The notes: generated from the sequence alone by a model not told the origin. A DNA stretch of 64,000 bases from Spirochaetia bacterium (GCA_963675665.1 OY776510.1:3872001-3936000), one strand, 5' to 3'. Shown: positions 1 to 64,000, numbered from the stretch's first letter. Made by a program: numbers and translations.

Positions 1-516
1 GGCAATTACTACAGGAATATCCAGTCTTTTAACAATCATTTCAGAGACTTTCTCAGCTGCATCAACATGTCTGTATGCAAGAAGATCAACTCCTTCGACG
101 CCTTTTTGCTGTAATTTATAGGCGTCTTCCGTAATTTCTTCAGGAGTTCCTTTTAAAATGCTGGGGTGCCCTTCTATTTTCCCGCAGAAAGGGAAATATG
201 CTTTTTTATTTTCCTTTAAATAGGTAAATACAGACTCAAAAAATACCGTGCCCATCAAATAATCAAAACCGCATTCAACAGCCAATTCGGCTCCCGCAAG
301 GCATTCTTTTTCCGTCAAGGATACGATTTCAAGAAAAGTTTCTTTACCGGCAGCTCTCATTTCTTCCACAAGAGCTTTCATTTCATTCTTTGGTAAGCCA
401 ATATCTTTAAATCCCCAGAATTTCACCGGCAGATCTTTACAGGATTCAAAGACTTCCAGTGCATTTGCTACAGTTTCATCATTGTTGGTTAACATTACGA
501 TAAGGTTAGGAACCAT
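1..516 (-). CDS. Conserved hypothetical protein, probable TIM-barrel enzyme (runs off the window edge)
   Basis: ATG at 516 preceded by AAGGAGAG. Open frame MVPNLIVMLTNNDETV...WGFKDIGLP...GVDLLAYRH to position 1. Divergent from the DeoR gene. Confidence 0.75.
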   Translation of the reverse strand, partial: MVPNLIVMLTNNDETVANALEVFESCKDLPVKFWGFKDIGLPKNEMKALVEEMRAAGKETFLEIVSLTEKECLAGAELAVECGFDYLMGTVFFESVFTYLKENKKAYFPFCGKIEGHPSILKGTPEEITEDAYKLQQKGVEGVDLLAYRHVDAAEKVSEMIVKRLDIPVVIA

Positions 517-569
517 TTATTCTCTCCTTAACTTTTATTGATCTATTATCAGGCATACATTTTCTATTG

Positions 570-725
570 TCAAGTTTTTTCTTTCGTTCGATATATTTTA
601 TATAGTGTTTTTCTTTCTATCAACACCTTTTTTATATATTATATATAGCTTTTTAACATTTTTTCTTTCGTTTTTCTTTTCTTTTATATATCTTATCTTT
701 TTTTCGCAATTTTTTTCGCAATATT
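570..725. promoter_or_regulatory. Divergent promoter region with repeated TTTCTTTC/TTTTCG motifs (AgaR/DeoR-type operator-like)
   Basis: ttttctttcg at ~577 and ~661, tttctttct at ~610, tandem ttttttcgcaa at ~699-721. Lies directly upstream of an AgaR-like regulator. Confidence 0.4.
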
Positions 726-768
726 TATTGCAAAGTTTATTAAGATACTCTATACTGAAAAACATAAA

Positions 769-1584
769 ATGGTCCAAAGGAAGGTCATGCAGAATAAACT
801 AACTAAAAAAGAAAGAAAAGCAGAAATTCTAAAGAAACTGGGAGAACAGGGTTCTGTAGAAGTAACGTCACTCTCCCAACTTTTTACAGTCAGCGAAATG
901 AGCGTAAGAAACGACTTGAATGAACTTGCAGATGAAGGCAAACTTATCAGAAAACACGGGGGAGCCTACTCTATCAGTAACTCCATACAAAACAGGGAGA
1001 TTCCTTTAACAGAAAAGCAGAAAAAGAATTTCAAGGAAAAAGATCTTATAGGACAGGCGGCGGCATCTCTTTTAAAAGCGGGAGACTCCATTATGCTGGA
1101 TGCAGGAACAACTACCGAACATATTGCGCTTCATCTTAATAAATCAGGAGACCTTACAGTAATTACAAACGGCGTAAATATAATGAACCTGCTTATGCAT
1201 TATCCAGGTGTAACAACTTATACCGTGGGCGGTAAAATGGACAGCAAATCTTTCTCTATAATCGGGGAGATGGCTGAAAAAGATCTTAAGAATTATATTG
1301 CAAAGATATCCTTTATTTCGGCCGACGGTCTGACTATTGAAAACGGTTTAACAAATAACAGCCATGAAGCGACAAATATTTCAAGAATTTTAATATCAAA
1401 TTCCCAACAATGCATCCTTGTTATCGATGCCGATAAAATTAATGAAACCGGAATAATCTCATTATGTCCGATTACCGATATTGATATCCTTTTAACAGAT
1501 TCGCGAGCGCCGGAATCTTTTCTAAAGGAAGTAGAGAATATGGGGGTTAAGGTACTGATTGCCGAAGAAATTCTCGGCGTTTGA
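769..1584 (+). CDS. DeoR/GlpR (AgaR-like) transcriptional regulator
   Basis: N-terminal HTH VSEMSVRNDL..L...G..IRKHGGA and DeoR C-terminal domain LDAGTT/VITN. Start may be 787. Confidence 0.92.
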   Translation: MVQRKVMQNKLTKKERKAEILKKLGEQGSVEVTSLSQLFTVSEMSVRNDLNELADEGKLIRKHGGAYSISNSIQNREIPLTEKQKKNFKEKDLIGQAAASLLKAGDSIMLDAGTTTEHIALHLNKSGDLTVITNGVNIMNLLMHYPGVTTYTVGGKMDSKSFSIIGEMAEKDLKNYIAKISFISADGLTIENGLTNNSHEATNISRILISNSQQCILVIDADKINETGIISLCPITDIDILLTDSRAPESFLKEVENMGVKVLIAEEILGV

Positions 1585-2096
1585 AAACTTATACAGGAAT
1601 GGCTTTTTTGGATAACAATTTTATAGAAATTAAATATTTGGCAGACTGCCCGGAATATATCAATATTATTGCGGAATGGCTTTACGAGGAATTCGGCCGT
1701 TACCATCATGCCGATTCAAAAGAAAATCGGGTAAAAAGATTAAAGAGTTATTGCAATAAACATATCCTTCCAATCACATTTACTGCATCATACAAAAGCA
1801 ATCCGATTGCTACAGCCAGCCTTCTGAAACAGAACATGGATTCACACCCTGAATTATCGCCCTGGCTCGCAAGCGTATATACACTGTCAGACTTTAGAAA
1901 CCGTGGCATCGCAAAGTTATTAATAAATCATGTTATAAAAAAAGCCTGTGAATTGAATTTCGAACATCTGTTTTTATTCACAGACGAATTTGCAGCTTAT
2001 TACAATAAATTCGGATGGGAAACAATACTTGTTGAAGAATATTATCAGGAGCGTGTATCGTTGATGAAGCTGGACATTACCAATTTCCCGCAATGA
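1581..2096 (+). CDS. GNAT family N-acetyltransferase
   Basis: WLASVYT..FRNRGIA acetyl-CoA motif; YYNKFGW. Confidence 0.85.
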   Translation: MKTYTGMAFLDNNFIEIKYLADCPEYINIIAEWLYEEFGRYHHADSKENRVKRLKSYCNKHILPITFTASYKSNPIATASLLKQNMDSHPELSPWLASVYTLSDFRNRGIAKLLINHVIKKACELNFEHLFLFTDEFAAYYNKFGWETILVEEYYQERVSLMKLDITNFPQ

Positions 2097-2109
2097 ACAC
2101 CATGAAACC

Positions 2110-2141
2110 CGGCATAAGGGCAATTTACTTCCCTTATGCCG
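2110..2141. terminator. 11-bp inverted repeat, possible terminator hairpin
   Basis: CGGCATAAGGG-N10-CCCTTATGCCG just after the GNAT stop; no clear U tract. Confidence 0.4.
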
Positions 2142-2175
2142 ACCGGCGTATTATATTATTTTTAGAGGTGAAAAT

Positions 2176-2484
2176 ATGGGATTCTGGGAAAGATCAAAAG
2201 AAATGCTTAACAAGGGCGTAATATCAACAAAAGAAGTTATTGAAACCGCCGGCGAAAAAAGCAAGGAGATTGGAGAAAAAGGAGTTGCAAAACTTACCAT
2301 TATGCAGCTTGAAAAACAGGCGGAAAACAGGTTTGCACAGATTGGCCGTCATGTTTATCAAATTCTTATAAAAGAGGGCCAGCAGACTATCTCCAGAGGA
2401 ACAGATGATATTAAGAAACTATTGTCTGAGGTTGAGAAAATAGAAAAAGATATAGACGAATACGAGAAAACACTGAAAAGCTGA
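2176..2484 (+). CDS. Hypothetical coiled-coil protein
   Basis: GAGGTG RBS; 102-aa helical charged protein. Confidence 0.75.
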   Translation: MGFWERSKEMLNKGVISTKEVIETAGEKSKEIGEKGVAKLTIMQLEKQAENRFAQIGRHVYQILIKEGQQTISRGTDDIKKLLSEVEKIEKDIDEYEKTLKS

Positions 2485-2489
2485 GATTG

Positions 2490-3554
2490 CTACAGCCAGC
2501 GTTTTCGCCTGAACAATCTCAGTAATATCAGTGATACAATCAGAAATATGCCCCACATAATAAAGTAACTGTATCTGAAATGGAGTTCCGGCACATAATC
2601 AAAATTGGTGCCGTAGATTCCGGCGATGAAAGTGAGCGGGATAAATATTGCAGAAAAGATGGTAAGTATCTTCATGATTTCGTTCAAGCGGTTGCTTACG
2701 CTTGTATTATAGATATTTAGATGATCAGAGAGCATTTCTCGGTAACTGTCGATTGCGTCTACTGTCTGATTTGAAAGATCCAGAAGATCTTTCAGAAAAG
2801 GTATTGTTTCTTCCTGAATCAGCTCCGAATCTATTCTGGAAAGCTGAAGCAGGAATTCTCTTACAGGCCTCAACTGTTTGCGAAGATAATTCATTTCCCT
2901 TTTGTAATTATTGATCCTGGCAAGAACTTCCTGCGTAGGATTCCTTAGTATCTGCTCCTCGATATCTTCTATCTGTTCTCCCAGCCTTTCAATAATAATA
3001 AAGTAGTTATCTATAATAGTATCAAGAAGCGCATATGCCAGATAATCAATTCCGACCTTGCGTATCCGTCCTTTATGTTTTCTGATCCTGTTGCGGACCG
3101 GCTCAAAAACATCACCCGGTCTTTCCTGAAATGTAAGGAGAAAAGTTTTACCGAGAATAATACTCAACTGTTCACTTTGGATCTCTTGCTTTTCCTCATC
3201 ATAGTGCATCATTTTAATACCGAAAAACAGGTAATCATCATAGTCTTCCATTTTGGGTCTTTGTCCGGTATTTACAATGTCCTCGGTCACCAGGGCGTGG
3301 AGGTCAAACCCGCTGCCTATTTGCCTGATCAGGTCGGTATCGTGAAGCCCATTAATATTGAGCCATGTAACAGTATTTGTTTCCTTATACGGAAGCCCTT
3401 CTTTTATTTCATGAAGTGTTTTCTCGCTCAGTTTCTCATGGTCATAATCAATTAATGATATCGTTGATTCCTCAACCTTCTGTTCTCCAATAAAAATAAG
3501 TTCACCCGGAGCCTGACCTATTGCTGCAACTTTATTTTTCAAAAATCTGGCCAT
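2490..3554 (-). CDS. corA: Magnesium/cobalt transporter CorA
   Basis: QRPKME motif and C-terminal PLTFIAGIYGTNF (GMN-like) with two TM helices. GGAGG RBS before the ATG at 3554. Confidence 0.95.
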   Translation of the reverse strand: MARFLKNKVAAIGQAPGELIFIGEQKVEESTISLIDYDHEKLSEKTLHEIKEGLPYKETNTVTWLNINGLHDTDLIRQIGSGFDLHALVTEDIVNTGQRPKMEDYDDYLFFGIKMMHYDEEKQEIQSEQLSIILGKTFLLTFQERPGDVFEPVRNRIRKHKGRIRKVGIDYLAYALLDTIIDNYFIIIERLGEQIEDIEEQILRNPTQEVLARINNYKREMNYLRKQLRPVREFLLQLSRIDSELIQEETIPFLKDLLDLSNQTVDAIDSYREMLSDHLNIYNTSVSNRLNEIMKILTIFSAIFIPLTFIAGIYGTNFDYVPELHFRYSYFIMWGIFLIVSLILLRLFRRKRWL

Positions 3555-3622
3555 GTTTCCTCCCATGGTTTAAGCGTTTTTCATTTTTTAATTTATTGTT
3601 TAAATATTATTCCAATCAGTGA

Positions 3623-4588
3623 TCAAAAAAGATTAAAACCGATTTTAATGCCGGCTTTTAACTGAAACCGGTTTTTCTCAAAAAATGTCGGATCCAAAAA
3701 GTCTTTGAACATTGGTGCTTCCCAGCTTTTATCTTGCCAAAAATCACTGTAGGTTTTTGTAAATCGGGCATCAAGCAGATCAAGCCCCTCACAGAATATA
3801 CTGACGGAAACAAGGTTAGCCTGGCCCAGGAGTTCTTCGGACATAACAGTATACCCACGAAAAACAACAAAATCTGCACCCAGTCCGGAAAACCAGATGC
3901 CGTCGCTGCCGGACTGAGCTACACCATCCTTAATCCAGCCGGTACTGCTGCTGACGATTGAAACATAATGATTTACAATGTAAGCCTTGATAACCGGCAT
4001 ATATTTAAAAGGCAGACGGAATATAATCCCGTAGTACCATGACCATGCACCAGCCATGGGATCGGTCATCATAGTGTTTATCAGCGAATCGCCGTATTCA
4101 AAAACATCAAGCTTTTTCTGATCGTCAGCGCTTAATGAGCCCCCTTCATAGATAATTGCTTCCAATTCGGCAAGAATCTCCTCGTATTCCGTACACCTCC
4201 GGTAATGTTCAGAAAGATTTTTCTGGAAAGAATCTTTGTAATCAGAACCCCAAACCGGAGAGATTCCGATAAACGGGGCAATAAGCAGTCCTTTATTCAT
4301 AAAAACAAAAGGATTAATACCGGTTTCTATATATAAACCGCTGCCTAAACCGGAATAACCACCAAGTATTTCCGTTTTGTTTCCGATATCAAAATAAAAT
4401 ATGCCGACATTATTGTCCGGGTATAAATGAGATATAAAATCATCATCCATATCCAGAAATGAATAACCCGGGAACCCGAAGACCAGAGCTGGCGTTACAG
4501 CAAAGATAAAAATCAATAATAAAAAAAACGGTTTTTTTATTGCTTTCTGTCTTATTTTATCAAAATCGAATGTGCTCATATTCTTCAA
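3623..4588 (-). CDS. Hypothetical exported or outer-membrane protein
   Basis: Signal-like N-terminus; amphipathic C-terminal strand ending in Phe (KAGIKIGFNLF). Confidence 0.65.
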   Translation of the reverse strand: MKNMSTFDFDKIRQKAIKKPFFLLLIFIFAVTPALVFGFPGYSFLDMDDDFISHLYPDNNVGIFYFDIGNKTEILGGYSGLGSGLYIETGINPFVFMNKGLLIAPFIGISPVWGSDYKDSFQKNLSEHYRRCTEYEEILAELEAIIYEGGSLSADDQKKLDVFEYGDSLINTMMTDPMAGAWSWYYGIIFRLPFKYMPVIKAYIVNHYVSIVSSSTGWIKDGVAQSGSDGIWFSGLGADFVVFRGYTVMSEELLGQANLVSVSIFCEGLDLLDARFTKTYSDFWQDKSWEAPMFKDFLDPTFFEKNRFQLKAGIKIGFNLF

Positions 4589-4707
4589 TAAATATTTTTA
4601 TATTAACTCCTGTAAAAAACTTAAATCAGTTTCCCGTGGCTGTCAACTTTTTTATTTTGCAGTAATTATATGAATCTATTTGATCTGAATCCGATTGAAG
4701 ACGGTTT

Positions 4708-5457
4708 CTATAATGTTTTTACAAGCGAAACCAGTTCCGGCAATCCTGATATTATATTGGTAGAGTTCCGCTCTTTTCCTGTTTCACGGTTTTTCCCCAC
4801 AGTAAAATCAAGCGCCGTCTCATCCGTTCCGCGAACCAGCCGCTGAATCAGAACAGGTTTCATATTTGCTGCTTCAGCAGCAAGAATATCGTCTTCGGTA
4901 TCTCCTACATATACTATATCGGCTGCATCAAGCCCTGTTTCTTCCAGGGCCCGGACAAAAATCTCCGGATCCGGTTTCTTTACACCTACTTCCGCCGATA
5001 CAACAATAGTGTCGAAAAAACCGTCGAGATTATACTTTTCAAGATACTTCCTGACATGCCTGGGATGATCAAAATTACTGACAAGACCAAGGGTAAAATT
5101 ACTGTTTAATCTTTCCAGCGTCGGAACTGCATCAGGATCAGGTTCTATAAATTTTTGCCAGCTCTCAACCATTATATCTGCTGTCGATATAACATCGTTT
5201 ATTGAAACCTCCAGCTCTTCAGCCAGGGCCAGGTCAATAATCCTGTTTTCCAGCAATGTTAAATCTTTATTGATTACTGCGGGCTCTTCCCGTCCAAAAA
5301 ACTGATCACAGGCATTTGAAAAATCCTTCTTCGACATTTTAAGGCCGAGATCACTCAAGCAGGAATAAAATGTATTCAGCCAGACAGTCCATGCCTTTTT
5401 CATATCGCCATAGAGAAATAAGGTACCGTATAAATCAAAAAAGATTCCCCGTATCAT
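4708..5457 (-). CDS. HAD-superfamily hydrolase
   Basis: FFDLYGTL, VSN, KPDPEIF and YVGDTEDD motifs. Confidence 0.92.
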   Translation of the reverse strand: MIRGIFFDLYGTLFLYGDMKKAWTVWLNTFYSCLSDLGLKMSKKDFSNACDQFFGREEPAVINKDLTLLENRIIDLALAEELEVSINDVISTADIMVESWQKFIEPDPDAVPTLERLNSNFTLGLVSNFDHPRHVRKYLEKYNLDGFFDTIVVSAEVGVKKPDPEIFVRALEETGLDAADIVYVGDTEDDILAAEAANMKPVLIQRLVRGTDETALDFTVGKNRETGKERNSTNIISGLPELVSLVKTL

Positions 5458-5648
5458 ATATTTTCCTTTCTGTTATCGCATTATATTTATAAAACTTTCT
5501 GTTTGCCGGATTATATATAATATACGGATCGCTATCAACCTGCAGAACCAATCGTCCGTGATACAAATCCTGTTCTACCGTAAAAAATGTCAAGAAAAAA
5601 GTTGGTAGTCACAATAAGTAAATTCCTGATATAATACTCAAGTATTAA

Positions 5649-5742
5649 TCTCCGAGCCGACTTTCCTAAGGGACTAACCTATGGAAACAGGCCGTCAGGT
5701 TGTACCGGAAACGGTACCAGCCCCCCGTGTTTGGAAAGGAGA
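5649..5742 (+). ncRNA. Moco (molybdenum/tungsten cofactor) RNA motif, riboswitch candidate
   Basis: CTCCGAG 5' end, CCTAAG...TATGG tetraloop receptor, GTACCG-GAAA-CGGTAC hairpin and GCCCCCCGTGTTTGGAAAGGAG 3' end. These match the Moco motif consensus as I recall it. Confidence 0.85.
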
Positions 5743-5867
5743 GAAAGTGAACTGTTGCCCATATCATCCCGTTATTTTTATCTCACCTGTGTTTATCTAC
5801 ATTGAAAACAACAAGCTACAGCAGCATCTCTCCCTGTCAAATAAATCCTATACAGCAGGTAAACCAG

Positions 5868-8048
5868 ATGAAATGCTCAATATGCGAATTACGATGTGAT
5901 GTTACTGAAACCTTTTTCGGCCGCTGCGGGATGTACGTCCTGAATGAAACTGAAATCGTTCCCCGTTTTGAAAACCAGATATCCTCTTTTACAGTCGGCC
6001 GGATTGAAGATGTTCCGATACTTCACTATTACCCCGGCAGCCTAACCCTTCTTGCCGGAACAGTGAGCTGTAATTTCGACTGTCCATACTGCGAAAACAG
6101 TTATATCGCCCGGGAATCGTGGGAAAAACTGTTCCGCTATCAGATATCTCCCCGGGAACTTGTGCAAAAAGCCCGTTCCCTGGAATGCATGAATATTGCC
6201 TTTAACGTGAACGAACCGGCCGTCTCCTTCCCGTACTTTCTTGAAACGGCCGCAACCGCCCGGTCCGCAGGGCTCCATGCCGGCTGCGCAACCAACGGTT
6301 ATTTTACACGTGAAGGAATTGAGACCCTTGCAGAAAACATCGACTTCGCCAATGTCAGCCTTAAATCAATCAGCGATGATTTTTACAAAAAATCCTGCCG
6401 TGTTCCCGGTGTCGCTCCAGTGATCAGGAATATCGACATTCTTCAACAGAAGGGTGTACATGTGGAGGTGACTACTCCCGTTACACCGGATATGAATGAA
6501 GAAGATATAGAAAAAATATCCGGAATTCTGGGCGGCATAAGCAGAGACATTCCCTGGCATATATTCTGGCTTCTGCCTGAATACAAGATGGAGTCAGATG
6601 ACCATGTGCCGGTTGAACGGCTTCTGGCCATGAAAGAAATTGCGCACAGCAGCCTTAATCATGTTTTTCTGGGCAACCTGGTGGGATCGGAATGGCTTGA
6701 TACAGCCTGTCCTGATTGCGGATCGGTCATTGTGAAGCGGCTCAATGCCATGGGCTGCGGCTGTCAGATTGTAGAAGACAATCTGAACGGAGGACTCTGT
6801 CCGAACTGCGGTTCGCCGGTCAGTTTGGAGGGCCCCCTTTCCCTTGAATTCGCAGCCGCGGATGATTCTGCGACGCAGTCCTGGAAAAAAGATCCGCTGA
6901 GCCTGGGCCTGCTGGATGTACACGGATATCAGAAACTTTTTGACTTCAGGACCGGCGAAAGAATGGAACACCCGTCGCCGATTATTTCGAAGGTAAAAAA
7001 GCTTATCAGCGGCCGGCCGTATCCCGGAGATCAGAAGCCCGAATCGGACACCTGGGTAACGGATCTTGCACTGGAAATGATGGACATCTACCAGCCGGAG
7101 CTTGTTGTCCTTGATTACGCCCAGGCATGGTTTCTGGCGGTTAATCAGCCGGACGGGAAGAAAGAGGCCTTTGACAATATTTTTTCCAATGTAAACAGAT
7201 TTCTCGACAGCACCGGATTTGAACCCATGGTTGTAGGCACCGGAGGATTTGAAACCGTCGAAAGAATCATCGATCTGGAAAAATACTTCAGGACTGAAGA
7301 GATAATCCTGTCCAGCGGCAAATATGCCTATTTCAACCGGTCGTCTATAAAGGACCTTTCACAGGAAATACTTCAGGAACTGTCCGATATCTGGGACCTG
7401 TATACCCGGGATGAATTCCTTGCCGGCCTGGAATCATCCTATTCCGACGACTTTGCCATGTATATACACGATTTCATTGCCGTTGCCAAACCTGGAGTAA
7501 TGTTCAAGGGATTGAGCAGTTTTATCCGGATTAACGACTACACTTCATCACTGGATCGTTACATTCCGGTATATACCACACTGGATATTCCGGAAGATAT
7601 TACCCGGGTGGTTCCCGTCTCCTGCGATGCTGTCCGATCCGGTAAAAAGGTGGCCCTGATCATTATAGAAGGAGCCGGCCTTTCGTCTTTCCCGTTTACC
7701 GGCACCGCAAAATGCAGAAACCACGACGGCCTTTATACATATCAGATGCATGAACAGTATATAAGCCTGGGGACAGGCACTCATTACAGCAGCAGTGATT
7801 TCCGTTTTCCACTGGGCAGGGATTACTGGCTCAGGGATTACAGACCCTATCCTTTTTCAGGACGATTTCACAGGTTCCTGCAGAATACCCCTCAAAAACG
7901 AACCAGCCCGTTAAAAAGCCTTTCGGTAGGAAACAGAAATATCCATACCCATGTCTGTCTTGAAGCTGATATATCTCTGGAATGCTACTGCTGCTACCAG
8001 CATAACTTCGGAACAATGGCCGTGTTTCATGAAGAAGCACTGACCTGA
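5868..8048 (+). CDS. Radical SAM protein (AmmeMemoRadiSam AmrS/PflX-like) with a ~390-aa C-terminal extension
   Basis: N-terminal CSICELRC..GRCG, CNFDCPYC rSAM motif, NEP, CPDCG/CPNCG knuckles, C-terminal CYCC. Likely start at ATG 5868. Confidence 0.88.
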   Translation: MKCSICELRCDVTETFFGRCGMYVLNETEIVPRFENQISSFTVGRIEDVPILHYYPGSLTLLAGTVSCNFDCPYCENSYIARESWEKLFRYQISPRELVQKARSLECMNIAFNVNEPAVSFPYFLETAATARSAGLHAGCATNGYFTREGIETLAENIDFANVSLKSISDDFYKKSCRVPGVAPVIRNIDILQQKGVHVEVTTPVTPDMNEEDIEKISGILGGISRDIPWHIFWLLPEYKMESDDHVPVERLLAMKEIAHSSLNHVFLGNLVGSEWLDTACPDCGSVIVKRLNAMGCGCQIVEDNLNGGLCPNCGSPVSLEGPLSLEFAAADDSATQSWKKDPLSLGLLDVHGYQKLFDFRTGERMEHPSPIISKVKKLISGRPYPGDQKPESDTWVTDLALEMMDIYQPELVVLDYAQAWFLAVNQPDGKKEAFDNIFSNVNRFLDSTGFEPMVVGTGGFETVERIIDLEKYFRTEEIILSSGKYAYFNRSSIKDLSQEILQELSDIWDLYTRDEFLAGLESSYSDDFAMYIHDFIAVAKPGVMFKGLSSFIRINDYTSSLDRYIPVYTTLDIPEDITRVVPVSCDAVRSGKKVALIIIEGAGLSSFPFTGTAKCRNHDGLYTYQMHEQYISLGTGTHYSSSDFRFPLGRDYWLRDYRPYPFSGRFHRFLQNTPQKRTSPLKSLSVGNRNIHTHVCLEADISLECYCCYQHNFGTMAVFHEEALT

Positions 8049-8071
8049 AAAATAATGGAGGAGAATCTCAA

Positions 8072-9097
8072 ATGTTAAAACACAAAAAACCGGGATCATT
8101 TTCAAAATTCGTTCTTATCATCATTGTCATGAGTCTCACGGCATCCTTTGTGATGGCCGAAGGCAGAACAATATCCGACCAGACCGGCGCAGCCGTTACT
8201 TTACCGGACCAGGTCGACAGAGTGGTTACTGTCTACCCGATGGCGACACTCATTATCTACAGCCTGAAGGGCCAGGATAAAATTGTCGGAATTGATTCCA
8301 ACAGTCCGAAGAACAAGGTGCTTCAGGCCCTTGACGGGAATATCGAAAATATTACAAAAGTCGGGATGCCCTGGGAAGTAAATACTGAATCGGTTGTAGC
8401 AGTTGACCCGGATGTCGTAATAGGCGGATTCGGAGAGGTGCGGAATAACCTTGAAGCCCTTGGACTGCCTGTTATCGGACTTGACCTTGAGAGCCCGGAA
8501 AAACTCAAGGAAGGTATTCTACTTATAGGTGAATGCATCGGCAAAAATAAAGAAGCCGACGCGTTGATTGCTTATTATGACGAGAAAATGTCGTATATTT
8601 CCTCAAAAACAGCATCAATCCCGGAGAAAAAGCGCACCCGTGTTCTGATTCCGAACAAGACGGGGGTTAATTCATGTACCGGCGGAGATTCATATCAGAA
8701 CTTCCTTATTGAAGGGGCCGGAGGTATTAATGTAGCTGAAGCAATTACCGGACGCTGGCCGGAGGCTTCACTGGAACAGATTATGATCTGGAACCCGCAG
8801 GTTATTATTGTACCTCCGTACTGCGCGGAAACCGTTGATGACATTCTGGGCAATTCCGCCTGGGAAGATATCGACGCTGTTAAAAACAAACGCGTATTCG
8901 CCATGCCCGGCTATACCGTTGCATGGGACACTCCTGTAGCTGATTCATTTCTCGGAGAAATCTGGATTGCCGGGAAACTTTACCCTGAACTCTTTTCTGA
9001 TCTGGATTTTTCAAAGGAAGTAAAAAACTTCTACTCGGATTTCTACGGTATACACATGAGCAACAGTGACGTTGAGGCATTGCTGCTTTCCGATTGA
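8072..9097 (+). CDS. ABC transporter substrate-binding protein (FecB/BtuF/MolA class III)
   Basis: Signal peptide; TISDQTG..VTLP..VDRVV, NTESVVAVDPDVV, SLEQIMIWNP and IDAVKNKRVF. Confidence 0.92.
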   Translation: MLKHKKPGSFSKFVLIIIVMSLTASFVMAEGRTISDQTGAAVTLPDQVDRVVTVYPMATLIIYSLKGQDKIVGIDSNSPKNKVLQALDGNIENITKVGMPWEVNTESVVAVDPDVVIGGFGEVRNNLEALGLPVIGLDLESPEKLKEGILLIGECIGKNKEADALIAYYDEKMSYISSKTASIPEKKRTRVLIPNKTGVNSCTGGDSYQNFLIEGAGGINVAEAITGRWPEASLEQIMIWNPQVIIVPPYCAETVDDILGNSAWEDIDAVKNKRVFAMPGYTVAWDTPVADSFLGEIWIAGKLYPELFSDLDFSKEVKNFYSDFYGIHMSNSDVEALLLSD

Positions 9098-10134
9098 AAA
9101 ATATGATCGGACCGGAAACAACAAGGGAAAAGATTTCCGGTGTCAGAATATTTTTTCTGATACTGATTCCCCTCGGGCTGTTTTTGATTTCGCTCTTTAT
9201 CGGGCGCTATCCCCTCAGCCCGGGGGATATTATGAAAGCCCTTGGAGAGGTTCTTCTCTTCAGGGGCTTCAATGTCCCCAAAACTGTTTATACCATTCTT
9301 TTTAAAATACGCTTTCCCAGAACCATGACTGCGATGCTCATCGGGGCCGCCCTGTCTGTAAGCGGCGCTTCCTTTCAGGGAATGTTCAGGAACCCTCTTG
9401 TAAGCCCTGATGTTTTGGGGGTCTCGTCGGCAGCAGGATTCGGGGCCGCCCTGGCTATCCTTGCATCAGGAAATGCAGCTGTTATTCAGATAGCGGCCTT
9501 CGCCTTCGGAATAACAGGGGTAATTCTGACTTACGGGATAAGCCGTATCTACAAAAGCACCCCCGTTCTCATGCTTGTTCTGTCCGGGGTTGTTGTTTCG
9601 GCTTTTTTTTCAGCTCTTATTTCCGCGACCAAATTCATGGCCGATCCCTACGAAAAACTGCCTGCAATCACCTTCTGGCTGATGGGGAGCCTCAGCGGGA
9701 CAACCATGGAAGACATGCTTGCCGTTCTGCCCGCTATTGCAACGGGTCTTACGGGATTAATGCTGGTACGCTGGAGATTGAATGTCCTGGTAATGGGAGA
9801 TGAAGAAGCCCGTTCCCTCGGGATCAGAACGGAAATCCTGAAAGGGATTATTATTTTCTGCGCGACTATTGTTACTGCAGCCTCAGTATGCGTAAGCGGA
9901 ATGGTCGGTTGGGTCGGGCTTGTTATTCCCCATGTTGGGAGAATGCTTGTGGGGCCGGATCACAAGGTCCTGCTGCCCTCTTCGGCAGTCCTCGGAGCGT
10001 CCTACCTTCTTATAATCGATACCGTTGCCAGAACAGCCATCTCATCCGAGATCCCCCTCGGTATACTGACTGCTGTTATAGGGGCGCCCTTTTTCGCCTA
10101 TCTGATAAGAAAGACAAAAGGGGGCTGGCGATGA
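9094..10134 (+). CDS. FecCD/BtuC family ABC permease
   Basis: IRFPR, QGMFRNPLVSPDVLGVSSAA, GDEEARSLG, GWVGLVIPH. Confidence 0.95.
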   Translation: MKNMIGPETTREKISGVRIFFLILIPLGLFLISLFIGRYPLSPGDIMKALGEVLLFRGFNVPKTVYTILFKIRFPRTMTAMLIGAALSVSGASFQGMFRNPLVSPDVLGVSSAAGFGAALAILASGNAAVIQIAAFAFGITGVILTYGISRIYKSTPVLMLVLSGVVVSAFFSALISATKFMADPYEKLPAITFWLMGSLSGTTMEDMLAVLPAIATGLTGLMLVRWRLNVLVMGDEEARSLGIRTEILKGIIIFCATIVTAASVCVSGMVGWVGLVIPHVGRMLVGPDHKVLLPSSAVLGASYLLIIDTVARTAISSEIPLGILTAVIGAPFFAYLIRKTKGGWR

Positions 10135-11312
10135 CCGCTTTCCTTGAAATGTGCAACGGTTCCTATTCTTTCGGAGAACATCGGGTGCTGGATAATATCA
10201 GCTTTAAGGTCGGCGCAGGAGAGATTCTCTGCATCCTCGGAGCCAACGGCTGCGGAAAAACAACCCTGCTGAGATGTATCAACAACGGACTGGAGCTGGA
10301 TGCTGGTTCGGTTTATCTTGAAGGAAGGGATATCCGGACTATGGATGTGCTTGAAACGGCCCGTCAGATCGGTTTTGTATACCAGGAACATACAGCATCA
10401 TTTCCGTTTTCCGTGCTTGAAATTGTACGCATGGGACGTACGCCATACCTCGGGACCTTCGAATCGCCCTCGGACAGCGACACATTTATCGCGGAACAGG
10501 CCCTGGATATGGTAGGACTGCTTCATTATAAAAACAAACCCTACACAGAAATCAGCGGGGGGGAAAGGCAGCTGATCCTGATAGCAAGAACCCTGGCCCA
10601 GGATCCGAAAATCATCCTGCTTGATGAGCCGACATCGCATCTTGATTATAAAAATCAGCACATGGTCCTGAATATGATAAACCGGATGGCATCAGGAGGA
10701 ATAACAGTTATCATGACCTCGCATATGCCGAACCATGCGCTTTTTCATTCAAGCAGAACAGCCCTGATGCACCGGGGCAAGTTTATAGCTGAAGGCCCGC
10801 CTTCCGGGGTTATAACGGAAGCGAACCTTAAGACAATCTACGATATGGATGTAAAACTTCTTCAGGCCGGGAGTTCCGAAACAGATGATCCGATACGGTT
10901 CTGCCTTCCCGACTATTCTTCGTCAAACTCGATTGCTTCAGGCCTTCCGGGAGTCGAAACCCATTTCAGGGGATATTCCAGGGTCAGAAACGGTATCGCT
11001 GAAATTACCATTTCCGAGAATTTTATCCTGACATCTCTCTCCAGGAAAAGCGGAAATGTAAAAGTGACTATTCCTTCTGAGGGAATTCTCCTTTCCCCTG
11101 TTCCTTTTCTCAACAACAGTTCCCATCTTTTCCAGGGACATATCAGCAGTATTGGAGATAACGGCAAGGGAAAAGAATTGCTGGTTTGTATCTCAGGACA
11201 TCCGATCAGGCTCATGCTTTCAGAAAAAATAATCGAATCAATGAAATTAAAAGAAAACACAACTGTGTATCTGGGCTTCAAACATTCAAAGATCACCAGC
11301 GTTTCTTGTTGA
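10131..11312 (+). CDS. ABC transporter ATP-binding protein with probable C-terminal TOBE domain(s)
   Basis: GANGCGKT, ISGGERQ, LLDEPT. ATGA overlap at 10131. C-terminal ...MKLKENTTVYLGFKHSKI is TOBE-like. Confidence 0.92.
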   Translation: MTAFLEMCNGSYSFGEHRVLDNISFKVGAGEILCILGANGCGKTTLLRCINNGLELDAGSVYLEGRDIRTMDVLETARQIGFVYQEHTASFPFSVLEIVRMGRTPYLGTFESPSDSDTFIAEQALDMVGLLHYKNKPYTEISGGERQLILIARTLAQDPKIILLDEPTSHLDYKNQHMVLNMINRMASGGITVIMTSHMPNHALFHSSRTALMHRGKFIAEGPPSGVITEANLKTIYDMDVKLLQAGSSETDDPIRFCLPDYSSSNSIASGLPGVETHFRGYSRVRNGIAEITISENFILTSLSRKSGNVKVTIPSEGILLSPVPFLNNSSHLFQGHISSIGDNGKGKELLVCISGHPIRLMLSEKIIESMKLKENTTVYLGFKHSKITSVSC

Positions 11313-11377
11313 TTACCCCGTATTTGCATATATCTGTTTAACCGTCAGACTCATAAAACATACGGTAAAAGGCAGAA

Positions 11378-12262
11378 CTACTGAAGCACCCAACCCAGGT
11401 CGGCAACTGCCCCGGTCAAAGCCTCTTCCCAGGCGGCCCGGATTTCCGGGTCATCCCAGGTTGCCAGGTGACTGCCCCCTGCAACAGGGTACAGCTTTGC
11501 CGTGTTCCCGGCCTCATTCATCATTCCGACGAATTCCTCGGTGTAGCGAAACGGCAGAATATCATCTTCGACGCATTGGGTCATATATACCGGCGGAAGT
11601 CCGGGCCGGACATTCTGATAGGGCGAGCAGTTTTTTGCCTCCCCGCGGCCTATCAGAAGCTGTTTGAAATTATAATCGTTGACGTTTACCGCCCCCGCAA
11701 CCGTAAAAACAGCATTGGGCACGGAACTTGTTCCCGGATTCTCGGACGGGTCAATATACTGCGGGAACATGGCTGTACAGAGAGCCAGATGTCCGCCCGC
11801 TGAATCTCCCATAGCCGCAATGTGATCGGTATCGATATTAAACTTTTTACTGTATACCCGGGCCCATCGTACCGCTGAATTCGCATCCATCATCAAATCC
11901 ATAACACTGATTTTATTATGGTCGGCAAGCCGGTACTGTGCCGCAATTCCTATAAATCCCATACCGGCCATATACCGGGCATTATCCTGGGCCCATTCCA
12001 TTTCGGCCCGTATCCAGCCTCCCCCGCAGAAGTTTACAACTGCAGGATACGGTTTTATACGATTGGCATCATAGCCTTCAGGATAAAAAATATGCATTTC
12101 AAGCTTTCCATCAGGGGTTTCCTTGTAGTAGCAGGCATAATCGGCGAGATCAGCAGTCGCGTTGGAAACCGGTTCATTAATCAGGTATGGGCTGTGTTCC
12201 TCACCTGTACTTACGCAGGCTAAAACCGACAATAAAATCACTGCAGAAATTACGAATTTCAT
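11378..12262 (-). CDS. Alpha/beta hydrolase (esterase) lipoprotein
   Basis: Lipobox VLAC; CGGGW oxyanion motif, GDSAGG nucleophile, C-terminal His. Confidence 0.88.
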   Translation of the reverse strand: MKFVISAVILLSVLACVSTGEEHSPYLINEPVSNATADLADYACYYKETPDGKLEMHIFYPEGYDANRIKPYPAVVNFCGGGWIRAEMEWAQDNARYMAGMGFIGIAAQYRLADHNKISVMDLMMDANSAVRWARVYSKKFNIDTDHIAAMGDSAGGHLALCTAMFPQYIDPSENPGTSSVPNAVFTVAGAVNVNDYNFKQLLIGRGEAKNCSPYQNVRPGLPPVYMTQCVEDDILPFRYTEEFVGMMNEAGNTAKLYPVAGGSHLATWDDPEIRAAWEEALTGAVADLGWVLQ

Positions 12263-12409
12263 ATTTACCCCCTGTTGGACGCTGTCCGCAAGCGTCATTC
12301 ATTTACAACCTTTGAACCTGTATTATCAAAACCGCCGGACAATGTTGTGTCCAATAATGTTCGACAAATATCAGAAGTCAGGCAACCGTACCAGTAGAAC
12401 GCGTTCCGG

Positions 12410-13999
12410 CTATCTCCTGATAAAATCAACAGCAGCCTGCAGCAACGTGTCTTTTCCCCGGGTAATATCATCTGCATTATATTCAATATATTTTTCAACA
12501 AAACTTTTTCGCAGATCAGAGTTTTTTGTATTATGCCTGTACCATATAATGCTGGGTAATACGGTAAATATTTTAATATCGCCTTCGCGGTAAACTTTAT
12601 CGTCCATATGCCCGGCAAAGGAGCCGTTATTTGCCGTACCCATGACAGTGATCTCATCAAATCCCGACGTAATTGCCGTAAAAAAATCTCCTCCGCTCAC
12701 GCATTCCGAACCGGTTAGAACAACGACTTTTTTGCCGAAAACTGTATCCGGACTTTGCCCCGGGAATTTGTGAGCCAACAGAGGATACCGGCTGTAAGTA
12801 TCCGGTCCTGTTTTTTCAAATACATCATAGAATTGCATATCGTCAGGGTTCTTAACCAGCAATTCAAGTCCGCCGTAACTTACCTGGTGCATACCTCCGC
12901 CATGATTACGAAAATCCAGAATAATACCCTCCGTACCAAGTAAAGAAGCTACTGCGTCTCTGAACTCTTTATAAAACCTGGTCCGGGACGGGTCCCATGA
13001 TTTTAAATCTTTAATTTCCTGATCAAAATAATTTACCCTTATATATCCGATATTCATCTCCTGCAATATGCCCCCGTCAAGGGCATCATAGTTTTTGCCG
13101 ATCTCCGAACCGGGAACAAATATTATCGGGAACGGAGCCTCCCTGTATTGTTCCCCTGCAGTAAACTCTCTGTCCGGAATCTTTACCGAATCTATTGTAC
13201 CGCTTGTCTTTCGGCGTATTGTTACGGTTGAGAACAGATGAATGTTCCGCATTATGCTTTTCTGCCAATTCAGATTAACTGCGGTCGTATTTGCTCCGGA
13301 TGAGCCGATAATCGGCAGGGACGACTGTTCCAAAGGCCGACGCCATTCCTGCCACGGGATTCCGTTTAGAGCGATAATTTCATCTCCCGCTTCCCAGAAA
13401 TAAGGCGGAGAATTATCGAAAACCCTGCTGACAACCAGCCGGTTGTCTTTGCATGGCGTAATCCATGCGCCAGGAGGATTAATATTGAAACCCGATAAGG
13501 AAATACAGGGAGCACCGCTTTTTAAATTATTGTTCATAACCAACCGCTCCGGAATGATCATGGTGTGCCCTTCTTTCAGATAATATGTCAGCCTTGACAA
13601 AGCCCCCAAAGCGGAGCCATGACTGTCTGCAGATGCAATATCATCTCCGACTTCCTTTTTAAGAGTCGGCCAGTCCAGGTCAAGATTGATGAAACTGACG
13701 CAGGATCTTTCGATCTCTGAACTTAATTCATCATAAAGACGTAAATAATCCGAACGGTCATCCCCGGACAATAATCCCCAGTAAGAATTATTATTTTCTT
13801 CGAGAAAAAGAATTGTTTCTTGAATCATTGCTTCTTTTTCATCCGGGTCCGTGATTAACGGCGGCGGCAGCTCATGGGGCCAATTGTCCAGAACACCCGG
13901 AATCGGAACCTGTTGAAATGTTGTACATGCTGCAAGTATAGAGCTGTAGAGTATTATCTGAATAAAATTCTTTATCAATCGGCATTGTTTGAAATACAT
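12410..13999 (-). CDS. S41 family peptidase lipoprotein
   Basis: LAAC lipobox; PDZ-like GDEIIALNG; IILDFRNHGGG; CVSGGD catalytic Ser region. Confidence 0.85.
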   Translation of the reverse strand: MYFKQCRLIKNFIQIILYSSILAACTTFQQVPIPGVLDNWPHELPPPLITDPDEKEAMIQETILFLEENNNSYWGLLSGDDRSDYLRLYDELSSEIERSCVSFINLDLDWPTLKKEVGDDIASADSHGSALGALSRLTYYLKEGHTMIIPERLVMNNNLKSGAPCISLSGFNINPPGAWITPCKDNRLVVSRVFDNSPPYFWEAGDEIIALNGIPWQEWRRPLEQSSLPIIGSSGANTTAVNLNWQKSIMRNIHLFSTVTIRRKTSGTIDSVKIPDREFTAGEQYREAPFPIIFVPGSEIGKNYDALDGGILQEMNIGYIRVNYFDQEIKDLKSWDPSRTRFYKEFRDAVASLLGTEGIILDFRNHGGGMHQVSYGGLELLVKNPDDMQFYDVFEKTGPDTYSRYPLLAHKFPGQSPDTVFGKKVVVLTGSECVSGGDFFTAITSGFDEITVMGTANNGSFAGHMDDKVYREGDIKIFTVLPSIIWYRHNTKNSDLRKSFVEKYIEYNADDITRGKDTLLQAAVDFIRR

Positions 14000-14101
14000 T
14001 TTTACTTCTTCAATTTCTCTTTATATCTGCGGATCTGATCTGAAATTATATAGTTTTTACATCTGTACTGTCAAACCTCTTTTTGCCGAAGGAACAGTCG
14101 A

Positions 14102-15166
14102 TCAGCCCTTACCTCTCTTTTTACGAAGCGTAAGAATTACACTCTGAAGCAGGATAAAGAAACACAGCATAAGCCCTGTTGTAATACTTTGCCAGTACGG
14201 TTCCCTTAGCCCGGAAGCGATAACGATATTGCTGATCGTTTTCAGAGAGAGTACCCCGAAAAGCGTTCCGATTACACTGCCGACTCCGCCGGTTAATAAT
14301 GTTCCGCCGATAATTGAAGAGGCAATTGCCTGGATTTCAGCCTGGGTGGCATTTGCCGCATTTCCGGCCCCCGTGTGCATCAGGTAGACATAACCGCCGA
14401 TTCCGGCAAATACCCCGCTTAGAACATAGGCAAAAAACTTCGTGCGTTTGACATTTATACCGAGCATCAGTGCGCTTTCACTGTTGCCGCCCACTGCATA
14501 CAGGTTACGCCCGAACCGCGACCATTTCAGAATTGCCCATACCGCAAACACTATACCCAGCGCTACCAGCACACCCGGCTCTATCCTGGCTGGAATAAAA
14601 TTACCGGTTTTCCCGTAAGTACCGATACCGGGAATTACGATACGAAAATTCTTAAGAGCAAGGAACATTTCGTTTGTCACTGTTCGAGGAGTTTTACTGA
14701 TGATTGTCGTCAGTCCTTTTGCAAAGAACATGCCTCCCAGGGTGACAATAAAGGGCTGTATCTCCAGGTACGATATCAAAAACCCCTGGATAAGGCCTAT
14801 TCCCAAACCCATGCCCAGGGCCAGAACCATCGAGCCTGCTATGCTGCCGCCATGGTCTTCCAGAACAACAACACAGGTCATGGTTACCAGTGCAATCATT
14901 CCTCCAACCGAAATATCTATGCCGGCTGTTATCATGACTACGGTCAGTCCGCAGGAAACTATAATCAAATATGCATTGTTATTAAAAATATCAAAGAATT
15001 GCTGGGGATTAAGAAACCCGCCTCCCCATACAATCATTGCAATCACGTACATCGCTATAAATCCGCAAATTGTTATGGTAAGCAGCAAAGCAGTATTTGA
15101 AACAGGCTCTCCTGATTTTTTTCCTGTTCTACCTGATGAAATATTTAGTAAACTCTTTCCTGCCAT
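14102..15166 (-). CDS. Sugar ABC permease (YjfF-like)
   Basis: GIDISVG, FGRNLYAVGGNSESA.LGI, IIGGTLLTGGVG. Confidence 0.92.
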   Translation of the reverse strand: MAGKSLLNISSGRTGKKSGEPVSNTALLLTITICGFIAMYVIAMIVWGGGFLNPQQFFDIFNNNAYLIIVSCGLTVVMITAGIDISVGGMIALVTMTCVVVLEDHGGSIAGSMVLALGMGLGIGLIQGFLISYLEIQPFIVTLGGMFFAKGLTTIISKTPRTVTNEMFLALKNFRIVIPGIGTYGKTGNFIPARIEPGVLVALGIVFAVWAILKWSRFGRNLYAVGGNSESALMLGINVKRTKFFAYVLSGVFAGIGGYVYLMHTGAGNAANATQAEIQAIASSIIGGTLLTGGVGSVIGTLFGVLSLKTISNIVIASGLREPYWQSITTGLMLCFFILLQSVILTLRKKRGKG

Positions 15167-15167
15167 A

Positions 15168-16247
15168 TCAGTTATTCCCCGTCAGTTTCATGGGTTTTTT
15201 AAAAAGCCTGTCGCGCAACTGAAGTGCATATCTCTGTACAACCGGCGAACCTATTACGACGATGGCAATAATTACAACTGCCTTATAGGCTTTTACCGCT
15301 GTTGACGAAACCTTCATCGCATAAAGCGTAATCGTCAGGGCCTGGATTATGTATGCGCCAATCACTGAACCGGCCAGTTTGAATTTTCCGCCGCTCAGGG
15401 CATTGCCGCCGATTGCGACCGCCAGGATAGCATCCATTTCAATATCGATGAGAATTGTTTCATGGTTAATGAGGCCAATTCTGCAGACATTTATGGAACC
15501 GGCAATTGTTACACAGACACCAAGTATCATGAATACCAGAAGTTTCATAAAAACAGGGTTAATACCGTTTAACCGGGCAGCCCGTTCATTGATACCGACC
15601 GACTGTATATATAACCCGAGATTGGTAAACCTCAGAACAAGCTTAACAAGGATACCGAACACGATTACGATAAGAATCGGACTTGGAATCGGGATCCCCG
15701 GGATAAAACTTCCGATATAGTTAAGCAGCGGACTTTCAACATTGGGCGTTGCCCCGCCGTTTATCCAGTATGCTATCGGACGTCCTGCAGTAAACAGTAT
15801 CAACGAGGCAATCATCGGCTGAATATCAAACCTTGCAACCAGCATACCGTTAAACAGGCCGAACAGAATTGCTACAACACATGCCGTCAGCAGCGCCAGG
15901 ATAATAACCGGCATTGTAATTTCATTTGCCCGAAGTACTTTAACAAAAACGCTGCCTGCTATCGCCGCCGCTGCGCCAACGCTTATATCCTGCCCTTTCG
16001 TCGCCGAGGTTACCAGCGTCATACCGATTGCCAGAACTGCAAGCTCGGAAGCCCCGTTCAAAATACTGATTAAATTCCCGGAAAGAACGGTATTTCCATA
16101 ATTGTTTGTTATAACGCGGATGGAAAAAAAACCGATATCCCTGAATAAATTAAAAATAATAATCAATAAAAGGGCAAACAACGGTATTATCAGCTGGGAA
16201 TGCGACAGTCTCTTTATACCGTTAACCATATTGGAACTCTTAATCAT
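15168..16247 (-). CDS. Sugar ABC permease (YtfT-like)
   Basis: GQDISVG, SVGINERAARLNGI, DAILAVAIGG. Confidence 0.92.
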   Translation of the reverse strand: MIKSSNMVNGIKRLSHSQLIIPLFALLLIIIFNLFRDIGFFSIRVITNNYGNTVLSGNLISILNGASELAVLAIGMTLVTSATKGQDISVGAAAAIAGSVFVKVLRANEITMPVIILALLTACVVAILFGLFNGMLVARFDIQPMIASLILFTAGRPIAYWINGGATPNVESPLLNYIGSFIPGIPIPSPILIVIVFGILVKLVLRFTNLGLYIQSVGINERAARLNGINPVFMKLLVFMILGVCVTIAGSINVCRIGLINHETILIDIEMDAILAVAIGGNALSGGKFKLAGSVIGAYIIQALTITLYAMKVSSTAVKAYKAVVIIAIVVIGSPVVQRYALQLRDRLFKKPMKLTGNN

Positions 16248-17757
16248 TATGAGCAGCCTCCCCGGCTATCGTATGCATAATCCTTGTTTGCGTCATTTCT
16301 TCTCCCTTCAATTCACCGACTATGTTACGATCCCGCATAACGATAAGCCGCGAACAGGTGGTGAGCATCTCCTCTATTTCAGATGAAATAAATGTTACGC
16401 TGACACCTTCGCCTGCAAGCTTCAGTACAAGCTTTTGTATTTCCACCTTTGTTCCGACATCTATACCCCGCGTCGGTTCATCCAGAATAAGATACTGCGG
16501 ATTTGTGAGCAGCCAGCGTGCAAGTATGACCTTTTGCTGGTTACCGCCCGAAAGAGATTTTATGGGCGTATCCGTTGAAGCGGTTTTAATTCCCAATAAT
16601 TTAATATACTCATCTGCAAAGGCTTCAGCCTCGGTTCCGGAAAACGGCCGTAAAAAGCCCTTCAACACCTGCAGAGCAAGTATGATATTTTCACGTACGG
16701 ATAAATCCTCAATGATGCCGTCCCCTTTTCTGTCCTCGGGCAGATACCCGATACCATGCTTCATTGAGTCTTTGGGTTTGGAGATTTTAATATCTTTACC
16801 GTTTATCTTTATCTTTCCCCCGGTAATTCTATCAGCGCCGAATATGGCGCGCACGCTTTCACTGCGACCGGAACCGAGGAGCCCGGTAAACCCGTTAACT
16901 TCTCCCTTGTGAATTTCGAAGTCAAACGGTTTTGTGCCTTCTGCGCTGGATAAACCGCGGGCCTCGTAAACAAGCGGGGTATCCAGTTTAAGAGATTTTT
17001 CTCTATGCAATAATTCCGACATATCGTCTATCTCTTTTCCCATCATTGCCGAAATCAGTTTAACGCGCGGTAACTCCTTTACATCATATGCCCCAATCAG
17101 TTCACCGTTCCGTAAAACGGTTATCCTGTCGCTTATCTGGTATACCTGTTCAAGAAAATGTGTTATGAAGATGATTCCAACGCCGCGCAACTTCAGATCC
17201 CGCACAAGAGAGAAAAGCAACGCTACCTCCTGTTCATCCAGAGACGAAGTAGGTTCATCCAGTATAAGCACCTTGCATTCCATATCAACTGCACGTGCAA
17301 CTGCAACCATCTGCTGTACAGCCAGCGAACAGGTACCCAGCTGCCGGGTAGCGCTTGTAGGAATTTTTAGCTTCTCAAGTATCTCAACTGCTTTCTTTTC
17401 TATTGAACGCCAGTTTACAAAACGGTAATTGCCTCGCCCTATAAACATATTCTCAGCAACCGTCAGGTTGGGACACAGGGTTATTTCCTGGTAAACTGTA
17501 CTGATACCCAGGTTCTGGGCCTCCTGAGGTGATTTTATTGCAATTTCATTATCAATTCCTGCTATTCTGATTTGCCCGGAATCTTTCGGGTATACACCCG
17601 TTAAAACTTTGACCAGGGTTGATTTACCGGCCCCGTTTTCACCCATTAAAGCGTGTATTTCGCCTTTGCGAAGAGTAAAATCCACATTATGAAGGGCCCG
17701 TACACCCGGAAATGATTTTGAAATTCCACTCATGGATAAAACAATGTCATTCTTCAT
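16240..17757 (-). CDS. Sugar ABC ATP-binding protein with two NBDs (YtfR-like)
   Basis: GENGAGKST, LDEPT twice, LSGGNQQKV. Confidence 0.95.
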   Translation of the reverse strand: MKNDIVLSMSGISKSFPGVRALHNVDFTLRKGEIHALMGENGAGKSTLVKVLTGVYPKDSGQIRIAGIDNEIAIKSPQEAQNLGISTVYQEITLCPNLTVAENMFIGRGNYRFVNWRSIEKKAVEILEKLKIPTSATRQLGTCSLAVQQMVAVARAVDMECKVLILDEPTSSLDEQEVALLFSLVRDLKLRGVGIIFITHFLEQVYQISDRITVLRNGELIGAYDVKELPRVKLISAMMGKEIDDMSELLHREKSLKLDTPLVYEARGLSSAEGTKPFDFEIHKGEVNGFTGLLGSGRSESVRAIFGADRITGGKIKINGKDIKISKPKDSMKHGIGYLPEDRKGDGIIEDLSVRENIILALQVLKGFLRPFSGTEAEAFADEYIKLLGIKTASTDTPIKSLSGGNQQKVILARWLLTNPQYLILDEPTRGIDVGTKVEIQKLVLKLAGEGVSVTFISSEIEEMLTTCSRLIVMRDRNIVGELKGEEMTQTRIMHTIAGEAAHND

Positions 17758-17879
17758 CGGCAACAAACCGCCTTTTTCAGGTTTTTAAAAACGGCAGCGT
17801 AAAGTATGTGGTAAATACACACACTCTGCGCTGCACTTCATCTACTGCAAAGTCATCCAAAAAAGATCAGGAGATTAAA

Positions 17880-18848
17880 TTATTCTCCGAGTCCGTATGT
17901 ATCAATGTCTTTCTGTGTAATGGTTCGCGCATCAAAACCCTTTTCTTCAGAAATAACTTTCTTTGAGGACAGCTTTCCGCCGGCTTCAATCTTTTTAATC
18001 ATTCCATCGATTACTGTTGCCTGGAAAGGACTGCACTGACCGTCATAGTTCCAGTTGCCGGCAAGCAGTTCCCTGAGCGCCCATTTGTTACAGTCGAAAC
18101 CCATGACAACAACATCTCCGTCAACACCGTGTGTGATGCCTGCTTCGTCAAGCGCTGCAACAGCGCCTTTTGCCATGCCGTCATTTTCGGCATAGATAAC
18201 GTTGAAAGCTTCACCGGAATTGATTACCGATTCGGTAATTTTCTTTGCTTCAGCTTCATCCCAGGTTGCAGTCTGCTGCACTACCAGGTTCATCGCACCT
18301 GATGCAAACTGTGCATCCAATGCTGCGGTTCGTCCGATCTGTGCATCACTGCCCATAGCGCCCTGAATGTGAATGACATTGTATGAAGGCAGTTTCTGTG
18401 CTACAAGCCAGTTTACTGCTGTATCGCCCTGGTTTGCCATGTCCGAAACAACGGCGGCTTCATACAGGCTTGAATCCGCATTCAGCATACGGTCAAAGAG
18501 AAACACTTTGATACCGGCTTCTTTGGCATTACCGAGTACCGAAGCCCAGCCGTCTGTGGCAGCCGCAGACAGAAGAATATAGTCCACACCGTCTGTAATA
18601 AACTGGGCGGCTGCATTAAGCTGCTCATCATTCTTCAGGCTGTAAAAGCTTGAAACCTCATACCCGTTAGCTTCTGTAAAGACCTTTTCAAAGTCTGCTA
18701 CATTTGCTGCGCGGTATCCGGATTCGGACGGCGGATTGTTAACAATACCTACCTTAATCAGACCGGATTCCTGTTGTCCTCCGGCAAACAAAACCGCCGG
18801 ACCTAATACTGCAAGAACAACCAGCATGCATAAAATTTTTTTCTTCAT
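17880..18848 (-). CDS. Sugar ABC substrate-binding protein (YtfQ/galactofuranose-like)
   Basis: Spirochaete-type signal LFAGGQQE; ESGYR, YAENDGMA, VMGFD; first gene of a CUT2 operon. Confidence 0.9.
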   Translation of the reverse strand: MKKKILCMLVVLAVLGPAVLFAGGQQESGLIKVGIVNNPPSESGYRAANVADFEKVFTEANGYEVSSFYSLKNDEQLNAAAQFITDGVDYILLSAAATDGWASVLGNAKEAGIKVFLFDRMLNADSSLYEAAVVSDMANQGDTAVNWLVAQKLPSYNVIHIQGAMGSDAQIGRTAALDAQFASGAMNLVVQQTATWDEAEAKKITESVINSGEAFNVIYAENDGMAKGAVAALDEAGITHGVDGDVVVMGFDCNKWALRELLAGNWNYDGQCSPFQATVIDGMIKKIEAGGKLSSKKVISEEKGFDARTITQKDIDTYGLGE

Positions 18849-19268
18849 TTACCCCTCCTTAAGGGAACCAACTAACTTAAATAGTTTTTTAACGGCAACG
18901 CCGCATTGAACTCCGTAATCCTACTCTCTGCATTTCCGGAAGTACATGAGGTATTTTATTAATCCTGGTATAAATTCTTACGCTTTTTACCGGCTCTTTT
19001 TAAAAGGGAGTAAAAGGTTGGTTTTTTTATTCAAAAATTACATTTTTTTACGATAGTATGAATAATCATCAGCCGCCGAACAGCTTGTCAATTACACCGG
19101 AAAAGGAAATCACATCTGTAATATAATGCGCAATTATTGCCGGCAATAAAGCCCATAGCATTGTTTAAAAAAAACACAAAGCCAGGCATAGCAATACATT
19201 TTCACGGTTTTTGTTAATAATCATTTTGATCTCCCAAAAACAACAGTTTTCAGTTCAATTTTTTTATT

Positions 19269-20246
19269 CTATTCGCAGCACGCTTTGTTTTCAACATGTT
19301 TATTCTCTATCCATGCTTCTACCATTTCCAGATTATTAAAAACCGCGCCATGTCCTCCGTCTGTCTCAATGTATGAAATATTCCCGTTTTTATTATAATC
19401 GTTAAATACAATCCTTGAACCTTCTACCGGAGAGCTGTTATCGTTTCGGCCGTGAACCAGCAATACAGGAATTTGAATATTTTCAAGATCTTCAATATAT
19501 CGGTAATTCAGAAAACTTGCCCAGCGCCTGTAAGGATGCCCCCACCATGATAATACAACAGAATCCGGATTCTTATTTATTTCAATACACTTTTTACTAA
19601 AATCAGCAGGCGTAAGATCTTCTATAATACCGCGTTCGATAAGGATTTTTAATTGCTCTTCCTGGGAGATGCCCCCTGCTCCGGCAATAACCAGCCTGGA
19701 AATTTTCTCTTTAACGGATAACCTGTTATAAATTGCCGGAACCAGTCTGCCGCCTTCCGAATGCCCGAATATTACAGCTTTATCATATTTTCGAATGGTA
19801 AAGAAATAATCTATCGCACGGGCATATATCGTACTCAGTTCTTCTACTGTATATATTTGCAGCAATTCCTTTTTTGATTCTTCATTTTCAAATGGTTCCA
19901 GATTTGGCTTTTCAAGAATTAGTAAATCATATTCCTTCGCCAGCCTGATATTCAGAATCCCAGCTGTACTGTAGCCCGTTGAAAATCCCCCCATCCGTGA
20001 ACCGAGTACTGAGGAATAACCGGAACCGCCTATGATAATTATTACGGTGTTATTATTCGGTTTTCGTGAAACAGGATACATATAGGAAAAGTTATTATTG
20101 GAATGCCCGATTCTTACCTGCTCCATTCCGCTGTAAAGATAATTAATTGATTTACAATTGAATAACAATAAAGTTAACAATACCGTAATTAAAATTTTGT
20201 TTAATAACCTTTTCCGGTTACCTGCTTTTTTCATTGCTTGAAACAT
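19269..20246 (-). CDS. Alpha/beta hydrolase lipoprotein
   Basis: LFNC lipobox-like; GGSG, GHSEGG, VHGRND, GGH. Confidence 0.82.
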   Translation of the reverse strand: MFQAMKKAGNRKRLLNKILITVLLTLLLFNCKSINYLYSGMEQVRIGHSNNNFSYMYPVSRKPNNNTVIIIIGGSGYSSVLGSRMGGFSTGYSTAGILNIRLAKEYDLLILEKPNLEPFENEESKKELLQIYTVEELSTIYARAIDYFFTIRKYDKAVIFGHSEGGRLVPAIYNRLSVKEKISRLVIAGAGGISQEEQLKILIERGIIEDLTPADFSKKCIEINKNPDSVVLSWWGHPYRRWASFLNYRYIEDLENIQIPVLLVHGRNDNSSPVEGSRIVFNDYNKNGNISYIETDGGHGAVFNNLEMVEAWIENKHVENKACCE

Positions 20247-20305
20247 CCTGTTTTTTATTTTTATTTGATACTAACACAGGCAAGAGACTTGATAAAACAA
20301 AATAT

Positions 20306-21187
20306 TCAGCAAACAGGCAAATTCTGCGAAGCAAACAGGCCCAATGTTTTTTCCCATAATTCGGCAGATATTTCTTTATTATATTTCCGGATTACCTTTA
20401 CACTGGAATTGTCTCTTTTAAGGTAACATCCGTTCATCTTCAAAGCCTTCTCTGAACAGAGAAGAAATAAGCACGGCTGAACACTTTCTTCATTTGATAT
20501 AAACCTTGATTTTAATATACGCGACATAATATTAAATGTTAATCGAAAAAACCCTTTTTCAGGTTTGCCCAAATTTGTTTGAACCAATCCCGGGTAAAAA
20601 CAATTTATTGAACTGTTTGTATTTTTCAACCGACTTGCCAGTTCAAACGTAAAATATATTTCTGCCTGTTTTGAAAAAGAATATGCGTTCATTCCGTTGT
20701 ATTTTTTTATACTGTTCAGATAATCCGGATCGAATCTGTTATCACTGCTTCCCTCTGATACGACATTAATTATTTTACAGGCCTTTTGTGATTCATTCAT
20801 TTTCAGTATCAGGTTTGTCAACAGGAACGGCCCCAGGTAATTGGTGGCCAGTGTCTTTTCAATTCCTTCATCGGTTAATTCTTTTTTGAATAAAAGAACA
20901 CCCGCATTATTAATTAGAATATCAATATGTTTATACTTATCTATTATTGCCGGAATAACTTCATTTATGGATTTTTGAAGGGATACATCCAAAACAATCA
21001 AATCAATATTATTATTGTTTGATTCATGCATTACTTCTTTTTGAGCACGAAGCCCTTTTTCCCGGTTTCGACAAATCATGAGAACATTTGTCCCGCGTTT
21101 TCCAAGCTCAACCGACAATTTTTTCCCTATTCCGGAATCAGCGCCTGTAATAAGGCAATTCCTGTTCTTGAGTGCATTACATTTCAA
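20306..21187 (-). CDS. SDR family oxidoreductase (retinol dehydrogenase-like)
   Basis: TGADSGIG, NNAG, YSFSK. Confidence 0.92.
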   Translation of the reverse strand: MKCNALKNRNCLITGADSGIGKKLSVELGKRGTNVLMICRNREKGLRAQKEVMHESNNNNIDLIVLDVSLQKSINEVIPAIIDKYKHIDILINNAGVLLFKKELTDEGIEKTLATNYLGPFLLTNLILKMNESQKACKIINVVSEGSSDNRFDPDYLNSIKKYNGMNAYSFSKQAEIYFTFELASRLKNTNSSINCFYPGLVQTNLGKPEKGFFRLTFNIMSRILKSRFISNEESVQPCLFLLCSEKALKMNGCYLKRDNSSVKVIRKYNKEISAELWEKTLGLFASQNLPVC

Positions 21188-21191
21188 ATAT

Positions 21192-21800
21192 CTAATCCCC
21201 TGTAATAATGATACCGTTTAAAATCATTGTTATGGATTCAATTATCTCTTCAATTATCCTTTTTTGTCTTGCTTCTTCAGAAACTGTATCATCATACTTT
21301 TGCCTGTGCAGGTATTCTTTTAATGAATAAACAATATCCTGGATGATCTGGGCAGTTCTAAGTACGTTGATTTTTTTAACCTCGCCTTTCTTCATGTAAA
21401 AGGTAAAAGTATCCGCGAGATAGGCTGTTCCCTTCTTTTTTGAATAATCTACAAGCTTCTGTATATACGGATTCAGGCTGATGATGGATTCGTATGATAG
21501 CTGGTTTAAAATGCTGTTTGAATTAAGATACGAGAACCCCTCTGAGATCCAGCATAATATTCTTTGCCTGCAATCAGCTTCTTTATTTGCCTTTTCAATT
21601 ATTCTCGAAATATACCTGTCTGCTTCTTCAGTAATCATTGCAGTAAAGATTTCCTCTTTATTTTTAAAGTAGTGATAGAATGATGCCTTGTTAATTCCAA
21701 CTATTTTTGCAATATCATCCAAACTTGTCTTGTCATATCCATATTTGGAAAAGCATACGCCTGCAGCGGTAATAATTTGATTTTTTCTCTCGACAGCCAT
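21192..21800 (-). CDS. TetR/AcrR family regulator
   Basis: GYDKTSLDDIA..VGINKASFYHYFKNKEE. Imperfect inverted repeat aacctaa...ttaggtt upstream (~21816-21851). Confidence 0.93.
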   Translation of the reverse strand: MAVERKNQIITAAGVCFSKYGYDKTSLDDIAKIVGINKASFYHYFKNKEEIFTAMITEEADRYISRIIEKANKEADCRQRILCWISEGFSYLNSNSILNQLSYESIISLNPYIQKLVDYSKKKGTAYLADTFTFYMKKGEVKKINVLRTAQIIQDIVYSLKEYLHRQKYDDTVSEEARQKRIIEEIIESITMILNGIIITGD

Positions 21801-21874
21801 TTGGGAACCTCAATCAACCTAATATTCTAATATTATAACATATTGTTAGGTTATTGGCAAGCTTCATAGAAGCT

Positions 21875-22699
21875 TCATCCCATATTCAAACAGACTTTTA
21901 TTATTTTGTTCAGGCTTTTCAATTTCACTTCATCTTTTTCCGTATTTTCCAATATACTAATCCCAATAATTTCATTATTTGCCTGCAGATTTTTTAGGAT
22001 TTCCACTATTTCGCTTATTCGAAACCCATTCTGTTGTGGACATTTAACATTCCTGAATTCCAGAGGATCTATTACATCCAGATCGATATGAATATAAACT
22101 TTTTGCTTTTTCAGATCATCAATCATCGACGGATTTTCTCTGAAGTTTTCAACTGTTATCTTAGCAATTTCATTACTGTTTATGTATAAATCTTCTTCAG
22201 GGTCTAAATCTCTTGTACCTAATAATATCAGGTCGGTTTTTTCTATTTTCTTATACTTCGCTGAAATTTCATTACCTTCGATATTTTCCAGTAAAAATCT
22301 TAGCGGCATGCCATGAAATAATTTGCTGTGGGAACTTTTGGGCGAGTTCAAATCTCCATGCGCATCAAACCAGATTATTTTGAAGTTTTTTTCCTTTTCA
22401 ATAAAATATGAAATTATCGGAACTTCAACTCCGCAGCCGCCCCCGACTGTAAATAGTTTGCCGGGATTTTTTTCTTTCAGAATATTACCTATTCTTTCCA
22501 ACTGCTCTTTAATAACCGAATATCCAATAATATCTTTTTCCGGAACTATATTATCTGATTTTGAGATTTCGATTTCATCGAATTCAATCCCGAATTTTCT
22601 GATGTAATTTCCTAACGCTTCGGCACCAAAGTATAATTCATTTGTATACCCGGACCCCTGCCATTGTGCAACCAGTAAATTCAATTTACCCTCCTTCAT
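21875..22699 (-). CDS. Arginase family protein
   Basis: GGGC, WFDAHGDLN, FHGMP, HIDLDVIDP. Confidence 0.9.
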   Translation of the reverse strand: MKEGKLNLLVAQWQGSGYTNELYFGAEALGNYIRKFGIEFDEIEISKSDNIVPEKDIIGYSVIKEQLERIGNILKEKNPGKLFTVGGGCGVEVPIISYFIEKEKNFKIIWFDAHGDLNSPKSSHSKLFHGMPLRFLLENIEGNEISAKYKKIEKTDLILLGTRDLDPEEDLYINSNEIAKITVENFRENPSMIDDLKKQKVYIHIDLDVIDPLEFRNVKCPQQNGFRISEIVEILKNLQANNEIIGISILENTEKDEVKLKSLNKIIKVCLNMG

Positions 22700-22822
22700 T
22701 TTATCAATACTTTTTGTTTATCCTTAAGCGGAAAATTCTTAAATCTCGCCTGTTACTATTGAAAGTATTCTTATACTACAATCAATATAGTCAATGTCAA
22801 GATTGATTTTTTTTATTGGATT

Positions 22823-23830
22823 CTATTGTAATTTTATATCATATAGAAGTTCCATTGCCTCTTTTTCAATTTTCGCCGTATGAAAGCAAATTTTTGATGC
22901 TTTATCCAGATATTTCTGTTCCAGGGTTTTTCCGGCTTTATCAATCAGATGAGCTGTTTCAGTCCAATTGGCTGCAGCCTGTTTATACAGATCCGCAGCT
23001 TTTTTAATTCCAGTATTGCCAGGCAGGTAATCAAGACTTTCATATAAAAAGTCTCTGAAAAAATTTCTGAAAATTGCTCCACCGGTTCCACCGTTTTCCA
23101 TCAGGTCGGCCTGATCAAAGAGGTCTCTTTTGGGAGTTGGAGTACAATCAAGCCATTTTATCATTTCACCGGCCAATTTCAGAATACCTGAATATCCAAA
23201 GCACTTTAACGGCGGGTTAAGAAAATCATTAGACATTGACCGTAATACTTTTGGTATTACTTTTTCTGCAGAGGAAATTTCACCTGCTTTCCTGATTGTA
23301 TAAGAACGCGCTTTTGCAGACATGGAACCTTTTTCGAATCTTGCTTTCTCAAGATTCTCCAATGAAACCTTGTAGTTTTTTCCGGTATCAAAAATATAAG
23401 CATAACTTGAATCATATCCGTAAACGGTAACAAAATGTCCTGCAAAATGAAAACTATGATTGAAATGTTCAAGATGATAACAATCCAGCTGCAAACCGAC
23501 AGGAATGCCCCTGTCAAGCGGTTCCGATACATTTAACCAGGCTTTTTTCTTTGATGTTGTCTCTCTTTCTTCTAATTCTATTCCGATATTCCTGCAAAGC
23601 ATTCTCGTTAATTCAAAGGGTTTAGCCCGCCCCCCGATGAACGGCAAATTCATAAAACTCATTTTCCAATATATAAAACCAAATCCCTGACTCAATCCCA
23701 GCATCATTGGTTCACTGATATCAATATGCTTCTGTACAAGAAGGCTTTTTGTCGCTGCGGTTTCACAATGTTTTGCTTCAAATATTTTAAAATTATCTAT
23801 TACTCCCATATATTCAACAGCTCCCTTCAT
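22823..23830 (-). CDS. BtrH N-terminal/DUF4872 domain protein (peptidase-like fold)
   Basis: HCET, ISEPMMLG, HFAGH, GGTGGAIFRN. Confidence 0.85.
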   Translation of the reverse strand: MKGAVEYMGVIDNFKIFEAKHCETAATKSLLVQKHIDISEPMMLGLSQGFGFIYWKMSFMNLPFIGGRAKPFELTRMLCRNIGIELEERETTSKKKAWLNVSEPLDRGIPVGLQLDCYHLEHFNHSFHFAGHFVTVYGYDSSYAYIFDTGKNYKVSLENLEKARFEKGSMSAKARSYTIRKAGEISSAEKVIPKVLRSMSNDFLNPPLKCFGYSGILKLAGEMIKWLDCTPTPKRDLFDQADLMENGGTGGAIFRNFFRDFLYESLDYLPGNTGIKKAADLYKQAAANWTETAHLIDKAGKTLEQKYLDKASKICFHTAKIEKEAMELLYDIKLQ

Positions 23831-23860
23831 ATAGTTTTTCAGTAACTATATCATTTCATA

Positions 23861-23880
23861 TACGACAGCGTTATGTCATA
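23861..23880. promoter_or_regulatory. Palindromic operator TACGACA-N6-TGTCATA (YafY/WYL-type)
   Basis: Imperfect 20-bp palindrome upstream of the BtrH-like gene. A similar site TTGACA-N6-TAGCAA lies at 30207-30224. Confidence 0.5.
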
Positions 23881-23892
23881 TTAATAGATCTG

Positions 23893-23950
23893 CTTATAAT
23901 AAAATTTTCGCTTTTCATCCGGACTGCACAGCGGAGTCAAGGGCTGGTCT
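23893..23950 (-). repeat. Relic of a cassette 3' trailer (type B) with no attC body
   Basis: Aligns with 41132-41190 (ttataa...tttycgctyttc..GCAC.GCGGAGTCAAGG.CTGGTCT). Confidence 0.65.
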
Positions 23951-24200
23951 TTACATAATTCTATAAATGATTTATCAAAATCTCATTTATTGTTTCTTTT
24001 TTTCATTACTGTATTTTTTATATAATCAGCAACATAATCTTTATTTCCTGTTTTTATTGCTTTGAAAATCTCCATAATATTTACTGCTTATTAAATAGAT
24101 TTGTAAATAATGCAACAGGCAGAGTATTCATGTCGGCTTCTGTATTGATTTTCCTTAGACATTAATTGCAAGGATTATTCTATTCGTTTTTATCGTTTAA

Positions 24201-24986
24201 TTATATTATCCCTATACATTTCAGATAAGTAATTGCCTGGGAAACATTCTTTGTTGAAGTTTTATCCAATATATGCTGCCTGTGATTATTTACTGTATTT
24301 ACACTAACATAAAGTTTCTTTGCTATTTCCTTGCTGTCGAACCCCTGTGAAATTAGTTCAATAATTTCTTTTTCACGTTTTGTAATTAGATATTTCCCTA
24401 TACCGTTCTCCCTGTTAAATAAATGTTCCTCTTTTGTAATTGTATTTATAAAAAATCTTCGGGGTATACTGTTATCCGGATAATTTGATATGACATCTGA
24501 AATAATAAGCATAAGCCAGGAATTATAATACTTATCACATTCATAGATAAGCATTTGATGAAGAAATCTTATATATTCATTTTGCTTATTCTTTACACGG
24601 TAATCATAAATTAACTTGTAATTCTTTTTCTCTGCACTTTTAACAGGTTTTAGAAAATTATACATTTTTATCTCTGAATCATAGAGATAAGGTAAATCTT
24701 CTTTTGAAATCATTTCATGATAGTTTAAAACATCAACAGAACTTTCGGAATCATAACCGAGAAGTTTAATATGGTTATCCTCTTTTATTAAAAAATTATT
24801 TTTATGTATATCATAAACAGAAATAGCACGATTTTGAATTTTTGCCATTTCCTTCAGGCTTTTAATCTTCTGTTCAACCCTTTTATAGTCTGAGTCGGAA
24901 ATTTCACAATGAATTTCGCTCCGTATTTTTTTGTATTCTTCAGCAACTTTCAAATTGTTAATATTCATAAAATGATGAATTCTCAC
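24201..24986 (-). CDS. LuxR-type HTH regulator with PAS-like sensor domain
   Basis: C-terminal ITKREKEII..ISQG..SKEIA..LYVSVNTVNNHR. Confidence 0.88.
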   Translation of the reverse strand: MRIHHFMNINNLKVAEEYKKIRSEIHCEISDSDYKRVEQKIKSLKEMAKIQNRAISVYDIHKNNFLIKEDNHIKLLGYDSESSVDVLNYHEMISKEDLPYLYDSEIKMYNFLKPVKSAEKKNYKLIYDYRVKNKQNEYIRFLHQMLIYECDKYYNSWLMLIISDVISNYPDNSIPRRFFINTITKEEHLFNRENGIGKYLITKREKEIIELISQGFDSKEIAKKLYVSVNTVNNHRQHILDKTSTKNVSQAITYLKCIGII

Positions 24987-25035
24987 TATATAAACTATTT
25001 TATTTCTAATATTACACTATTTCAAGAATTTTATA

Positions 25036-25497
25036 ATGAACAAAAAGCAAGCATCCTTTTATCAAAGATATCCTCCTTCTTTACCATGTTCATGTAAAAT
25101 TTGCTTATATTTCTGTAACAGGCCCGGCTGGTGGCTTGTCTCAGAAGCACGATTGGCAATAGAAAATGGTCTCTCTCAAAAAATGATGCTTGAGTTTTCT
25201 CCGGATTTTACTTTTGCCGTATTATCTCCGGCCTTTAAAGGAAATGAATCATACTTTGCTTTGCAGCTATATTCTCAAAATAAATGTACATTCCTTCATG
25301 AAAACCGTTGCTCCATTTATAACAAACCTTTCCAGCCAGCAGAATGCAGGTTCTGTCATCATGAGCGTATTGGACAAGGAAAGAAATGCCATATTGAAAT
25401 TGGACATGATTGGAATACAAAAAAAGGCAAAAGGCTGATAAAATCCTGGTTGTCGTTGAATGATCTCAGATTGCCGCCTGCAATTAACATATTCTAA
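25036..25497 (+). CDS. Cys-rich protein (YkgJ/putative Zn- or Fe-S-binding)
   Basis: CSCKIC..FC, CTFL..NRCSIY..P.ECR.CHH. Confidence 0.72.
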   Translation: MNKKQASFYQRYPPSLPCSCKICLYFCNRPGWWLVSEARLAIENGLSQKMMLEFSPDFTFAVLSPAFKGNESYFALQLYSQNKCTFLHENRCSIYNKPFQPAECRFCHHERIGQGKKCHIEIGHDWNTKKGKRLIKSWLSLNDLRLPPAINIF

Positions 25498-25512
25498 ATG
25501 TACCTGATTCTG

Positions 25513-25613
25513 TATAACCAGGTTTTGGGCTGCCTGGCGGCGCGTGTATTCATCACGCGCATTGGTCAGATTCCGGGGTGAAGCCCATTAGCCGAAGGCG
25601 CCGTTTATTATAC
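25513..25613 (+). repeat. Degenerate solitary attC-like hairpin
   Basis: GTATAAC 15 nt after a stop, ending ATTATAC. Internal pairs GGGCT/AGCCC and GCGCGTG/CACGCGC. Confidence 0.35.
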
Positions 25614-25672
25614 TGCAGTGATGTAATGTAATTTAGCCGGGGAGTTTTCTTCAGCATAAATCAACTTTGCTA

Positions 25673-26338
25673 TTAATTATTTAGACAAAGTTTTCTCCCT
25701 AATTCATATGCCTTTTTACAATCTTCCACAAATACGGTTTCCCTTCTCTTCAGCCTTTTTTTTCCGTCAAAATATGTCATGGCGTATTTGCTGTAATCAT
25801 CAAATTGGTAAGTTGATGTTGAAGTTAAAAACTCACTATAGCCGAAAGTACGTTTCAGTAATTTTTGATTATATTTAAAAAGTTTAGGGTAACCTGCAAG
25901 CGGCAACGCAAAAGAAGGAGCATTCATTGTATAAAGAAAAGCCGTATTTATTTTTTTCCCAAAAGATGAGGGCTTGCCTTCGTAGGAAGTATATGGGAAA
26001 ATCAGACGCTCCATAAATGATTTCATTTCTCCTGTAACGGCCGTAAAATAGATTGGAGAGCCTAAAAGAAGAGCATCACACCCGCAAATTACCTGCAAAA
26101 CAGGTTCCAGATCATCTTTCATTGTGCATTTGCTTACCGAATTTCCTTTTAACTTGCATGCGAAGCAACTGGTACAGCCTTTAAATTGAATATCGTAAAG
26201 ATTGATCAGTTCAGTTTTCGCGCCTGTATCTTTTGCGCCTTCCAGGCATTTTTCAAGTAGTATATGTGTGTTCCATTCTTTTCTTGGACTTCCATTAATT
26301 GCAATAATCTTCACATTTTTCTCCATATATTTTTTCAC
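25673..26338 (-). CDS. Flavodoxin family / iron-sulfur flavoprotein
   Basis: INGSPRK.WNT, GCTSCFACK, GSPIYF. Confidence 0.92.
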   Translation of the reverse strand: MKKYMEKNVKIIAINGSPRKEWNTHILLEKCLEGAKDTGAKTELINLYDIQFKGCTSCFACKLKGNSVSKCTMKDDLEPVLQVICGCDALLLGSPIYFTAVTGEMKSFMERLIFPYTSYEGKPSSFGKKINTAFLYTMNAPSFALPLAGYPKLFKYNQKLLKRTFGYSEFLTSTSTYQFDDYSKYAMTYFDGKKRLKRRETVFVEDCKKAYELGRKLCLNN

Positions 26339-26467
26339 TACAACTACATCACAATTATTTTATTTACAATATTTGATATTTTCCGTGTATTTAATTTATC
26401 ATAAATAGATTGTTGTAACCAATAAAATTATTGACTTCTACTGAACCACAGTGTATCTTTTTTACCA

Positions 26468-26534
26468 AGCGGATCAGGCGATCTTGATTTAAGATGCAGT
26501 CGGGCTTTTGCAGCAGGCACAACCTGCGGGACCA
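26468..26534 (+). ncRNA. NiCo (czcD)-like metal riboswitch candidate
   Basis: GATCAGGC..GTCGGGC-TTTT-GCAGCAGG..CCTGCGGGAC follows the NiCo four-way-junction consensus as I recall it. Directly upstream of a CDF gene. P1 is short. Confidence 0.65.
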
Positions 26535-26591
26535 TTAACGCAGTCCCGGGCATTGCCCAAACGGCTTAACATTATCGGGGAGAACTGATCT

Positions 26592-27485
26592 ATGCTTGAT
26601 CAAAAACGTACAGGCTACTTTGAAGGTATCCTATCAGCAATTCTAAACACCGTATTATTCACATTTAAATTATGGGTCGGTACAGCAACCGGTTCCGTTG
26701 CCATTGTTGCGGACGCATGGCATACCCTCTCGGACACACTGACTTCATTAATTGTTATTTTCGGTTTCTGGGCATCCAGCCGTCCCAGCGACAAGGAACA
26801 CCCTTTCGGCCACGGCCGCGCTGAACTTGTAGGAGGAATATGTATCGGCATTCTGTTGGGAATGGTCGGCATCAACTTTCTCCAGGACTCGTATCATCAG
26901 CTGAAATCGCATGAATCGGCCGACTTCAATTTAACCGTCATCATTGTATTCAGTATTTCAGTTGTATTGAAAGAAATAATCGCCCGTTTTTCCATTCACT
27001 TCGGAAAAAAGTTCAACTCGACATCGCTGGTAGCCGACGGCTGGCACCATCGAAGCGACGCTATTGCTTCCGCCCTAATCCTCGCCGGAGTTTTCCTTGG
27101 AAAATATTTCTGGTGGATAGACGGCGTTCTGGGATTGGGAGTTTCAATCCTTATACTGAAGGTCTCTTTCAATATCATAAAAGATGCGGCATATTCGATA
27201 CTCGGAGAACCGGCCTCACAGGAATTCCTGTCTGAAATACAGGCCCTGGCAAAATCCATCGTACCGGAGATTGAAGACATCCACCACGTTCATGTTCACC
27301 GCTACGGCGACCACATTGAGGTAACCCTTCATATCCGCCTTTCAGGAAACCGCACATTGAAAGAGTCGCATGATTCAGCTACCCGGCTTGAGGTTTGCAT
27401 GAAGGAAAATATGAATGTGGAAGCAACTATCCATATGGAACCCAAATATATGGATGAAGAGTCTGTAGCATTGGATCTGAAATAG
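26592..27485 (+). CDS. Cation diffusion facilitator (FieF/CzcD family)
   Basis: ADAWHTLSD, HPFGHGRAE, ADGWHHRSD, C-terminal IHMEP. Confidence 0.95.
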   Translation: MLDQKRTGYFEGILSAILNTVLFTFKLWVGTATGSVAIVADAWHTLSDTLTSLIVIFGFWASSRPSDKEHPFGHGRAELVGGICIGILLGMVGINFLQDSYHQLKSHESADFNLTVIIVFSISVVLKEIIARFSIHFGKKFNSTSLVADGWHHRSDAIASALILAGVFLGKYFWWIDGVLGLGVSILILKVSFNIIKDAAYSILGEPASQEFLSEIQALAKSIVPEIEDIHHVHVHRYGDHIEVTLHIRLSGNRTLKESHDSATRLEVCMKENMNVEATIHMEPKYMDEESVALDLK

Positions 27486-27557
27486 CGAAATCAAAAGGAA
27501 AGACATTGTAAATTTTTCCCTGTACAAAGTTTCGGGTTTATTATGTAACATTACGAA

Positions 27558-28058
27558 TTATTCGCCGGATTTTATTTTTCCCAAAATTTCACTGATGTTT
27601 TCTTCTCCGTCAAAATAACCGACATCATTTCCTTTATAAAAGATTTCCCGTTTCGGCAATATATTAACTTTCCCGGTATCCGGATACTCACATATATCAA
27701 CTTTGTTAAGACTTCTTAGATCTATATAAACCAAAAGCTCTTCATTCGGATTATAAAGCTGATGCGCCCCGGATTCTCCCTTTTCAAATAATGCAATTTC
27801 ACCGGTTTTAATCTTGTGAATTCCTTCGGGCGTTCTCAGTTCTCCGCTTCCTGACAGGATCACAAACATTTCTTCCGCATTATGATGAAAATGATATGGA
27901 TAGGAAATTTTACCTTTTTCAAGGGACCTGATATTGCAGCAAAAATCTGTTAAATTTACCAATTCAGCAAGATCTTCAGATGTGTTCCAGGAGTATTCCG
28001 GAATTGGCGAGCTTTTGATTTCCATATGCAAATCTCCCGTTTTTATTATCTTTGACAT
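27558..28058 (-). CDS. Cupin domain protein
   Basis: YPYHFHHNAEEMF..LSG, GAHQLYN, CEYPDTGK. GAAGGAG RBS before 28058. Confidence 0.88.
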   Translation of the reverse strand: MSKIIKTGDLHMEIKSSPIPEYSWNTSEDLAELVNLTDFCCNIRSLEKGKISYPYHFHHNAEEMFVILSGSGELRTPEGIHKIKTGEIALFEKGESGAHQLYNPNEELLVYIDLRSLNKVDICEYPDTGKVNILPKREIFYKGNDVGYFDGEENISEILGKIKSGE

Positions 28059-28137
28059 AACTACTCCTTCTGGAATGCCGCGATTAATTGTACGACCGCG
28101 ATAGCGGCGTTGCGCAGGGTTTTCCCGGGGCATAATG

Positions 28138-28485
28138 TTACTGGAATTTCCCATATGCATTAACCCAGTTATCTGCTATTTCAAAAAACATCTTATATCC
28201 ATTTTTTCTAATGTAATAAACTGCTTCTTTATACTTTCTATATTTATAACCGTTTTTTGAATACCATTCACCAATTATATTGCAGGATTCCAACTCTGGA
28301 CAATCAGCACACGTGTCATGTTTCTTTTCCTGAAAACAACATAACTTGATTTTACATTTTGCTTTGGTTATATCTCTTTCACCTGTATCAAAACCAATCT
28401 TACAACCCTTACATGCTCCAGTCAAAAACGGTTTACAGGTCTTGCAATATGCACCGCAACATCCTGCATATCGATTTGGATTCAT
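28138..28485 (-). CDS. DUF3795-like Cys-rich protein
   Basis: GCCGAYCKTC, CKGC, CKIKLCC, CADC. Confidence 0.82.
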   Translation of the reverse strand: MNPNRYAGCCGAYCKTCKPFLTGACKGCKIGFDTGERDITKAKCKIKLCCFQEKKHDTCADCPELESCNIIGEWYSKNGYKYRKYKEAVYYIRKNGYKMFFEIADNWVNAYGKFQ

Positions 28486-28506
28486 TTAATCCTCCAACCA
28501 ATTTCT

Positions 28507-29994
28507 TTATTGAATAAGTAATCCCTGAGCAGAATAATGGTTTCCGTTTATGTCGACCACATTTACTTCAAGCATATCATCTGAAAACCTGTAAATATAT
28601 TTTGCGGCCCATCCAAGCGTGGGGATAACCGTATTCCAGATAATTGTATTATTATCAAAGAACGCCTTTGCAGCTATGAGTAAATTACGTTCATTTTTAT
28701 TTATATAATAATTTCCCATTAATCCCGGTTTCAGAATAGTCGGTATATTTTCACTATTATAAACGGTTAGAAATATCTCATTTTTTTGAGAATCAATTTC
28801 AAATTTTAATTTAACAGTATTAAAAACTCTTTGCTCATATTGAAATTCTTTGCCGCTGTAATATTTTAACCATTCAGGAAGCTGCTGAACAAATTCATCT
28901 GAATATTCCTCCCCTGAAGGGCTCTCGATTTGATTTTGTACAAAAACAAGTTCCTCCATGAGCTCTAATGATTCGCCTTGTTCAATTGAGGAGTCTGAAA
29001 ATTGACTGATTATTATATACTTCCCCCGTTTTATCAAATTAATTGTTTTTTCAATCACAAAAAAATCAGGTCGATGGTCCTCTATTAAAATAAAACCGTA
29101 TTTGGCTCCCGGAAAGATTGGATGAAAATGAAAAAGAACGATATCCTTGTTCTCCAAAGCCAGAGGACGGCCCGCCGTAAGGTTTTCATTGGTACTCTCC
29201 GAAAAATAAGGATGATCTTCAGCGGCATAAACGAGATCGGTATATCGAATGTCTGAGAAGTTCATTGCCTGTGTATAAGTAAGATCTAAAGGGTGCCAAA
29301 CACCTTCTTCATCCATAAATTCAACCCATTCATGATGAAAATCATACTGGTCCTGATGCTCCTGATTCAACACAACGCCGGATATTGAGCGAGCGGGAAT
29401 TCCATTTGCCCGGCACAATGCGATAAATAATCTTGAGAAATTAATACAGACCCCTTTCCGCTGGAATAGCGTCTGCGATGCTGATATAGAAGCGGGAGCC
29501 CGGTGGAACTTCTGATCAAACTTTAGATGACCGATGACAAAGTCGCTGATAGCTCTAACATTCTCTTCGACAGTTTTTGTGCCGTCAAATATTTGATGGG
29601 CTTGTTCACGTATGGCGGAATCTTCCGAATCGATGAAACGGGAAGGAGTAATCCAGGCTGCAGCCGTTTCATTACCATGGCGGTATGTCGATACGTTTTC
29701 CTTCTGGAGGGTGTAGCGTACAGTCATAATAGAGTACTTACTGAGCTCATTACAGGAGATCCGGGCCCAATATCCCCCGTACCCATCATATATTTTTTCA
29801 TATGGCACAATACGATCATTTAATAATATTTCAATCCCATTTGTTTCCAGAGATGAGCGACCGATTGGTATTAACAATGATGTTCCCAGCGGTAACATCT
29901 GTATTGATTTATTAGTCTGACTATAAACTCCCGGTATGAAACATATAATCAACAATGAAAAAAATACAACGTTTAAAAAGAATCTCCGTTTCAA
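28507..29994 (-). CDS. Exported transglutaminase-like protein
   Basis: GVCINFS..LCRANGIPAR, HEWVE, LDLT (Cys-His-Asp triad); signal peptide. Confidence 0.85.
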   Translation of the reverse strand: MKRRFFLNVVFFSLLIICFIPGVYSQTNKSIQMLPLGTSLLIPIGRSSLETNGIEILLNDRIVPYEKIYDGYGGYWARISCNELSKYSIMTVRYTLQKENVSTYRHGNETAAAWITPSRFIDSEDSAIREQAHQIFDGTKTVEENVRAISDFVIGHLKFDQKFHRAPASISASQTLFQRKGVCINFSRLFIALCRANGIPARSISGVVLNQEHQDQYDFHHEWVEFMDEEGVWHPLDLTYTQAMNFSDIRYTDLVYAAEDHPYFSESTNENLTAGRPLALENKDIVLFHFHPIFPGAKYGFILIEDHRPDFFVIEKTINLIKRGKYIIISQFSDSSIEQGESLELMEELVFVQNQIESPSGEEYSDEFVQQLPEWLKYYSGKEFQYEQRVFNTVKLKFEIDSQKNEIFLTVYNSENIPTILKPGLMGNYYINKNERNLLIAAKAFFDNNTIIWNTVIPTLGWAAKYIYRFSDDMLEVNVVDINGNHYSAQGLLIQ

Positions 29995-30058
29995 ATATTT
30001 TCTCCTGTTGTATATAATACCTTATAATCAGCAGTTTTATGTAAATTAATCTCCATTC

Positions 30059-30108
30059 CCGTCATGGACGGAGGGCGTATGCTGAGGCTGTATATTTGCT
30101 TGTTATGT
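30059..30108 (-). repeat. Internally deleted attC plus cassette-leader relic
   Basis: CCGTCATGGACGG leader hairpin fused through GGGC to GTATGCTGAGGCTGTATATTTGCTTGTTA, which is homologous to 34694-34722. Confidence 0.7.
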
Positions 30109-30148
30109 CATTTTGAATATCAATTATTACCAGGGCTTTTTTCTGCAT
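30102..30148 (-). pseudogene. 5' remnant (16 codons) of an isochorismatase/cysteine hydrolase gene
   Basis: MQKKALVIIDIQNDIT contains the ALxxIDxQND motif. It is divergent from the WYL gene and is cut exactly at TAAC|attC sequence. Confidence 0.65.
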
Positions 30149-30246
30149 AGTGTTTACTCTTTACTGGCAGATTTATATGTTTACTTTGATATTATACCAG
30201 CAATTATTGACAACAGTATAGCAACATTTCATAATAAGGCGATCAG

Positions 30247-31179
30247 ATGAAAATTGACAGGCTTGTAAGCATAATTTTGATACTCCTTGATAAAAAGCGT
30301 ATAGGCGCACAGGAATTGGCGGACATGTTTGAAGTGTCACCCCGCACAATCTACCGTGATATAGACTCTATCAACATGGCGGGTATTCCCGTTCGGTCAA
30401 CAGCAGGCGTGGGCGGCGGCTTTGAAATCATGGAGAAATACAAGATTGACAAAAAGGTTTTTTCGGCTGCCGACCTTTCAGCAATCCTGATGGGGCTTTC
30501 CGGTCTTTCGAATATGATACGTGGTGATGAACTGGTAAACGCCCTTGCGAAAGTCAAGAGCTTTATCCCGGCCGACAGAGCGAATGACATCGAATTAAAA
30601 GTTAATCAAATACATATAGATTTAAGTCCGTGGATGAGCAACAGAAACATACAACCATATTTTGACATTATCAAAACAGCCTTACAGGAAAGCAGACTGC
30701 TTTCATTTGAATATACAGACCGCTACGGGAATAAAACCGCACGAACAGCAGAACCATATCAGCTCGTATTGAAAAGCAGTCATTGGTATTGGCAAGGGTA
30801 TTGCCGTAAAAGAAATGATTTTCGCTTATTCAAACTGTCCCGCACATTAAACCTGCAAATACAAGAGGAAATATTTACGCCGCGTGATTATCAAAAACCG
30901 CAGCTGGAGTTTTCCGACACCCTGGAAACCATGCAGACAAGAATTAAAATTCGTATTCATAAATCCGTCATGGACAGGGTACTTGATTATTGCGCTTACG
31001 AACACTTAACTCCGTACGGTGATGAGCACTACATTGTCAGTTTTCCTTTCATAGAGAACGACTACTACTACAATATTCTTTTCAGCTTCGGGGATAAATG
31101 CGAGTGCCTGGAACCGTTACATATCCGCACGGAAATGAAGCGCAGAATACATAATATGGCTGCCATATACGAAGGCTAA
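30247..31179 (+). CDS. YafY family HTH-WYL transcriptional regulator
   Basis: AQELADMFEVSPRTIYRDI, G.GGG, EPYQL, WYWQGYC..RNDFRLFKLSR. Confidence 0.95.
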   Translation: MKIDRLVSIILILLDKKRIGAQELADMFEVSPRTIYRDIDSINMAGIPVRSTAGVGGGFEIMEKYKIDKKVFSAADLSAILMGLSGLSNMIRGDELVNALAKVKSFIPADRANDIELKVNQIHIDLSPWMSNRNIQPYFDIIKTALQESRLLSFEYTDRYGNKTARTAEPYQLVLKSSHWYWQGYCRKRNDFRLFKLSRTLNLQIQEEIFTPRDYQKPQLEFSDTLETMQTRIKIRIHKSVMDRVLDYCAYEHLTPYGDEHYIVSFPFIENDYYYNILFSFGDKCECLEPLHIRTEMKRRIHNMAAIYEG

Positions 31180-31327
31180 GAAAATCCGGGGACGGGATAT
31201 TTTTACAGCGGCCGTCAAAAAGTTCCGGCGATATCAGGGCTGACAAACAGACTTTTCATAGATCATCCATCTGAAAAACCTTGATGCATTTATTATAAAG
31301 GCATATCATATTTTCAGGGAGAATGTT

Positions 31328-32878
31328 ATGATAACAATAACCCTTCTTGTTTTAATCATGTTTATATTTTCAGTTCCGGAAATTGGTGCTGATGACGGCA
31401 GCTGGAATACCTCATTCTCAGTACAGGGCGGAAGCATCTACAGTGAGACTGATCATCCGGAAATAATCCTTGAAAAGGAACTGCTTGTATTTGACGGGAA
31501 AAAGACTGCCGCAATCTTTCAGTTCAGAAATACTTCTGCCCGCACAATTACGGTAGACTGCGGATTCCCGGTCAGACATGAAATAGATACAATAGATTAC
31601 GGCGACTATCTGGAAGTTCTTTCAGGGGGCTACGGCGGCGGTGTAATAAAAGCGCTTGAGTGGCTTGAAACGGAAGATATCATCGATCCTGAAGGAATTG
31701 AACCTCCCGGTACAGCCATATTACTGAATGACTACAATAACACCCGCGAGTTTATCGGGCCCGAAGATATATCGGCAGAAATCGATTTTTCAATATCACA
31801 GGACGGTAATCAGGTAAAAATCCGGAACCTGCTTCTGGAACGTCATGCTTCAAGACTCGTTGCTGCGGTGACCTACCATTTCCGCCATAACCTGGTTTTT
31901 CCTCCCGGTGCAGTTTCGACAGTCCGGGTTGATTATACTCAGGATCTTGTTTCCGGCGGCGACAACATGAGCAATTCATACCGTTGGGATTATGTAATCG
32001 GGACCGGTTCGACATGGAAAGGCCCAATCGGATCATTTCTTCTGGCGGTCCCCGCAGATTGGGACGGTGAGACACCTGGTCTTGAAAAGCTTATCGGTAC
32101 AGACGGATTCAATGTATTCGGGGCCCGCGACTATGAACCGGCCCGCATCGAAACCTTCAGGTTTTATTCCTGGGATATGGATTACATGAGTCTCTATATC
32201 TTTCGTGAAGAAACTTTTCCCGCAATGAAAAAAATGTGGCAGACCGGTTCAAGAGAGGTCATGCAGGAAATCAGACCCGTACAGGAGTTTGTCCGGACTG
32301 TTTCCGCGTCATCATTTATCCGTGATCGTATCAATGTATATTGCGCGGACGGCGTGGTAGATCGCGCCGGATTCGATCCTGTCGCCGCTTTTGACGGTCT
32401 GGACGAAACCTCATGGTGCGAGGGGGCCCCGGACGACGGGATTGGCGAATACCTTGAGTGCGTATTGACTGAGCCTGTGTGGGCACTGACGATTAAAAAC
32501 GGTTTTACCCGATTCGCGGCTGAAAACTGGATGTTCGAATACGGAGATTTCGATGAATATATAAAAGACGACAGTCTCGGCCTTAAGGATTACTACAGAA
32601 TGAACAATCGCGTAAAAACCCTTGAGATATCATCTTCAGGCGGGGAACCCGTGTACACGCTCGAATTGGCCGACAGGCGGGATTCACAGACTTTCAGCGG
32701 TATTTTTCTGGAACCGGGCACATGGCGTTTCACAATTCGTTCCGTATATCCGGGGTCGAAGTGGAAAGATACATGTCTTGCGGAATTACGCTTTGTCGAA
32801 AAGCCCTCGGTAAAAACTTTCAAAACATACCTGGATGACACATTCTTTCGGAAACACCTTGCGGGTTTCAGATATTAA
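31328..32878 (+). CDS. Exported protein with DUF4424-like N-terminus and discoidin/NADase-type glycan-binding C-terminal domain
   Basis: Signal peptide; YVIGTGSTWKGPI; AFDG..ETSWCEG..DGIGE, NNRVK, VYPGSKWKDTCLAE. Confidence 0.7.
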   Translation: MITITLLVLIMFIFSVPEIGADDGSWNTSFSVQGGSIYSETDHPEIILEKELLVFDGKKTAAIFQFRNTSARTITVDCGFPVRHEIDTIDYGDYLEVLSGGYGGGVIKALEWLETEDIIDPEGIEPPGTAILLNDYNNTREFIGPEDISAEIDFSISQDGNQVKIRNLLLERHASRLVAAVTYHFRHNLVFPPGAVSTVRVDYTQDLVSGGDNMSNSYRWDYVIGTGSTWKGPIGSFLLAVPADWDGETPGLEKLIGTDGFNVFGARDYEPARIETFRFYSWDMDYMSLYIFREETFPAMKKMWQTGSREVMQEIRPVQEFVRTVSASSFIRDRINVYCADGVVDRAGFDPVAAFDGLDETSWCEGAPDDGIGEYLECVLTEPVWALTIKNGFTRFAAENWMFEYGDFDEYIKDDSLGLKDYYRMNNRVKTLEISSSGGEPVYTLELADRRDSQTFSGIFLEPGTWRFTIRSVYPGSKWKDTCLAELRFVEKPSVKTFKTYLDDTFFRKHLAGFRY

Positions 32879-33011
32879 AAGGACTCAGCATAAGGAAGCG
32901 CCGCAGCTTGCGAGGATGCTCATCTTCAACATCAATTATGTAATGTTCTTTTGCCCCGTCATATGGAAAACCACATTCTGTAAAAGAAAAGGGACTCCTG
33001 GCGCGCCAGTA

Positions 33012-33133
33012 CTGCAGAGGCGGAAGCTGATGTTGTTGTCGCGATTCGACGGATTGTTGTTGTTCCGGTTGGCACAACGCAGGTTATTACCTGAATTGTT
33101 CCAGTTACCGCCACGGTTCAAACGGTTACTGCC
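33012..33133 (-). repeat. DGR template repeat (TR)
   Basis: 122-nt AAC/AAT-rich near-copy of the VR. Ungapped alignment has 30 mismatches, 21 of them at TR adenines. Confidence 0.93.
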
Positions 33134-33176
33134 GTTTATCGACACCTTCCCATAATCGCTAAATTTTTTAGAAAGC

Positions 33177-33301
33177 CAGGGGGTTTACCCCCTGAACCCC
33201 CTTACAATGCCGTTCTTGCGCTCCCTTCGGGGCGCAAAGAACGGCCAGGACAAAATGTAAAAAGGTAAAAAATAAAAAGGTTACGCCGATTTTCAATCGG
33301 C
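33177..33301 (-). other. Three hairpins between VR and TR (DGR cis-element-like)
   Basis: GCCGATT-GAA-AATCGGC over the stop codon (33285-33301); GCCGTTCTT..CCC-GAA-GGG..AAGAACGGC (33209-33245); CAGGGGG-TAAA-CCCCCTG (33177-33194). Confidence 0.75.
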
Positions 33302-34498
33302 TGTCCTGCAGAGGCGGAAGCCGACGTAGTTGCCGCGAAGCGACGGATTGAAGACTTCCCGGGAGGCACAACACAAATATTCACTTGAATCTTCCCAGTT
33401 ACAGCCACGGCCCACACGGTAACCGCCACTTTCTGGTCCCGACGGATCTGTTTCAGACCCGCCGCTGTAGGCAGCATGCCAATCATAACACCATTCATAC
33501 ACATTGCCGCTCATATCCCGCAATCCCAAAGCATTGGCGGTTTTCAAGCCTGCTTCTTTGGTGCCAAAAGTCGGATCTCCACTGCTTCCACTATTGTTGC
33601 CGGAGTACCAGGCATAGTCGCTTATTTTATCAGGGTCTGTTTCATCGGTGTACACAGGACCGCCGCTTACATGATCTCCGCCGTTCCAGTTTGTACCGTC
33701 AATGTACCTTGCTGCGTACTCCCATTCTGCTTCGGTGGGCAATCGGTAACCGTTCTTGCTCCAGTCCACATACACAGCAGCACTGCTTGCAGCATCGGCC
33801 TTGGTATAGTCTGTGGTCAATCCGGCATCGGAATAATAAACCTGTTCAGTATCGGTTATGCTGTCATCCGCCTGGGTCAGGAGATTGCAGAACGCCGCCG
33901 CGTCATACCAATTCACGTAGTAGGCTGGATACTCAGCTCCCGCACCATATCCACTTCCGTCCGGGTCCGTCCCCGGCCAGGTGGTCAACCATACATCTTC
34001 CCATAAGCCCTGGGTAACCTCGGTTTCACCCATCCAGAAGTTTTTGGTTAACGTAACTTCCTGAGTTGTGCTTTCCACATCCTCGCCCATGGTAAAAGTG
34101 CCTCCGGAAGGCACATAGTGCATGTTGAAGTTGGCTGCATTGGCGGTGTGTAATATGGCAGCCCCTGCAATATATGAAAAGGTTGCCGTAACTTCCACTG
34201 CCGATGCGGGCATGGTAAAGGTTGCCGTGCCGCCGTCGCTGCTTATCGTTGCCGGGCTGATGCTGACCCCTGATGCACTTAACGCAACCTGCCGGCCGCT
34301 GTTAAGCGATGCTGTCAGGGTTACAGTGGCCCCCTCTGCTGCCTCGGATACATCGGCATTTAAAGATTCTCCTGATTCCGCTCCACTGGGGCTTACTGTT
34401 ACCGCGTAGGTTGTGGGTGTAGGATCATTCGGTGTGGGACATCCTGCTAAAAGCAGGATTCCTGCAATTGCAATCGCTGCTAGAATAATTTTTTTCAT
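33293..34498 (-). CDS. DGR target lipoprotein: bacterial repeat domain plus FGE-sulfatase/CLec domain with C-terminal VR (TvpA-like architecture)
   Basis: Lipobox LAGC; FTMG, ETEVTQ, YRLPTEAEWEYAAR, N.LGL.DMSGNVYEWC, GFRLC. Confidence 0.92.
   Translation of the reverse strand: MKKIILAAIAIAGILLLAGCPTPNDPTPTTYAVTVSPSGAESGESLNADVSEAAEGATVTLTASLNSGRQVALSASGVSISPATISSDGGTATFTMPASAVEVTATFSYIAGAAILHTANAANFNMHYVPSGGTFTMGEDVESTTQEVTLTKNFWMGETEVTQGLWEDVWLTTWPGTDPDGSGYGAGAEYPAYYVNWYDAAAFCNLLTQADDSITDTEQVYYSDAGLTTDYTKADAASSAAVYVDWSKNGYRLPTEAEWEYAARYIDGTNWNGGDHVSGGPVYTDETDPDKISDYAWYSGNNSGSSGDPTFGTKEAGLKTANALGLRDMSGNVYEWCYDWHAAYSGGSETDPSGPESGGYRVGRGCNWEDSSEYLCCASREVFNPSLRGNYVGFRLCRTAD
33306..33427 (-). 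repeat. DGR variable repeat (VR)
   Basis: 3' end of the target gene; shares the terminal GCTTCCGCCTCTGCAG with the TR. Confidence 0.93.
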
Positions 34499-34577
34499 CT
34501 CTTCCTCCAATTATTATTTCAATTGGCGGCCACGGATAGCCGCCTCTTTATGGACTGTTTTTAGGGCGTGGTATTTC

Positions 34578-34725
34578 CGCTAACGCGCCAGGAATATGCG
34601 AAGTTGAAGTGAAGCCAAAGGAGTGTTTTGCCAATGAGCAAAACCGACTGCCCCTGCTCTGCTTCTCAGCAAGCTTCAATTTGGGTGTAGGCCGTATGGC
34701 CGAGCCGCATATTTGCTTGTTAGAT
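34578..34725 (-). repeat. attC-like site 1
   Basis: Minus strand ATCTAAC...GTTAGCG; inner arms AATATGCG/CGCATATT; homologous to sites 2-4. Confidence 0.85.
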
Positions 34726-34881
34726 GCCGTTTCTTTCATGGTTGATTTATAGTGTTTTTGTCAAATACATGGATGTATTTGACACCATAATTAGTTTCAA
34801 AACTTTTGTCCTTAGTCAGAACTTAATGCTCCCTTTATCTCAGATATAAGCTCACCAATCTTTGTCTTTTCCTCTTCTGAT

Positions 34882-36089
34882 TGTTTAGTGAGAGTATTTC
34901 CCTGACACTCACCCCGAAAAATATATAATTTCATTATGCGGCAGTGCCGCCATTGTCCTCGTCTTTTTCTACTTCCTCAAGGAATACCTGAAAGGGTATT
35001 CTACCCTTCATATTGCGTCCTTGATGTGCTCGTTCATTATTGTAGTACTCCAGAAACTTATCCAGATCTTCCTGCATCTCAGATAATGATTCGTAATATT
35101 TTTCACGACCTTTAATTCTAAAATGCTCATCAAGTAAAGTTCTGTGAAGCCGCTCAACAAATCCATTACTTTGCGGTCTGCAGACCTTTGTTGTCCTATG
35201 CTCTATATCTTCAAGCTGAAGGAATAATTCGAAAGGATGATGGTCCGGTCTTCCGCAGTACTCACGTCCATTGTCGGTAAGCACATTCTTAACCTTCACA
35301 TTATGTTCCTCGAAAAAAGGCAGAACATCATTATTTATTACCTGAACTGCAGTCACCGGCAGCTTATTTGTATACAGCCTTCCCCAGGCATGACGACTAT
35401 GACAATCAATCACTGTTTGTAAATATATTTTCCCTATTCCTTTCAGATGTCCGACCATAAAGGTATCTATCGAAACGAGATAACCAGTATGCTTTGTTTC
35501 GATGTGTCTCTCTCTGAACTCAGGATTAAATCTTTCAAGTAGTTTTATCTGGTCATCATTAAGCTTGAATTTTTTGTTCTTCAATTTTTCTTCCAAGCGT
35601 AAAAGTCGCTGGTGGCGGGTTTCCATTTTATGTCTAACCCATACTCCACGGACCCCGCCGGAGCTTACATTCACACCCTTCAAAGCAAGCTGCTGAGAAA
35701 CTCTCAGACAACCATGAGTTGGGAACTCCAAACTATAATCCAGAATCTCTTTTTCAATTTCAGGTGCTACTCGATTTGGATGTGGATTCCGTGGTCCTGG
35801 TAAGCTGTCGATTAATCCCTGAGATCCGTAGGTTTGATAATTACGTCTTATCTCATAAAATTGCTGCCGGGAATAACCCATAATTCGACATGCCTTACTT
35901 ACATTTCCTAAATCTTCTGCAAGCTCTAACATACTCATCTTTCGTCTCGCAGCTTTCTGTGCTACAGTCTTGTTGGTGGCCATTTGCTCCTCCTGATAAA
36001 TGTTTTTGTGGTGAAATCATTATATCTTTCGGAGGTGTTTTGGCCACCTATTTTTTAGCCAACTGTCAGGTTAATACGATCACTGTTCA
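34882..36089 (-). mobile_element. IS481 family insertion sequence
   Basis: Imperfect 26-bp TIRs TGTTTAGTGAGAGTATTTCCCTGACA / TGAACAGTGATCGTATTAACCTGACA, flanked by the TTCTGAT direct repeat (34875-34881, 36090-36096). Confidence 0.92.
34934..35983 (-). CDS. IS481 family transposase
   Basis: N-terminal HTH LGNVSKAC; DDE integrase core (IDT, LTDNGREY, NGFVER). Confidence 0.95.
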   Translation of the reverse strand: MATNKTVAQKAARRKMSMLELAEDLGNVSKACRIMGYSRQQFYEIRRNYQTYGSQGLIDSLPGPRNPHPNRVAPEIEKEILDYSLEFPTHGCLRVSQQLALKGVNVSSGGVRGVWVRHKMETRHQRLLRLEEKLKNKKFKLNDDQIKLLERFNPEFRERHIETKHTGYLVSIDTFMVGHLKGIGKIYLQTVIDCHSRHAWGRLYTNKLPVTAVQVINNDVLPFFEEHNVKVKNVLTDNGREYCGRPDHHPFELFLQLEDIEHRTTKVCRPQSNGFVERLHRTLLDEHFRIKGREKYYESLSEMQEDLDKFLEYYNNERAHQGRNMKGRIPFQVFLEEVEKDEDNGGTAA

Positions 36090-36251
36090 TTCTGATAAAG
36101 AATCATCTAGAATTACTCTAACAGAATCAATATCTGAATATAATTGATCAATAAACTTTATATAATCAAAATCATTTTGTTCTTGACCTTCTATAATGCT
36201 AACACTTAATTCATCTTCATCAGGTTTCCTATAAAATTTAATTTCCATTAT

Positions 36252-38570
36252 TTACCCCCTGAAACTTTTAAGATTATATTTTTTTACTCTTTTTTTTATA
36301 GATGGTTTGCCACCGTCTGTAATTTCTGCAATATAATCAACTACACTTTTTGAGTTTATTTTACCTTCTAGAGCTTCTGAACGAATTATTATTTTTTCTG
36401 CACTTTCACACAAAATAATATTCTGAGCATCTCCTAACATTGGAATTGTAGCATTATGAGATACAAGTATAATTTGTTTTTTACTTTTAATATTTTTTAT
36501 TGCTTTTATTAATCCAACATTAATGTAATTTGTTGCTAAATTATCTTCTGGTTGATCAATAATTAATGGTGCAGTGTCACCTAAATATCCCAATATGAGA
36601 TCCAAAATAACTGATGTTTTCCATCCTGCACTTAATTCTTCAAAATTTTTACCTGAAGCGGTAGTGATACGATATTTTATCTTATTAAGTTTATCAAATT
36701 CATGATATATCTTTGATTTGAAATCATCATATGATTGTATTTTAGGATTTTGTTTTCGAAATTTATCAATATATAAATTTTCTGGACTGATTTCTTTAAA
36801 AGAATTAATTCGATTATTTGCTTTCAAATATATATTTAAGACTTCTAAAAACTTATCTTTCGTAAGTTGAAAATCATTTTCAATGAATAATTCATGATCC
36901 ATAACTTTTTCTTTTTCAGTTTTACATTTTATAGAGTATTTGGATATTTTTTCTAATGTATTATAAAAAATATCTAGTTGCCTTTTGTATTCAGATACTT
37001 TATTTATTAATCTTTCAAAATCCAATTTTTTACTTTGGTGTTTTTGATTTTCTAAACTTAGATTTCTATCAAATTCTTCTTTATAATCATTTATCTTTCC
37101 TCGAATGATATTCTCACTTATAGATATATTATATGCTTTTAAAAGCTTCTCTTCTAACTCATTAAAAATTGATTCGTCAATTTCAATAAATGGATTTTCC
37201 TCAATAAAACTTTTTATAGAAGTAAGATTATTCAAATGCTTTTGGTAAGTTAATTCTGGATATTCAATCTTTCTGATTGTATTGGAACTTGGAAGTAAAA
37301 GGGAAAAAACATTATGTTTGATTTTTTCAGTTAATACCAACCTAGAAATTACTGGAATTTGTTTAAAATCATGCTGTATGCTTTCAATATTCTCAATAGA
37401 ATCTATTAATGAATCTAGATCCTGTTTTAATCCTATTAAAGCGTCTCTTACCTTAGCAATAATCTCAGTATTCCCTGGAAAAACTTTTTTTATTATTGGG
37501 ATATCATCAATATCTTTTTTGCTATTTTCATGTATTAATTGAATTATATAATTTTGATCAATATAATGAGGAACTAAGCCTGACGGGTTCCTAATCTCTA
37601 TATCATTAACAGAAAATTTTTCATAAATTATATTTATTTCACTATTATTAAGCTTTCTAAACACTGAATCAACAAATAATGTCTTTCCACTAGAAGAACC
37701 ACCAATAACAACATTTAAGCCAGGAGAAAGCATAACATCTATATCAATAAATTCATTATTTAGCTTCACTTCACTTATAAATTCAGACCAGTGTTGGGGA
37801 GGTTCTTTAGAATATACCATTCTTGAGGATTCTGACAAAGCTAATCTTAAACCACTAAATGTTGGTTGTGAATAAATCCACGTAGGAATAAATTCACTTG
37901 CATTTGGATCCTTAGCGCTAGGATAATTACTTGGATTATAATTATCTGTACAAGTAACTAAATTTATGAACTCTCTAATACCAAGCCTATCAAAATATTC
38001 CAATGTATCTTGTAAGCCCCTTTCATTTCTTGCAGTAAATCCATCGAATTGATTGTAATAGATATTTCTTTCTAATATTGAATCATATCTGACACCAGTT
38101 TCAGTTGATATAGACTTATGAAATTGTTTATGATTTTGACCACCATGTGGTAGTAGTATAAAATCATAATTATCAAAGTTTCTAATTATTGTTTCAATAT
38201 TTAATTTAAAATCATCATCACCATCAATTATCTTATTTGGATACAAATTATCCAATATTTCATTTATATCATCTATTTCTGCTTCTGTAATATTATCTAT
38301 ATTGAAAAATATATGGCAATGATATAGAGGCTTGTTATCATAATTAAAAATGTGCAATTCTACACCTAAAACAACGTTTTTTGTTTTTTCTAATAATTTC
38401 ATATATGCAAGCTTATTTATCGTATTATGATCTGTTAAAGATATTAGAAAATCCGAATTTGCTGACACTTCAGATATTTTTGATAAAAGTAAATCTACAT
38501 TATATTCTTCATTAAGCTGATTAGGATTCTCTGAAGTGTGAATATGTAAATCTGTATAAATAGGTTTCAC
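36252..38570 (-). CDS. PHP phosphoesterase-ABC ATPase fusion (Ppl/TrlF-like candidate defence protein)
   Basis: DLHIHT, LTDHN, GVE, HCH; Walker A GGSSSGKT; LSAGWK; IIDQPEDNL; VSHN. Very AT-rich. Confidence 0.85.
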   Translation of the reverse strand: MKPIYTDLHIHTSENPNQLNEEYNVDLLLSKISEVSANSDFLISLTDHNTINKLAYMKLLEKTKNVVLGVELHIFNYDNKPLYHCHIFFNIDNITEAEIDDINEILDNLYPNKIIDGDDDFKLNIETIIRNFDNYDFILLPHGGQNHKQFHKSISTETGVRYDSILERNIYYNQFDGFTARNERGLQDTLEYFDRLGIREFINLVTCTDNYNPSNYPSAKDPNASEFIPTWIYSQPTFSGLRLALSESSRMVYSKEPPQHWSEFISEVKLNNEFIDIDVMLSPGLNVVIGGSSSGKTLFVDSVFRKLNNSEINIIYEKFSVNDIEIRNPSGLVPHYIDQNYIIQLIHENSKKDIDDIPIIKKVFPGNTEIIAKVRDALIGLKQDLDSLIDSIENIESIQHDFKQIPVISRLVLTEKIKHNVFSLLLPSSNTIRKIEYPELTYQKHLNNLTSIKSFIEENPFIEIDESIFNELEEKLLKAYNISISENIIRGKINDYKEEFDRNLSLENQKHQSKKLDFERLINKVSEYKRQLDIFYNTLEKISKYSIKCKTEKEKVMDHELFIENDFQLTKDKFLEVLNIYLKANNRINSFKEISPENLYIDKFRKQNPKIQSYDDFKSKIYHEFDKLNKIKYRITTASGKNFEELSAGWKTSVILDLILGYLGDTAPLIIDQPEDNLATNYINVGLIKAIKNIKSKKQIILVSHNATIPMLGDAQNIILCESAEKIIIRSEALEGKINSKSVVDYIAEITDGGKPSIKKRVKKYNLKSFRG

Positions 38571-38752
38571 ATAAGACTCCTTTATACTATATTTTTAATA
38601 ATCTAATTCAAGCCTCTTTCTTGCACGCCATGGACGGCGGGCTCTTACTTAAACACTCCCAACCATTAAAGAAATTGCCTATAACGTTCCGGGCATATGC
38701 GAAGTTGAAGCGCAGCCAAAGGAGTGTTTTGCCGTAAGCGGTAATTCTTCCC

Positions 38753-40285
38753 CTATGACTTTATCTGTTCAGCGGTCAGGTTGAATGGTAGCAGTTTTTC
38801 ATAATCTGCGGGTTCTTCACAGTACGGTAACTTGCGAAAAACATAGTAGAAGTAATCATAGACCGATAGCTTCTGCAATTTAGCAGATTCAACAAGACTG
38901 TAGAGTACCGCCGAAGATTCGGCTCCATGTTCGGTGTCGGAAAACAACCAGTTCTTCCGTCCGATTACAAACGGCCGGATTGCATTTTCAGCAATGTTGT
39001 TCGACGGAGTAAGCAGCGGATCTTCCAGGTATAACTTTAACTGAACCCAGTTATCAAGCGTGTATGATATCGCCTTCCCGAAAGCCATTGTAGGCGGAGT
39101 CCCTGCTGCATGTTTAGTAAGCTGTTTGAATAAAGAATCAAGGATAGATCCGGCCTGGTTGGCTCGATGCTTCTGAAAGCCTTTTTTGGAATATTGCTCG
39201 CGCAGGGCTTCAAGCTCGAACAGGTCTTTAATCAATTCAAGTATATGTTTTACTTCCGGAGATTTAGACATCTCCCAGTATTTATAAAAATACCTTCTGG
39301 CATGCGCCCAACATAAAACATGACGAGGTCCATCATGTCCATCTTTTCGCAGCCTTTTCAAAGCAGTGTGATAGGCCTCATAATCATCAGTCTGCAACCA
39401 ACCGGTATAACCTTGCAGAAAATCATACGGTATTTCATGAGAACGGCCTGTTTCATACTGAAACACTACCGATTTTTTATCAGGTTTTCCGCCAAGAAAG
39501 ACCCACATCCAGGATTTATCCTGTGCTTTGCGACCTTTTTCTTTCAAAACCTGTACCCGGGTTTCATCGGCATTTATTATCGGCCCGTTTTTAATATTAT
39601 CTTTAAGCAACTCATAAATCGGTCTGCATTTATCAGCGCACTTTATTGCCAATGTGCTCAGTGTTGCCCTTGGAATATCTGCACCAATTGTATTCAGTCT
39701 CTTGCTCTGACGGTAGAACGGGAGAGCATATTCAAACTTCTCATTTATGATCCACGCGAGAAGGCTTTCATCGGCAATGCTCCCGGCGATCAGATGTTTA
39801 ATCCCTTCAGCAGTCTGCACCCCCGAAGTTTCATCGGTGGTTCCTTCACAATTTCTGCAAACATATTTTTTCTTTATCTCACGCCTGACTACTACTTTCG
39901 CAGGAACTATGCATAGCCGTTCGGAGACATCTTCACCAATACAAATCTTCTCAGTTCCGCAAGCGCATGTTTTATCTTCCTCATCAATATCGTATTCAAT
40001 AATTTCTCGGGGAAGATCTTCTGACAGAGCTTTTCTACCGACACCCTTACGAACAGTTTTCGTGTGAGCTTTTACTTCACGGGTCTCAGTTTCTATTTCT
40101 TCGTTCTGCTCAAATGCCGTATCCTCTGCCTCGTTGAAAAGTGACGCCTGTTTTTTATCTTCATTCGTGAGCTTCTCTGATTTTGTTCCGAAATGAAGAG
40201 ATTGCAAAAGCTGGACCTGCTCTTCTAATCGGGCAATTTTTATTTTTAATTTCTCATTCTCTTCAAGCAAAGCCTGGCTGTTCAT
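38753..40285 (-). CDS. tnpC: IS66 transposase TnpC
   Basis: FG.KSEK, zinc finger, NADET, LQTDDY, CWAHARR, NN.AE.AIRP..IGRKNWLF. Confidence 0.96.
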   Translation of the reverse strand: MNSQALLEENEKLKIKIARLEEQVQLLQSLHFGTKSEKLTNEDKKQASLFNEAEDTAFEQNEEIETETREVKAHTKTVRKGVGRKALSEDLPREIIEYDIDEEDKTCACGTEKICIGEDVSERLCIVPAKVVVRREIKKKYVCRNCEGTTDETSGVQTAEGIKHLIAGSIADESLLAWIINEKFEYALPFYRQSKRLNTIGADIPRATLSTLAIKCADKCRPIYELLKDNIKNGPIINADETRVQVLKEKGRKAQDKSWMWVFLGGKPDKKSVVFQYETGRSHEIPYDFLQGYTGWLQTDDYEAYHTALKRLRKDGHDGPRHVLCWAHARRYFYKYWEMSKSPEVKHILELIKDLFELEALREQYSKKGFQKHRANQAGSILDSLFKQLTKHAAGTPPTMAFGKAISYTLDNWVQLKLYLEDPLLTPSNNIAENAIRPFVIGRKNWLFSDTEHGAESSAVLYSLVESAKLQKLSVYDYFYYVFRKLPYCEEPADYEKLLPFNLTAEQIKS

Positions 40286-40323
40286 AAATAAATTTTAACA
40301 TGATTAAATTCCGGTGTGAAGCA

Positions 40324-40668
40324 TTAAACGCGGGAATATGATAATTCTTTATGCGCGTTGAAGAAATCTATCCCGTCCAGCAGCATCTTAAGTTCCTCGA
40401 ATCTGATTTCTCTGGCCTCTTCTTCTGTTTCAGGCCAGGGAAACTTGTTCTTCTCCAACCGTTTCTGCCATAGGCAGAATCCGTTTCGATCCCAGTAGAC
40501 AATTTTCAAAAGTTTTTGTTGGCCGTTACAGAACAGAAACAAACTTTTCGAAAACGGGTCATTATGCATTACGTTCTGAATCTGAAGGCTCAATCCGTTT
40601 ACCCCTTTTCTTAAATCCGTTTTGCCGGGCCGTATAAAATATCGGTAATCTGTATAATCGAAAATCAT
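40324..40668 (-). CDS. tnpB: IS66 accessory protein TnpB
   Basis: TDLRKG.NGL, KIVYWD.NGF.LW.KRLE..KF.WP. Confidence 0.95.
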   Translation of the reverse strand: MIFDYTDYRYFIRPGKTDLRKGVNGLSLQIQNVMHNDPFSKSLFLFCNGQQKLLKIVYWDRNGFCLWQKRLEKNKFPWPETEEEAREIRFEELKMLLDGIDFFNAHKELSYSRV

Positions 40669-40961
40669 TCAAGTTCTCCGATTATTCTCAGAACTGATTT
40701 CAGCTCGGCTTCATCAAACCCGGCAGTTATTGATATTAAAAACTTTTTGGACTTCAATACAATTGGTGCAGCTGCTACAGATTGAACGGGTTTTATTTCT
40801 ATTATCTCTGAGCTCTTTGACAGGTTCATACCGAACCGTTTTCTGTGCTTATAGAAAGTATTTGGATGAATTTCAATCTCTTTGCAAAACTCCGGAATTG
40901 ATTTTCCGCTCATCTGTTGTTGTTCAAATATTTCTTCCCAGTTTTTGATTATCTTCTTCAT
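40665..40961 (-). CDS. tnpA: IS66 accessory protein TnpA
   Basis: W....QQMSGKSIPEFC..IEI..TFY HTH; GGAGG RBS before 40961. Confidence 0.88.
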   Translation of the reverse strand: MKKIIKNWEEIFEQQQMSGKSIPEFCKEIEIHPNTFYKHRKRFGMNLSKSSEIIEIKPVQSVAAAPIVLKSKKFLISITAGFDEAELKSVLRIIGELE

Positions 40962-41195
40962 TTCATTCCTCCGTGATTCTTTTCCCGGAGGATAGTACAT
41001 TTTCAGATTTTCGCAAGAAGGAAAGAATTACCGCTTACGTTTTGCCAAAGAGCAAAACCGACTGTCTTGTTCAACTTCTTCGCAAGCTTCAATTTGGACG
41101 AAGGGCGAATGCCCGTAGTCGCATATGCCCTGTTATAAGCTGTGTTTCCGCTCTTCGACCAGGCCGCACGGCGGAGTCAAGGTCTGGTCTCTTCA

Positions 41196-44100
41196 TTATC
41201 GCTCCCCTTTTTTATCTACGCTTATATTTTCAATTCTATGTATTTCTAGCATTTCAATCCCAAATTCTTCACATATTTGCTGTTTATATTTGAAATCTTC
41301 AATTTCAAACATATATAAATATTTTCGAACTGTCTGTGATAACACATTTTTGGCTAAGGGATTGTGATCCAAATCTTTATTTAATCGTCTTAGTAAAGCT
41401 ATAGGAAATTTAATAAAATGATCTACTTTTATTACAGCATCAATTAATCTGTATGCTGTAGATTGATTAACCTTCAATAATCTTTCAAAAGTCACTGATA
41501 GATTTTCTGAACCAACAAATTGTGAAACTCTAGATATAAAAGTATAAGTAAGGATCGAGCAAATTCTTGAAAGATAAGCTATTGCATAAGCTTCAACAAT
41601 TTCACGATCTTCAGTATCGTATACGGGTTGAGTTTGCATGATCTTACTTATCTCAGTAGCTATCTTCTCAGGATTTTCCATAATTGATCTTAATATTAAA
41701 CCAAGAGGTTTTAATAGAAGAAGATAAGTATTTTCTACCAATTTTAATTTTTCATCTCCTTCTAATGATGCATAAGAATTTTTAACAACTTGTCCAATTA
41801 TTTCAGCCAACTTTATCGAATAGGATATTTTATCAACAATTGTAAGCTCTTCTTCAATATCAATACAACCATCACAATCCTCTTCCTTTTTTTCCTTATC
41901 TTCTATTTCATCTCTTTGCTTTAAGTCTGAGTTTCTAGCATCTTCAACATTAATATGATTTAAAACCAATTTAGGCATCTCATTGTAGATTTTATTTAGC
42001 TTTTTAATATCATCATCAAGTCTTATAGGCTCTTCTTCACTAAATAATAAAGTTGCGGCATTTAATAATGAATCAATAATAATTGGATCTTTACTCAAAT
42101 AAGACAGAAACATCAAAATATTTGAATAATTTTCATTGTGTGGTTTTGATGCCATATTTGAAATTGTCTCTTTGATTTTTGTCTTAGATATTTTATCTGA
42201 CATATATTTTGCTGTAAAAAAGAAGAACATATATTTATATGCAAAAAAGTAACGACCATCTTTATGTAATAATACTTCTGACTGAAGAGTTTCTTTCAAT
42301 ATTGTATCAATTCTATTTTGAATATCATGTCTCTCTGCATGGTCGTAACAGAAGCTCTCAAAATCAAGATCATCCAAATACTTATGGTCGTTATTAAACA
42401 TTGTAAACGCAAGAGAAGATAAAAAATTATTAAATGCATTAATTGCTTCTGGAGATGGATTACTATTTTTCAATGAATCTAAAATTAATGTCTGATAATA
42501 ATAACCATATGAACTCTGATGAAAATTAGTAGGATCGATTTCTGTGATATTTTGTAATAGTACTAGAATAATCAATGGATATGAAGGAGTTAAATTTTTA
42601 CCAACTATTTTATTTATAATATCTGTAACATTATCTAATTCTCTTAAATGTTCATTTATACTGTTATAAGGATCATTATTCAAGGAATACCATTTTTTAA
42701 TTAATAAGGATCGTCTAAAATTCCCAAATTCTTTAATTTGGAATAGTTTAAATCCATTGTATATAATTGAAGCCTCTGGCTCACTTCCTGTTAATTCTTC
42801 AATCTCTAATAGATCATGTGAAGTGAGTACGATATTTATAAAAATATCCTTAAGAGAATCCATATATTTCCTTCTGAATCTCCTAGGAATACTGGATTCA
42901 TCAAAATCATCAATCAATATAACTTTCTTATCATTATCGATTGTATCGAATTCACTTTCCTTTATATTTTTATATTGTAATAAAGCTTCTCTTCTAATTA
43001 GCGATTGGAGCTCTTTATTATTTGTAGATTTAATTTTAGCTCCATCTATCCAAATCGGCATATACCCATCATGCAACAATGTACGATAGAGCTTTTTTAA
43101 TACTGTGGTTCTACCACTTCGACCTTGCCCTAAAATTATGTATTTCGAACCTGTCTTTTTATTAAAATTGAGTGCATTCTCACTATTAATAACTGAAGAT
43201 TCATAAGATACTCTTTTTAGCGGATCTGGATTCAAATGATGAAAATCTGGATATACAAATATATCATCTAATTTTAAATTAGTTATTTGTGGATGATGTA
43301 AATTTGCCCCTATATCATTAATAAAATTCTTTATCTCTGCTTTTAAAGATAAATAACTTTCATTTTGTCTGGGAATAATAAGAGATATTTGTTCATCATC
43401 AACATTATTTTTAATAAGTTCGCCCTCTTTTATATCAAGTATATATTTTTCGAGCTTATAATTTCCTTCACTATTTTTCTCTATGAGATATGAATAAAAA
43501 GCATTATCTTTAGAATCTAAGAAACTGCTTCCATCAGAATAATATGTAATTTGAGATTTTTCATTGCTTCTCATACTACTTCCTAACCAATGCTCATGGC
43601 CAGTTAAAACAATATTTGAACAACTTTCAATATAATCTCTTAATCTCTTAGAACTCCAAGATTTAAACCAATTTAAAGGGTGATGCATTAAAGTTATTGA
43701 AATACCATTGCTAGGTTGCATATATTCTGATATCAGTTGCTCTGGCAGAATTATCTTTCCTTGTACCTCCGGGTTCGAAGTCATCCAAGCACTATTTATA
43801 GAAAATATATTTAATACATTATCATCAACATTAATGTTTTTTTTCCATATTATTTGGTTGTCTAGAAATGCTCCCGACATAGAATTAAATTCATTAATAA
43901 AGTCAAAAAAAGATCGTTGAGGTTCCGTACATATTTCAATTGTTTCATTATCAAGTTCTTCACTATCATCTTCATTACTTATAATATCACGTATCAATCT
44001 TTCTCTTAGTTTATTTTTTTTCTCAAAATAACAATCATGATTACCGGGAACAATAATTATTTCAGCTCTCGGTTTTCTTAGTTTATTATATTCGTCAAGT

Positions 44101-44303
44101 AAATCAGATAATAAAATATAGGCATTCAAATAACCATCAATATTACTTTGATTAGAAATATCACCAGTGATTAATAGAAGAACTAAATCACATGAATCTG
44201 CCAAATTTTTAGTAACTGTAAAAATATTGTTAAAATATGATTTCAATTCATCAGTTATTTCTCCGATATGCAAATCACTTAAATGCAAAATTAAATACTT
44301 CAT
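41196..44303 (-). CDS. Metallophosphoesterase-STAND/NACHT-like NTPase fusion (candidate defence protein)
   Basis: LHLSDLH, ITGD, PGNHD, HHP, GHEH; P-loop GQGRSGRT; Walker B VILIDD; long helical C-terminus. Confidence 0.85.
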   Translation of the reverse strand: MKYLILHLSDLHIGEITDELKSYFNNIFTVTKNLADSCDLVLLLITGDISNQSNIDGYLNAYILLSDLLDEYNKLRKPRAEIIIVPGNHDCYFEKKNKLRERLIRDIISNEDDSEELDNETIEICTEPQRSFFDFINEFNSMSGAFLDNQIIWKKNINVDDNVLNIFSINSAWMTSNPEVQGKIILPEQLISEYMQPSNGISITLMHHPLNWFKSWSSKRLRDYIESCSNIVLTGHEHWLGSSMRSNEKSQITYYSDGSSFLDSKDNAFYSYLIEKNSEGNYKLEKYILDIKEGELIKNNVDDEQISLIIPRQNESYLSLKAEIKNFINDIGANLHHPQITNLKLDDIFVYPDFHHLNPDPLKRVSYESSVINSENALNFNKKTGSKYIILGQGRSGRTTVLKKLYRTLLHDGYMPIWIDGAKIKSTNNKELQSLIRREALLQYKNIKESEFDTIDNDKKVILIDDFDESSIPRRFRRKYMDSLKDIFINIVLTSHDLLEIEELTGSEPEASIIYNGFKLFQIKEFGNFRRSLLIKKWYSLNNDPYNSINEHLRELDNVTDIINKIVGKNLTPSYPLIILVLLQNITEIDPTNFHQSSYGYYYQTLILDSLKNSNPSPEAINAFNNFLSSLAFTMFNNDHKYLDDLDFESFCYDHAERHDIQNRIDTILKETLQSEVLLHKDGRYFFAYKYMFFFFTAKYMSDKISKTKIKETISNMASKPHNENYSNILMFLSYLSKDPIIIDSLLNAATLLFSEEEPIRLDDDIKKLNKIYNEMPKLVLNHINVEDARNSDLKQRDEIEDKEKKEEDCDGCIDIEEELTIVDKISYSIKLAEIIGQVVKNSYASLEGDEKLKLVENTYLLLLKPLGLILRSIMENPEKIATEISKIMQTQPVYDTEDREIVEAYAIAYLSRICSILTYTFISRVSQFVGSENLSVTFERLLKVNQSTAYRLIDAVIKVDHFIKFPIALLRRLNKDLDHNPLAKNVLSQTVRKYLYMFEIEDFKYKQQICEEFGIEMLEIHRIENISVDKKGER

Positions 44304-44383
44304 ATGCACTCCATATACATTCTTTATTCTTCATCGCCCGTCGGCCGGAGGTCCGGGCGTCTTCCTCTTAGCGGAAACATTGC

Positions 44384-44532
44384 TTATAACGTTCCCAGCA
44401 TAACCGAAGTTGAAGCGCTACCAAAGGAGTGTTTTGCCATAGAGCAAAACCGACTGACCATGCTCTGCTACTTTCGCAAGCTTCAATTTGGGTGGAGGCC
44501 GAATGGCCGGAACCGGTTATGGTGTGTTAGAT
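44384..44532 (-). repeat. attC-like site 3
   Basis: Minus strand ATCTAAC...GTTATAA; arms CATAACCG/CGGTTATG. Confidence 0.87.
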
Positions 44533-44659
44533 GCCGTTTCTGTCTTGGTTGGTTCTATGATGAATTTGTCAAATACAAGGATGTATTTGACAGAGCAATT
44601 GATTTCATAATTTTTTACTTTCTCCCCCTTTAAGGAATATGATACTAGGTCGTATCTCT

Positions 44660-46819
44660 TCAAGATGTTATAGCTTTTACATCATTATATAAAACACATA
44701 GGTGTTTATCTGACATGTCTATTATAGGTTCAAACATAAATGAATTAACATGGATATTCTCTGGAGTCATCAAATTAACTCTTTCTAATATCTTTGTATT
44801 CTCATTATCATCAACAAATTTTCTTTTAAATTCTTTAAATAGTTTACCAGTTTGGTTTTTTTTAATTCTACTAACAAAATCTCTATCATCTATTTTATTT
44901 ATCATAAAATCTTCAGCAAAAATGCGAATAGCCATGGATAAAACTATTTTTTTTTCTAAACAAAACCCAGATGAATCATCACTATTCACATATACTTCTG
45001 CAGTTTCACAAATAATATCTTGTATATTTTTATTATCATCTAAATCAAATTTGAATTCTATATCATTAAAAAATGATTCATAAATTTCTTTGATTTTACC
45101 AACAGTGATATTCTCACTATTTTCTTTTATATGTAATACTGAAGTTAAATCGCTAAAAATACTATTATTTCCAGTATATTCCGATAAATTCCTTGTAAAA
45201 GGTATTGATGCTATAAGCTTACTTGCATTGTCTAAATTCTTTTTCCAGAAAATAAACGGATTTGCAATATATGAATATTTTAATTTTTCAAGTTTGATAT
45301 TTCCTTCATCTCGCTCAGCAATATAAGAGCACATATATCGGTTCATTCCGATTCTGTCTTGTATCGTTCTAAAAAAATCATAATTATGCGTTAGAATAAT
45401 CATATAAAAATCATGATAATTACAAATATCTTTTAAGTATTCAATTATTGCGTATTTATTCTTATAATCAAATGAATCTGCAATATCATCTACAATAATT
45501 AAGTTTTCTGTACCTTTCTTTTTTCTTGATTCTATTTCAAAGATAATATTTAGCAGATATAGTGTTCTTCTTTCTCCTTGACTTAGTATTTTAATTAATA
45601 CGTCTTCATCAATTGGTTTATTTCCATGATAATTATATTTAATACTAGGGGCTACATCTTGAAGAACTGTTTCATCTTTATTCTCTATCTCTATATTATA
45701 GGGAACATAAAAGCGTCTATTAAATATATCTAATACTTTTTCCCAATCGGTTTTTTCTTCTTTTGCAGTTTCTACAACTTCTCTAATTTTTTCTTTATTC
45801 GTTCTGTATATATCAATTATTTCAGTATATTCAATTATCTTTTCAAAAATAAATGATAATACTACTTTTCTCTTAAATTCTTCAGGTTCACCTAATTCAG
45901 TAATTATTTCTTGATTTTCAAATAAGTATTCTCTAAGCGTTCTTAATTGTGCATTTGAAACTTTTTTATCAATTTTTTCAAATAGCTTTGAAATATCTTC
46001 ATCTTCTAATATTCTTTCTTTCTCTTCTTTAATAATCTCACTAAATGTCTCTTGATCGGAGATTTCTGTTTTATCACCATTATTATTTAAATTTATAGAA
46101 TGTTCTGCTTTAAAGAAACCATTGTCTGTTAATTGTTTATGGACTGTTGTTGCATTATAATGATTAAAATCTTTCTTCAAATATGTTGAATCTTGGATTA
46201 GCTGGTCATATCTATTTATATATTCACCTATTTCAGATTTAACAGATTTAATAAAATCAAAATTCTTTTGCTCGAATAAAATACCATAGTCGATAATGTC
46301 ATTATTGATTAAATTGTCTTTTTTGATTTCTGTTTCAAGTGTTAAAAGTAATTCTAAAAAATTATCATTATTAAACGTTTTCTCAATTTCATCAGTAATA
46401 TTTGCAGTTCTTTTTAATTTGAATAATGGTGTTATTGCTTCAATAAATTTTTCTTTCCCCTTATTGATATCCTCATATAATGCTTCATAAATTGATCTTA
46501 ATTCTTCATTAACAAGCAAGACTGTCATAGCATCTGATTTATAAGTTCTATCATAGGGATTAATTACAAAAACTTTATTAAAATCAATAATATTGTTTGA
46601 TTCATCTACAATAGTACGTAATGATTCCTTATCATTGTAAACTTCATCCTTACTATTATTACCTTTTGAAAAATCATCAAATGTTCTTGAAAAAGATGTT
46701 TTCATTACACCATTAGGAGCATATATAACATATACATTTTTATTATCGCTAAAATCAAATTCAAATTCTAAATCTTCAATTCCATAACAGTTCTTAAAAT
46801 CAATTTTTAATTTCTCCAC
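44660..46819 (-). CDS. ABC/SMC-like coiled-coil ATPase (AAA_13/RloC-like architecture; candidate defence protein)
   Basis: APNGVMKTS, long coiled coil, LSQGERR, IIVDDIADSFDYKNK, LTHN. Confidence 0.8.
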   Translation of the reverse strand: MEKLKIDFKNCYGIEDLEFEFDFSDNKNVYVIYAPNGVMKTSFSRTFDDFSKGNNSKDEVYNDKESLRTIVDESNNIIDFNKVFVINPYDRTYKSDAMTVLLVNEELRSIYEALYEDINKGKEKFIEAITPLFKLKRTANITDEIEKTFNNDNFLELLLTLETEIKKDNLINNDIIDYGILFEQKNFDFIKSVKSEIGEYINRYDQLIQDSTYLKKDFNHYNATTVHKQLTDNGFFKAEHSINLNNNGDKTEISDQETFSEIIKEEKERILEDEDISKLFEKIDKKVSNAQLRTLREYLFENQEIITELGEPEEFKRKVVLSFIFEKIIEYTEIIDIYRTNKEKIREVVETAKEEKTDWEKVLDIFNRRFYVPYNIEIENKDETVLQDVAPSIKYNYHGNKPIDEDVLIKILSQGERRTLYLLNIIFEIESRKKKGTENLIIVDDIADSFDYKNKYAIIEYLKDICNYHDFYMIILTHNYDFFRTIQDRIGMNRYMCSYIAERDEGNIKLEKLKYSYIANPFIFWKKNLDNASKLIASIPFTRNLSEYTGNNSIFSDLTSVLHIKENSENITVGKIKEIYESFFNDIEFKFDLDDNKNIQDIICETAEVYVNSDDSSGFCLEKKIVLSMAIRIFAEDFMINKIDDRDFVSRIKKNQTGKLFKEFKRKFVDDNENTKILERVNLMTPENIHVNSFMFEPIIDMSDKHLCVLYNDVKAITS

Positions 46820-46958
46820 AGTTTCCTTCTCTTATAATTATTTTTCCTTAATATTTAAAAATCAGCAGATTTACCAATAATATTATTCAATCCTTCTTCA
46901 TACCCGCCACGGACGGCGGGCTCTTCCTTAAACAATCCCAACCAAGACAGAAATTGCC

Positions 46959-47105
46959 ATCTAACGGCCCGGGTTAAGCGAAGCTGATGCGCAACTTAAG
47001 GAGTGTTTTGCGAATGCGCAAAACCGACTGGCCCTGCTCTACTTCTTCGTCAGCTTCAGTTTGGGTGGAGGCCGAATGGCCGGAACCGCTTAACCATTGT
47101 TAGAT
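46959..47105 (-). repeat. attC-like site 4
   Basis: Minus strand ATCTAAC...GTTAGAT; arms GGTTAAGCG/CGCTTAACC. Confidence 0.87.
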
Positions 47106-47336
47106 GCCGTTTCTTGGTTGGTTGAAGAATAAATTGGCAAAATACACGGATGTATTTTGCAACACAACCAATTTATTAATATTTCACTTCTCTTTCTCTA
47201 TCCAGAATCATGAATATAGATTTTGACTACTCCAAAACCTTTGTTAAATGTCTGTTTTACCTGACCGCACGGCGGAGCCAAGGTCTGGCTCTAATTTTAA
47301 AAATATATTTCTTATTGCTTTTTACAACACATAATA

Positions 47337-47680
47337 CTATAAGTTCTCAATTATTCGTTCAATTTCATAATCAATCAATCCTGATTTTAAATGAATATTG
47401 TTTTCTGATATATAATTCAAGATAGCATCTTCACTGATAGATTCTGGAATTAATGGCTCCATTTCCCTAATTGCTGAACTAGGAATACTAAATTCTGAGA
47501 GAATTGATGTATTTGTATTTTTGTATTTCATGGATAACACAAAGCCATTTTGGAACCTTATATTTAAACCATTTTTTTGATTACATTAAAAACAAATTGT
47601 ATTGATTCATTGATAATAACTATATAGAAATCCAAAATCAGATCAGGATTTTGGGTTATATCTTTGAACTTTTTGAGTTT
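47337..47680 (-). pseudogene. 3' remnant of an AT-rich cassette ORF with a homopolymer frameshift
   Basis: Reading continues upstream of the 67-aa ORF if the A7 run at ~47572-47578 were A8. No start codon; followed by a type B trailer. Confidence 0.45.
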
Positions 47681-47684
47681 AAAG

Positions 47685-47862
47685 AATCAATAAATCACCT
47701 GAAAGCAGAATCACCGACCGAAGAGCTGGCAATAATGCTGAACGTACTCCTAATCTGGTGGCAGATGCTTATGTATGGACGGCACAATCATTAAAATGAT
47801 TCCATGAGCTGTTCACCTTATCAGCGTGATTCCTGCAAATCCTTCAGATAGAACCGTTAGAT
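47685..47862 (-). repeat. Degenerate long attC-like site after the class D beta-lactamase-like gene
   Basis: ATCTAAC ~25 nt after the stop; arms GCAGGAATCAC/GTGATTCTGC; distal GTT box decayed. Confidence 0.45.
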
Positions 47863-47885
47863 CTCAAGCAATACTTAAAATTTTC

Positions 47886-48701
47886 CTACTCAACAATTTT
47901 TAATTCTTTTAATATTTGCAGCATTACTGTTTTTGCTTCACCATATTTACCCGGAAAATCAGATTTATTTTTTTCAAGATTTGTAGAAATAAAATAGACA
48001 TTGCTATTTGTCTCGATATATCCTACAAACCAGCTATAATAAACATTATCAAGCCTCATAACCGTTCCGGTTTTTCCTGATAATTTATAATTTTCATTTT
48101 CATCTAATGCTAAAAGCTCTTTTACTATATTCTGCGATCTCTTTGAAAATGGCAAATCCAATGAGTATAATTTCTTTATAAGTTCAATTTGCTCCATTGC
48201 AGATATTTTCATATTTCCTTCTAACCAGAAGATATCCACTCCGGAATCAATATTCTGATTACCGTAATTTAATTTATCCAGATATTCCTGCATTCGCTCA
48301 AACCCGATCCGCCTTGCAATTTCCTGATAATACCAGACTACAGAGCTTTTCATTGCACTTTCTAGGGTTTGATTTTTATTCCAGGATTTAAATTCATATT
48401 CTGTTCTATCCCATTCAATTTGATAATCTTTGTCAGAGGCAACTCCTGATTCCAAGGCAATGAGTGAATTATAAATTTTAAATGTGGAGGCCGGCAAAAT
48501 ACCCGATTCAGCCAAGTCTTCGTTATAAATAGAATATATTTTTTTATTTTGATCATAGATTATTATGCAACCCTGAGAATCAATTGCCTCAAAATATTCT
48601 CCAAAATCTTGAACCACAATTTTTTTTCCACTTTGACAACTTGTAGTCAGCATGATGAAGCCAAGTGAAATAATGATTAATATTGATTTATACTTTTTCA
48701 T
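47886..48701 (-). CDS. Class D beta-lactamase (OXA-like) or BlaR-sensor-like lipoprotein
   Basis: PASTFK, SVV, YGN, FWL, KTG motifs; lipobox TTSC. Confidence 0.88.
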   Translation of the reverse strand: MKKYKSILIIISLGFIMLTTSCQSGKKIVVQDFGEYFEAIDSQGCIIIYDQNKKIYSIYNEDLAESGILPASTFKIYNSLIALESGVASDKDYQIEWDRTEYEFKSWNKNQTLESAMKSSVVWYYQEIARRIGFERMQEYLDKLNYGNQNIDSGVDIFWLEGNMKISAMEQIELIKKLYSLDLPFSKRSQNIVKELLALDENENYKLSGKTGTVMRLDNVYYSWFVGYIETNSNVYFISTNLEKNKSDFPGKYGEAKTVMLQILKELKIVE

Positions 48702-49717
48702 TGTAATTCTCCTTTTATAGATATACCATGTATAGCCGGTCCTGTTACATCAATTCTATCAGTGATAATGTAAGCATCGTAGCGTTGAGGAATTAACTCC
48801 AAATCCTCTTTTGTATCGAATCCGCCTGACCAGTCACCTTTCATCATAACAAGCACAACACGACTGTTAACGCTCTCCATCCTATCAATAAATTTCATCG
48901 GCCAGCCCCATAAAAATCTTGCATACTTTAAAGGTATATGAACCCCCATATTCCTGATACTTTCCGGAATATATCCTGTCCAGCCTATCATCATATAATG
49001 AAGAAGCCCCTTTTGAAGTGTTTTTCTTGTAAAAGATTTCATTTCCGGGTAGACATTGGTAATCAACTCCAGCGCCTCATCATTACCGTATATCGAATAG
49101 TTTTCTCTCTCTTTTTCATCCATCTGCTGTAATTTCTTCAACAAGACATACCCAATCGGTTTTCCGCTATCTTTTATATGAATAAGAAACTTCTTTTCGG
49201 GAAACTCAGCCACAACCTTATCAAAAGATGGCATTAATCCTAAGGCCTTGTTTCTGAATGGAAATGTTTCTCCATTATCAAAGGTATATCCATAGCCTAT
49301 ATCCAATTCCTGCAACTCCGTTAGAGTATAGTCGATAACAAAACCTTTCCCGTTTGTTCTGTAATCCAGTAAATAATCATGAAAGACAGCCAGTTCTCCA
49401 TCCTTAGTCAGCCGCACATCAAATTCAACAACATCAGCACCGAAATCAAAAGCAGCCTGCATAGACTCTATTGTATTTTCAAGTTGATTGTGTTCAGGTT
49501 TGTATATGATTGATGCAGTATTTGTATTCCAGTTAACATTCTCAATATCAAAAGTCTGCCCCAAGCCTCGATGCGCAAGCAGCAGTGGCTTACCAGCAGG
49601 TTTGTTGTAAGTAAATATATTTGTATTATTAAAAAATATAAACAGTATAAGTCCGGCGAACGATATGAGTATAATTTTCTTTTTCAATTTTTTCTCCTCA
49701 ACTACTATCATTAGCAT
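48698..49717 (-). CDS. Glycerophosphodiester phosphodiesterase family protein
   Basis: AHRG, ENT, VEFDVRLTKDG..VFHD, ITDR. Confidence 0.92.
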   Translation of the reverse strand: MLMIVVEEKKLKKKIILISFAGLILFIFFNNTNIFTYNKPAGKPLLLAHRGLGQTFDIENVNWNTNTASIIYKPEHNQLENTIESMQAAFDFGADVVEFDVRLTKDGELAVFHDYLLDYRTNGKGFVIDYTLTELQELDIGYGYTFDNGETFPFRNKALGLMPSFDKVVAEFPEKKFLIHIKDSGKPIGYVLLKKLQQMDEKERENYSIYGNDEALELITNVYPEMKSFTRKTLQKGLLHYMMIGWTGYIPESIRNMGVHIPLKYARFLWGWPMKFIDRMESVNSRVVLVMMKGDWSGGFDTKEDLELIPQRYDAYIITDRIDVTGPAIHGISIKGELQ

Positions 49718-49749
49718 GAAGACTGAATTTTCTATATAGATCTTCGGAT

Positions 49750-50673
49750 CTAATTTTTAGATTTCAACGCTGATATAAGTTCATACCGGCCTTGGCAGCT
49801 AGTTTTATGGAGAATACTGTGAACATGATGTTTGACTGTACTAATTGAGATAAATAATTCTTCTGCAATTTTTTTATTACTTAGACCGCCTCCCAACAAC
49901 ACAAGAACCTCCTGCTCTCTGTTGCTCAGCCTGAATTTCGTACAGAATTTAAGTATGCGAATCTTGTAATCATCATTAAACCGAAGAAGATTTACCATAT
50001 AAAAATTAAAAAAGAGGCCAAACAAAAATATCGAGACTGCGGACAGAGGGTAAGCCATACTCAGAGAAACTTCAGCTCTGTAAAGTTTGAACCGAATGAA
50101 GTATGCATCAATAACGCACATAACGGGTGTGGTCATTAGATAAATTGACATTAACTTATAAAATAAAGACGTAACCCCTCTTTTATTGGCTATCAAAACC
50201 AGACCAGAAACAAAAAGAATACAAAGAAAAGACAAACCAATAGAGTTCTTTAACCAAAAGAAAAGCGAATAATGTCGCCCAAATATATGATGGGAAAATT
50301 TTGACAATATAAATATCATAGTAAAAAAGCAGATAACAGGCAGAATCATTCCAGATTCGAAATCTTTCACCCCCCGATTCTCTTTTCTTGCCAATAGAGC
50401 AGTCAATAAGGAATTAACCACTAATATCGAAATTCCAATAATCGCTATTGAATCAAAACATGTATACAAAACAGAATCAATCGGGATTATATTTACAACC
50501 AGATAGCCGGAGAGAAACGAAAACAGGAGAAAAACCTCCAAACCGCAGAATGACATACATAAGTATCTGTAAAATAAATTCTGTGTTTTTATCCACCCGG
50601 CATAAAGATTACGGATATTAAGCGAGACTATCAGCATATTGATTATAAAAAATATTAGAATTATATGTTTCAT
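49750..50673 (-). CDS. Membrane-bound LuxR-type regulator
   Basis: About 7 TM segments plus C-terminal [28 protein letters not shown]. Confidence 0.88.
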
Positions 50674-50819
50674 ATTAAAAGCTGTTATATGTCAATTACC
50701 ACTTTATAAATTTTATATTTCTCATAGCCCGTCGGCCGGAGGCCCGGGCTATTTCTTCCTTATTTTACACCCATCAACGCTATATTTCTAACATTTATAT
50801 TTTTTCTCTATTTTCGTGC

Positions 50820-50965
50820 ATTTAACGACGATTTCAGCTGCGCACTCGATCCTGGAGCAGAGCGGAAGGAATTGGCGCGGTTTTAGAGTGTAGCGAGATC
50901 AGCGCGAAACGTCTCTGCTAAAACCGAGACAATAGACGGCGACTGCTGCATTTGTCATGTCATAC
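50820..50965 (-). repeat. attC-like site 5 (different sequence family)
   Basis: Minus strand CCGTATGAC...GTTAAATG, 146 nt, with CGGTTTTAG/CTAAAACCG arms. Its inner box complements GTTATACGG at 51781-51789. Confidence 0.7.
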
Positions 50966-51022
50966 GGATTTTTTCTTTCTATCTTTATATCTCCTTAAAT
51001 TTGTGACTTTTCTATTATATAA

Positions 51023-51640
51023 TTATTTAATCTTTTTCACTATATAATCAATATATACTTGTCGGATAAATTCACCTTCAAACATTCTTTCCAGAATTCT
51101 TTTTTCTTTGATTATCAATTTCATATCTTTAAAATATCTATCTGCTTCTATATCTTCATGAAACACGTGTATCACTTTATCATTATCCTCTTCTTGTTCA
51201 AATTCCATATTCCCTAATTCAATTCCAATTCCACACATAAAATCATCGACCGATAAAAAGTTAAGAAAAAGTAATCCATTAGTCTTTAAAACTCTTTTTA
51301 TCTCTATTATTGATTCTTCAATATCTTCTTTTTTCATATGAAATATGGAATTATAGGAATAAACAGCATCAAATTCTTGATCAGAATAAGGTAACTTTTT
51401 CATATTCCCTTTTATAATATTTAGTTCTTGATCTCTCAATTTTGAAAATTCATATGCAGCGTCTATTTGTTTGTCATTATTTTCGATACCATAAGTATCA
51501 TATCCATATTCTTTAAACAAACTTAATGGCGGTTGATTGCCACCTGCACCACAATCTAATATTTTTTTGTCAGAACATTCACTATTACATATACTTAGAA
51601 ATCTATACAAAGGAATTTGTCTAAATACTTGTTTCATCAA
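51023..51640 (-). CDS. Class I SAM-dependent methyltransferase
   Basis: ILDCGAGG, GNMKKLPY....FDAV, IKRVLK.NG. Confidence 0.9.
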   Translation of the reverse strand: MMKQVFRQIPLYRFLSICNSECSDKKILDCGAGGNQPPLSLFKEYGYDTYGIENNDKQIDAAYEFSKLRDQELNIIKGNMKKLPYSDQEFDAVYSYNSIFHMKKEDIEESIIEIKRVLKTNGLLFLNFLSVDDFMCGIGIELGNMEFEQEEDNDKVIHVFHEDIEADRYFKDMKLIIKEKRILERMFEGEFIRQVYIDYIVKKIK

Positions 51641-51891
51641 TTAACCTCATTTTCTTATTACATATTTGAAATCATACATATATTTCATATTTATTAATTT
51701 TATCAACTATTTCACGAAGTCTGAATCACCCCTAAATGACCCACATATTTGTTACATTCCTTAAAGATGAATTTATAATTCCGTATAACATATTATGCTT
51801 AGTGTTTTACTTAAATACTATTAAATTCTTCTCCTGCCAGCCATGGATGGCAGGCTCTTCCTTAAAAAATCCCAACCAAGAAAGAAATTGC

Positions 51892-51912
51892 ATCTAACTC
51901 AGTTTTATACGC
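51892..51912 (-). other. attI-like site at the head of the array
   Basis: Minus strand GCGTATAAAACTGA-GTTAGATG followed by the conserved cassette leader, with no attC body upstream. Resembles attI1 TAAAACAAAGTT. Confidence 0.55.
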
Positions 51913-52100
51913 AATAGCGAACAATGTATCAGCAATAATGCCCAATTGCAGGTGATCTCCTATAAAACCCCATAACTGCATTATTTGCTTTTATTCTTCC
52001 GGCAGTATAACTCCTGCGTTTTTACCTTGCAAAATTATACACCCGTAAAATGTATATATCAAATTAGCATTTAACTCATATTCCTTTGTAATACAATGAA

Positions 52101-52472
52101 TTACACCACGAACCGCCGCCATACAACACGCTGATTATGGAAATTTATTAAATACCCAACCCTGATGCCGGACAGCTTCAAATAATTAATTAACTGCGCT
52201 TCCATAGCCGGTGTAAACTGGGCTACAGATTTAAGCTCAAGAATGATTTTATTTTCCACAACCATGTCGGCAATATAAGCGCTGGCCAACTCATTACGGT
52301 AATAAACCGGGTAAACATGCTGCCTGCTTATTTGAAGCCCCATATGCCTGAATTCAATAACCAGGGCCCCCTCATACGCCGACTCAAGCAGCCCCGGGCC
52401 AAGTGAATTATGCACCGCAAACGCAGCACCCAGAACCATGTTTGATAAATCCTTTTCATAAATAGCTGACAT
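52101..52472 (-). CDS. GxxExxY protein (PD-(D/E)XK-like)
   Basis: LGPGLLESAYE, ADMVVE..IILELK, QLINYL, G.LINF. Confidence 0.95.
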   Translation of the reverse strand: MSAIYEKDLSNMVLGAAFAVHNSLGPGLLESAYEGALVIEFRHMGLQISRQHVYPVYYRNELASAYIADMVVENKIILELKSVAQFTPAMEAQLINYLKLSGIRVGYLINFHNQRVVWRRFVV

Positions 52473-52787
52473 ATACAGCCTCCTGTTTTTATAAAACAGT
52501 CACCTGCAAGCGATGAGCAGTCAAGGGTTCGGAGAACTTGCCTTGCCCTTGACGGCGAAGAGCGGAAGGTACAATGAAAAAACCTGGAGGAAGGAAAAGA
52601 TGTATAAACCACCGATGAAAAAGATAGCCACAGATAATCAAGAGACAGATAAAAATTACAGTTTTATAAAACTTCAGCTTTCGAAGCCTTCCCTGGATGT
52701 GCCGAACGTTTAGTTATTCGCCGACAGGGGAATAACTAATCCCCAAATTATCAAGGGAAATTGCTTCGGTAATTTTTCATGATGATA

Positions 52788-52830
52788 ATCTTCTTAATCC
52801 GTGAAATCAGTGGTTCAATAACTCTCTTCA
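52788..52830. repeat. 43-bp exact direct repeat, copy 1
   Basis: ATCTTCTTAATCCGTGAAATCAGTGGTTCAATAACTCTCTTCA; identical to 53927-53969. Confidence 0.9.
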
Positions 52831-52854
52831 TCATCATCTTCAATAAAGAAAAAA

Positions 52855-53202
52855 CTATTCACTGGCAGGATCAAGAAGCTTAACATAATCTTCACGCGGA
52901 TAAGTAAAAACCTCAATTGCAACAGAATCTTCCAGGATCTCAGCCCTGTGTTCAATTCCCTTGTTTATACACCAGCTGTCTCCGGGTTTCATCTCCCAGG
53001 GCCTGCCCCCGATATGAACAATAATATTGCCCGAAACAAGAAAACCGATCTGCTCATAATCAGCATGGGCATGGGGCGGAAGAACAGCCCCCTTCTTCAT
53101 CCGGAACTCGCTCATCAGGGAATCCTCGCCAATTACCGAAGTCTTCACATCGACCCCCTCAAGAGCAGATACAAAATTGTCATCGTTGTGTCTGTTAACC
53201 AT
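52855..53202 (-). CDS. Cupin domain protein
   Basis: PPHAH..EQIG..VSG, PGDSW.I..GIEH, EVF..PREDY. Confidence 0.9.
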   Translation of the reverse strand: MVNRHNDDNFVSALEGVDVKTSVIGEDSLMSEFRMKKGAVLPPHAHADYEQIGFLVSGNIIVHIGGRPWEMKPGDSWCINKGIEHRAEILEDSVAIEVFTYPREDYVKLLDPASE

Positions 53203-53255
53203 AAAATCCTCATTAATAAAATATTTGTCTTGCCTACCGGTCCCGGTCTTTCTTA

Positions 53256-53894
53256 TTAATCCAGGTAGGCCCTTACAGCTATTGAAAACTCAACCTGGGA
53301 CGGCCCCGTTTTTTTCTCTTTTGCAGGGAACTGCCTGTCGAAGTTCTCAACATCAGCCGGATCCAAATCATAAACCGGGCTGCAGAAAAACCTGCGCCTT
53401 CGCCCGTCGAATGCACTCTTATCAAGCTCGCATGCCAGCTGCCCGAACGGAAACCTGCCTTCAGAATTGCTGATATTAAAATCCCGTGAATTAATAAAAC
53501 CGTGCCTGCAGTAGTTGTACGGATGCCCAAGGATAATAATTCCCTTCTCCCCCATAGACTTCGCAAGCTCCATGGTTTTTCCGATCAATGCGGAACCCAC
53601 ACCCCTGTGCTGGAATTCAGGCAGAACGCAGACCGGCCCGAACGTAAGCGTATCAAGCCGGTTGCTCTCATCATCAAGAACAAACGACCTGGTGTACATA
53701 ATATTACCGATTACCCTGCCGTCAAGTTCGGCGACATAGTCCAGTTCAGGAATAAAATCGCCGTGGTTTCTAAGCACATGCACAAGGTAGTGCTCCTCGC
53801 ATCCAGGGAAATAAAGGTTCCAGAACGCCTCGCGTGTAACCTCTTCTACCGTGCGGAAATCTTCCGGCTTTTCTCTTCTTATACTAACATTCAT
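53256..53894 (-). CDS. GNAT family N-acetyltransferase (YhbS-like)
   Basis: TREAFWN..PGC.EHYL, FGPVCVLPEFQHRGVG. Confidence 0.92.
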   Translation of the reverse strand: MNVSIRREKPEDFRTVEEVTREAFWNLYFPGCEEHYLVHVLRNHGDFIPELDYVAELDGRVIGNIMYTRSFVLDDESNRLDTLTFGPVCVLPEFQHRGVGSALIGKTMELAKSMGEKGIIILGHPYNYCRHGFINSRDFNISNSEGRFPFGQLACELDKSAFDGRRRRFFCSPVYDLDPADVENFDRQFPAKEKKTGPSQVEFSIAVRAYLD

Positions 53895-53926
53895 ATCAGT
53901 CCCCGATTTTGATGATTTTATCATAC

Positions 53927-53969
53927 ATCTTCTTAATCCGTGAAATCAGTGGTTCAATAACTCTCTTCA
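53927..53969. repeat. 43-bp exact direct repeat, copy 2
   Basis: Identical to 52788-52830. Confidence 0.9.
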
Positions 53970-53983
53970 GCAATCATTCAGTC

Positions 53984-54205
53984 CTAGAAATTTGTAATAT
54001 AAAGACCAACCAGCTTTTCGTTTATAACCCCTGCAATTCGTACCGCATCATCGTAATCAGCGCTTTTGTCGAGAATCATACCAATGCTCGCCTTTTCAAG
54101 GCCCGGAAAATTCGGCTCGCCAGTTACCTCGAAAACGATAAAGGGATTGCCCTTAGCCGTCTCCTTAACAACAGCCCTGTGCCTTCCTGTAAAAGTATTA
54201 GCCAT
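53984..54205 (-). CDS. Small hypothetical protein
   Basis: GGGGGG RBS-like sequence before MANTFTG; 73 aa. Confidence 0.55.
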   Translation of the reverse strand: MANTFTGRHRAVVKETAKGNPFIVFEVTGEPNFPGLEKASIGMILDKSADYDDAVRIAGVINEKLVGLYITNF

Positions 54206-54440
54206 AAACACCCCCCGCTTATTAAAAAATATCATATATCTACTTTATTTTCTTAACCAGTGTTTCAATAAACCTCTTCATCTCAGAAATTTGAAATATA
54301 AACCTCGGAAGCGGTTTAAGAATTATTTGATCCTAAAATTATTATAAAATCTTTTTCTACTCATTCAAAAAAAACCAAAATATCGCTTCCGAAATGTCAG
54401 TAAGGTTAAATTTAATAGTGCTGTCTTCATCAAGTATTTC

Positions 54441-54469
54441 TTGCACGATCAGACAATCAATAGTATTAT
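54441..54469 (+). promoter_or_regulatory. Sigma70-like promoter
   Basis: TTGCAC-N17-TATTAT, implying a ~180-nt 5' UTR. Confidence 0.5.
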
Positions 54470-54653
54470 ATTTTCAAGCCGGATCAGCCGGCAAATCGGC
54501 CGTCCCGAACAACCGGGGGTTTACGGAGGTGAGAACTAAAAAAAATAACTCGATAATTCAAATCGGAGTTGTTTTGACAGTTTCACCGGCTAAATAACAT
54601 TACATTGTCAACATCACTCCAAACACACCAAAAACCCAAAAGGAAGGATAACC

Positions 54654-55880
54654 ATGAAACGAGTAATGATATTGGGAACCGGCGCCCAGGGAAGCGCAAT
54701 AGCAAAACTACTGGATAAGGAATCGAATGTAGCAGAAATAATCTGCGCTGATTACGATCTGAAAGCGGCGGAAACCCTCATCAAAAGCCTGTCCAGGGCA
54801 AAAGCGGTTCAAGTAAACGCAAAAAAAGTTGAAGACATCGTCAGGGCAGGCAGAGGCGCCGACATAATAGTCAACGGTCTGCCGATCAGCTTCAACCTCA
54901 CGGTAATGGAAGCAGCTCTTGAACTGAAAGCACACTACCAGGATTTATGCATGACCGAACTGGAAGGGCTTGATTCAATAGAATCAACAAAATACATGTT
55001 CACCGAAATGAACCGGCGCTTTAAAGAAGCCGGAGTTCTAGCGCTGACAAATACCGGATCGGCGCCCGGCCTTGCAAATGTTGTAGTCAGGGAAACCGCC
55101 GAAAAATTCGATTCGGTTGATACAATTGAAATAAACGTATACGAAGGCGTTTGGTCAAAAAGGTTTGTGCCGTTCTGGTGGTCGCCCGATGTGGCCTTTT
55201 CCGATATGACTGAAAACCCGATACGCTTTGAAAACGGCAGACATGTCTTTACAAAGCAGTTTGATAATCCCGTCATGATGGAATTCCCGGGAATAGCCAA
55301 ACCCGTTAGAATGGTCGACCACTCTCACGAAGAACCCGTAACAATGGGGCTTAATGCTCAAAAATACCTTAAAGGCGCAAAGAATATTATATTCCGGTAC
55401 GGGGGGCCGCATATTGAGCTGTCAGAGGCGCTGTTTAAAATGGGATTTCTGTCGCATAAAAAACGCAGTTTTAAGGGAATTGAATATGTCCCGTTCGACC
55501 TTGTTATAGAACACGCGCCTCCCGCTCCAAAATACAGGGAAGAAATAAAGGAAATAATCGACGAGGGATTGATTAGCGAAGAAGGCTCATTTCAGATTAT
55601 TGTCGATGGGATTAAAGACGGCAAACCGCGCAAGGCAACGGTCTATGTAAATTCTCCTGGGCTGCTTGAAGCTTTCGAAAAATCCGGAATAAGCCATGAA
55701 GCTTATCTTACCGGACAAAGCGCGTTTATCTTCACAAAAATGATGGTTACTGATGCGGTAAAACAGACGGGATTAATCTCTCCTGAGGTTCTTGAAACTG
55801 ACGCGCGGAGGTTCTTCTTTGATGAAGCGGCAAAACTGGAAATAACCTTCGACGAGATAACCGAACAGAAGGTTAATTAA
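54654..55880 (+). CDS. Saccharopine dehydrogenase family oxidoreductase (lysine 6-dehydrogenase or carboxynorspermidine dehydrogenase-like)
   Basis: ILGTGAQG, IICAD, HYQDL, GSAPGLAN, WSP, HEE. Confidence 0.85.
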   Translation: MKRVMILGTGAQGSAIAKLLDKESNVAEIICADYDLKAAETLIKSLSRAKAVQVNAKKVEDIVRAGRGADIIVNGLPISFNLTVMEAALELKAHYQDLCMTELEGLDSIESTKYMFTEMNRRFKEAGVLALTNTGSAPGLANVVVRETAEKFDSVDTIEINVYEGVWSKRFVPFWWSPDVAFSDMTENPIRFENGRHVFTKQFDNPVMMEFPGIAKPVRMVDHSHEEPVTMGLNAQKYLKGAKNIIFRYGGPHIELSEALFKMGFLSHKKRSFKGIEYVPFDLVIEHAPPAPKYREEIKEIIDEGLISEEGSFQIIVDGIKDGKPRKATVYVNSPGLLEAFEKSGISHEAYLTGQSAFIFTKMMVTDAVKQTGLISPEVLETDARRFFFDEAAKLEITFDEITEQKVN

Positions 55881-55888
55881 AACGGCTG

Positions 55889-57871
55889 TCAGACTGCCCC
55901 GGTAATTGTAAAAACTGTCTGCCTGGAATCAGACTCATAGTTAAAATCACCTTTCAGCTGCGCCGCCAGGATTCCGACAAGTCTAAAGCCGAAACCCCTG
56001 ATTCCTTCTTTTTTATAATCCGAGGGCAGCAGCAGGCCGTTGTTCCAAACCTTCATCTCGTACTGAGATTCTTTTTCCAGAAAGGAAATTCCGAGCTGAT
56101 AGTTGCCGCCCTTTTTAAAAGCATATTTATATGCATTTGTCAAAAGTTCGTTCAGGATCAGGCCCCAGCATACAGCCTGATGCGAAGAGAGAGAAATATC
56201 ATTGAGCTCGGTCTTTAAATCAACGAAATATTCATCCGTCTGAAAAAAGTCTTTTATGGATTCAATTACATTCTCAAGAAAATCATTCATTCTGATTTTA
56301 TCGCTGTTAAACCTGGAGTATTCAAACATTGAATACAGGTCCGCAAAAGTTGTAATACGGTTTTGTACCGAAACAAGGACTTCTTTTACATCGCTGCTGT
56401 CAGCCACCATATGTTCCAGCTTAATAATCGACTGAATCATTGCAATTGAGTCTTTTATCTGGTGTTCCAGCTCGTCAAACATTGCATTCTGCTTATTCAG
56501 AGAATTGTTTAAATGCCTGCTTGTTTCTATATATTCCGTAATCTCCGAAAATGTAAGAACGGCCTGTTCAACCTTGCCTGTTCCGCCTGTAACCACTGGT
56601 TGGGCGCTGATTTTCAGCCAGTGATCAATATTCTTTCTGTTTGTAATCTTGAGAATAAAGTTGTTTACGTCCCTGCCGGTTGAAAAAACCAGGCTGCCGG
56701 GCAGGAGCTTTTCATCTGCGGGCTGATCATCTATATAACATTTGCTGAAAAGCAAATCCTTCTGTTTTCCGATAATTTCAATTGCACTGATCCCGAATAT
56801 TTTTTCAGCACCCTTGTTGCATGCCAGAACAACCTTGTCGCTGTTCAGCAGGATTATTCCGTCGTTTGATGAATTAAGAACTGAATCAAGAATTTTCTGG
56901 TTTTCCAGTAGCTTGTCTTCAACCAGTCTTCTTTTAATTGCGTCAGAAACAATATTTGTCAGTGATTCCATAAAATCATTGGACGGCAGCACTTCTTTAT
57001 CTTTATAGGCGAGTAAAACGGTTCCCAGAAGAATATCAGCCAGAGGGTCAACAATAGCCAGCACGATATACTGTTCAAAGCCCAATAACTTCTGCAGAAC
57101 TGCACTTATTTTGCCCGGAGCTGCCGTACCGTACGAGATATCATCAAAACTGTCGGCATACAAAACGGTTTTTTTCATCATCTCATTTTTAATATCATCA
57201 TTAATAGTAATGAGTCTTTTCATTTTATTGTTTATCAATTCAAGAAAGAAGTTTTTTCTTAAAGCCTGATGACCGCTCATTTGTGTCATATTCAAATACA
57301 CATTTTCGTTTTCTTTATAATATTCAGCATATCCGGTAAAATCCGCCCCTGTAATTTCCAGCATATTATCAAGAATAAACTGAATCAGATCATTCTGGGG
57401 CGGCAGAACGGATATTTTATGCGTAAAATCTGCCAGTTCCCTGTTGTACCGGTTCTGAACAAGAATTGCGTGTTCGGAATTCTTGCGCTGCGTAATATCA
57501 AGTAATGTGCTTAAATATCCTGCAGGTTCATTCGATTCGTTATAGATAAGTTTTGTCTCTATAACCGCGTAAATCTTTTTATTATTCTCTCCGGTAAAGG
57601 ATTGTTCGATCTGCAGCAGCTCTTTTTTACCGTCCATCAACAGCTTTAACTGCTTTTTTAAGTTATTGGCCCCGGTTACAGATATAATATCTTCAACAGA
57701 TTTGCCGCTGATATCTTCAACCGAATAGCCCAGAACACGTGCGAATTTTACATTGGCATAAACAAGCCTGAAGTCAAGAGACAAAACTGCCAGACCGATA
57801 TGAGTATTCCTGAAAAAACTCTGGAAAACACCCTCGCTGTCTGCATGAAAACTTTTAAGCAAATTTTCCAT
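55889..57871 (-). CDS. PAS-domain sensor histidine kinase (HisKA_2 type)
   Basis: Two PAS domains; H-box ELEHQIKDS; LNELLTNAYKYAF; GFGFRLV. Confidence 0.88.
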   Translation of the reverse strand: MENLLKSFHADSEGVFQSFFRNTHIGLAVLSLDFRLVYANVKFARVLGYSVEDISGKSVEDIISVTGANNLKKQLKLLMDGKKELLQIEQSFTGENNKKIYAVIETKLIYNESNEPAGYLSTLLDITQRKNSEHAILVQNRYNRELADFTHKISVLPPQNDLIQFILDNMLEITGADFTGYAEYYKENENVYLNMTQMSGHQALRKNFFLELINNKMKRLITINDDIKNEMMKKTVLYADSFDDISYGTAAPGKISAVLQKLLGFEQYIVLAIVDPLADILLGTVLLAYKDKEVLPSNDFMESLTNIVSDAIKRRLVEDKLLENQKILDSVLNSSNDGIILLNSDKVVLACNKGAEKIFGISAIEIIGKQKDLLFSKCYIDDQPADEKLLPGSLVFSTGRDVNNFILKITNRKNIDHWLKISAQPVVTGGTGKVEQAVLTFSEITEYIETSRHLNNSLNKQNAMFDELEHQIKDSIAMIQSIIKLEHMVADSSDVKEVLVSVQNRITTFADLYSMFEYSRFNSDKIRMNDFLENVIESIKDFFQTDEYFVDLKTELNDISLSSHQAVCWGLILNELLTNAYKYAFKKGGNYQLGISFLEKESQYEMKVWNNGLLLPSDYKKEGIRGFGFRLVGILAAQLKGDFNYESDSRQTVFTITGAV

Positions 57872-57886
57872 CTGAAATAAACCCTT

Positions 57887-58792
57887 CTATATTCGGGACT
57901 GCCTGGTAAACAGATTTACTCCCAACCCTGCAGCCGGCCATAAAAATGTAGTCCATAATCCTACCAGAGCATACCGGAAAAAATCAAACAGGTAATGTTC
58001 CGGAAGAATCAGTTTGACTCCCGCCATAATTCCGATGGCCCCCGCAAGACCGATAATGAATCGAATAACTTTTATTACCCACATTGAATCTGTTTCAGAA
58101 AAATAAATATAGCGCTCTTCAATAAAAAACCCGTAAACAGCACCTGCAGAAATACCCGATATCTTGAAAAAATCTTCAATCTTCATTGAGCCTTTGAACA
58201 ATGTTAAATCCAGGATCAAAACAATAATTGTAAGCAGAATAAAAACCGCCTGGATTCTCATAAATATTCTTTTCAGTTTTACATGATCATCATAATGATT
58301 ATCAATCAGGGAACAGAAAATATAGGCAACCGCTATCCCGATTATTACTGCCGCAACAACATCAACAGGCCAGTGAACGCCGAGATATACCCTTGATATA
58401 CCTACGAGCAGCAGAATTATTATTGCAATAATTGTAAACAGTCTCTTTCTGATAATCTGCGACAGCGTAATAAAAAAAGTGGTTGCTCCCTGGGTATGCC
58501 CGCTTGGAAATGAATACCCGGTAGCTGTTTCAATTCTTTTCCCGCTAATCGAACCCAGTTTTTCAAATGGCCTTGATGTGTGAAAAGTTATTTTAAGCAC
58601 AGCATTCACCATTGATGAAAAAATAAAGGCTGAAGCCAGTTTAAAACCTTCTTTCTTGGAGACATTCCAGTATATAAACGATATCACGATTATAAAGAAA
58701 TACTGCTCTCCCAGCATTGTAATCATCTCTGCCGCTTTATCGAGAACGGGCGTAGATATCTCCTGAAAGAATAGAAGAATCTGAGTCTGCAT
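57887..58792 (-). CDS. PAP2 family membrane phosphatase
   Basis: K....RP, SFPSGH, SRVYLGVHWP.D. Confidence 0.93.
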   Translation of the reverse strand: MQTQILLFFQEISTPVLDKAAEMITMLGEQYFFIIVISFIYWNVSKKEGFKLASAFIFSSMVNAVLKITFHTSRPFEKLGSISGKRIETATGYSFPSGHTQGATTFFITLSQIIRKRLFTIIAIIILLLVGISRVYLGVHWPVDVVAAVIIGIAVAYIFCSLIDNHYDDHVKLKRIFMRIQAVFILLTIIVLILDLTLFKGSMKIEDFFKISGISAGAVYGFFIEERYIYFSETDSMWVIKVIRFIIGLAGAIGIMAGVKLILPEHYLFDFFRYALVGLWTTFLWPAAGLGVNLFTRQSRI

Positions 58793-58879
58793 TATTACCT
58801 CGTTTCTGTTATTTATATTTTGTCCTCATTTTACCATAAAATAAACATTTTTGTATTAATATTGTAAATGATCATCAAA

Positions 58880-59938
58880 TTAACTGTATCCGGCCTTAAC
58901 ACCAAAAAGGCCTGCCCGGGGTGCCGTAAAATCGAAATCTTCCAGTTCCGGCAGTTTCAGGGCCGTTTCCTGTCTTGTAACAACAGGAAACCCGTAAAAC
59001 TGATTAGTATATTTTACCGCGCCTTTCTGGTCCTGATATTTTTTAATAAAACCGGTATGAGCCTGAAGCCTGTTCGCGTTATATTCGTCTGCTTCGGCAG
59101 CAGCTGTTGCTGCGGATTCTTTTATTATAACAGATAATTCCGCCTCAGTTTCATAACCGCAACATTCGCGACCGTTTACAACAGCGGCGGCAAGCGTTGT
59201 TCCGGTTCCCATGAACGGATCAATAACCTTGTCGCCCTGCAGCGAATACATATTTATCAACCGGTGAGGCAGCTCGAATGCAAAAGCGCCGCTGCGGTTT
59301 CTGCCTTCCCCGCCCGTCCCTTTTCGGGCTGCAAGCGGCTGCGAAACACCTTTGAGGTTCCATACATCGGAAAACCAAAGGTTGCGTTCTTCCCAGAAAA
59401 AAGCGCTTCTGCGTCGCAGCTTCTGCCCGGCGTCATTAAAAACACGCTTGCCGCCCTTTCGGAATATCAGAATATATTCATGTTCGAGCGTTACATAGGC
59501 TCCTGCAGGCAGCATTCCGGAACCCATATATTTTGTCGGAGAGTTGGTCGGTTTGAACCAGTGAATAATCGGCAGGCATTCAAACCCAAGCCCAATCATC
59601 TTCATGGTTATCCGTGAATGGTTCGGATACAGCCTGAAACCTTCACCCATCGTCCTTGTTGCGTCGCCCACGTTGATGCAGGCGAAAGAACCCGGTTTCA
59701 ATACCCGAAAACATTCGCTCCAGACCGAATCCAGAACCCGGTGCATGCTTTCAAAGGCGGCGTTTCCGTCATTCTGCTGTAATGCCCTGCCCGTTTCGAC
59801 AGACACACTGCTGAAACTGTTGTCCCACATTTCAATCATCGGATACGGAGGGGAAGTAACAACAAGATCCATGCTTCCGCTTTCAATCTCATCCATTGAT
59901 GTCGCACTTTTGAAAAAGACTCTGTTTTCAAGCTGCAT
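58880..59938 (-). CDS. Orphan DNA methyltransferase (beta class, N4-C/N6-A)
   Basis: VVTSPPY precedes DPFMGTGT; no restriction endonuclease adjacent. Confidence 0.9.
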   Translation of the reverse strand: MQLENRVFFKSATSMDEIESGSMDLVVTSPPYPMIEMWDNSFSSVSVETGRALQQNDGNAAFESMHRVLDSVWSECFRVLKPGSFACINVGDATRTMGEGFRLYPNHSRITMKMIGLGFECLPIIHWFKPTNSPTKYMGSGMLPAGAYVTLEHEYILIFRKGGKRVFNDAGQKLRRRSAFFWEERNLWFSDVWNLKGVSQPLAARKGTGGEGRNRSGAFAFELPHRLINMYSLQGDKVIDPFMGTGTTLAAAVVNGRECCGYETEAELSVIIKESAATAAAEADEYNANRLQAHTGFIKKYQDQKGAVKYTNQFYGFPVVTRQETALKLPELEDFDFTAPRAGLFGVKAGYS

Positions 59939-60020
59939 GGTTCAGATTACCAGTTAAGCTGAATATTGTCACTCGAATATTGCCTGCATGCAGTTTCTAT
60001 TGTATAAATAAACACCTGAT

Positions 60021-61685
60021 ATGATTGTTTACCGATTTCTTACAGTACTGATTATTCTTTGCCTGCTGCCGCTGACAGTTTTCGCCGCCCCTGATTTCTT
60101 TTCCGATACAGATGACGAGTTACTGCTTAAGCAGCTTTTATCCGAAATGTCCGATGAACAGCTTCTTGCCCAGATGATGCTTCTGGGTTATATGGGAGAC
60201 GCTCCGACCGCTGAAATACTGGACTGGATTTCAGAAAAAGAAATCGGCGGCATCAAGATTTTCGGCTGGAACGTCAGCAGCACCGCCAATCTTGCGTCTA
60301 ACATAGCCAGAATGCAGCGCCAGAGCCAGCAGACCGGGATGAAAATTCCATTGTTCATTGCAACCGACCAGGAAGGCGGCTGGGTCAGACACATCCATAC
60401 CGGAACATCCGAAACCTCGGGCAACATGTCTCTTGCGGCCAGCCGGATTCCCGCCGATTCGTTTAAGACCGGTTACTATATAGGCATGGAACTTCATGCG
60501 CTCGGAATAAACATGAATTTTGCCCCGACTGTGGATGTCTATTCCAATCCCGAAGCTCATGTTATCGGACCCCGCGCATTCAGCGATGATCCCCGGCTTG
60601 CGGCGCTTCTGGCCTCGGCATGGTACAAGGGAATGGACAGCGCGGGCATCATCTGCACGGCGAAACATTTTCCGGGGCATGGAGACGCCGACAAGGACTC
60701 TCACGGTGCCCTTCCGATTATCAGCGCTGATATCGAAACCCTCTGGGAAAGGGACCTTCTGCCGTACAGATACCTCGTCAAGGAAAACATTCCCGCTATC
60801 ATGTCGGGCCATCTCGCGTTTCCGAATGTAACCGGCAGCGAAATTCCGGCCAGCCTTTCGCCGATATTTCTTGGCGATGTCCTTCGTGAACGGATTGGTT
60901 TTAAAGGTCTGATAATTACTGACGATCTTATGATGAACGGCGTTCAGCTTCTTCCCATTAATACCGCCGAAATCTGTAAAGCTGCCATTGATGCCGGAAA
61001 CGATATTATCCTTATTTCGAGAACAGCGGAAATACAGCAGAAAGTCTGGATTTACCTGACCGAACAGCTGAGAATCGATTCCGAATTCAGGCAAAGAGTC
61101 AGGGAATCCGCAGAGAGGGTTCTCAGGGCAAAATTAAAATATCTTAAACCTGAAACCGCAGTTCCGCTTTTTCCGGATCCCGAAGCTGTCAGGAAACTTG
61201 TACCTGACCAGGACGGCGAATCGTTCTTCTTTGATCAGGCGCTGCGAAGTACAACCGTTATTCGAAACTCCGGCGACGACGGGCTTACTCCGTCGGGCAG
61301 GATTCTTCTGGCCGGTCAGCTTGAACGTTTTTTCAGCGCTGGTCTGAAAGAATTTCCTGAAGCCGATACATTCAGGTTTGACTACAGCCCTTTTTATTCA
61401 GCATCCGATTCTGTAAAAAACCGGCTTGCGCGAACCGTTGAAAATTACGATACGGTTATTTACTGCCTTGCAAATCCCAACAGCGCTGAAGTCCTTGAAT
61501 CAATAAGCGGCACAGACACCAAAATAATCGTTTTATCTGTCCTGACGCCCGTTTACCTGAGAGAAATGCCCTGGATCGAGAATGCTGTAGCCGTTTACGG
61601 AGTTTCAACCGATTCGTTCACTGCAGGATTTGCAGCCCTCGGCGGAAAAATACAGCCGCAGGGCAGTCTTCCAATAAAATTCTGA
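60021..61685 (+). CDS. nagZ: GH3 beta-N-acetylhexosaminidase
   Basis: DQEGG, NFAPTVD, KHFPGHG....DSH, ITDDL.M; signal peptide. Confidence 0.9.
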   Translation: MIVYRFLTVLIILCLLPLTVFAAPDFFSDTDDELLLKQLLSEMSDEQLLAQMMLLGYMGDAPTAEILDWISEKEIGGIKIFGWNVSSTANLASNIARMQRQSQQTGMKIPLFIATDQEGGWVRHIHTGTSETSGNMSLAASRIPADSFKTGYYIGMELHALGINMNFAPTVDVYSNPEAHVIGPRAFSDDPRLAALLASAWYKGMDSAGIICTAKHFPGHGDADKDSHGALPIISADIETLWERDLLPYRYLVKENIPAIMSGHLAFPNVTGSEIPASLSPIFLGDVLRERIGFKGLIITDDLMMNGVQLLPINTAEICKAAIDAGNDIILISRTAEIQQKVWIYLTEQLRIDSEFRQRVRESAERVLRAKLKYLKPETAVPLFPDPEAVRKLVPDQDGESFFFDQALRSTTVIRNSGDDGLTPSGRILLAGQLERFFSAGLKEFPEADTFRFDYSPFYSASDSVKNRLARTVENYDTVIYCLANPNSAEVLESISGTDTKIIVLSVLTPVYLREMPWIENAVAVYGVSTDSFTAGFAALGGKIQPQGSLPIKF

Positions 61686-61706
61686 TTAACAGTATGGAGA
61701 AAGCCG

Positions 61707-62627
61707 TTGTTAAATTTCATATTAAAAAACAGAAGTCCCGGGAGATGGCGGAGGGTCAGTTCTTCAGGCATAGATGAGCTTGTTACGTTTCTTTCGGATT
61801 ATGAATATTCCTGCGTGCCTTTTACTTCTCGATTGGGAATTAAGGGAACAGAAGCGGCGTCCCGTCAATTCAACAGCAATATAATTTATTCCGAATACGT
61901 AAACGGCCGGATTGCAAGCGCTTTGCTTTTGGCGCCGGACGGTATAACGTGCCCGGTTTTTTCAGACTCCAGCTCAACGGATGAGCTGCCCGGGATAATC
62001 TCGGGTTTGTCATATTCCAAAAAACAGTACATTACTCTTATGGGATTATCGGAAAACGTTAAAAGAATTGAAAAACTTTTCGGCGGCAGAAACCGTATTT
62101 CGGTAGATTATGATTTGCTCACTGCTGAAGCGTCTGAAGTTGCTTTAACGGTAGATGCATATCTTGAAAAAAAGGACAGAAAATACCTGAAAAACTTCAG
62201 TATCCGCAAGGCTGAAATTACGGATCTTGATTATCTTATGCCGCTTCGAAAAGCTTATGAAATTGAAGAGGTAATTCTCAAACCTGAAAATTTCAACGAA
62301 ACTGCATGCAGGCAGCGTTTCAGCCGGACCATTAAAAAACAGACGGTTTTTTACGCTGAAACAGACAATTCGGCTGCGGCAACCTGCTGTATAAATGCCG
62401 AAGGAGTCAACTGGTCGCAAATTGGCGGTGTATTTACAAAACCCGAATACCGTGGAAAAGGTCTTTCTGCCGTTCTCATGTCCGGCATTGCCGAATCATG
62501 CGCTGAAAGAAAAAAAGACGTAACACTATTCGTAAAAAAGAATAACCTGCCGGCATTAAAACTTTATTCCAACTGCGGGTTTGTGAAAAAAGGCGAATTC
62601 AGGATAAGCTACCTGGAAAGCAGGTAA
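61707..62627 (+). CDS. GNAT family acetyltransferase (C-terminal GNAT domain)
   Basis: QIGGVFTKPEYRGKG, LFVKKNN.PA.KLY..CGF. Confidence 0.85.
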   Translation: MLNFILKNRSPGRWRRVSSSGIDELVTFLSDYEYSCVPFTSRLGIKGTEAASRQFNSNIIYSEYVNGRIASALLLAPDGITCPVFSDSSSTDELPGIISGLSYSKKQYITLMGLSENVKRIEKLFGGRNRISVDYDLLTAEASEVALTVDAYLEKKDRKYLKNFSIRKAEITDLDYLMPLRKAYEIEEVILKPENFNETACRQRFSRTIKKQTVFYAETDNSAAATCCINAEGVNWSQIGGVFTKPEYRGKGLSAVLMSGIAESCAERKKDVTLFVKKNNLPALKLYSNCGFVKKGEFRISYLESR

Positions 62628-62989
62628 TCTACTATTATCCTGTCTGATTTCGGAAATTCTAATGAGCCAAGCATTGAAATATCTACCCATTTTATTTCCT
62701 GGTGTTCGGTTAATGTGTAATCTTCATTATCAAGCAGGATACTGTAAGCGAAAAGTCTGTATTTCTTTAAACCGTTACTGAAGGTACCTTCGCACAGCTT
62801 GTCTTTCACCGAAACAGACAACCCCAGCTCTTCCTCGTATTCACGTTTCAGAGCTTCCTCAGGGCTTTCGCCGGCTTCAAGCTTGCCTCCGGGAAATTCC
62901 CATTTTACGCCTATGCTTGTTCCCGGCTTTCTCAGCCCTATAAGTACTTTTCCAGCCTTTTCAGCAACGCCGGCTACAGAAATATTCAT
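62609..62989 (-). CDS. NUDIX hydrolase (MutT/NudG-like)
   Basis: WEFPGGKLEAGESPEEALKREYEEELG. Confidence 0.93.
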   Translation of the reverse strand: MNISVAGVAEKAGKVLIGLRKPGTSIGVKWEFPGGKLEAGESPEEALKREYEEELGLSVSVKDKLCEGTFSNGLKKYRLFAYSILLDNEDYTLTEHQEIKWVDISMLGSLEFPKSDRIIVDYLLSR

Positions 62990-62998
62990 ACAAGTCTG

Positions 62999-63400
62999 TC
63001 AGAGAAGAAGAACCCTCGGAAAAATAAAATGAAGAACACCGAAGATAACCGCGGCGACGCCTATAAACGAGCTGTTCCGTGCAAAGAAATCATTCAATTT
63101 CTCGCTGGCGCCTGCTTCCGAACGATCTTTGTAATAATCAAGAGTCAGTGCAATACCGACAGCGATATTTGCCAGAGCAGGAATAAGATCTCCTGCAACG
63201 GGAACATCCATCGAAGATAGAAGTTTCAAAATACCGACGATAAAGGACAGTATGCCGACGACGATTTTTAAAGTTGTTCGGCCTTCGAAAAATTCGGTAA
63301 AAATTCTGAAACCGCTAATTCGTTCTACCATGGTTTCAGAAGCAAGTCCGAAACCGCCGAGAAGATTCAATAAAATCGACAGAAAATAAATTTGTACCAT
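62999..63400 (-). CDS. Hypothetical membrane protein
   Basis: Four hydrophobic segments; AGGAGG/GAGG RBS. Confidence 0.8.
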   Translation of the reverse strand: MVQIYFLSILLNLLGGFGLASETMVERISGFRIFTEFFEGRTTLKIVVGILSFIVGILKLLSSMDVPVAGDLIPALANIAVGIALTLDYYKDRSEAGASEKLNDFFARNSSFIGVAAVIFGVLHFIFPRVLLL

Positions 63401-63518
63401 AAAATGCCTCTACCTCCTTTGAATTCTCTACATTTAAAGATTATATCAAACCTTCTTTATGGTCAACTCAAATATCTCTTTTTATAAATATGATGCCTGA
63501 TTGTTATTTTTTCTGTTC

Positions 63519-63574
63519 TTGACAATTTAAAGTTTATCATTTAGGATTACAAGGTAAATACACACGTGTGTATT
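63519..63574 (+). promoter_or_regulatory. Sigma70 promoter with LacI-type operator
   Basis: TTGACA-N17-TAGGAT, followed by the perfect 18-bp palindrome AATACACACGTGTGTATT (63557-63574). Confidence 0.8.
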
Positions 63575-63597
63575 GCTCTATGAACTGGAGACGGACA

Positions 63598-64000
63598 ATG
63601 GGAAAAAGAATGACAATAAAAGATCTCGCCGAAATTGCAGGAGTTGATCATTCCACCGTTTCCAGGGCGCTGAACAACAGCCCGAGGGTGCAGGAAGCAA
63701 CCAGGCTTAAAATCATGGAACTGGCCCGGAAGCATAATTTCCAGTTTAACGCAAGTGCGCGCTCGCTCAGCAGCAGAAGAACAGGCGTAATCGGAATTAT
63801 ATACCCGGCCGGCATGGAAGATTTTTACAGCTCGCTTTATACCAACAGGCTTTTCATGGACCTGCGGAAAGAGCTCGAAAACTATCAGCTGGACGGAATT
63901 CTCCTGTCTGCGCTTCATCCTGTAAACGGCGAAAGCAATATCGAGCGGTTGATAAGACAGAATAAAGTCGACGGGTTTCTTATTTTTCACGGCAGCATAT
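63598..64000 (+). CDS. LacI family transcriptional regulator (runs off the window edge)
   Basis: MGKRMTIKDLAEIAGVDHSTVSRALN...NASARSL; GGAG RBS. Confidence 0.93.
   Translation, partial: MGKRMTIKDLAEIAGVDHSTVSRALNNSPRVQEATRLKIMELARKHNFQFNASARSLSSRRTGVIGIIYPAGMEDFYSSLYTNRLFMDLRKELENYQLDGILLSALHPVNGESNIERLIRQNKVDGFLIFHGSI

What the first reader, a model, noticed from the sequence alone, without database searches (positions are those of the whole stretch)
34719..51898. Each cassette carries its own extended terminal inverted repeat beyond the R boxes
Seen (5' end on the minus strand versus 3' end on the plus strand): STAND cassette GTTATAAGCaaTGTTTCCGCT (44390) / GTTATAAGCtgTGTTTCCGCT (41132); ATPase cassette GTTAGATGgcaaTTTCTGTCTTGGTT (46965) / GTTAGATGccgTTTCTGTCTTGGTT (44526); PHP cassette ...TTTCTTTaATGGTT (38685) / ...TTTCTTTcATGGTT (34719). 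The complementarity matches within a cassette better than across junctions and comes in two families (A and B). Known: canonical cassettes are complementary mainly over the 7-bp R boxes. Inference: circular cassettes form a stem extended by ~20 bp, which could favour integration over excision, or the GTTA...TAAC-bounded unit is itself a recombination substrate.
Basis: partly seen in the sequence, partly recalled or inferred. Interest (0 to 1): 0.8.

Follow-up and report, generated by a model that had tools for sequence, protein, structure and literature searches.

The report
Self-pairing ends on integron-like gene cassettes
In this spirochaete, each mobile gene cassette begins and ends with about 20 matching bases that can zip its two ends together as single-stranded DNA, about 11 more than in ordinary integron cassettes of the same genome, which points to an undescribed variant of the integron gene-capture system.

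Summary
The window holds an integrase-less array of integron-type cassettes, read on the minus strand from 51898 to 34578. In each cassette the first ~20 nt (from the G of GTT) are the reverse complement of the last ~20 nt (up to AAC).

I collected 116 sites of this "type X" family from 13 spirochaete genomes.
- In 58 de-duplicated cassettes, own ends match at positions 5-19 (0.60-0.81 identity; 0.02 at position 11), far above shuffled or across-junction pairs (0 of 10,000 permutations reach the observed value).
- The paired 8-mers are private: 28 different among 29 well-paired cassettes.
- Position 11 is A at the 5' end and G at the 3' end. That gives a T.G wobble on the bottom strand only.
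- Canonical cassettes next to true integron integrases in five of these genomes pair over 9 bp only.

Type X sites also lack extrahelical bases. In seven genomes their arrays start just downstream of a Xer-like recombinase that lacks the integron-integrase insertion.

Best reading: a selected bottom-strand stem that closes the recombination hairpin of a single cassette. Its effect on integration versus excision is untested.

This scan noted similar cassette ends before in CPR bacteria and phages. I found no paper describing them.

The parts
34578..51898 (-). Integrase-less array of at least four complete cassettes (C1-C4) plus the start of a fifth, all read on the minus strand
   Evidence: No tyrosine recombinase was found among the 20 ORFs scanned between 28.5 and 57.9 kb.
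46959..47105 (-). Type X recombination site of cassette C1 (R'' ATCTAAC at 47105-47099; R' GTTAGAT at 46965-46959)
   Evidence: Model R1, 149.6 bits. The L''/L' stem covaries.
44384..44532 (-). Type X site of cassette C2
   Evidence: Model R1, 148.5 bits.
38679..41138 (-). Type X site of cassette C3, split in its terminal loop by an IS66-family element (38734-41038) with an 8-bp target duplication GGCAAAAC
   Evidence: The two halves hit R1 separately at 50.5 and 30 bits.
34578..34725 (-). Type X site of cassette C4; the next cassette (C5, FGE-sulfatase-domain gene) starts at 34584
   Evidence: Model R1, 146 bits.
51873..51898 (-). C1 5' arm, GTTAGATGCAATTTCTTTCTTGGTTG. No site lies upstream of it; it is preceded by ...GTATAAAACTGA
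47099..47124 (+). C1 3' arm (plus strand = reverse complement of the cassette's last bases), GTTAGATGCCGTTTCTTGGTTGGTTG
46938..46965 (-). C2 5' arm, GTTAGATGGCAATTTCTGTCTTGGTTGG
   Evidence: Within-cassette score 16.
44526..44552 (+). C2 3' arm, GTTAGATGCCGTTTCTGTCTTGGTTGG
44370..44390 (-). C3 5' arm, GTTATAAGCAATGTTTCCGCT
41132..41152 (+). C3 3' arm, GTTATAAGCTGTGTTTCCGCT
38660..38685 (-). C4 5' arm, GTTATAGGCAATTTCTTTAATGGTTG
34719..34743 (+). C4 3' arm, GTTAGATGCCGTTTCTTTCATGGTT
44660..46819 (-). Cargo of C2: 719-aa ATPase, full-length match to the PADLOC phage-defence candidate PDC-S46
   Evidence: E 9.5e-246.
41196..44309 (-). Cargo of C3: 1037-aa protein with an N-terminal metallophosphatase domain, matching PADLOC candidate PDC-S60
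   Evidence: E 2.4e-121.
36252..38570 (-). Cargo of C4: 772-aa protein with no Pfam family; its C-terminal part resembles PADLOC Ppl
   Evidence: E 3e-21, residues 630-762.

Best explanation
The array is made of integron-type cassettes that use a non-canonical recombination site, here called type X.

Anatomy:
- The duplex 'R arm' of a type X site is not the 7-9 bp of canonical attC. It is about 20 bp.
- Its two strands are the first ~20 nt and the last ~20 nt of the same cassette.
- So the full arm can form only when the ends of one cassette meet. That happens in the excised circle, or by looping out the cargo in single-stranded array DNA.

The stem has three parts:
- Positions 1-7: the R box.
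- Positions 8-12: a half-conserved stretch (G-M-A-A/G-T) with a fixed T.G wobble at position 11 that exists only on the bottom strand.
- Positions 13-20: a stretch private to each cassette and kept complementary by selection.

Proposed working:
- The stem gives the recombinase a long duplex arm, about the 11-bp arm length of Xer/dif sites (recalled), plus extra stability.
- It also marks the bottom strand as the reactive one.
- This stands in for the extrahelical bases that canonical sites use and that type X sites lack.
- The likely enzyme is the Xer-like recombinase with a HARP-like N-terminal domain encoded at the head of such arrays elsewhere in this genome (genome 3511201-3512262), acting in trans on the window's array.

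What is shown and what is inferred:
- Shown: complementarity, covariation, strand asymmetry, absence from canonical arrays, and recombinase adjacency.
- Inferred: that the stem forms in vivo, which enzyme uses it, and whether it helps integration, excision or both.

My odds: 0.9 that the stem is a selected single-strand structure; 0.5 that the Xer-like enzyme is its cognate recombinase.
For: 1. Within-cassette pairing in a large set.
- 116 sites were found with a model built only on R''-to-R' sequence, without flanks. They give 97 cassettes.
- The extension score is 8.88 within cassettes, 5.39 across junctions and 5.04 for random pairs.
- In 58 de-duplicated cassettes, identity between the 5' end and the reverse-complemented 3' end is 0.60-0.81 at positions 5-19 (except position 11) and at background by position 22.
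- 0 of 10,000 permutations reach the observed value, even when ends are shuffled only within arrays.

2. Covariation.
- 29 of 58 cassettes match at 7 or more of the 8 positions 13-20, with 28 different 8-mers.
- Only 12 of 3306 random pairs do so.
- At positions 13-19 all four Watson-Crick pair types occur, and at least 29 of 32 in-register cassettes are paired.

3. Strand asymmetry.
- Position 11 is A on 56 of 58 5' ends and G on 48 of 58 reverse-complemented 3' ends.
- It is the A/G combination in 29 of 32 in-register cassettes. That is an A.C mismatch on the top strand and a T.G wobble on the bottom strand.
- The bottom-strand fold is the more stable one in 54 of 58 cassettes.

4. Controls.
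- Canonical cassettes next to a true integron integrase pair over positions 1-9 only.
- This holds for 20 cassettes in this genome and 38 in four relatives.

5. Energetics.
- The circle-form site is on average 7.2 kcal/mol more stable than the same site in the array (median 8.7).
- It is more stable in 45 of 58 cassettes.

6. Site type.
- Type X has a one-sided loop of +4 nt beside the R box in 87 of 115 sites and +3 nt in 17, and a helix without single-base bulges.
- The 42 canonical sites have symmetric spacers and two bulged bases 6 bp apart.

7. Recombinase.
- A 354-aa Xer-like gene lies directly upstream of, and co-oriented with, type X arrays in G000, G003, G004, G008, G010, G012 and G056. 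Identity among them is 52-63%.
- It lacks the ~35-residue integron-integrase insertion.
- It scores 190.8 bits on TIGR02249, whose cut-off is 265.
Against: - No experiment and no read evidence. The only public runs are kept as assembled contigs, and their joints lie in repeats.
- 21 of 58 de-duplicated cassettes show background matching (3 or fewer of 8). Some are pairs of sites with a missed or canonical site between them, or have an indel in the spacer. I did not sort them one by one.
- Inside the window the three family-B cassettes do not pair better with their own ends than with each other's.
- The window's array has no recombinase beside it.
- A canonical integron integrase was found (E <= 1e-60) in 15 of the 23 relatives with type X sites; one of these, G003, scores below the family cut-off. 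So presence or absence cannot tell which enzyme is used.
- The two site types mix. Canonical sites occur inside type X array 2 of this genome, and type X cassettes occur inside the integrase-adjacent array of G010.
- Homologues of the Xer-like protein (about 43% identity) are common in Firmicutes and Dehalococcoidia, where I did not look for arrays.
- The HARP-like assignment is weak. Pfam gives 27.5 bits against a cut-off of 25, and three homologues score 25.8, 22.5 and 19.6. Foldseek gives E 0.15 and TM 0.49-0.57 on a model with pLDDT 71.
Confidence: 0.7

Rival explanations
1. Same stem, different enzyme. The canonical integron integrase of the genome (4525383-4526315) recombines type X sites in trans. 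The window's array would then be an ordinary CALIN, and the Xer-like gene at the head of other arrays would be unrelated to cassette movement or only a passenger. The extension merely tunes hairpin stability.
For: - A canonical integrase was found in 15 of the 23 relatives with type X sites (one, G003, below the family cut-off) and in G000 itself.
- R boxes of both site types share GTTA...TAAC.
- Type X cassettes sit in the integrase-adjacent array of G010, and canonical sites sit in type X array 2.
- Cury et al. 2016 (PMC4889954, passages read) concluded that tyrosine recombinases without the IntI domain found near attC sites are not integron integrases.
Against: - Type X arrays begin within about 100-700 nt of the stop codon of the Xer-like gene in seven genomes.
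- All five integrase-adjacent arrays examined are built of canonical sites.
- Type X sites lack the two extrahelical bases present in the canonical sites of these genomes. That integron integrases read these bases through the insertion is recalled (MacDonald et al. 2006).
- Eight genomes with type X hits showed no integrase at E <= 1e-60. Most of them are fragmented or carry few sites.
Confidence: 0.3
2. The stem acts in the array, not in the circle. When the bottom strand is single-stranded, the two ends of one cassette pair and loop out the cargo. The two flanking sites are then drawn into a pre-formed four-way junction (two L stems, the own-end R stem and the outer R stem). This would program precise excision of that one cassette.
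For: - In minimum-free-energy folds of the bottom strand of 37 small non-redundant cassettes with both flanking sites, the own ends pair over 10 or more bp in 20 cassettes.
- The 5' arm closes the upstream hairpin locally in only 10 of the 37.
- The topology is nested, so it needs no pseudoknot (inference).
Against: - This is thermodynamic prediction only. It ignores SSB, kinetics and how much DNA is single-stranded at once.
- The window's cassettes are 2.4-4.8 kb, much longer than those folded.
- It does not exclude a role in the circle.
Confidence: 0.3
3. The arms are terminal inverted repeats of a transposon-like unit. A sequence-specific transposase would recognise them as double-stranded DNA, and the GTTA...TAAC-bounded unit would move on its own, leaving the hairpin cores behind.
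For: - One cassette is followed by three different site cores.
- Nine cassettes that share the same ~45-nt ends are followed by eight different cores.
Against: - The paired part is private to each cassette (28 different 8-mers in 29 cassettes). A protein-binding repeat would be conserved instead.
- The fixed A/G asymmetry makes a wobble on one strand only.
- The cassettes carry no transposase. The IS66 and rve genes are separate insertions with their own ends.
- There are no target duplications at the cassette ends.
- The downstream core stays with the cassette in 6 of the 9 G008 copies listed, and in 4 of 4 and 3 of 3 copies of two other families.
Confidence: 0.04
4. The pairing works at the RNA level. 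The 5' and 3' untranslated ends of a cassette transcript would pair, for example to protect it or to control translation.
For: The arms lie in untranslated flanks, next to conserved GC-rich hairpins at both cassette ends.
Against: - The near-invariant position-11 difference gives an A.C mismatch on the sense strand. It gives a wobble pair only on the antisense (bottom) strand.
- The arm begins exactly at the crossover G|TT and includes the R box.
Confidence: 0.05

Closest known systems
Classical integron cassettes and attC sites (class 1 59-base elements, Vibrio VCRs), recombined as folded bottom strands by IntI
   Same: - Co-oriented cassettes are separated by imperfect palindromes that start with ...TAAC and end with GTTA....
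- The inner stem covaries.
- The boundary is consistent with a G|TT crossover.
- The bottom strand is the more stable fold, as Nivina et al. 2016 report for attC (PMC5027507, passages read).
- The R box of a cassette matches its own inverse box better than its neighbour's, in both site types.
   Different: - The own-end stem is about 20 bp instead of 9.
- There is a fixed bottom-strand T.G wobble at position 11.
- There are no extrahelical bases. Instead a one-sided 3-4-nt loop sits beside the R box. Nivina et al. describe spacers of 5-6 nt on each arm and two or three extrahelical bases.
- Arrays begin next to a recombinase that lacks the IntI insertion.
CALIN (cluster of attC sites lacking an integron integrase; Cury et al. 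2016, PMC4889954)
   Same: The window's array has at least four sites and no integrase among the 20 ORFs scanned. The genome's integron integrase is about 590 kb away.
   Different: - The sites are of a different structural type from those beside that integrase.
- A sister array of the same type in this genome does have a recombinase at its head, of Xer type.
'Reverse' integrons of Treponema and other Spirochaetota, with the integrase co-oriented with the cassettes (Wu et al. 2013, PMC3607928; Ghaly et al. 2022, PMC9668308; passages read)
   Same: Spirochaete host, and the recombinase is co-oriented with its array.
   Different: - Those integrases are described as true IntI with the additional domain. 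The recombinase here lacks it.
- Wu et al. describe Treponema attC with R and L boxes and a protruding G.
- No extended arm is mentioned in the passages I searched.
Xer recombination at dif-like sites, including folded single-stranded phage attP hairpins (CTX phage) and pdif modules of Acinetobacter plasmids (recalled, not read here)
   Same: - A Xer-family enzyme without the IntI insertion.
- A binding arm of about 11-12 bp counted from the cleavage point.
- For CTX phage, a hairpin of single-stranded DNA serves as substrate. For pdif modules, cargo sits between inverted sites.
   Different: - Here there are long arrays of structured 80-150-nt sites with private covarying stems.
- The central region is an asymmetric loop rather than 6-8 paired bases.
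- None of these comparisons was tested here.
Earlier notes of this scan on Patescibacteria (CPR) and phage cassette arrays with private terminal inverted repeats next to Xer-like recombinases (e1-4933405, e1-2709706, e1-4990755, e1-1144031, e1-2030880, e1-5962846)
   Same: - Own-end stems of 20 nt or more beyond the crossover.
- One note reports a fixed mismatch.
- Recombinase without the IntI domain.
   Different: - A different phylum and a different site family.
- Here canonical integrons coexist in the same genomes and serve as an internal control.
- The mismatch here is a single strand-specific wobble.
- Those notes are unchecked AI notes, not evidence.

Membership tests
Integron (complete) | Integron integrase with the IntI-specific insertion near patch III, next to the array | tested here: not met
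   - No tyrosine recombinase was found among the 20 ORFs scanned between 28.5 and 57.9 kb of the window.
- The genome's IntI (392 bits on TIGR02249) lies about 590 kb away, beside another array.
- The recombinase at the head of sister type X arrays lacks the insertion and scores 190.8 against a cut-off of 265.
Integron cassette / attC | Imperfect palindrome bounded by RYYYAAC and GTTRRRY whose inner stem is kept by compensatory change | tested here: met
   - 10 of 20 predicted pairs show double compensatory changes among 10 sites.
- TAAC and GTTA are invariant.
Integron cassette / attC | Extrahelical bases in the L box and a roughly symmetric unpaired central spacer | tested here: not met
   - Type X: the loop is 4 nt longer on the R' side in 87 of 115 sites and 3 nt longer in 17, and the helix has no single-base bulges.
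- The 42 canonical sites of relatives show two bulges 6 bp apart and spacers that differ by 0-1 nt.
Integron cassette / attC | Crossover at G|TT, so that TTRRRY and what follows belong to the downstream cassette and the core belongs to the upstream one | tested here: inconclusive
   - A cassette present 12 times has at least 6 different upstream cores, and the identity starts at or near G|TTATGC.
- The exact base cannot be fixed because GGGAC-G is shared by all the sites.
- The downstream core is the same in 6 of the 9 G008 copies listed, but three cores occur in all.
CALIN | Two or more attC sites with no integron integrase nearby | tested here: met
   Four sites lie at 34578-47105 with no integrase among the ORFs scanned. 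This holds only if type X sites are accepted as attC.
Xer-type tyrosine recombinase (the enzyme at the head of type X arrays) | Phage_integrase catalytic domain plus a SAM-like N-domain, with catalytic R, H-x-x-R, H and Y, and no IntI insertion | tested here: met
   - PF00589 at 143 bits and PF13495 at 46 bits.
- NF040815 at 220 bits, exactly at its cut-off.
- The alignment shows the motifs and the missing insertion.
DNA transposon with terminal inverted repeats | Conserved repeats bound by an encoded transposase, with target-site duplication | tested here: not met
   - The arms are private to each cassette.
- The cargo proteins of C2 and C3 match metallophosphatase, SMC-like ATPase and PADLOC defence-candidate models, and the C4 cargo matches no Pfam family; none matches a transposase model.
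- The flanks are site cores, not duplications.

The most novel reading that the evidence does not exclude
Spirochaetes carry a second gene-capture system, distinct from and parallel to their canonical integrons.
- A Xer-type recombinase with a HARP-like domain, a fold that in SMARCAL1 recognises branched DNA, would replace the integron integrase.
- Its sites would replace extrahelical bases by a one-sided loop and by a 20-bp own-end stem with a bottom-strand-only wobble.
- Because the stem can form only between the ends of one cassette, single-stranded array DNA would fold by itself into the four-way junction that excises exactly that cassette, and the freed circle would carry a ready-made, strand-marked hairpin.
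- Together with this scan's earlier notes from CPR bacteria and phages, this would mean that integron-like gene capture without IntI is widespread, and that the IntI insertion is one of at least two solutions to reading folded DNA.
Probability: 0.35. Interest if true: 0.9.

Novelty: new variant of a known kind. Interest (0 to 1): 0.78.

Why it matters
Integron recombination is the textbook case of a recombinase that reads DNA shape rather than sequence. The accepted site ends at the 7-bp R boxes, and its recognition is tied to the IntI-specific domain. Here the same genomes hold two kinds of cassette side by side.
- The canonical kind has own-end pairing of 9 bp and extrahelical bases, and sits next to IntI.
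- The second kind has own-end pairing of 20 bp and a strand-specific wobble, has no extrahelical bases, and sits at the head of its arrays next to a Xer-like enzyme.

If the stem is functional, three things follow.
- It gives a directly testable handle on two open questions: how the reactive strand is chosen, and how excision and integration are balanced.
- Tools that define integrons by the IntI domain and by the classical attC model would under-count gene-capture platforms.
- The window's cassettes carry candidate anti-phage genes (PDC-S46, PDC-S60), so the system bears on how defence genes are stored and shuffled.

Tried and rejected
- Rfam scan of the window: only a Moco riboswitch, and no family for the repeats.
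- A loose structural scan of the whole genome (AAC...GTT plus an inner duplex): 1312 hits spread everywhere, so it was too unspecific. I replaced it with the covariance model R1.
- nhmmer with four window sites: it found only the long variant of the site.
- Sequencing runs: three runs from one study, all kept as Logan contigs that break at the repeats.
  - The listed joints have short sides (20-51 nt) inside repeated site or hairpin sequence.
  - One joint (34631 to 41045) carries a base change that points to another copy.
  - The runs therefore give no verdict on excision or circles.
- Presence or absence of IntI versus the Xer-like gene across 101 genomes: both enzymes are present in most genomes with type X sites, so this does not discriminate.
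- Wobble bias outside position 11: 14 bottom-strand-type against 7 top-strand-type transitions. That is too few to count.
- Fold of the N-terminal 80 residues: the model has pLDDT 71. The best Foldseek hit is the SMARCAL1 HARP domain, but only at E 0.15. I keep it as a lead.
- attI-like motif: G008 and G010 share GGGTTATATG..CAGTTTATAATTCTGA|GTT after the recombinase gene. The window has only loosely similar strings at about 52105-52065 and 51918-51899. I could not establish homology.
- Literature (passages read): I found no description of own-end pairing beyond the R box, of a wobble in it, or of attC-type arrays headed by a recombinase without the IntI domain.
  - The library lacks most subscription journals. 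Early work on 59-base elements (Hall, Stokes) was not readable here.
  - I did not open any supplements.


Full report
WHAT IS THERE

The region 34578-51898 is an array of gene cassettes read on the minus strand. Between the cassettes lie four 146-149-nt imperfect palindromes.
- Each begins with ...TAAC and ends with GTTA... on the reading strand.
- Their inner stems differ between copies by compensatory changes. Examples are GGTTAAGCG/CGCTTAACC, CATAACCG/CGGTTATG and AATATGCG/CGCATATT.
- 10 of 20 predicted pairs show double changes among ten sites of this genome.

The cassettes are:
- C1, 51898-47099: methyltransferase, LuxR-type regulator, GDPD and transpeptidase-domain genes.
- C2, 46965-44526: a 719-aa ATPase.
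- C3, 44390-41132: a 1037-aa metallophosphatase-domain protein. The terminal loop of its site is split by an IS66 element (38734-41038) with an 8-bp duplication.
- C4, 38685-34719: a 772-aa protein plus an rve-family IS.
- C5, which starts at 34584.

No tyrosine recombinase was found among the 20 ORFs scanned between 28.5 and 57.9 kb. The genome's one true integron integrase (392 bits on TIGR02249, cut-off 265) lies about 590 kb away, beside its own array.

CHECK OF THE OBSERVATION

In the window alone the claim is only weakly supported.
- Scores beyond the R box are 12, 16, 10 and 13 within cassettes, against 10, 5, 4 and 3 across the junctions.
- C1, C2 and C4 share one family of ends. C1's 5' end fits the 3' ends of C2 and C4 (14) better than its own (12).

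To test the claim properly I needed many cassettes whose borders were fixed without looking at the flanks.

A LARGER SET

I built a covariance model (R1) from ten sites of this genome, cut from R'' to R' and without flanks.
- It finds 16 sites in this genome.
- It finds sites in 24 of 101 related genomes, counting G000, at E <= 0.001.
- The closest relatives of the genome's integrase are Spirochaetales and Spirochaetia assemblies, so the host is a spirochaete.

I fetched 20 array regions and searched them together with the window and L009, array 2 of this genome. This gave 132 hits at E <= 1.
- I kept the 115 hits with at least 26.6 bits, leaving out the two half-hits of the IS-split site.
- I added the IS66-split site of the window by hand.
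- The result is 116 sites and 97 pairs of consecutive sites, taken as cassettes. Pairs with a missed or canonical site between them are included, which works against the claim.

RESULT

The local alignment score of the 28 nt beyond the R box averages 8.88 within cassettes, 5.39 across junctions and 5.04 for random pairs.
- A score of 10 or more occurs in 43 of 97, 5 of 116 and 1.1% respectively.
- A score of 12 or more occurs in 19 of 97, 0 of 116 and 0.4%.

I then dropped every cassette with either end within 4 of 20 mismatches of one already kept. That leaves 58. The window's three cassettes with two mapped sites fall out here, because their ends resemble those of array-2 cassettes kept first.

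In these 58 cassettes:
- Ungapped identity between the 5' end and the reverse-complemented 3' end is 0.60-0.81 at positions 5-19, except at position 11. Random pairs give 0.24-0.66.
- It is 0.48 at position 20 and at background from position 22.

Over positions 13-20 the mean is 5.19 matches of 8. Shuffling all ends gives 2.16, and shuffling only within arrays gives 2.95. In both cases 0 of 10,000 permutations reach the observed value.

The distribution is bimodal.
- 29 of 58 cassettes have 7 or 8 matches, and they carry 28 different 8-mers.
- 21 of 58 have 3 or fewer.
- Only 12 of 3306 random pairs have 7 or 8.

At positions 13-19 all four Watson-Crick pair types occur, and at least 29 of the 32 in-register cassettes are paired.

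Within one family of otherwise homologous ends the paired 10-mers differ by matched changes at both ends. Examples:
- GAGCCCGACA, GGGCTCAACA, AAGCCAGGCA and GAACCCGTCA.
- TGTTTCCGCT in the window's C3 against TGTTCCCGCT in array 2.

This is covariation, not shared descent of a fixed repeat.

A STRAND MARK

Position 11 is A on 56 of 58 5' ends and G on 48 of 58 reverse-complemented 3' ends, so identity there is 0.02. Of the 32 in-register cassettes, 29 have the A/G combination.
- On the coding (top) strand this is an A.C mismatch.
- On the bottom strand it is a T.G wobble.

The stem is therefore continuous on the bottom strand only. The bottom strand is also the more stable fold in 54 of 58 cassettes, and it is the strand recombined in integrons (Nivina et al. 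2016, passages).

This argues against a role in the mRNA, and against recognition of a double-stranded repeat by a transposase.

CONTROLS IN THE SAME GENOMES

The array beside the true integrase of this genome has 21 sites and 20 cassettes.
- Its sites are of another type, ATTTAAC-aagaga-TTTGGAGTAG...CTACTCAAA-tcgtc-GTTAAAT.
- Own ends match at positions 1-9 (0.80-1.00), and identity falls to 0.25 at position 10.

The integrase-adjacent arrays of G008, G010, G054 and G018 behave the same way. They have 42 sites after dropping one odd hit, and 38 cassettes. Identity is 0.87-0.97 at positions 5-9 and 0.29 at position 10.

So the long arm is a property of the window's site type, here called type X, and not of the host.

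HOW TYPE X DIFFERS OTHERWISE

- Type X sites have a loop beside the R box that is 4 nt longer on the R' side in 87 of 115 sites and 3 nt longer in 17. Their L helix has no single-base bulges.
- The 42 canonical sites have spacers that differ by 0-1 nt and two bulged bases 6 bp apart on the R'' arm. That is the extrahelical-base pattern described for attC.

THE RECOMBINASE

A second type X array in this genome (3512689-3529949, plus strand) starts about 430 nt after the stop codon of a co-oriented 354-aa tyrosine recombinase.
- The protein scores 220 bits on NF040815 and 190.8 on TIGR02249 (cut-off 265).
- Aligned with the genome's IntI, it lacks the ~35-residue insertion that defines integron integrases.
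- It has an extra N-terminal ~80 residues. These match Pfam HARP at 27.5 bits against a cut-off of 25; three homologues score 25.8, 22.5 and 19.6.
- A model of this part (pLDDT 71) has the SMARCAL1 HARP domain as its best Foldseek hit, but only at E 0.15.

Orthologues of 52-63% identity occur in nine relatives.
- In G003, G004, G008, G010, G012 and G056 the gene lies directly upstream of, and co-oriented with, a type X array, as in G000.
- In G001, G002 and G020 the gene sits on contigs of 3.8 kb or less, so nothing can be said.
- In G018, G054 and G079 a shorter Xer-like gene (36-39% identity), also without the insertion, lies divergently beside type X arrays.

This speaks for a cognate pair, but it is not proof.
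- A canonical integrase was found (E <= 1e-60) in 15 of the 23 relatives with type X sites; one of these, G003, scores below the family cut-off.
- Canonical sites occur inside array 2.
- Type X cassettes occur inside the integrase-adjacent array of G010.

Cury et al. 2016 looked for recombinases without the IntI domain near attC sites and judged them not to be integron integrases. They reported fewer than three attC sites for the four phylogenetically intermediate cases. Here the arrays have up to about 40 sites.

HOW IT PROBABLY WORKS

Shown:
- A 20-bp stem can form only between the ends of one cassette.
- It is kept by compensatory change.
- It is perfect only on the bottom strand.

Computed:
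- Joined to its own 5' arm, as in the excised circle, the bottom-strand site folds at a mean of -32.0 kcal/mol. In the array, followed by the next cassette, it folds at -24.8. The circle form is more stable in 45 of 58 cassettes (Wilcoxon p 1.5e-8).
- I also folded the bottom strand of 37 small cassettes with both flanking sites. The own ends pair over 10 or more bp in 20 of them, and the 5' arm closes the upstream hairpin in 10.

Inferred:
- Positions 1-12 are the recombinase-binding arm, and positions 13-20 add stability.
- The arm and the wobble stand in for the extrahelical bases in marking the substrate and the strand.

THE 'UNIT' ALTERNATIVE

One small cassette (GTTATGCGGACATCGCC...GGCGACGTCGCATAAC) occurs ten times in G008 and twice in G010.
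- It sits behind at least six different upstream cores, with identity starting at or near G|TT, as the canonical crossover predicts.
- Of the nine G008 copies whose 3' end is listed, six are followed by the same core, but three different cores occur in all.
- Nine cassettes that share the same ~45-nt ends are followed by eight different cores.

Cores and cassette ends can therefore be re-assorted, by a route I cannot name.

PRIOR KNOWLEDGE

- Six full-text searches and passages of four papers gave no description of such arms, of the wobble, or of attC-type arrays headed by a recombinase without the IntI domain.
- Subscription-only papers and supplements were not seen.
- This scan's own earlier notes report similar private arms next to Xer-like recombinases in Patescibacteria and in phages. 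I read them after reaching my reading, and they are unchecked.

VERDICT

The feature is best filed as a new variant of the integron cassette and site, possibly part of a parallel capture system that does not use IntI.

Noticed in passing
window 38734-41038: An IS66-family element is inserted in the terminal loop of the site of cassette C3. It carries tnpC (38753-40285), tnpB (40324-40668) and a small ORF (40665-41000), has ends GTAAGCGGTAATTCTT, and made an 8-bp duplication GGCAAAAC. Contig depth in the public runs is about five times that of its flanks, so it is multicopy.
   Followed up: partly
window 34934-35983: A transposase with an rve integrase core and HTH domains (349 aa) sits inside cassette C4, downstream of its cargo gene. 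It is probably a second IS insertion in the array.
   Followed up: no
window 36252-38570, 41196-44309, 44660-46819: The single large genes of C2 and C3 match PADLOC phage-defence candidates: PDC-S46 (full length, E 9.5e-246) and PDC-S60 (E 2.4e-121). The C-terminal part of the C4 protein resembles Ppl. The array looks like a store of anti-phage genes.
   Followed up: partly
window 44335-44359, 46902-46921, 50705-50758; 3' hairpins e.g. 44568-44591: Just inside the arms, cassettes carry conserved GC-rich hairpins at the 5' end (CGCCCGGACCTCCGGCCGACGGGCG or GCCCGCCGTCCGTGGCGGGT) and another hairpin at the 3' end (GTCAAATACATCCTTGTATTTGAC). These are shared by cassettes with unrelated cargo and also occur in the main integron array. 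A 5'-type hairpin inside C1 at 50705-50758 suggests that C1 is two fused cassettes. Their function is unknown.
   Followed up: partly
L013+L014 (G008:C9) and L015 (G010:C4): The same small cassette is followed by three different site cores. Nine cassettes with the same ~45-nt ends have eight different cores. So cassette ends and hairpin cores are re-assorted, which the canonical crossover does not predict.
   Followed up: partly
L002:1252-2316 (G000 genome 3511201-3512262): The Xer-like recombinase at the head of type X arrays has an N-terminal ~80-residue domain with a marginal HARP (SMARCAL1 substrate-recognition) match by Pfam and by fold. Homologues of about 43% identity are common in Firmicutes and Dehalococcoidia and are named 'site-specific tyrosine recombinase/integron integrase'.
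   Followed up: partly
window 51899-52105 (minus strand): Upstream of the first cassette there is no site. There are strings loosely like the motif that follows the recombinase gene in relatives (...TATTACAAAGGAATATGA|GTTAAATGC at about 52067 and ...GTATAAAACTGA|GTTAGATGC at 51898). They lie directly after a PD-(D/E)XK_3 gene (52101-52472), where relatives have the recombinase gene.
   Followed up: partly
window 52788-52833, 53927-53972, 54238-54283: Three copies of a 46-nt repeat (ATCTTCTTAATCCGTGAAATCAGTGGTTCAATAACTCTCTTCA...) lie between small minus-strand genes (cupin, GNAT) just upstream of the array. I did not examine them.
   Followed up: no
window 47886-48701: Cassette C1 carries a 271-aa protein with a penicillin-binding transpeptidase domain (PF00905, E 8.6e-41), next to LuxR-type, GDPD and methyltransferase genes.
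   Followed up: no
window 30060-30110: A truncated copy of the R''-proximal part of a type X site (...CATAACAAGCAAATATACAGCC...) lies next to plus-strand WYL-domain and other genes. It is probably the decayed far end of the array.
   Followed up: no
window 5638-5757: A molybdenum-cofactor riboswitch (RF01055, 58.3 bits) lies upstream of a 748-aa ORF.
   Followed up: no
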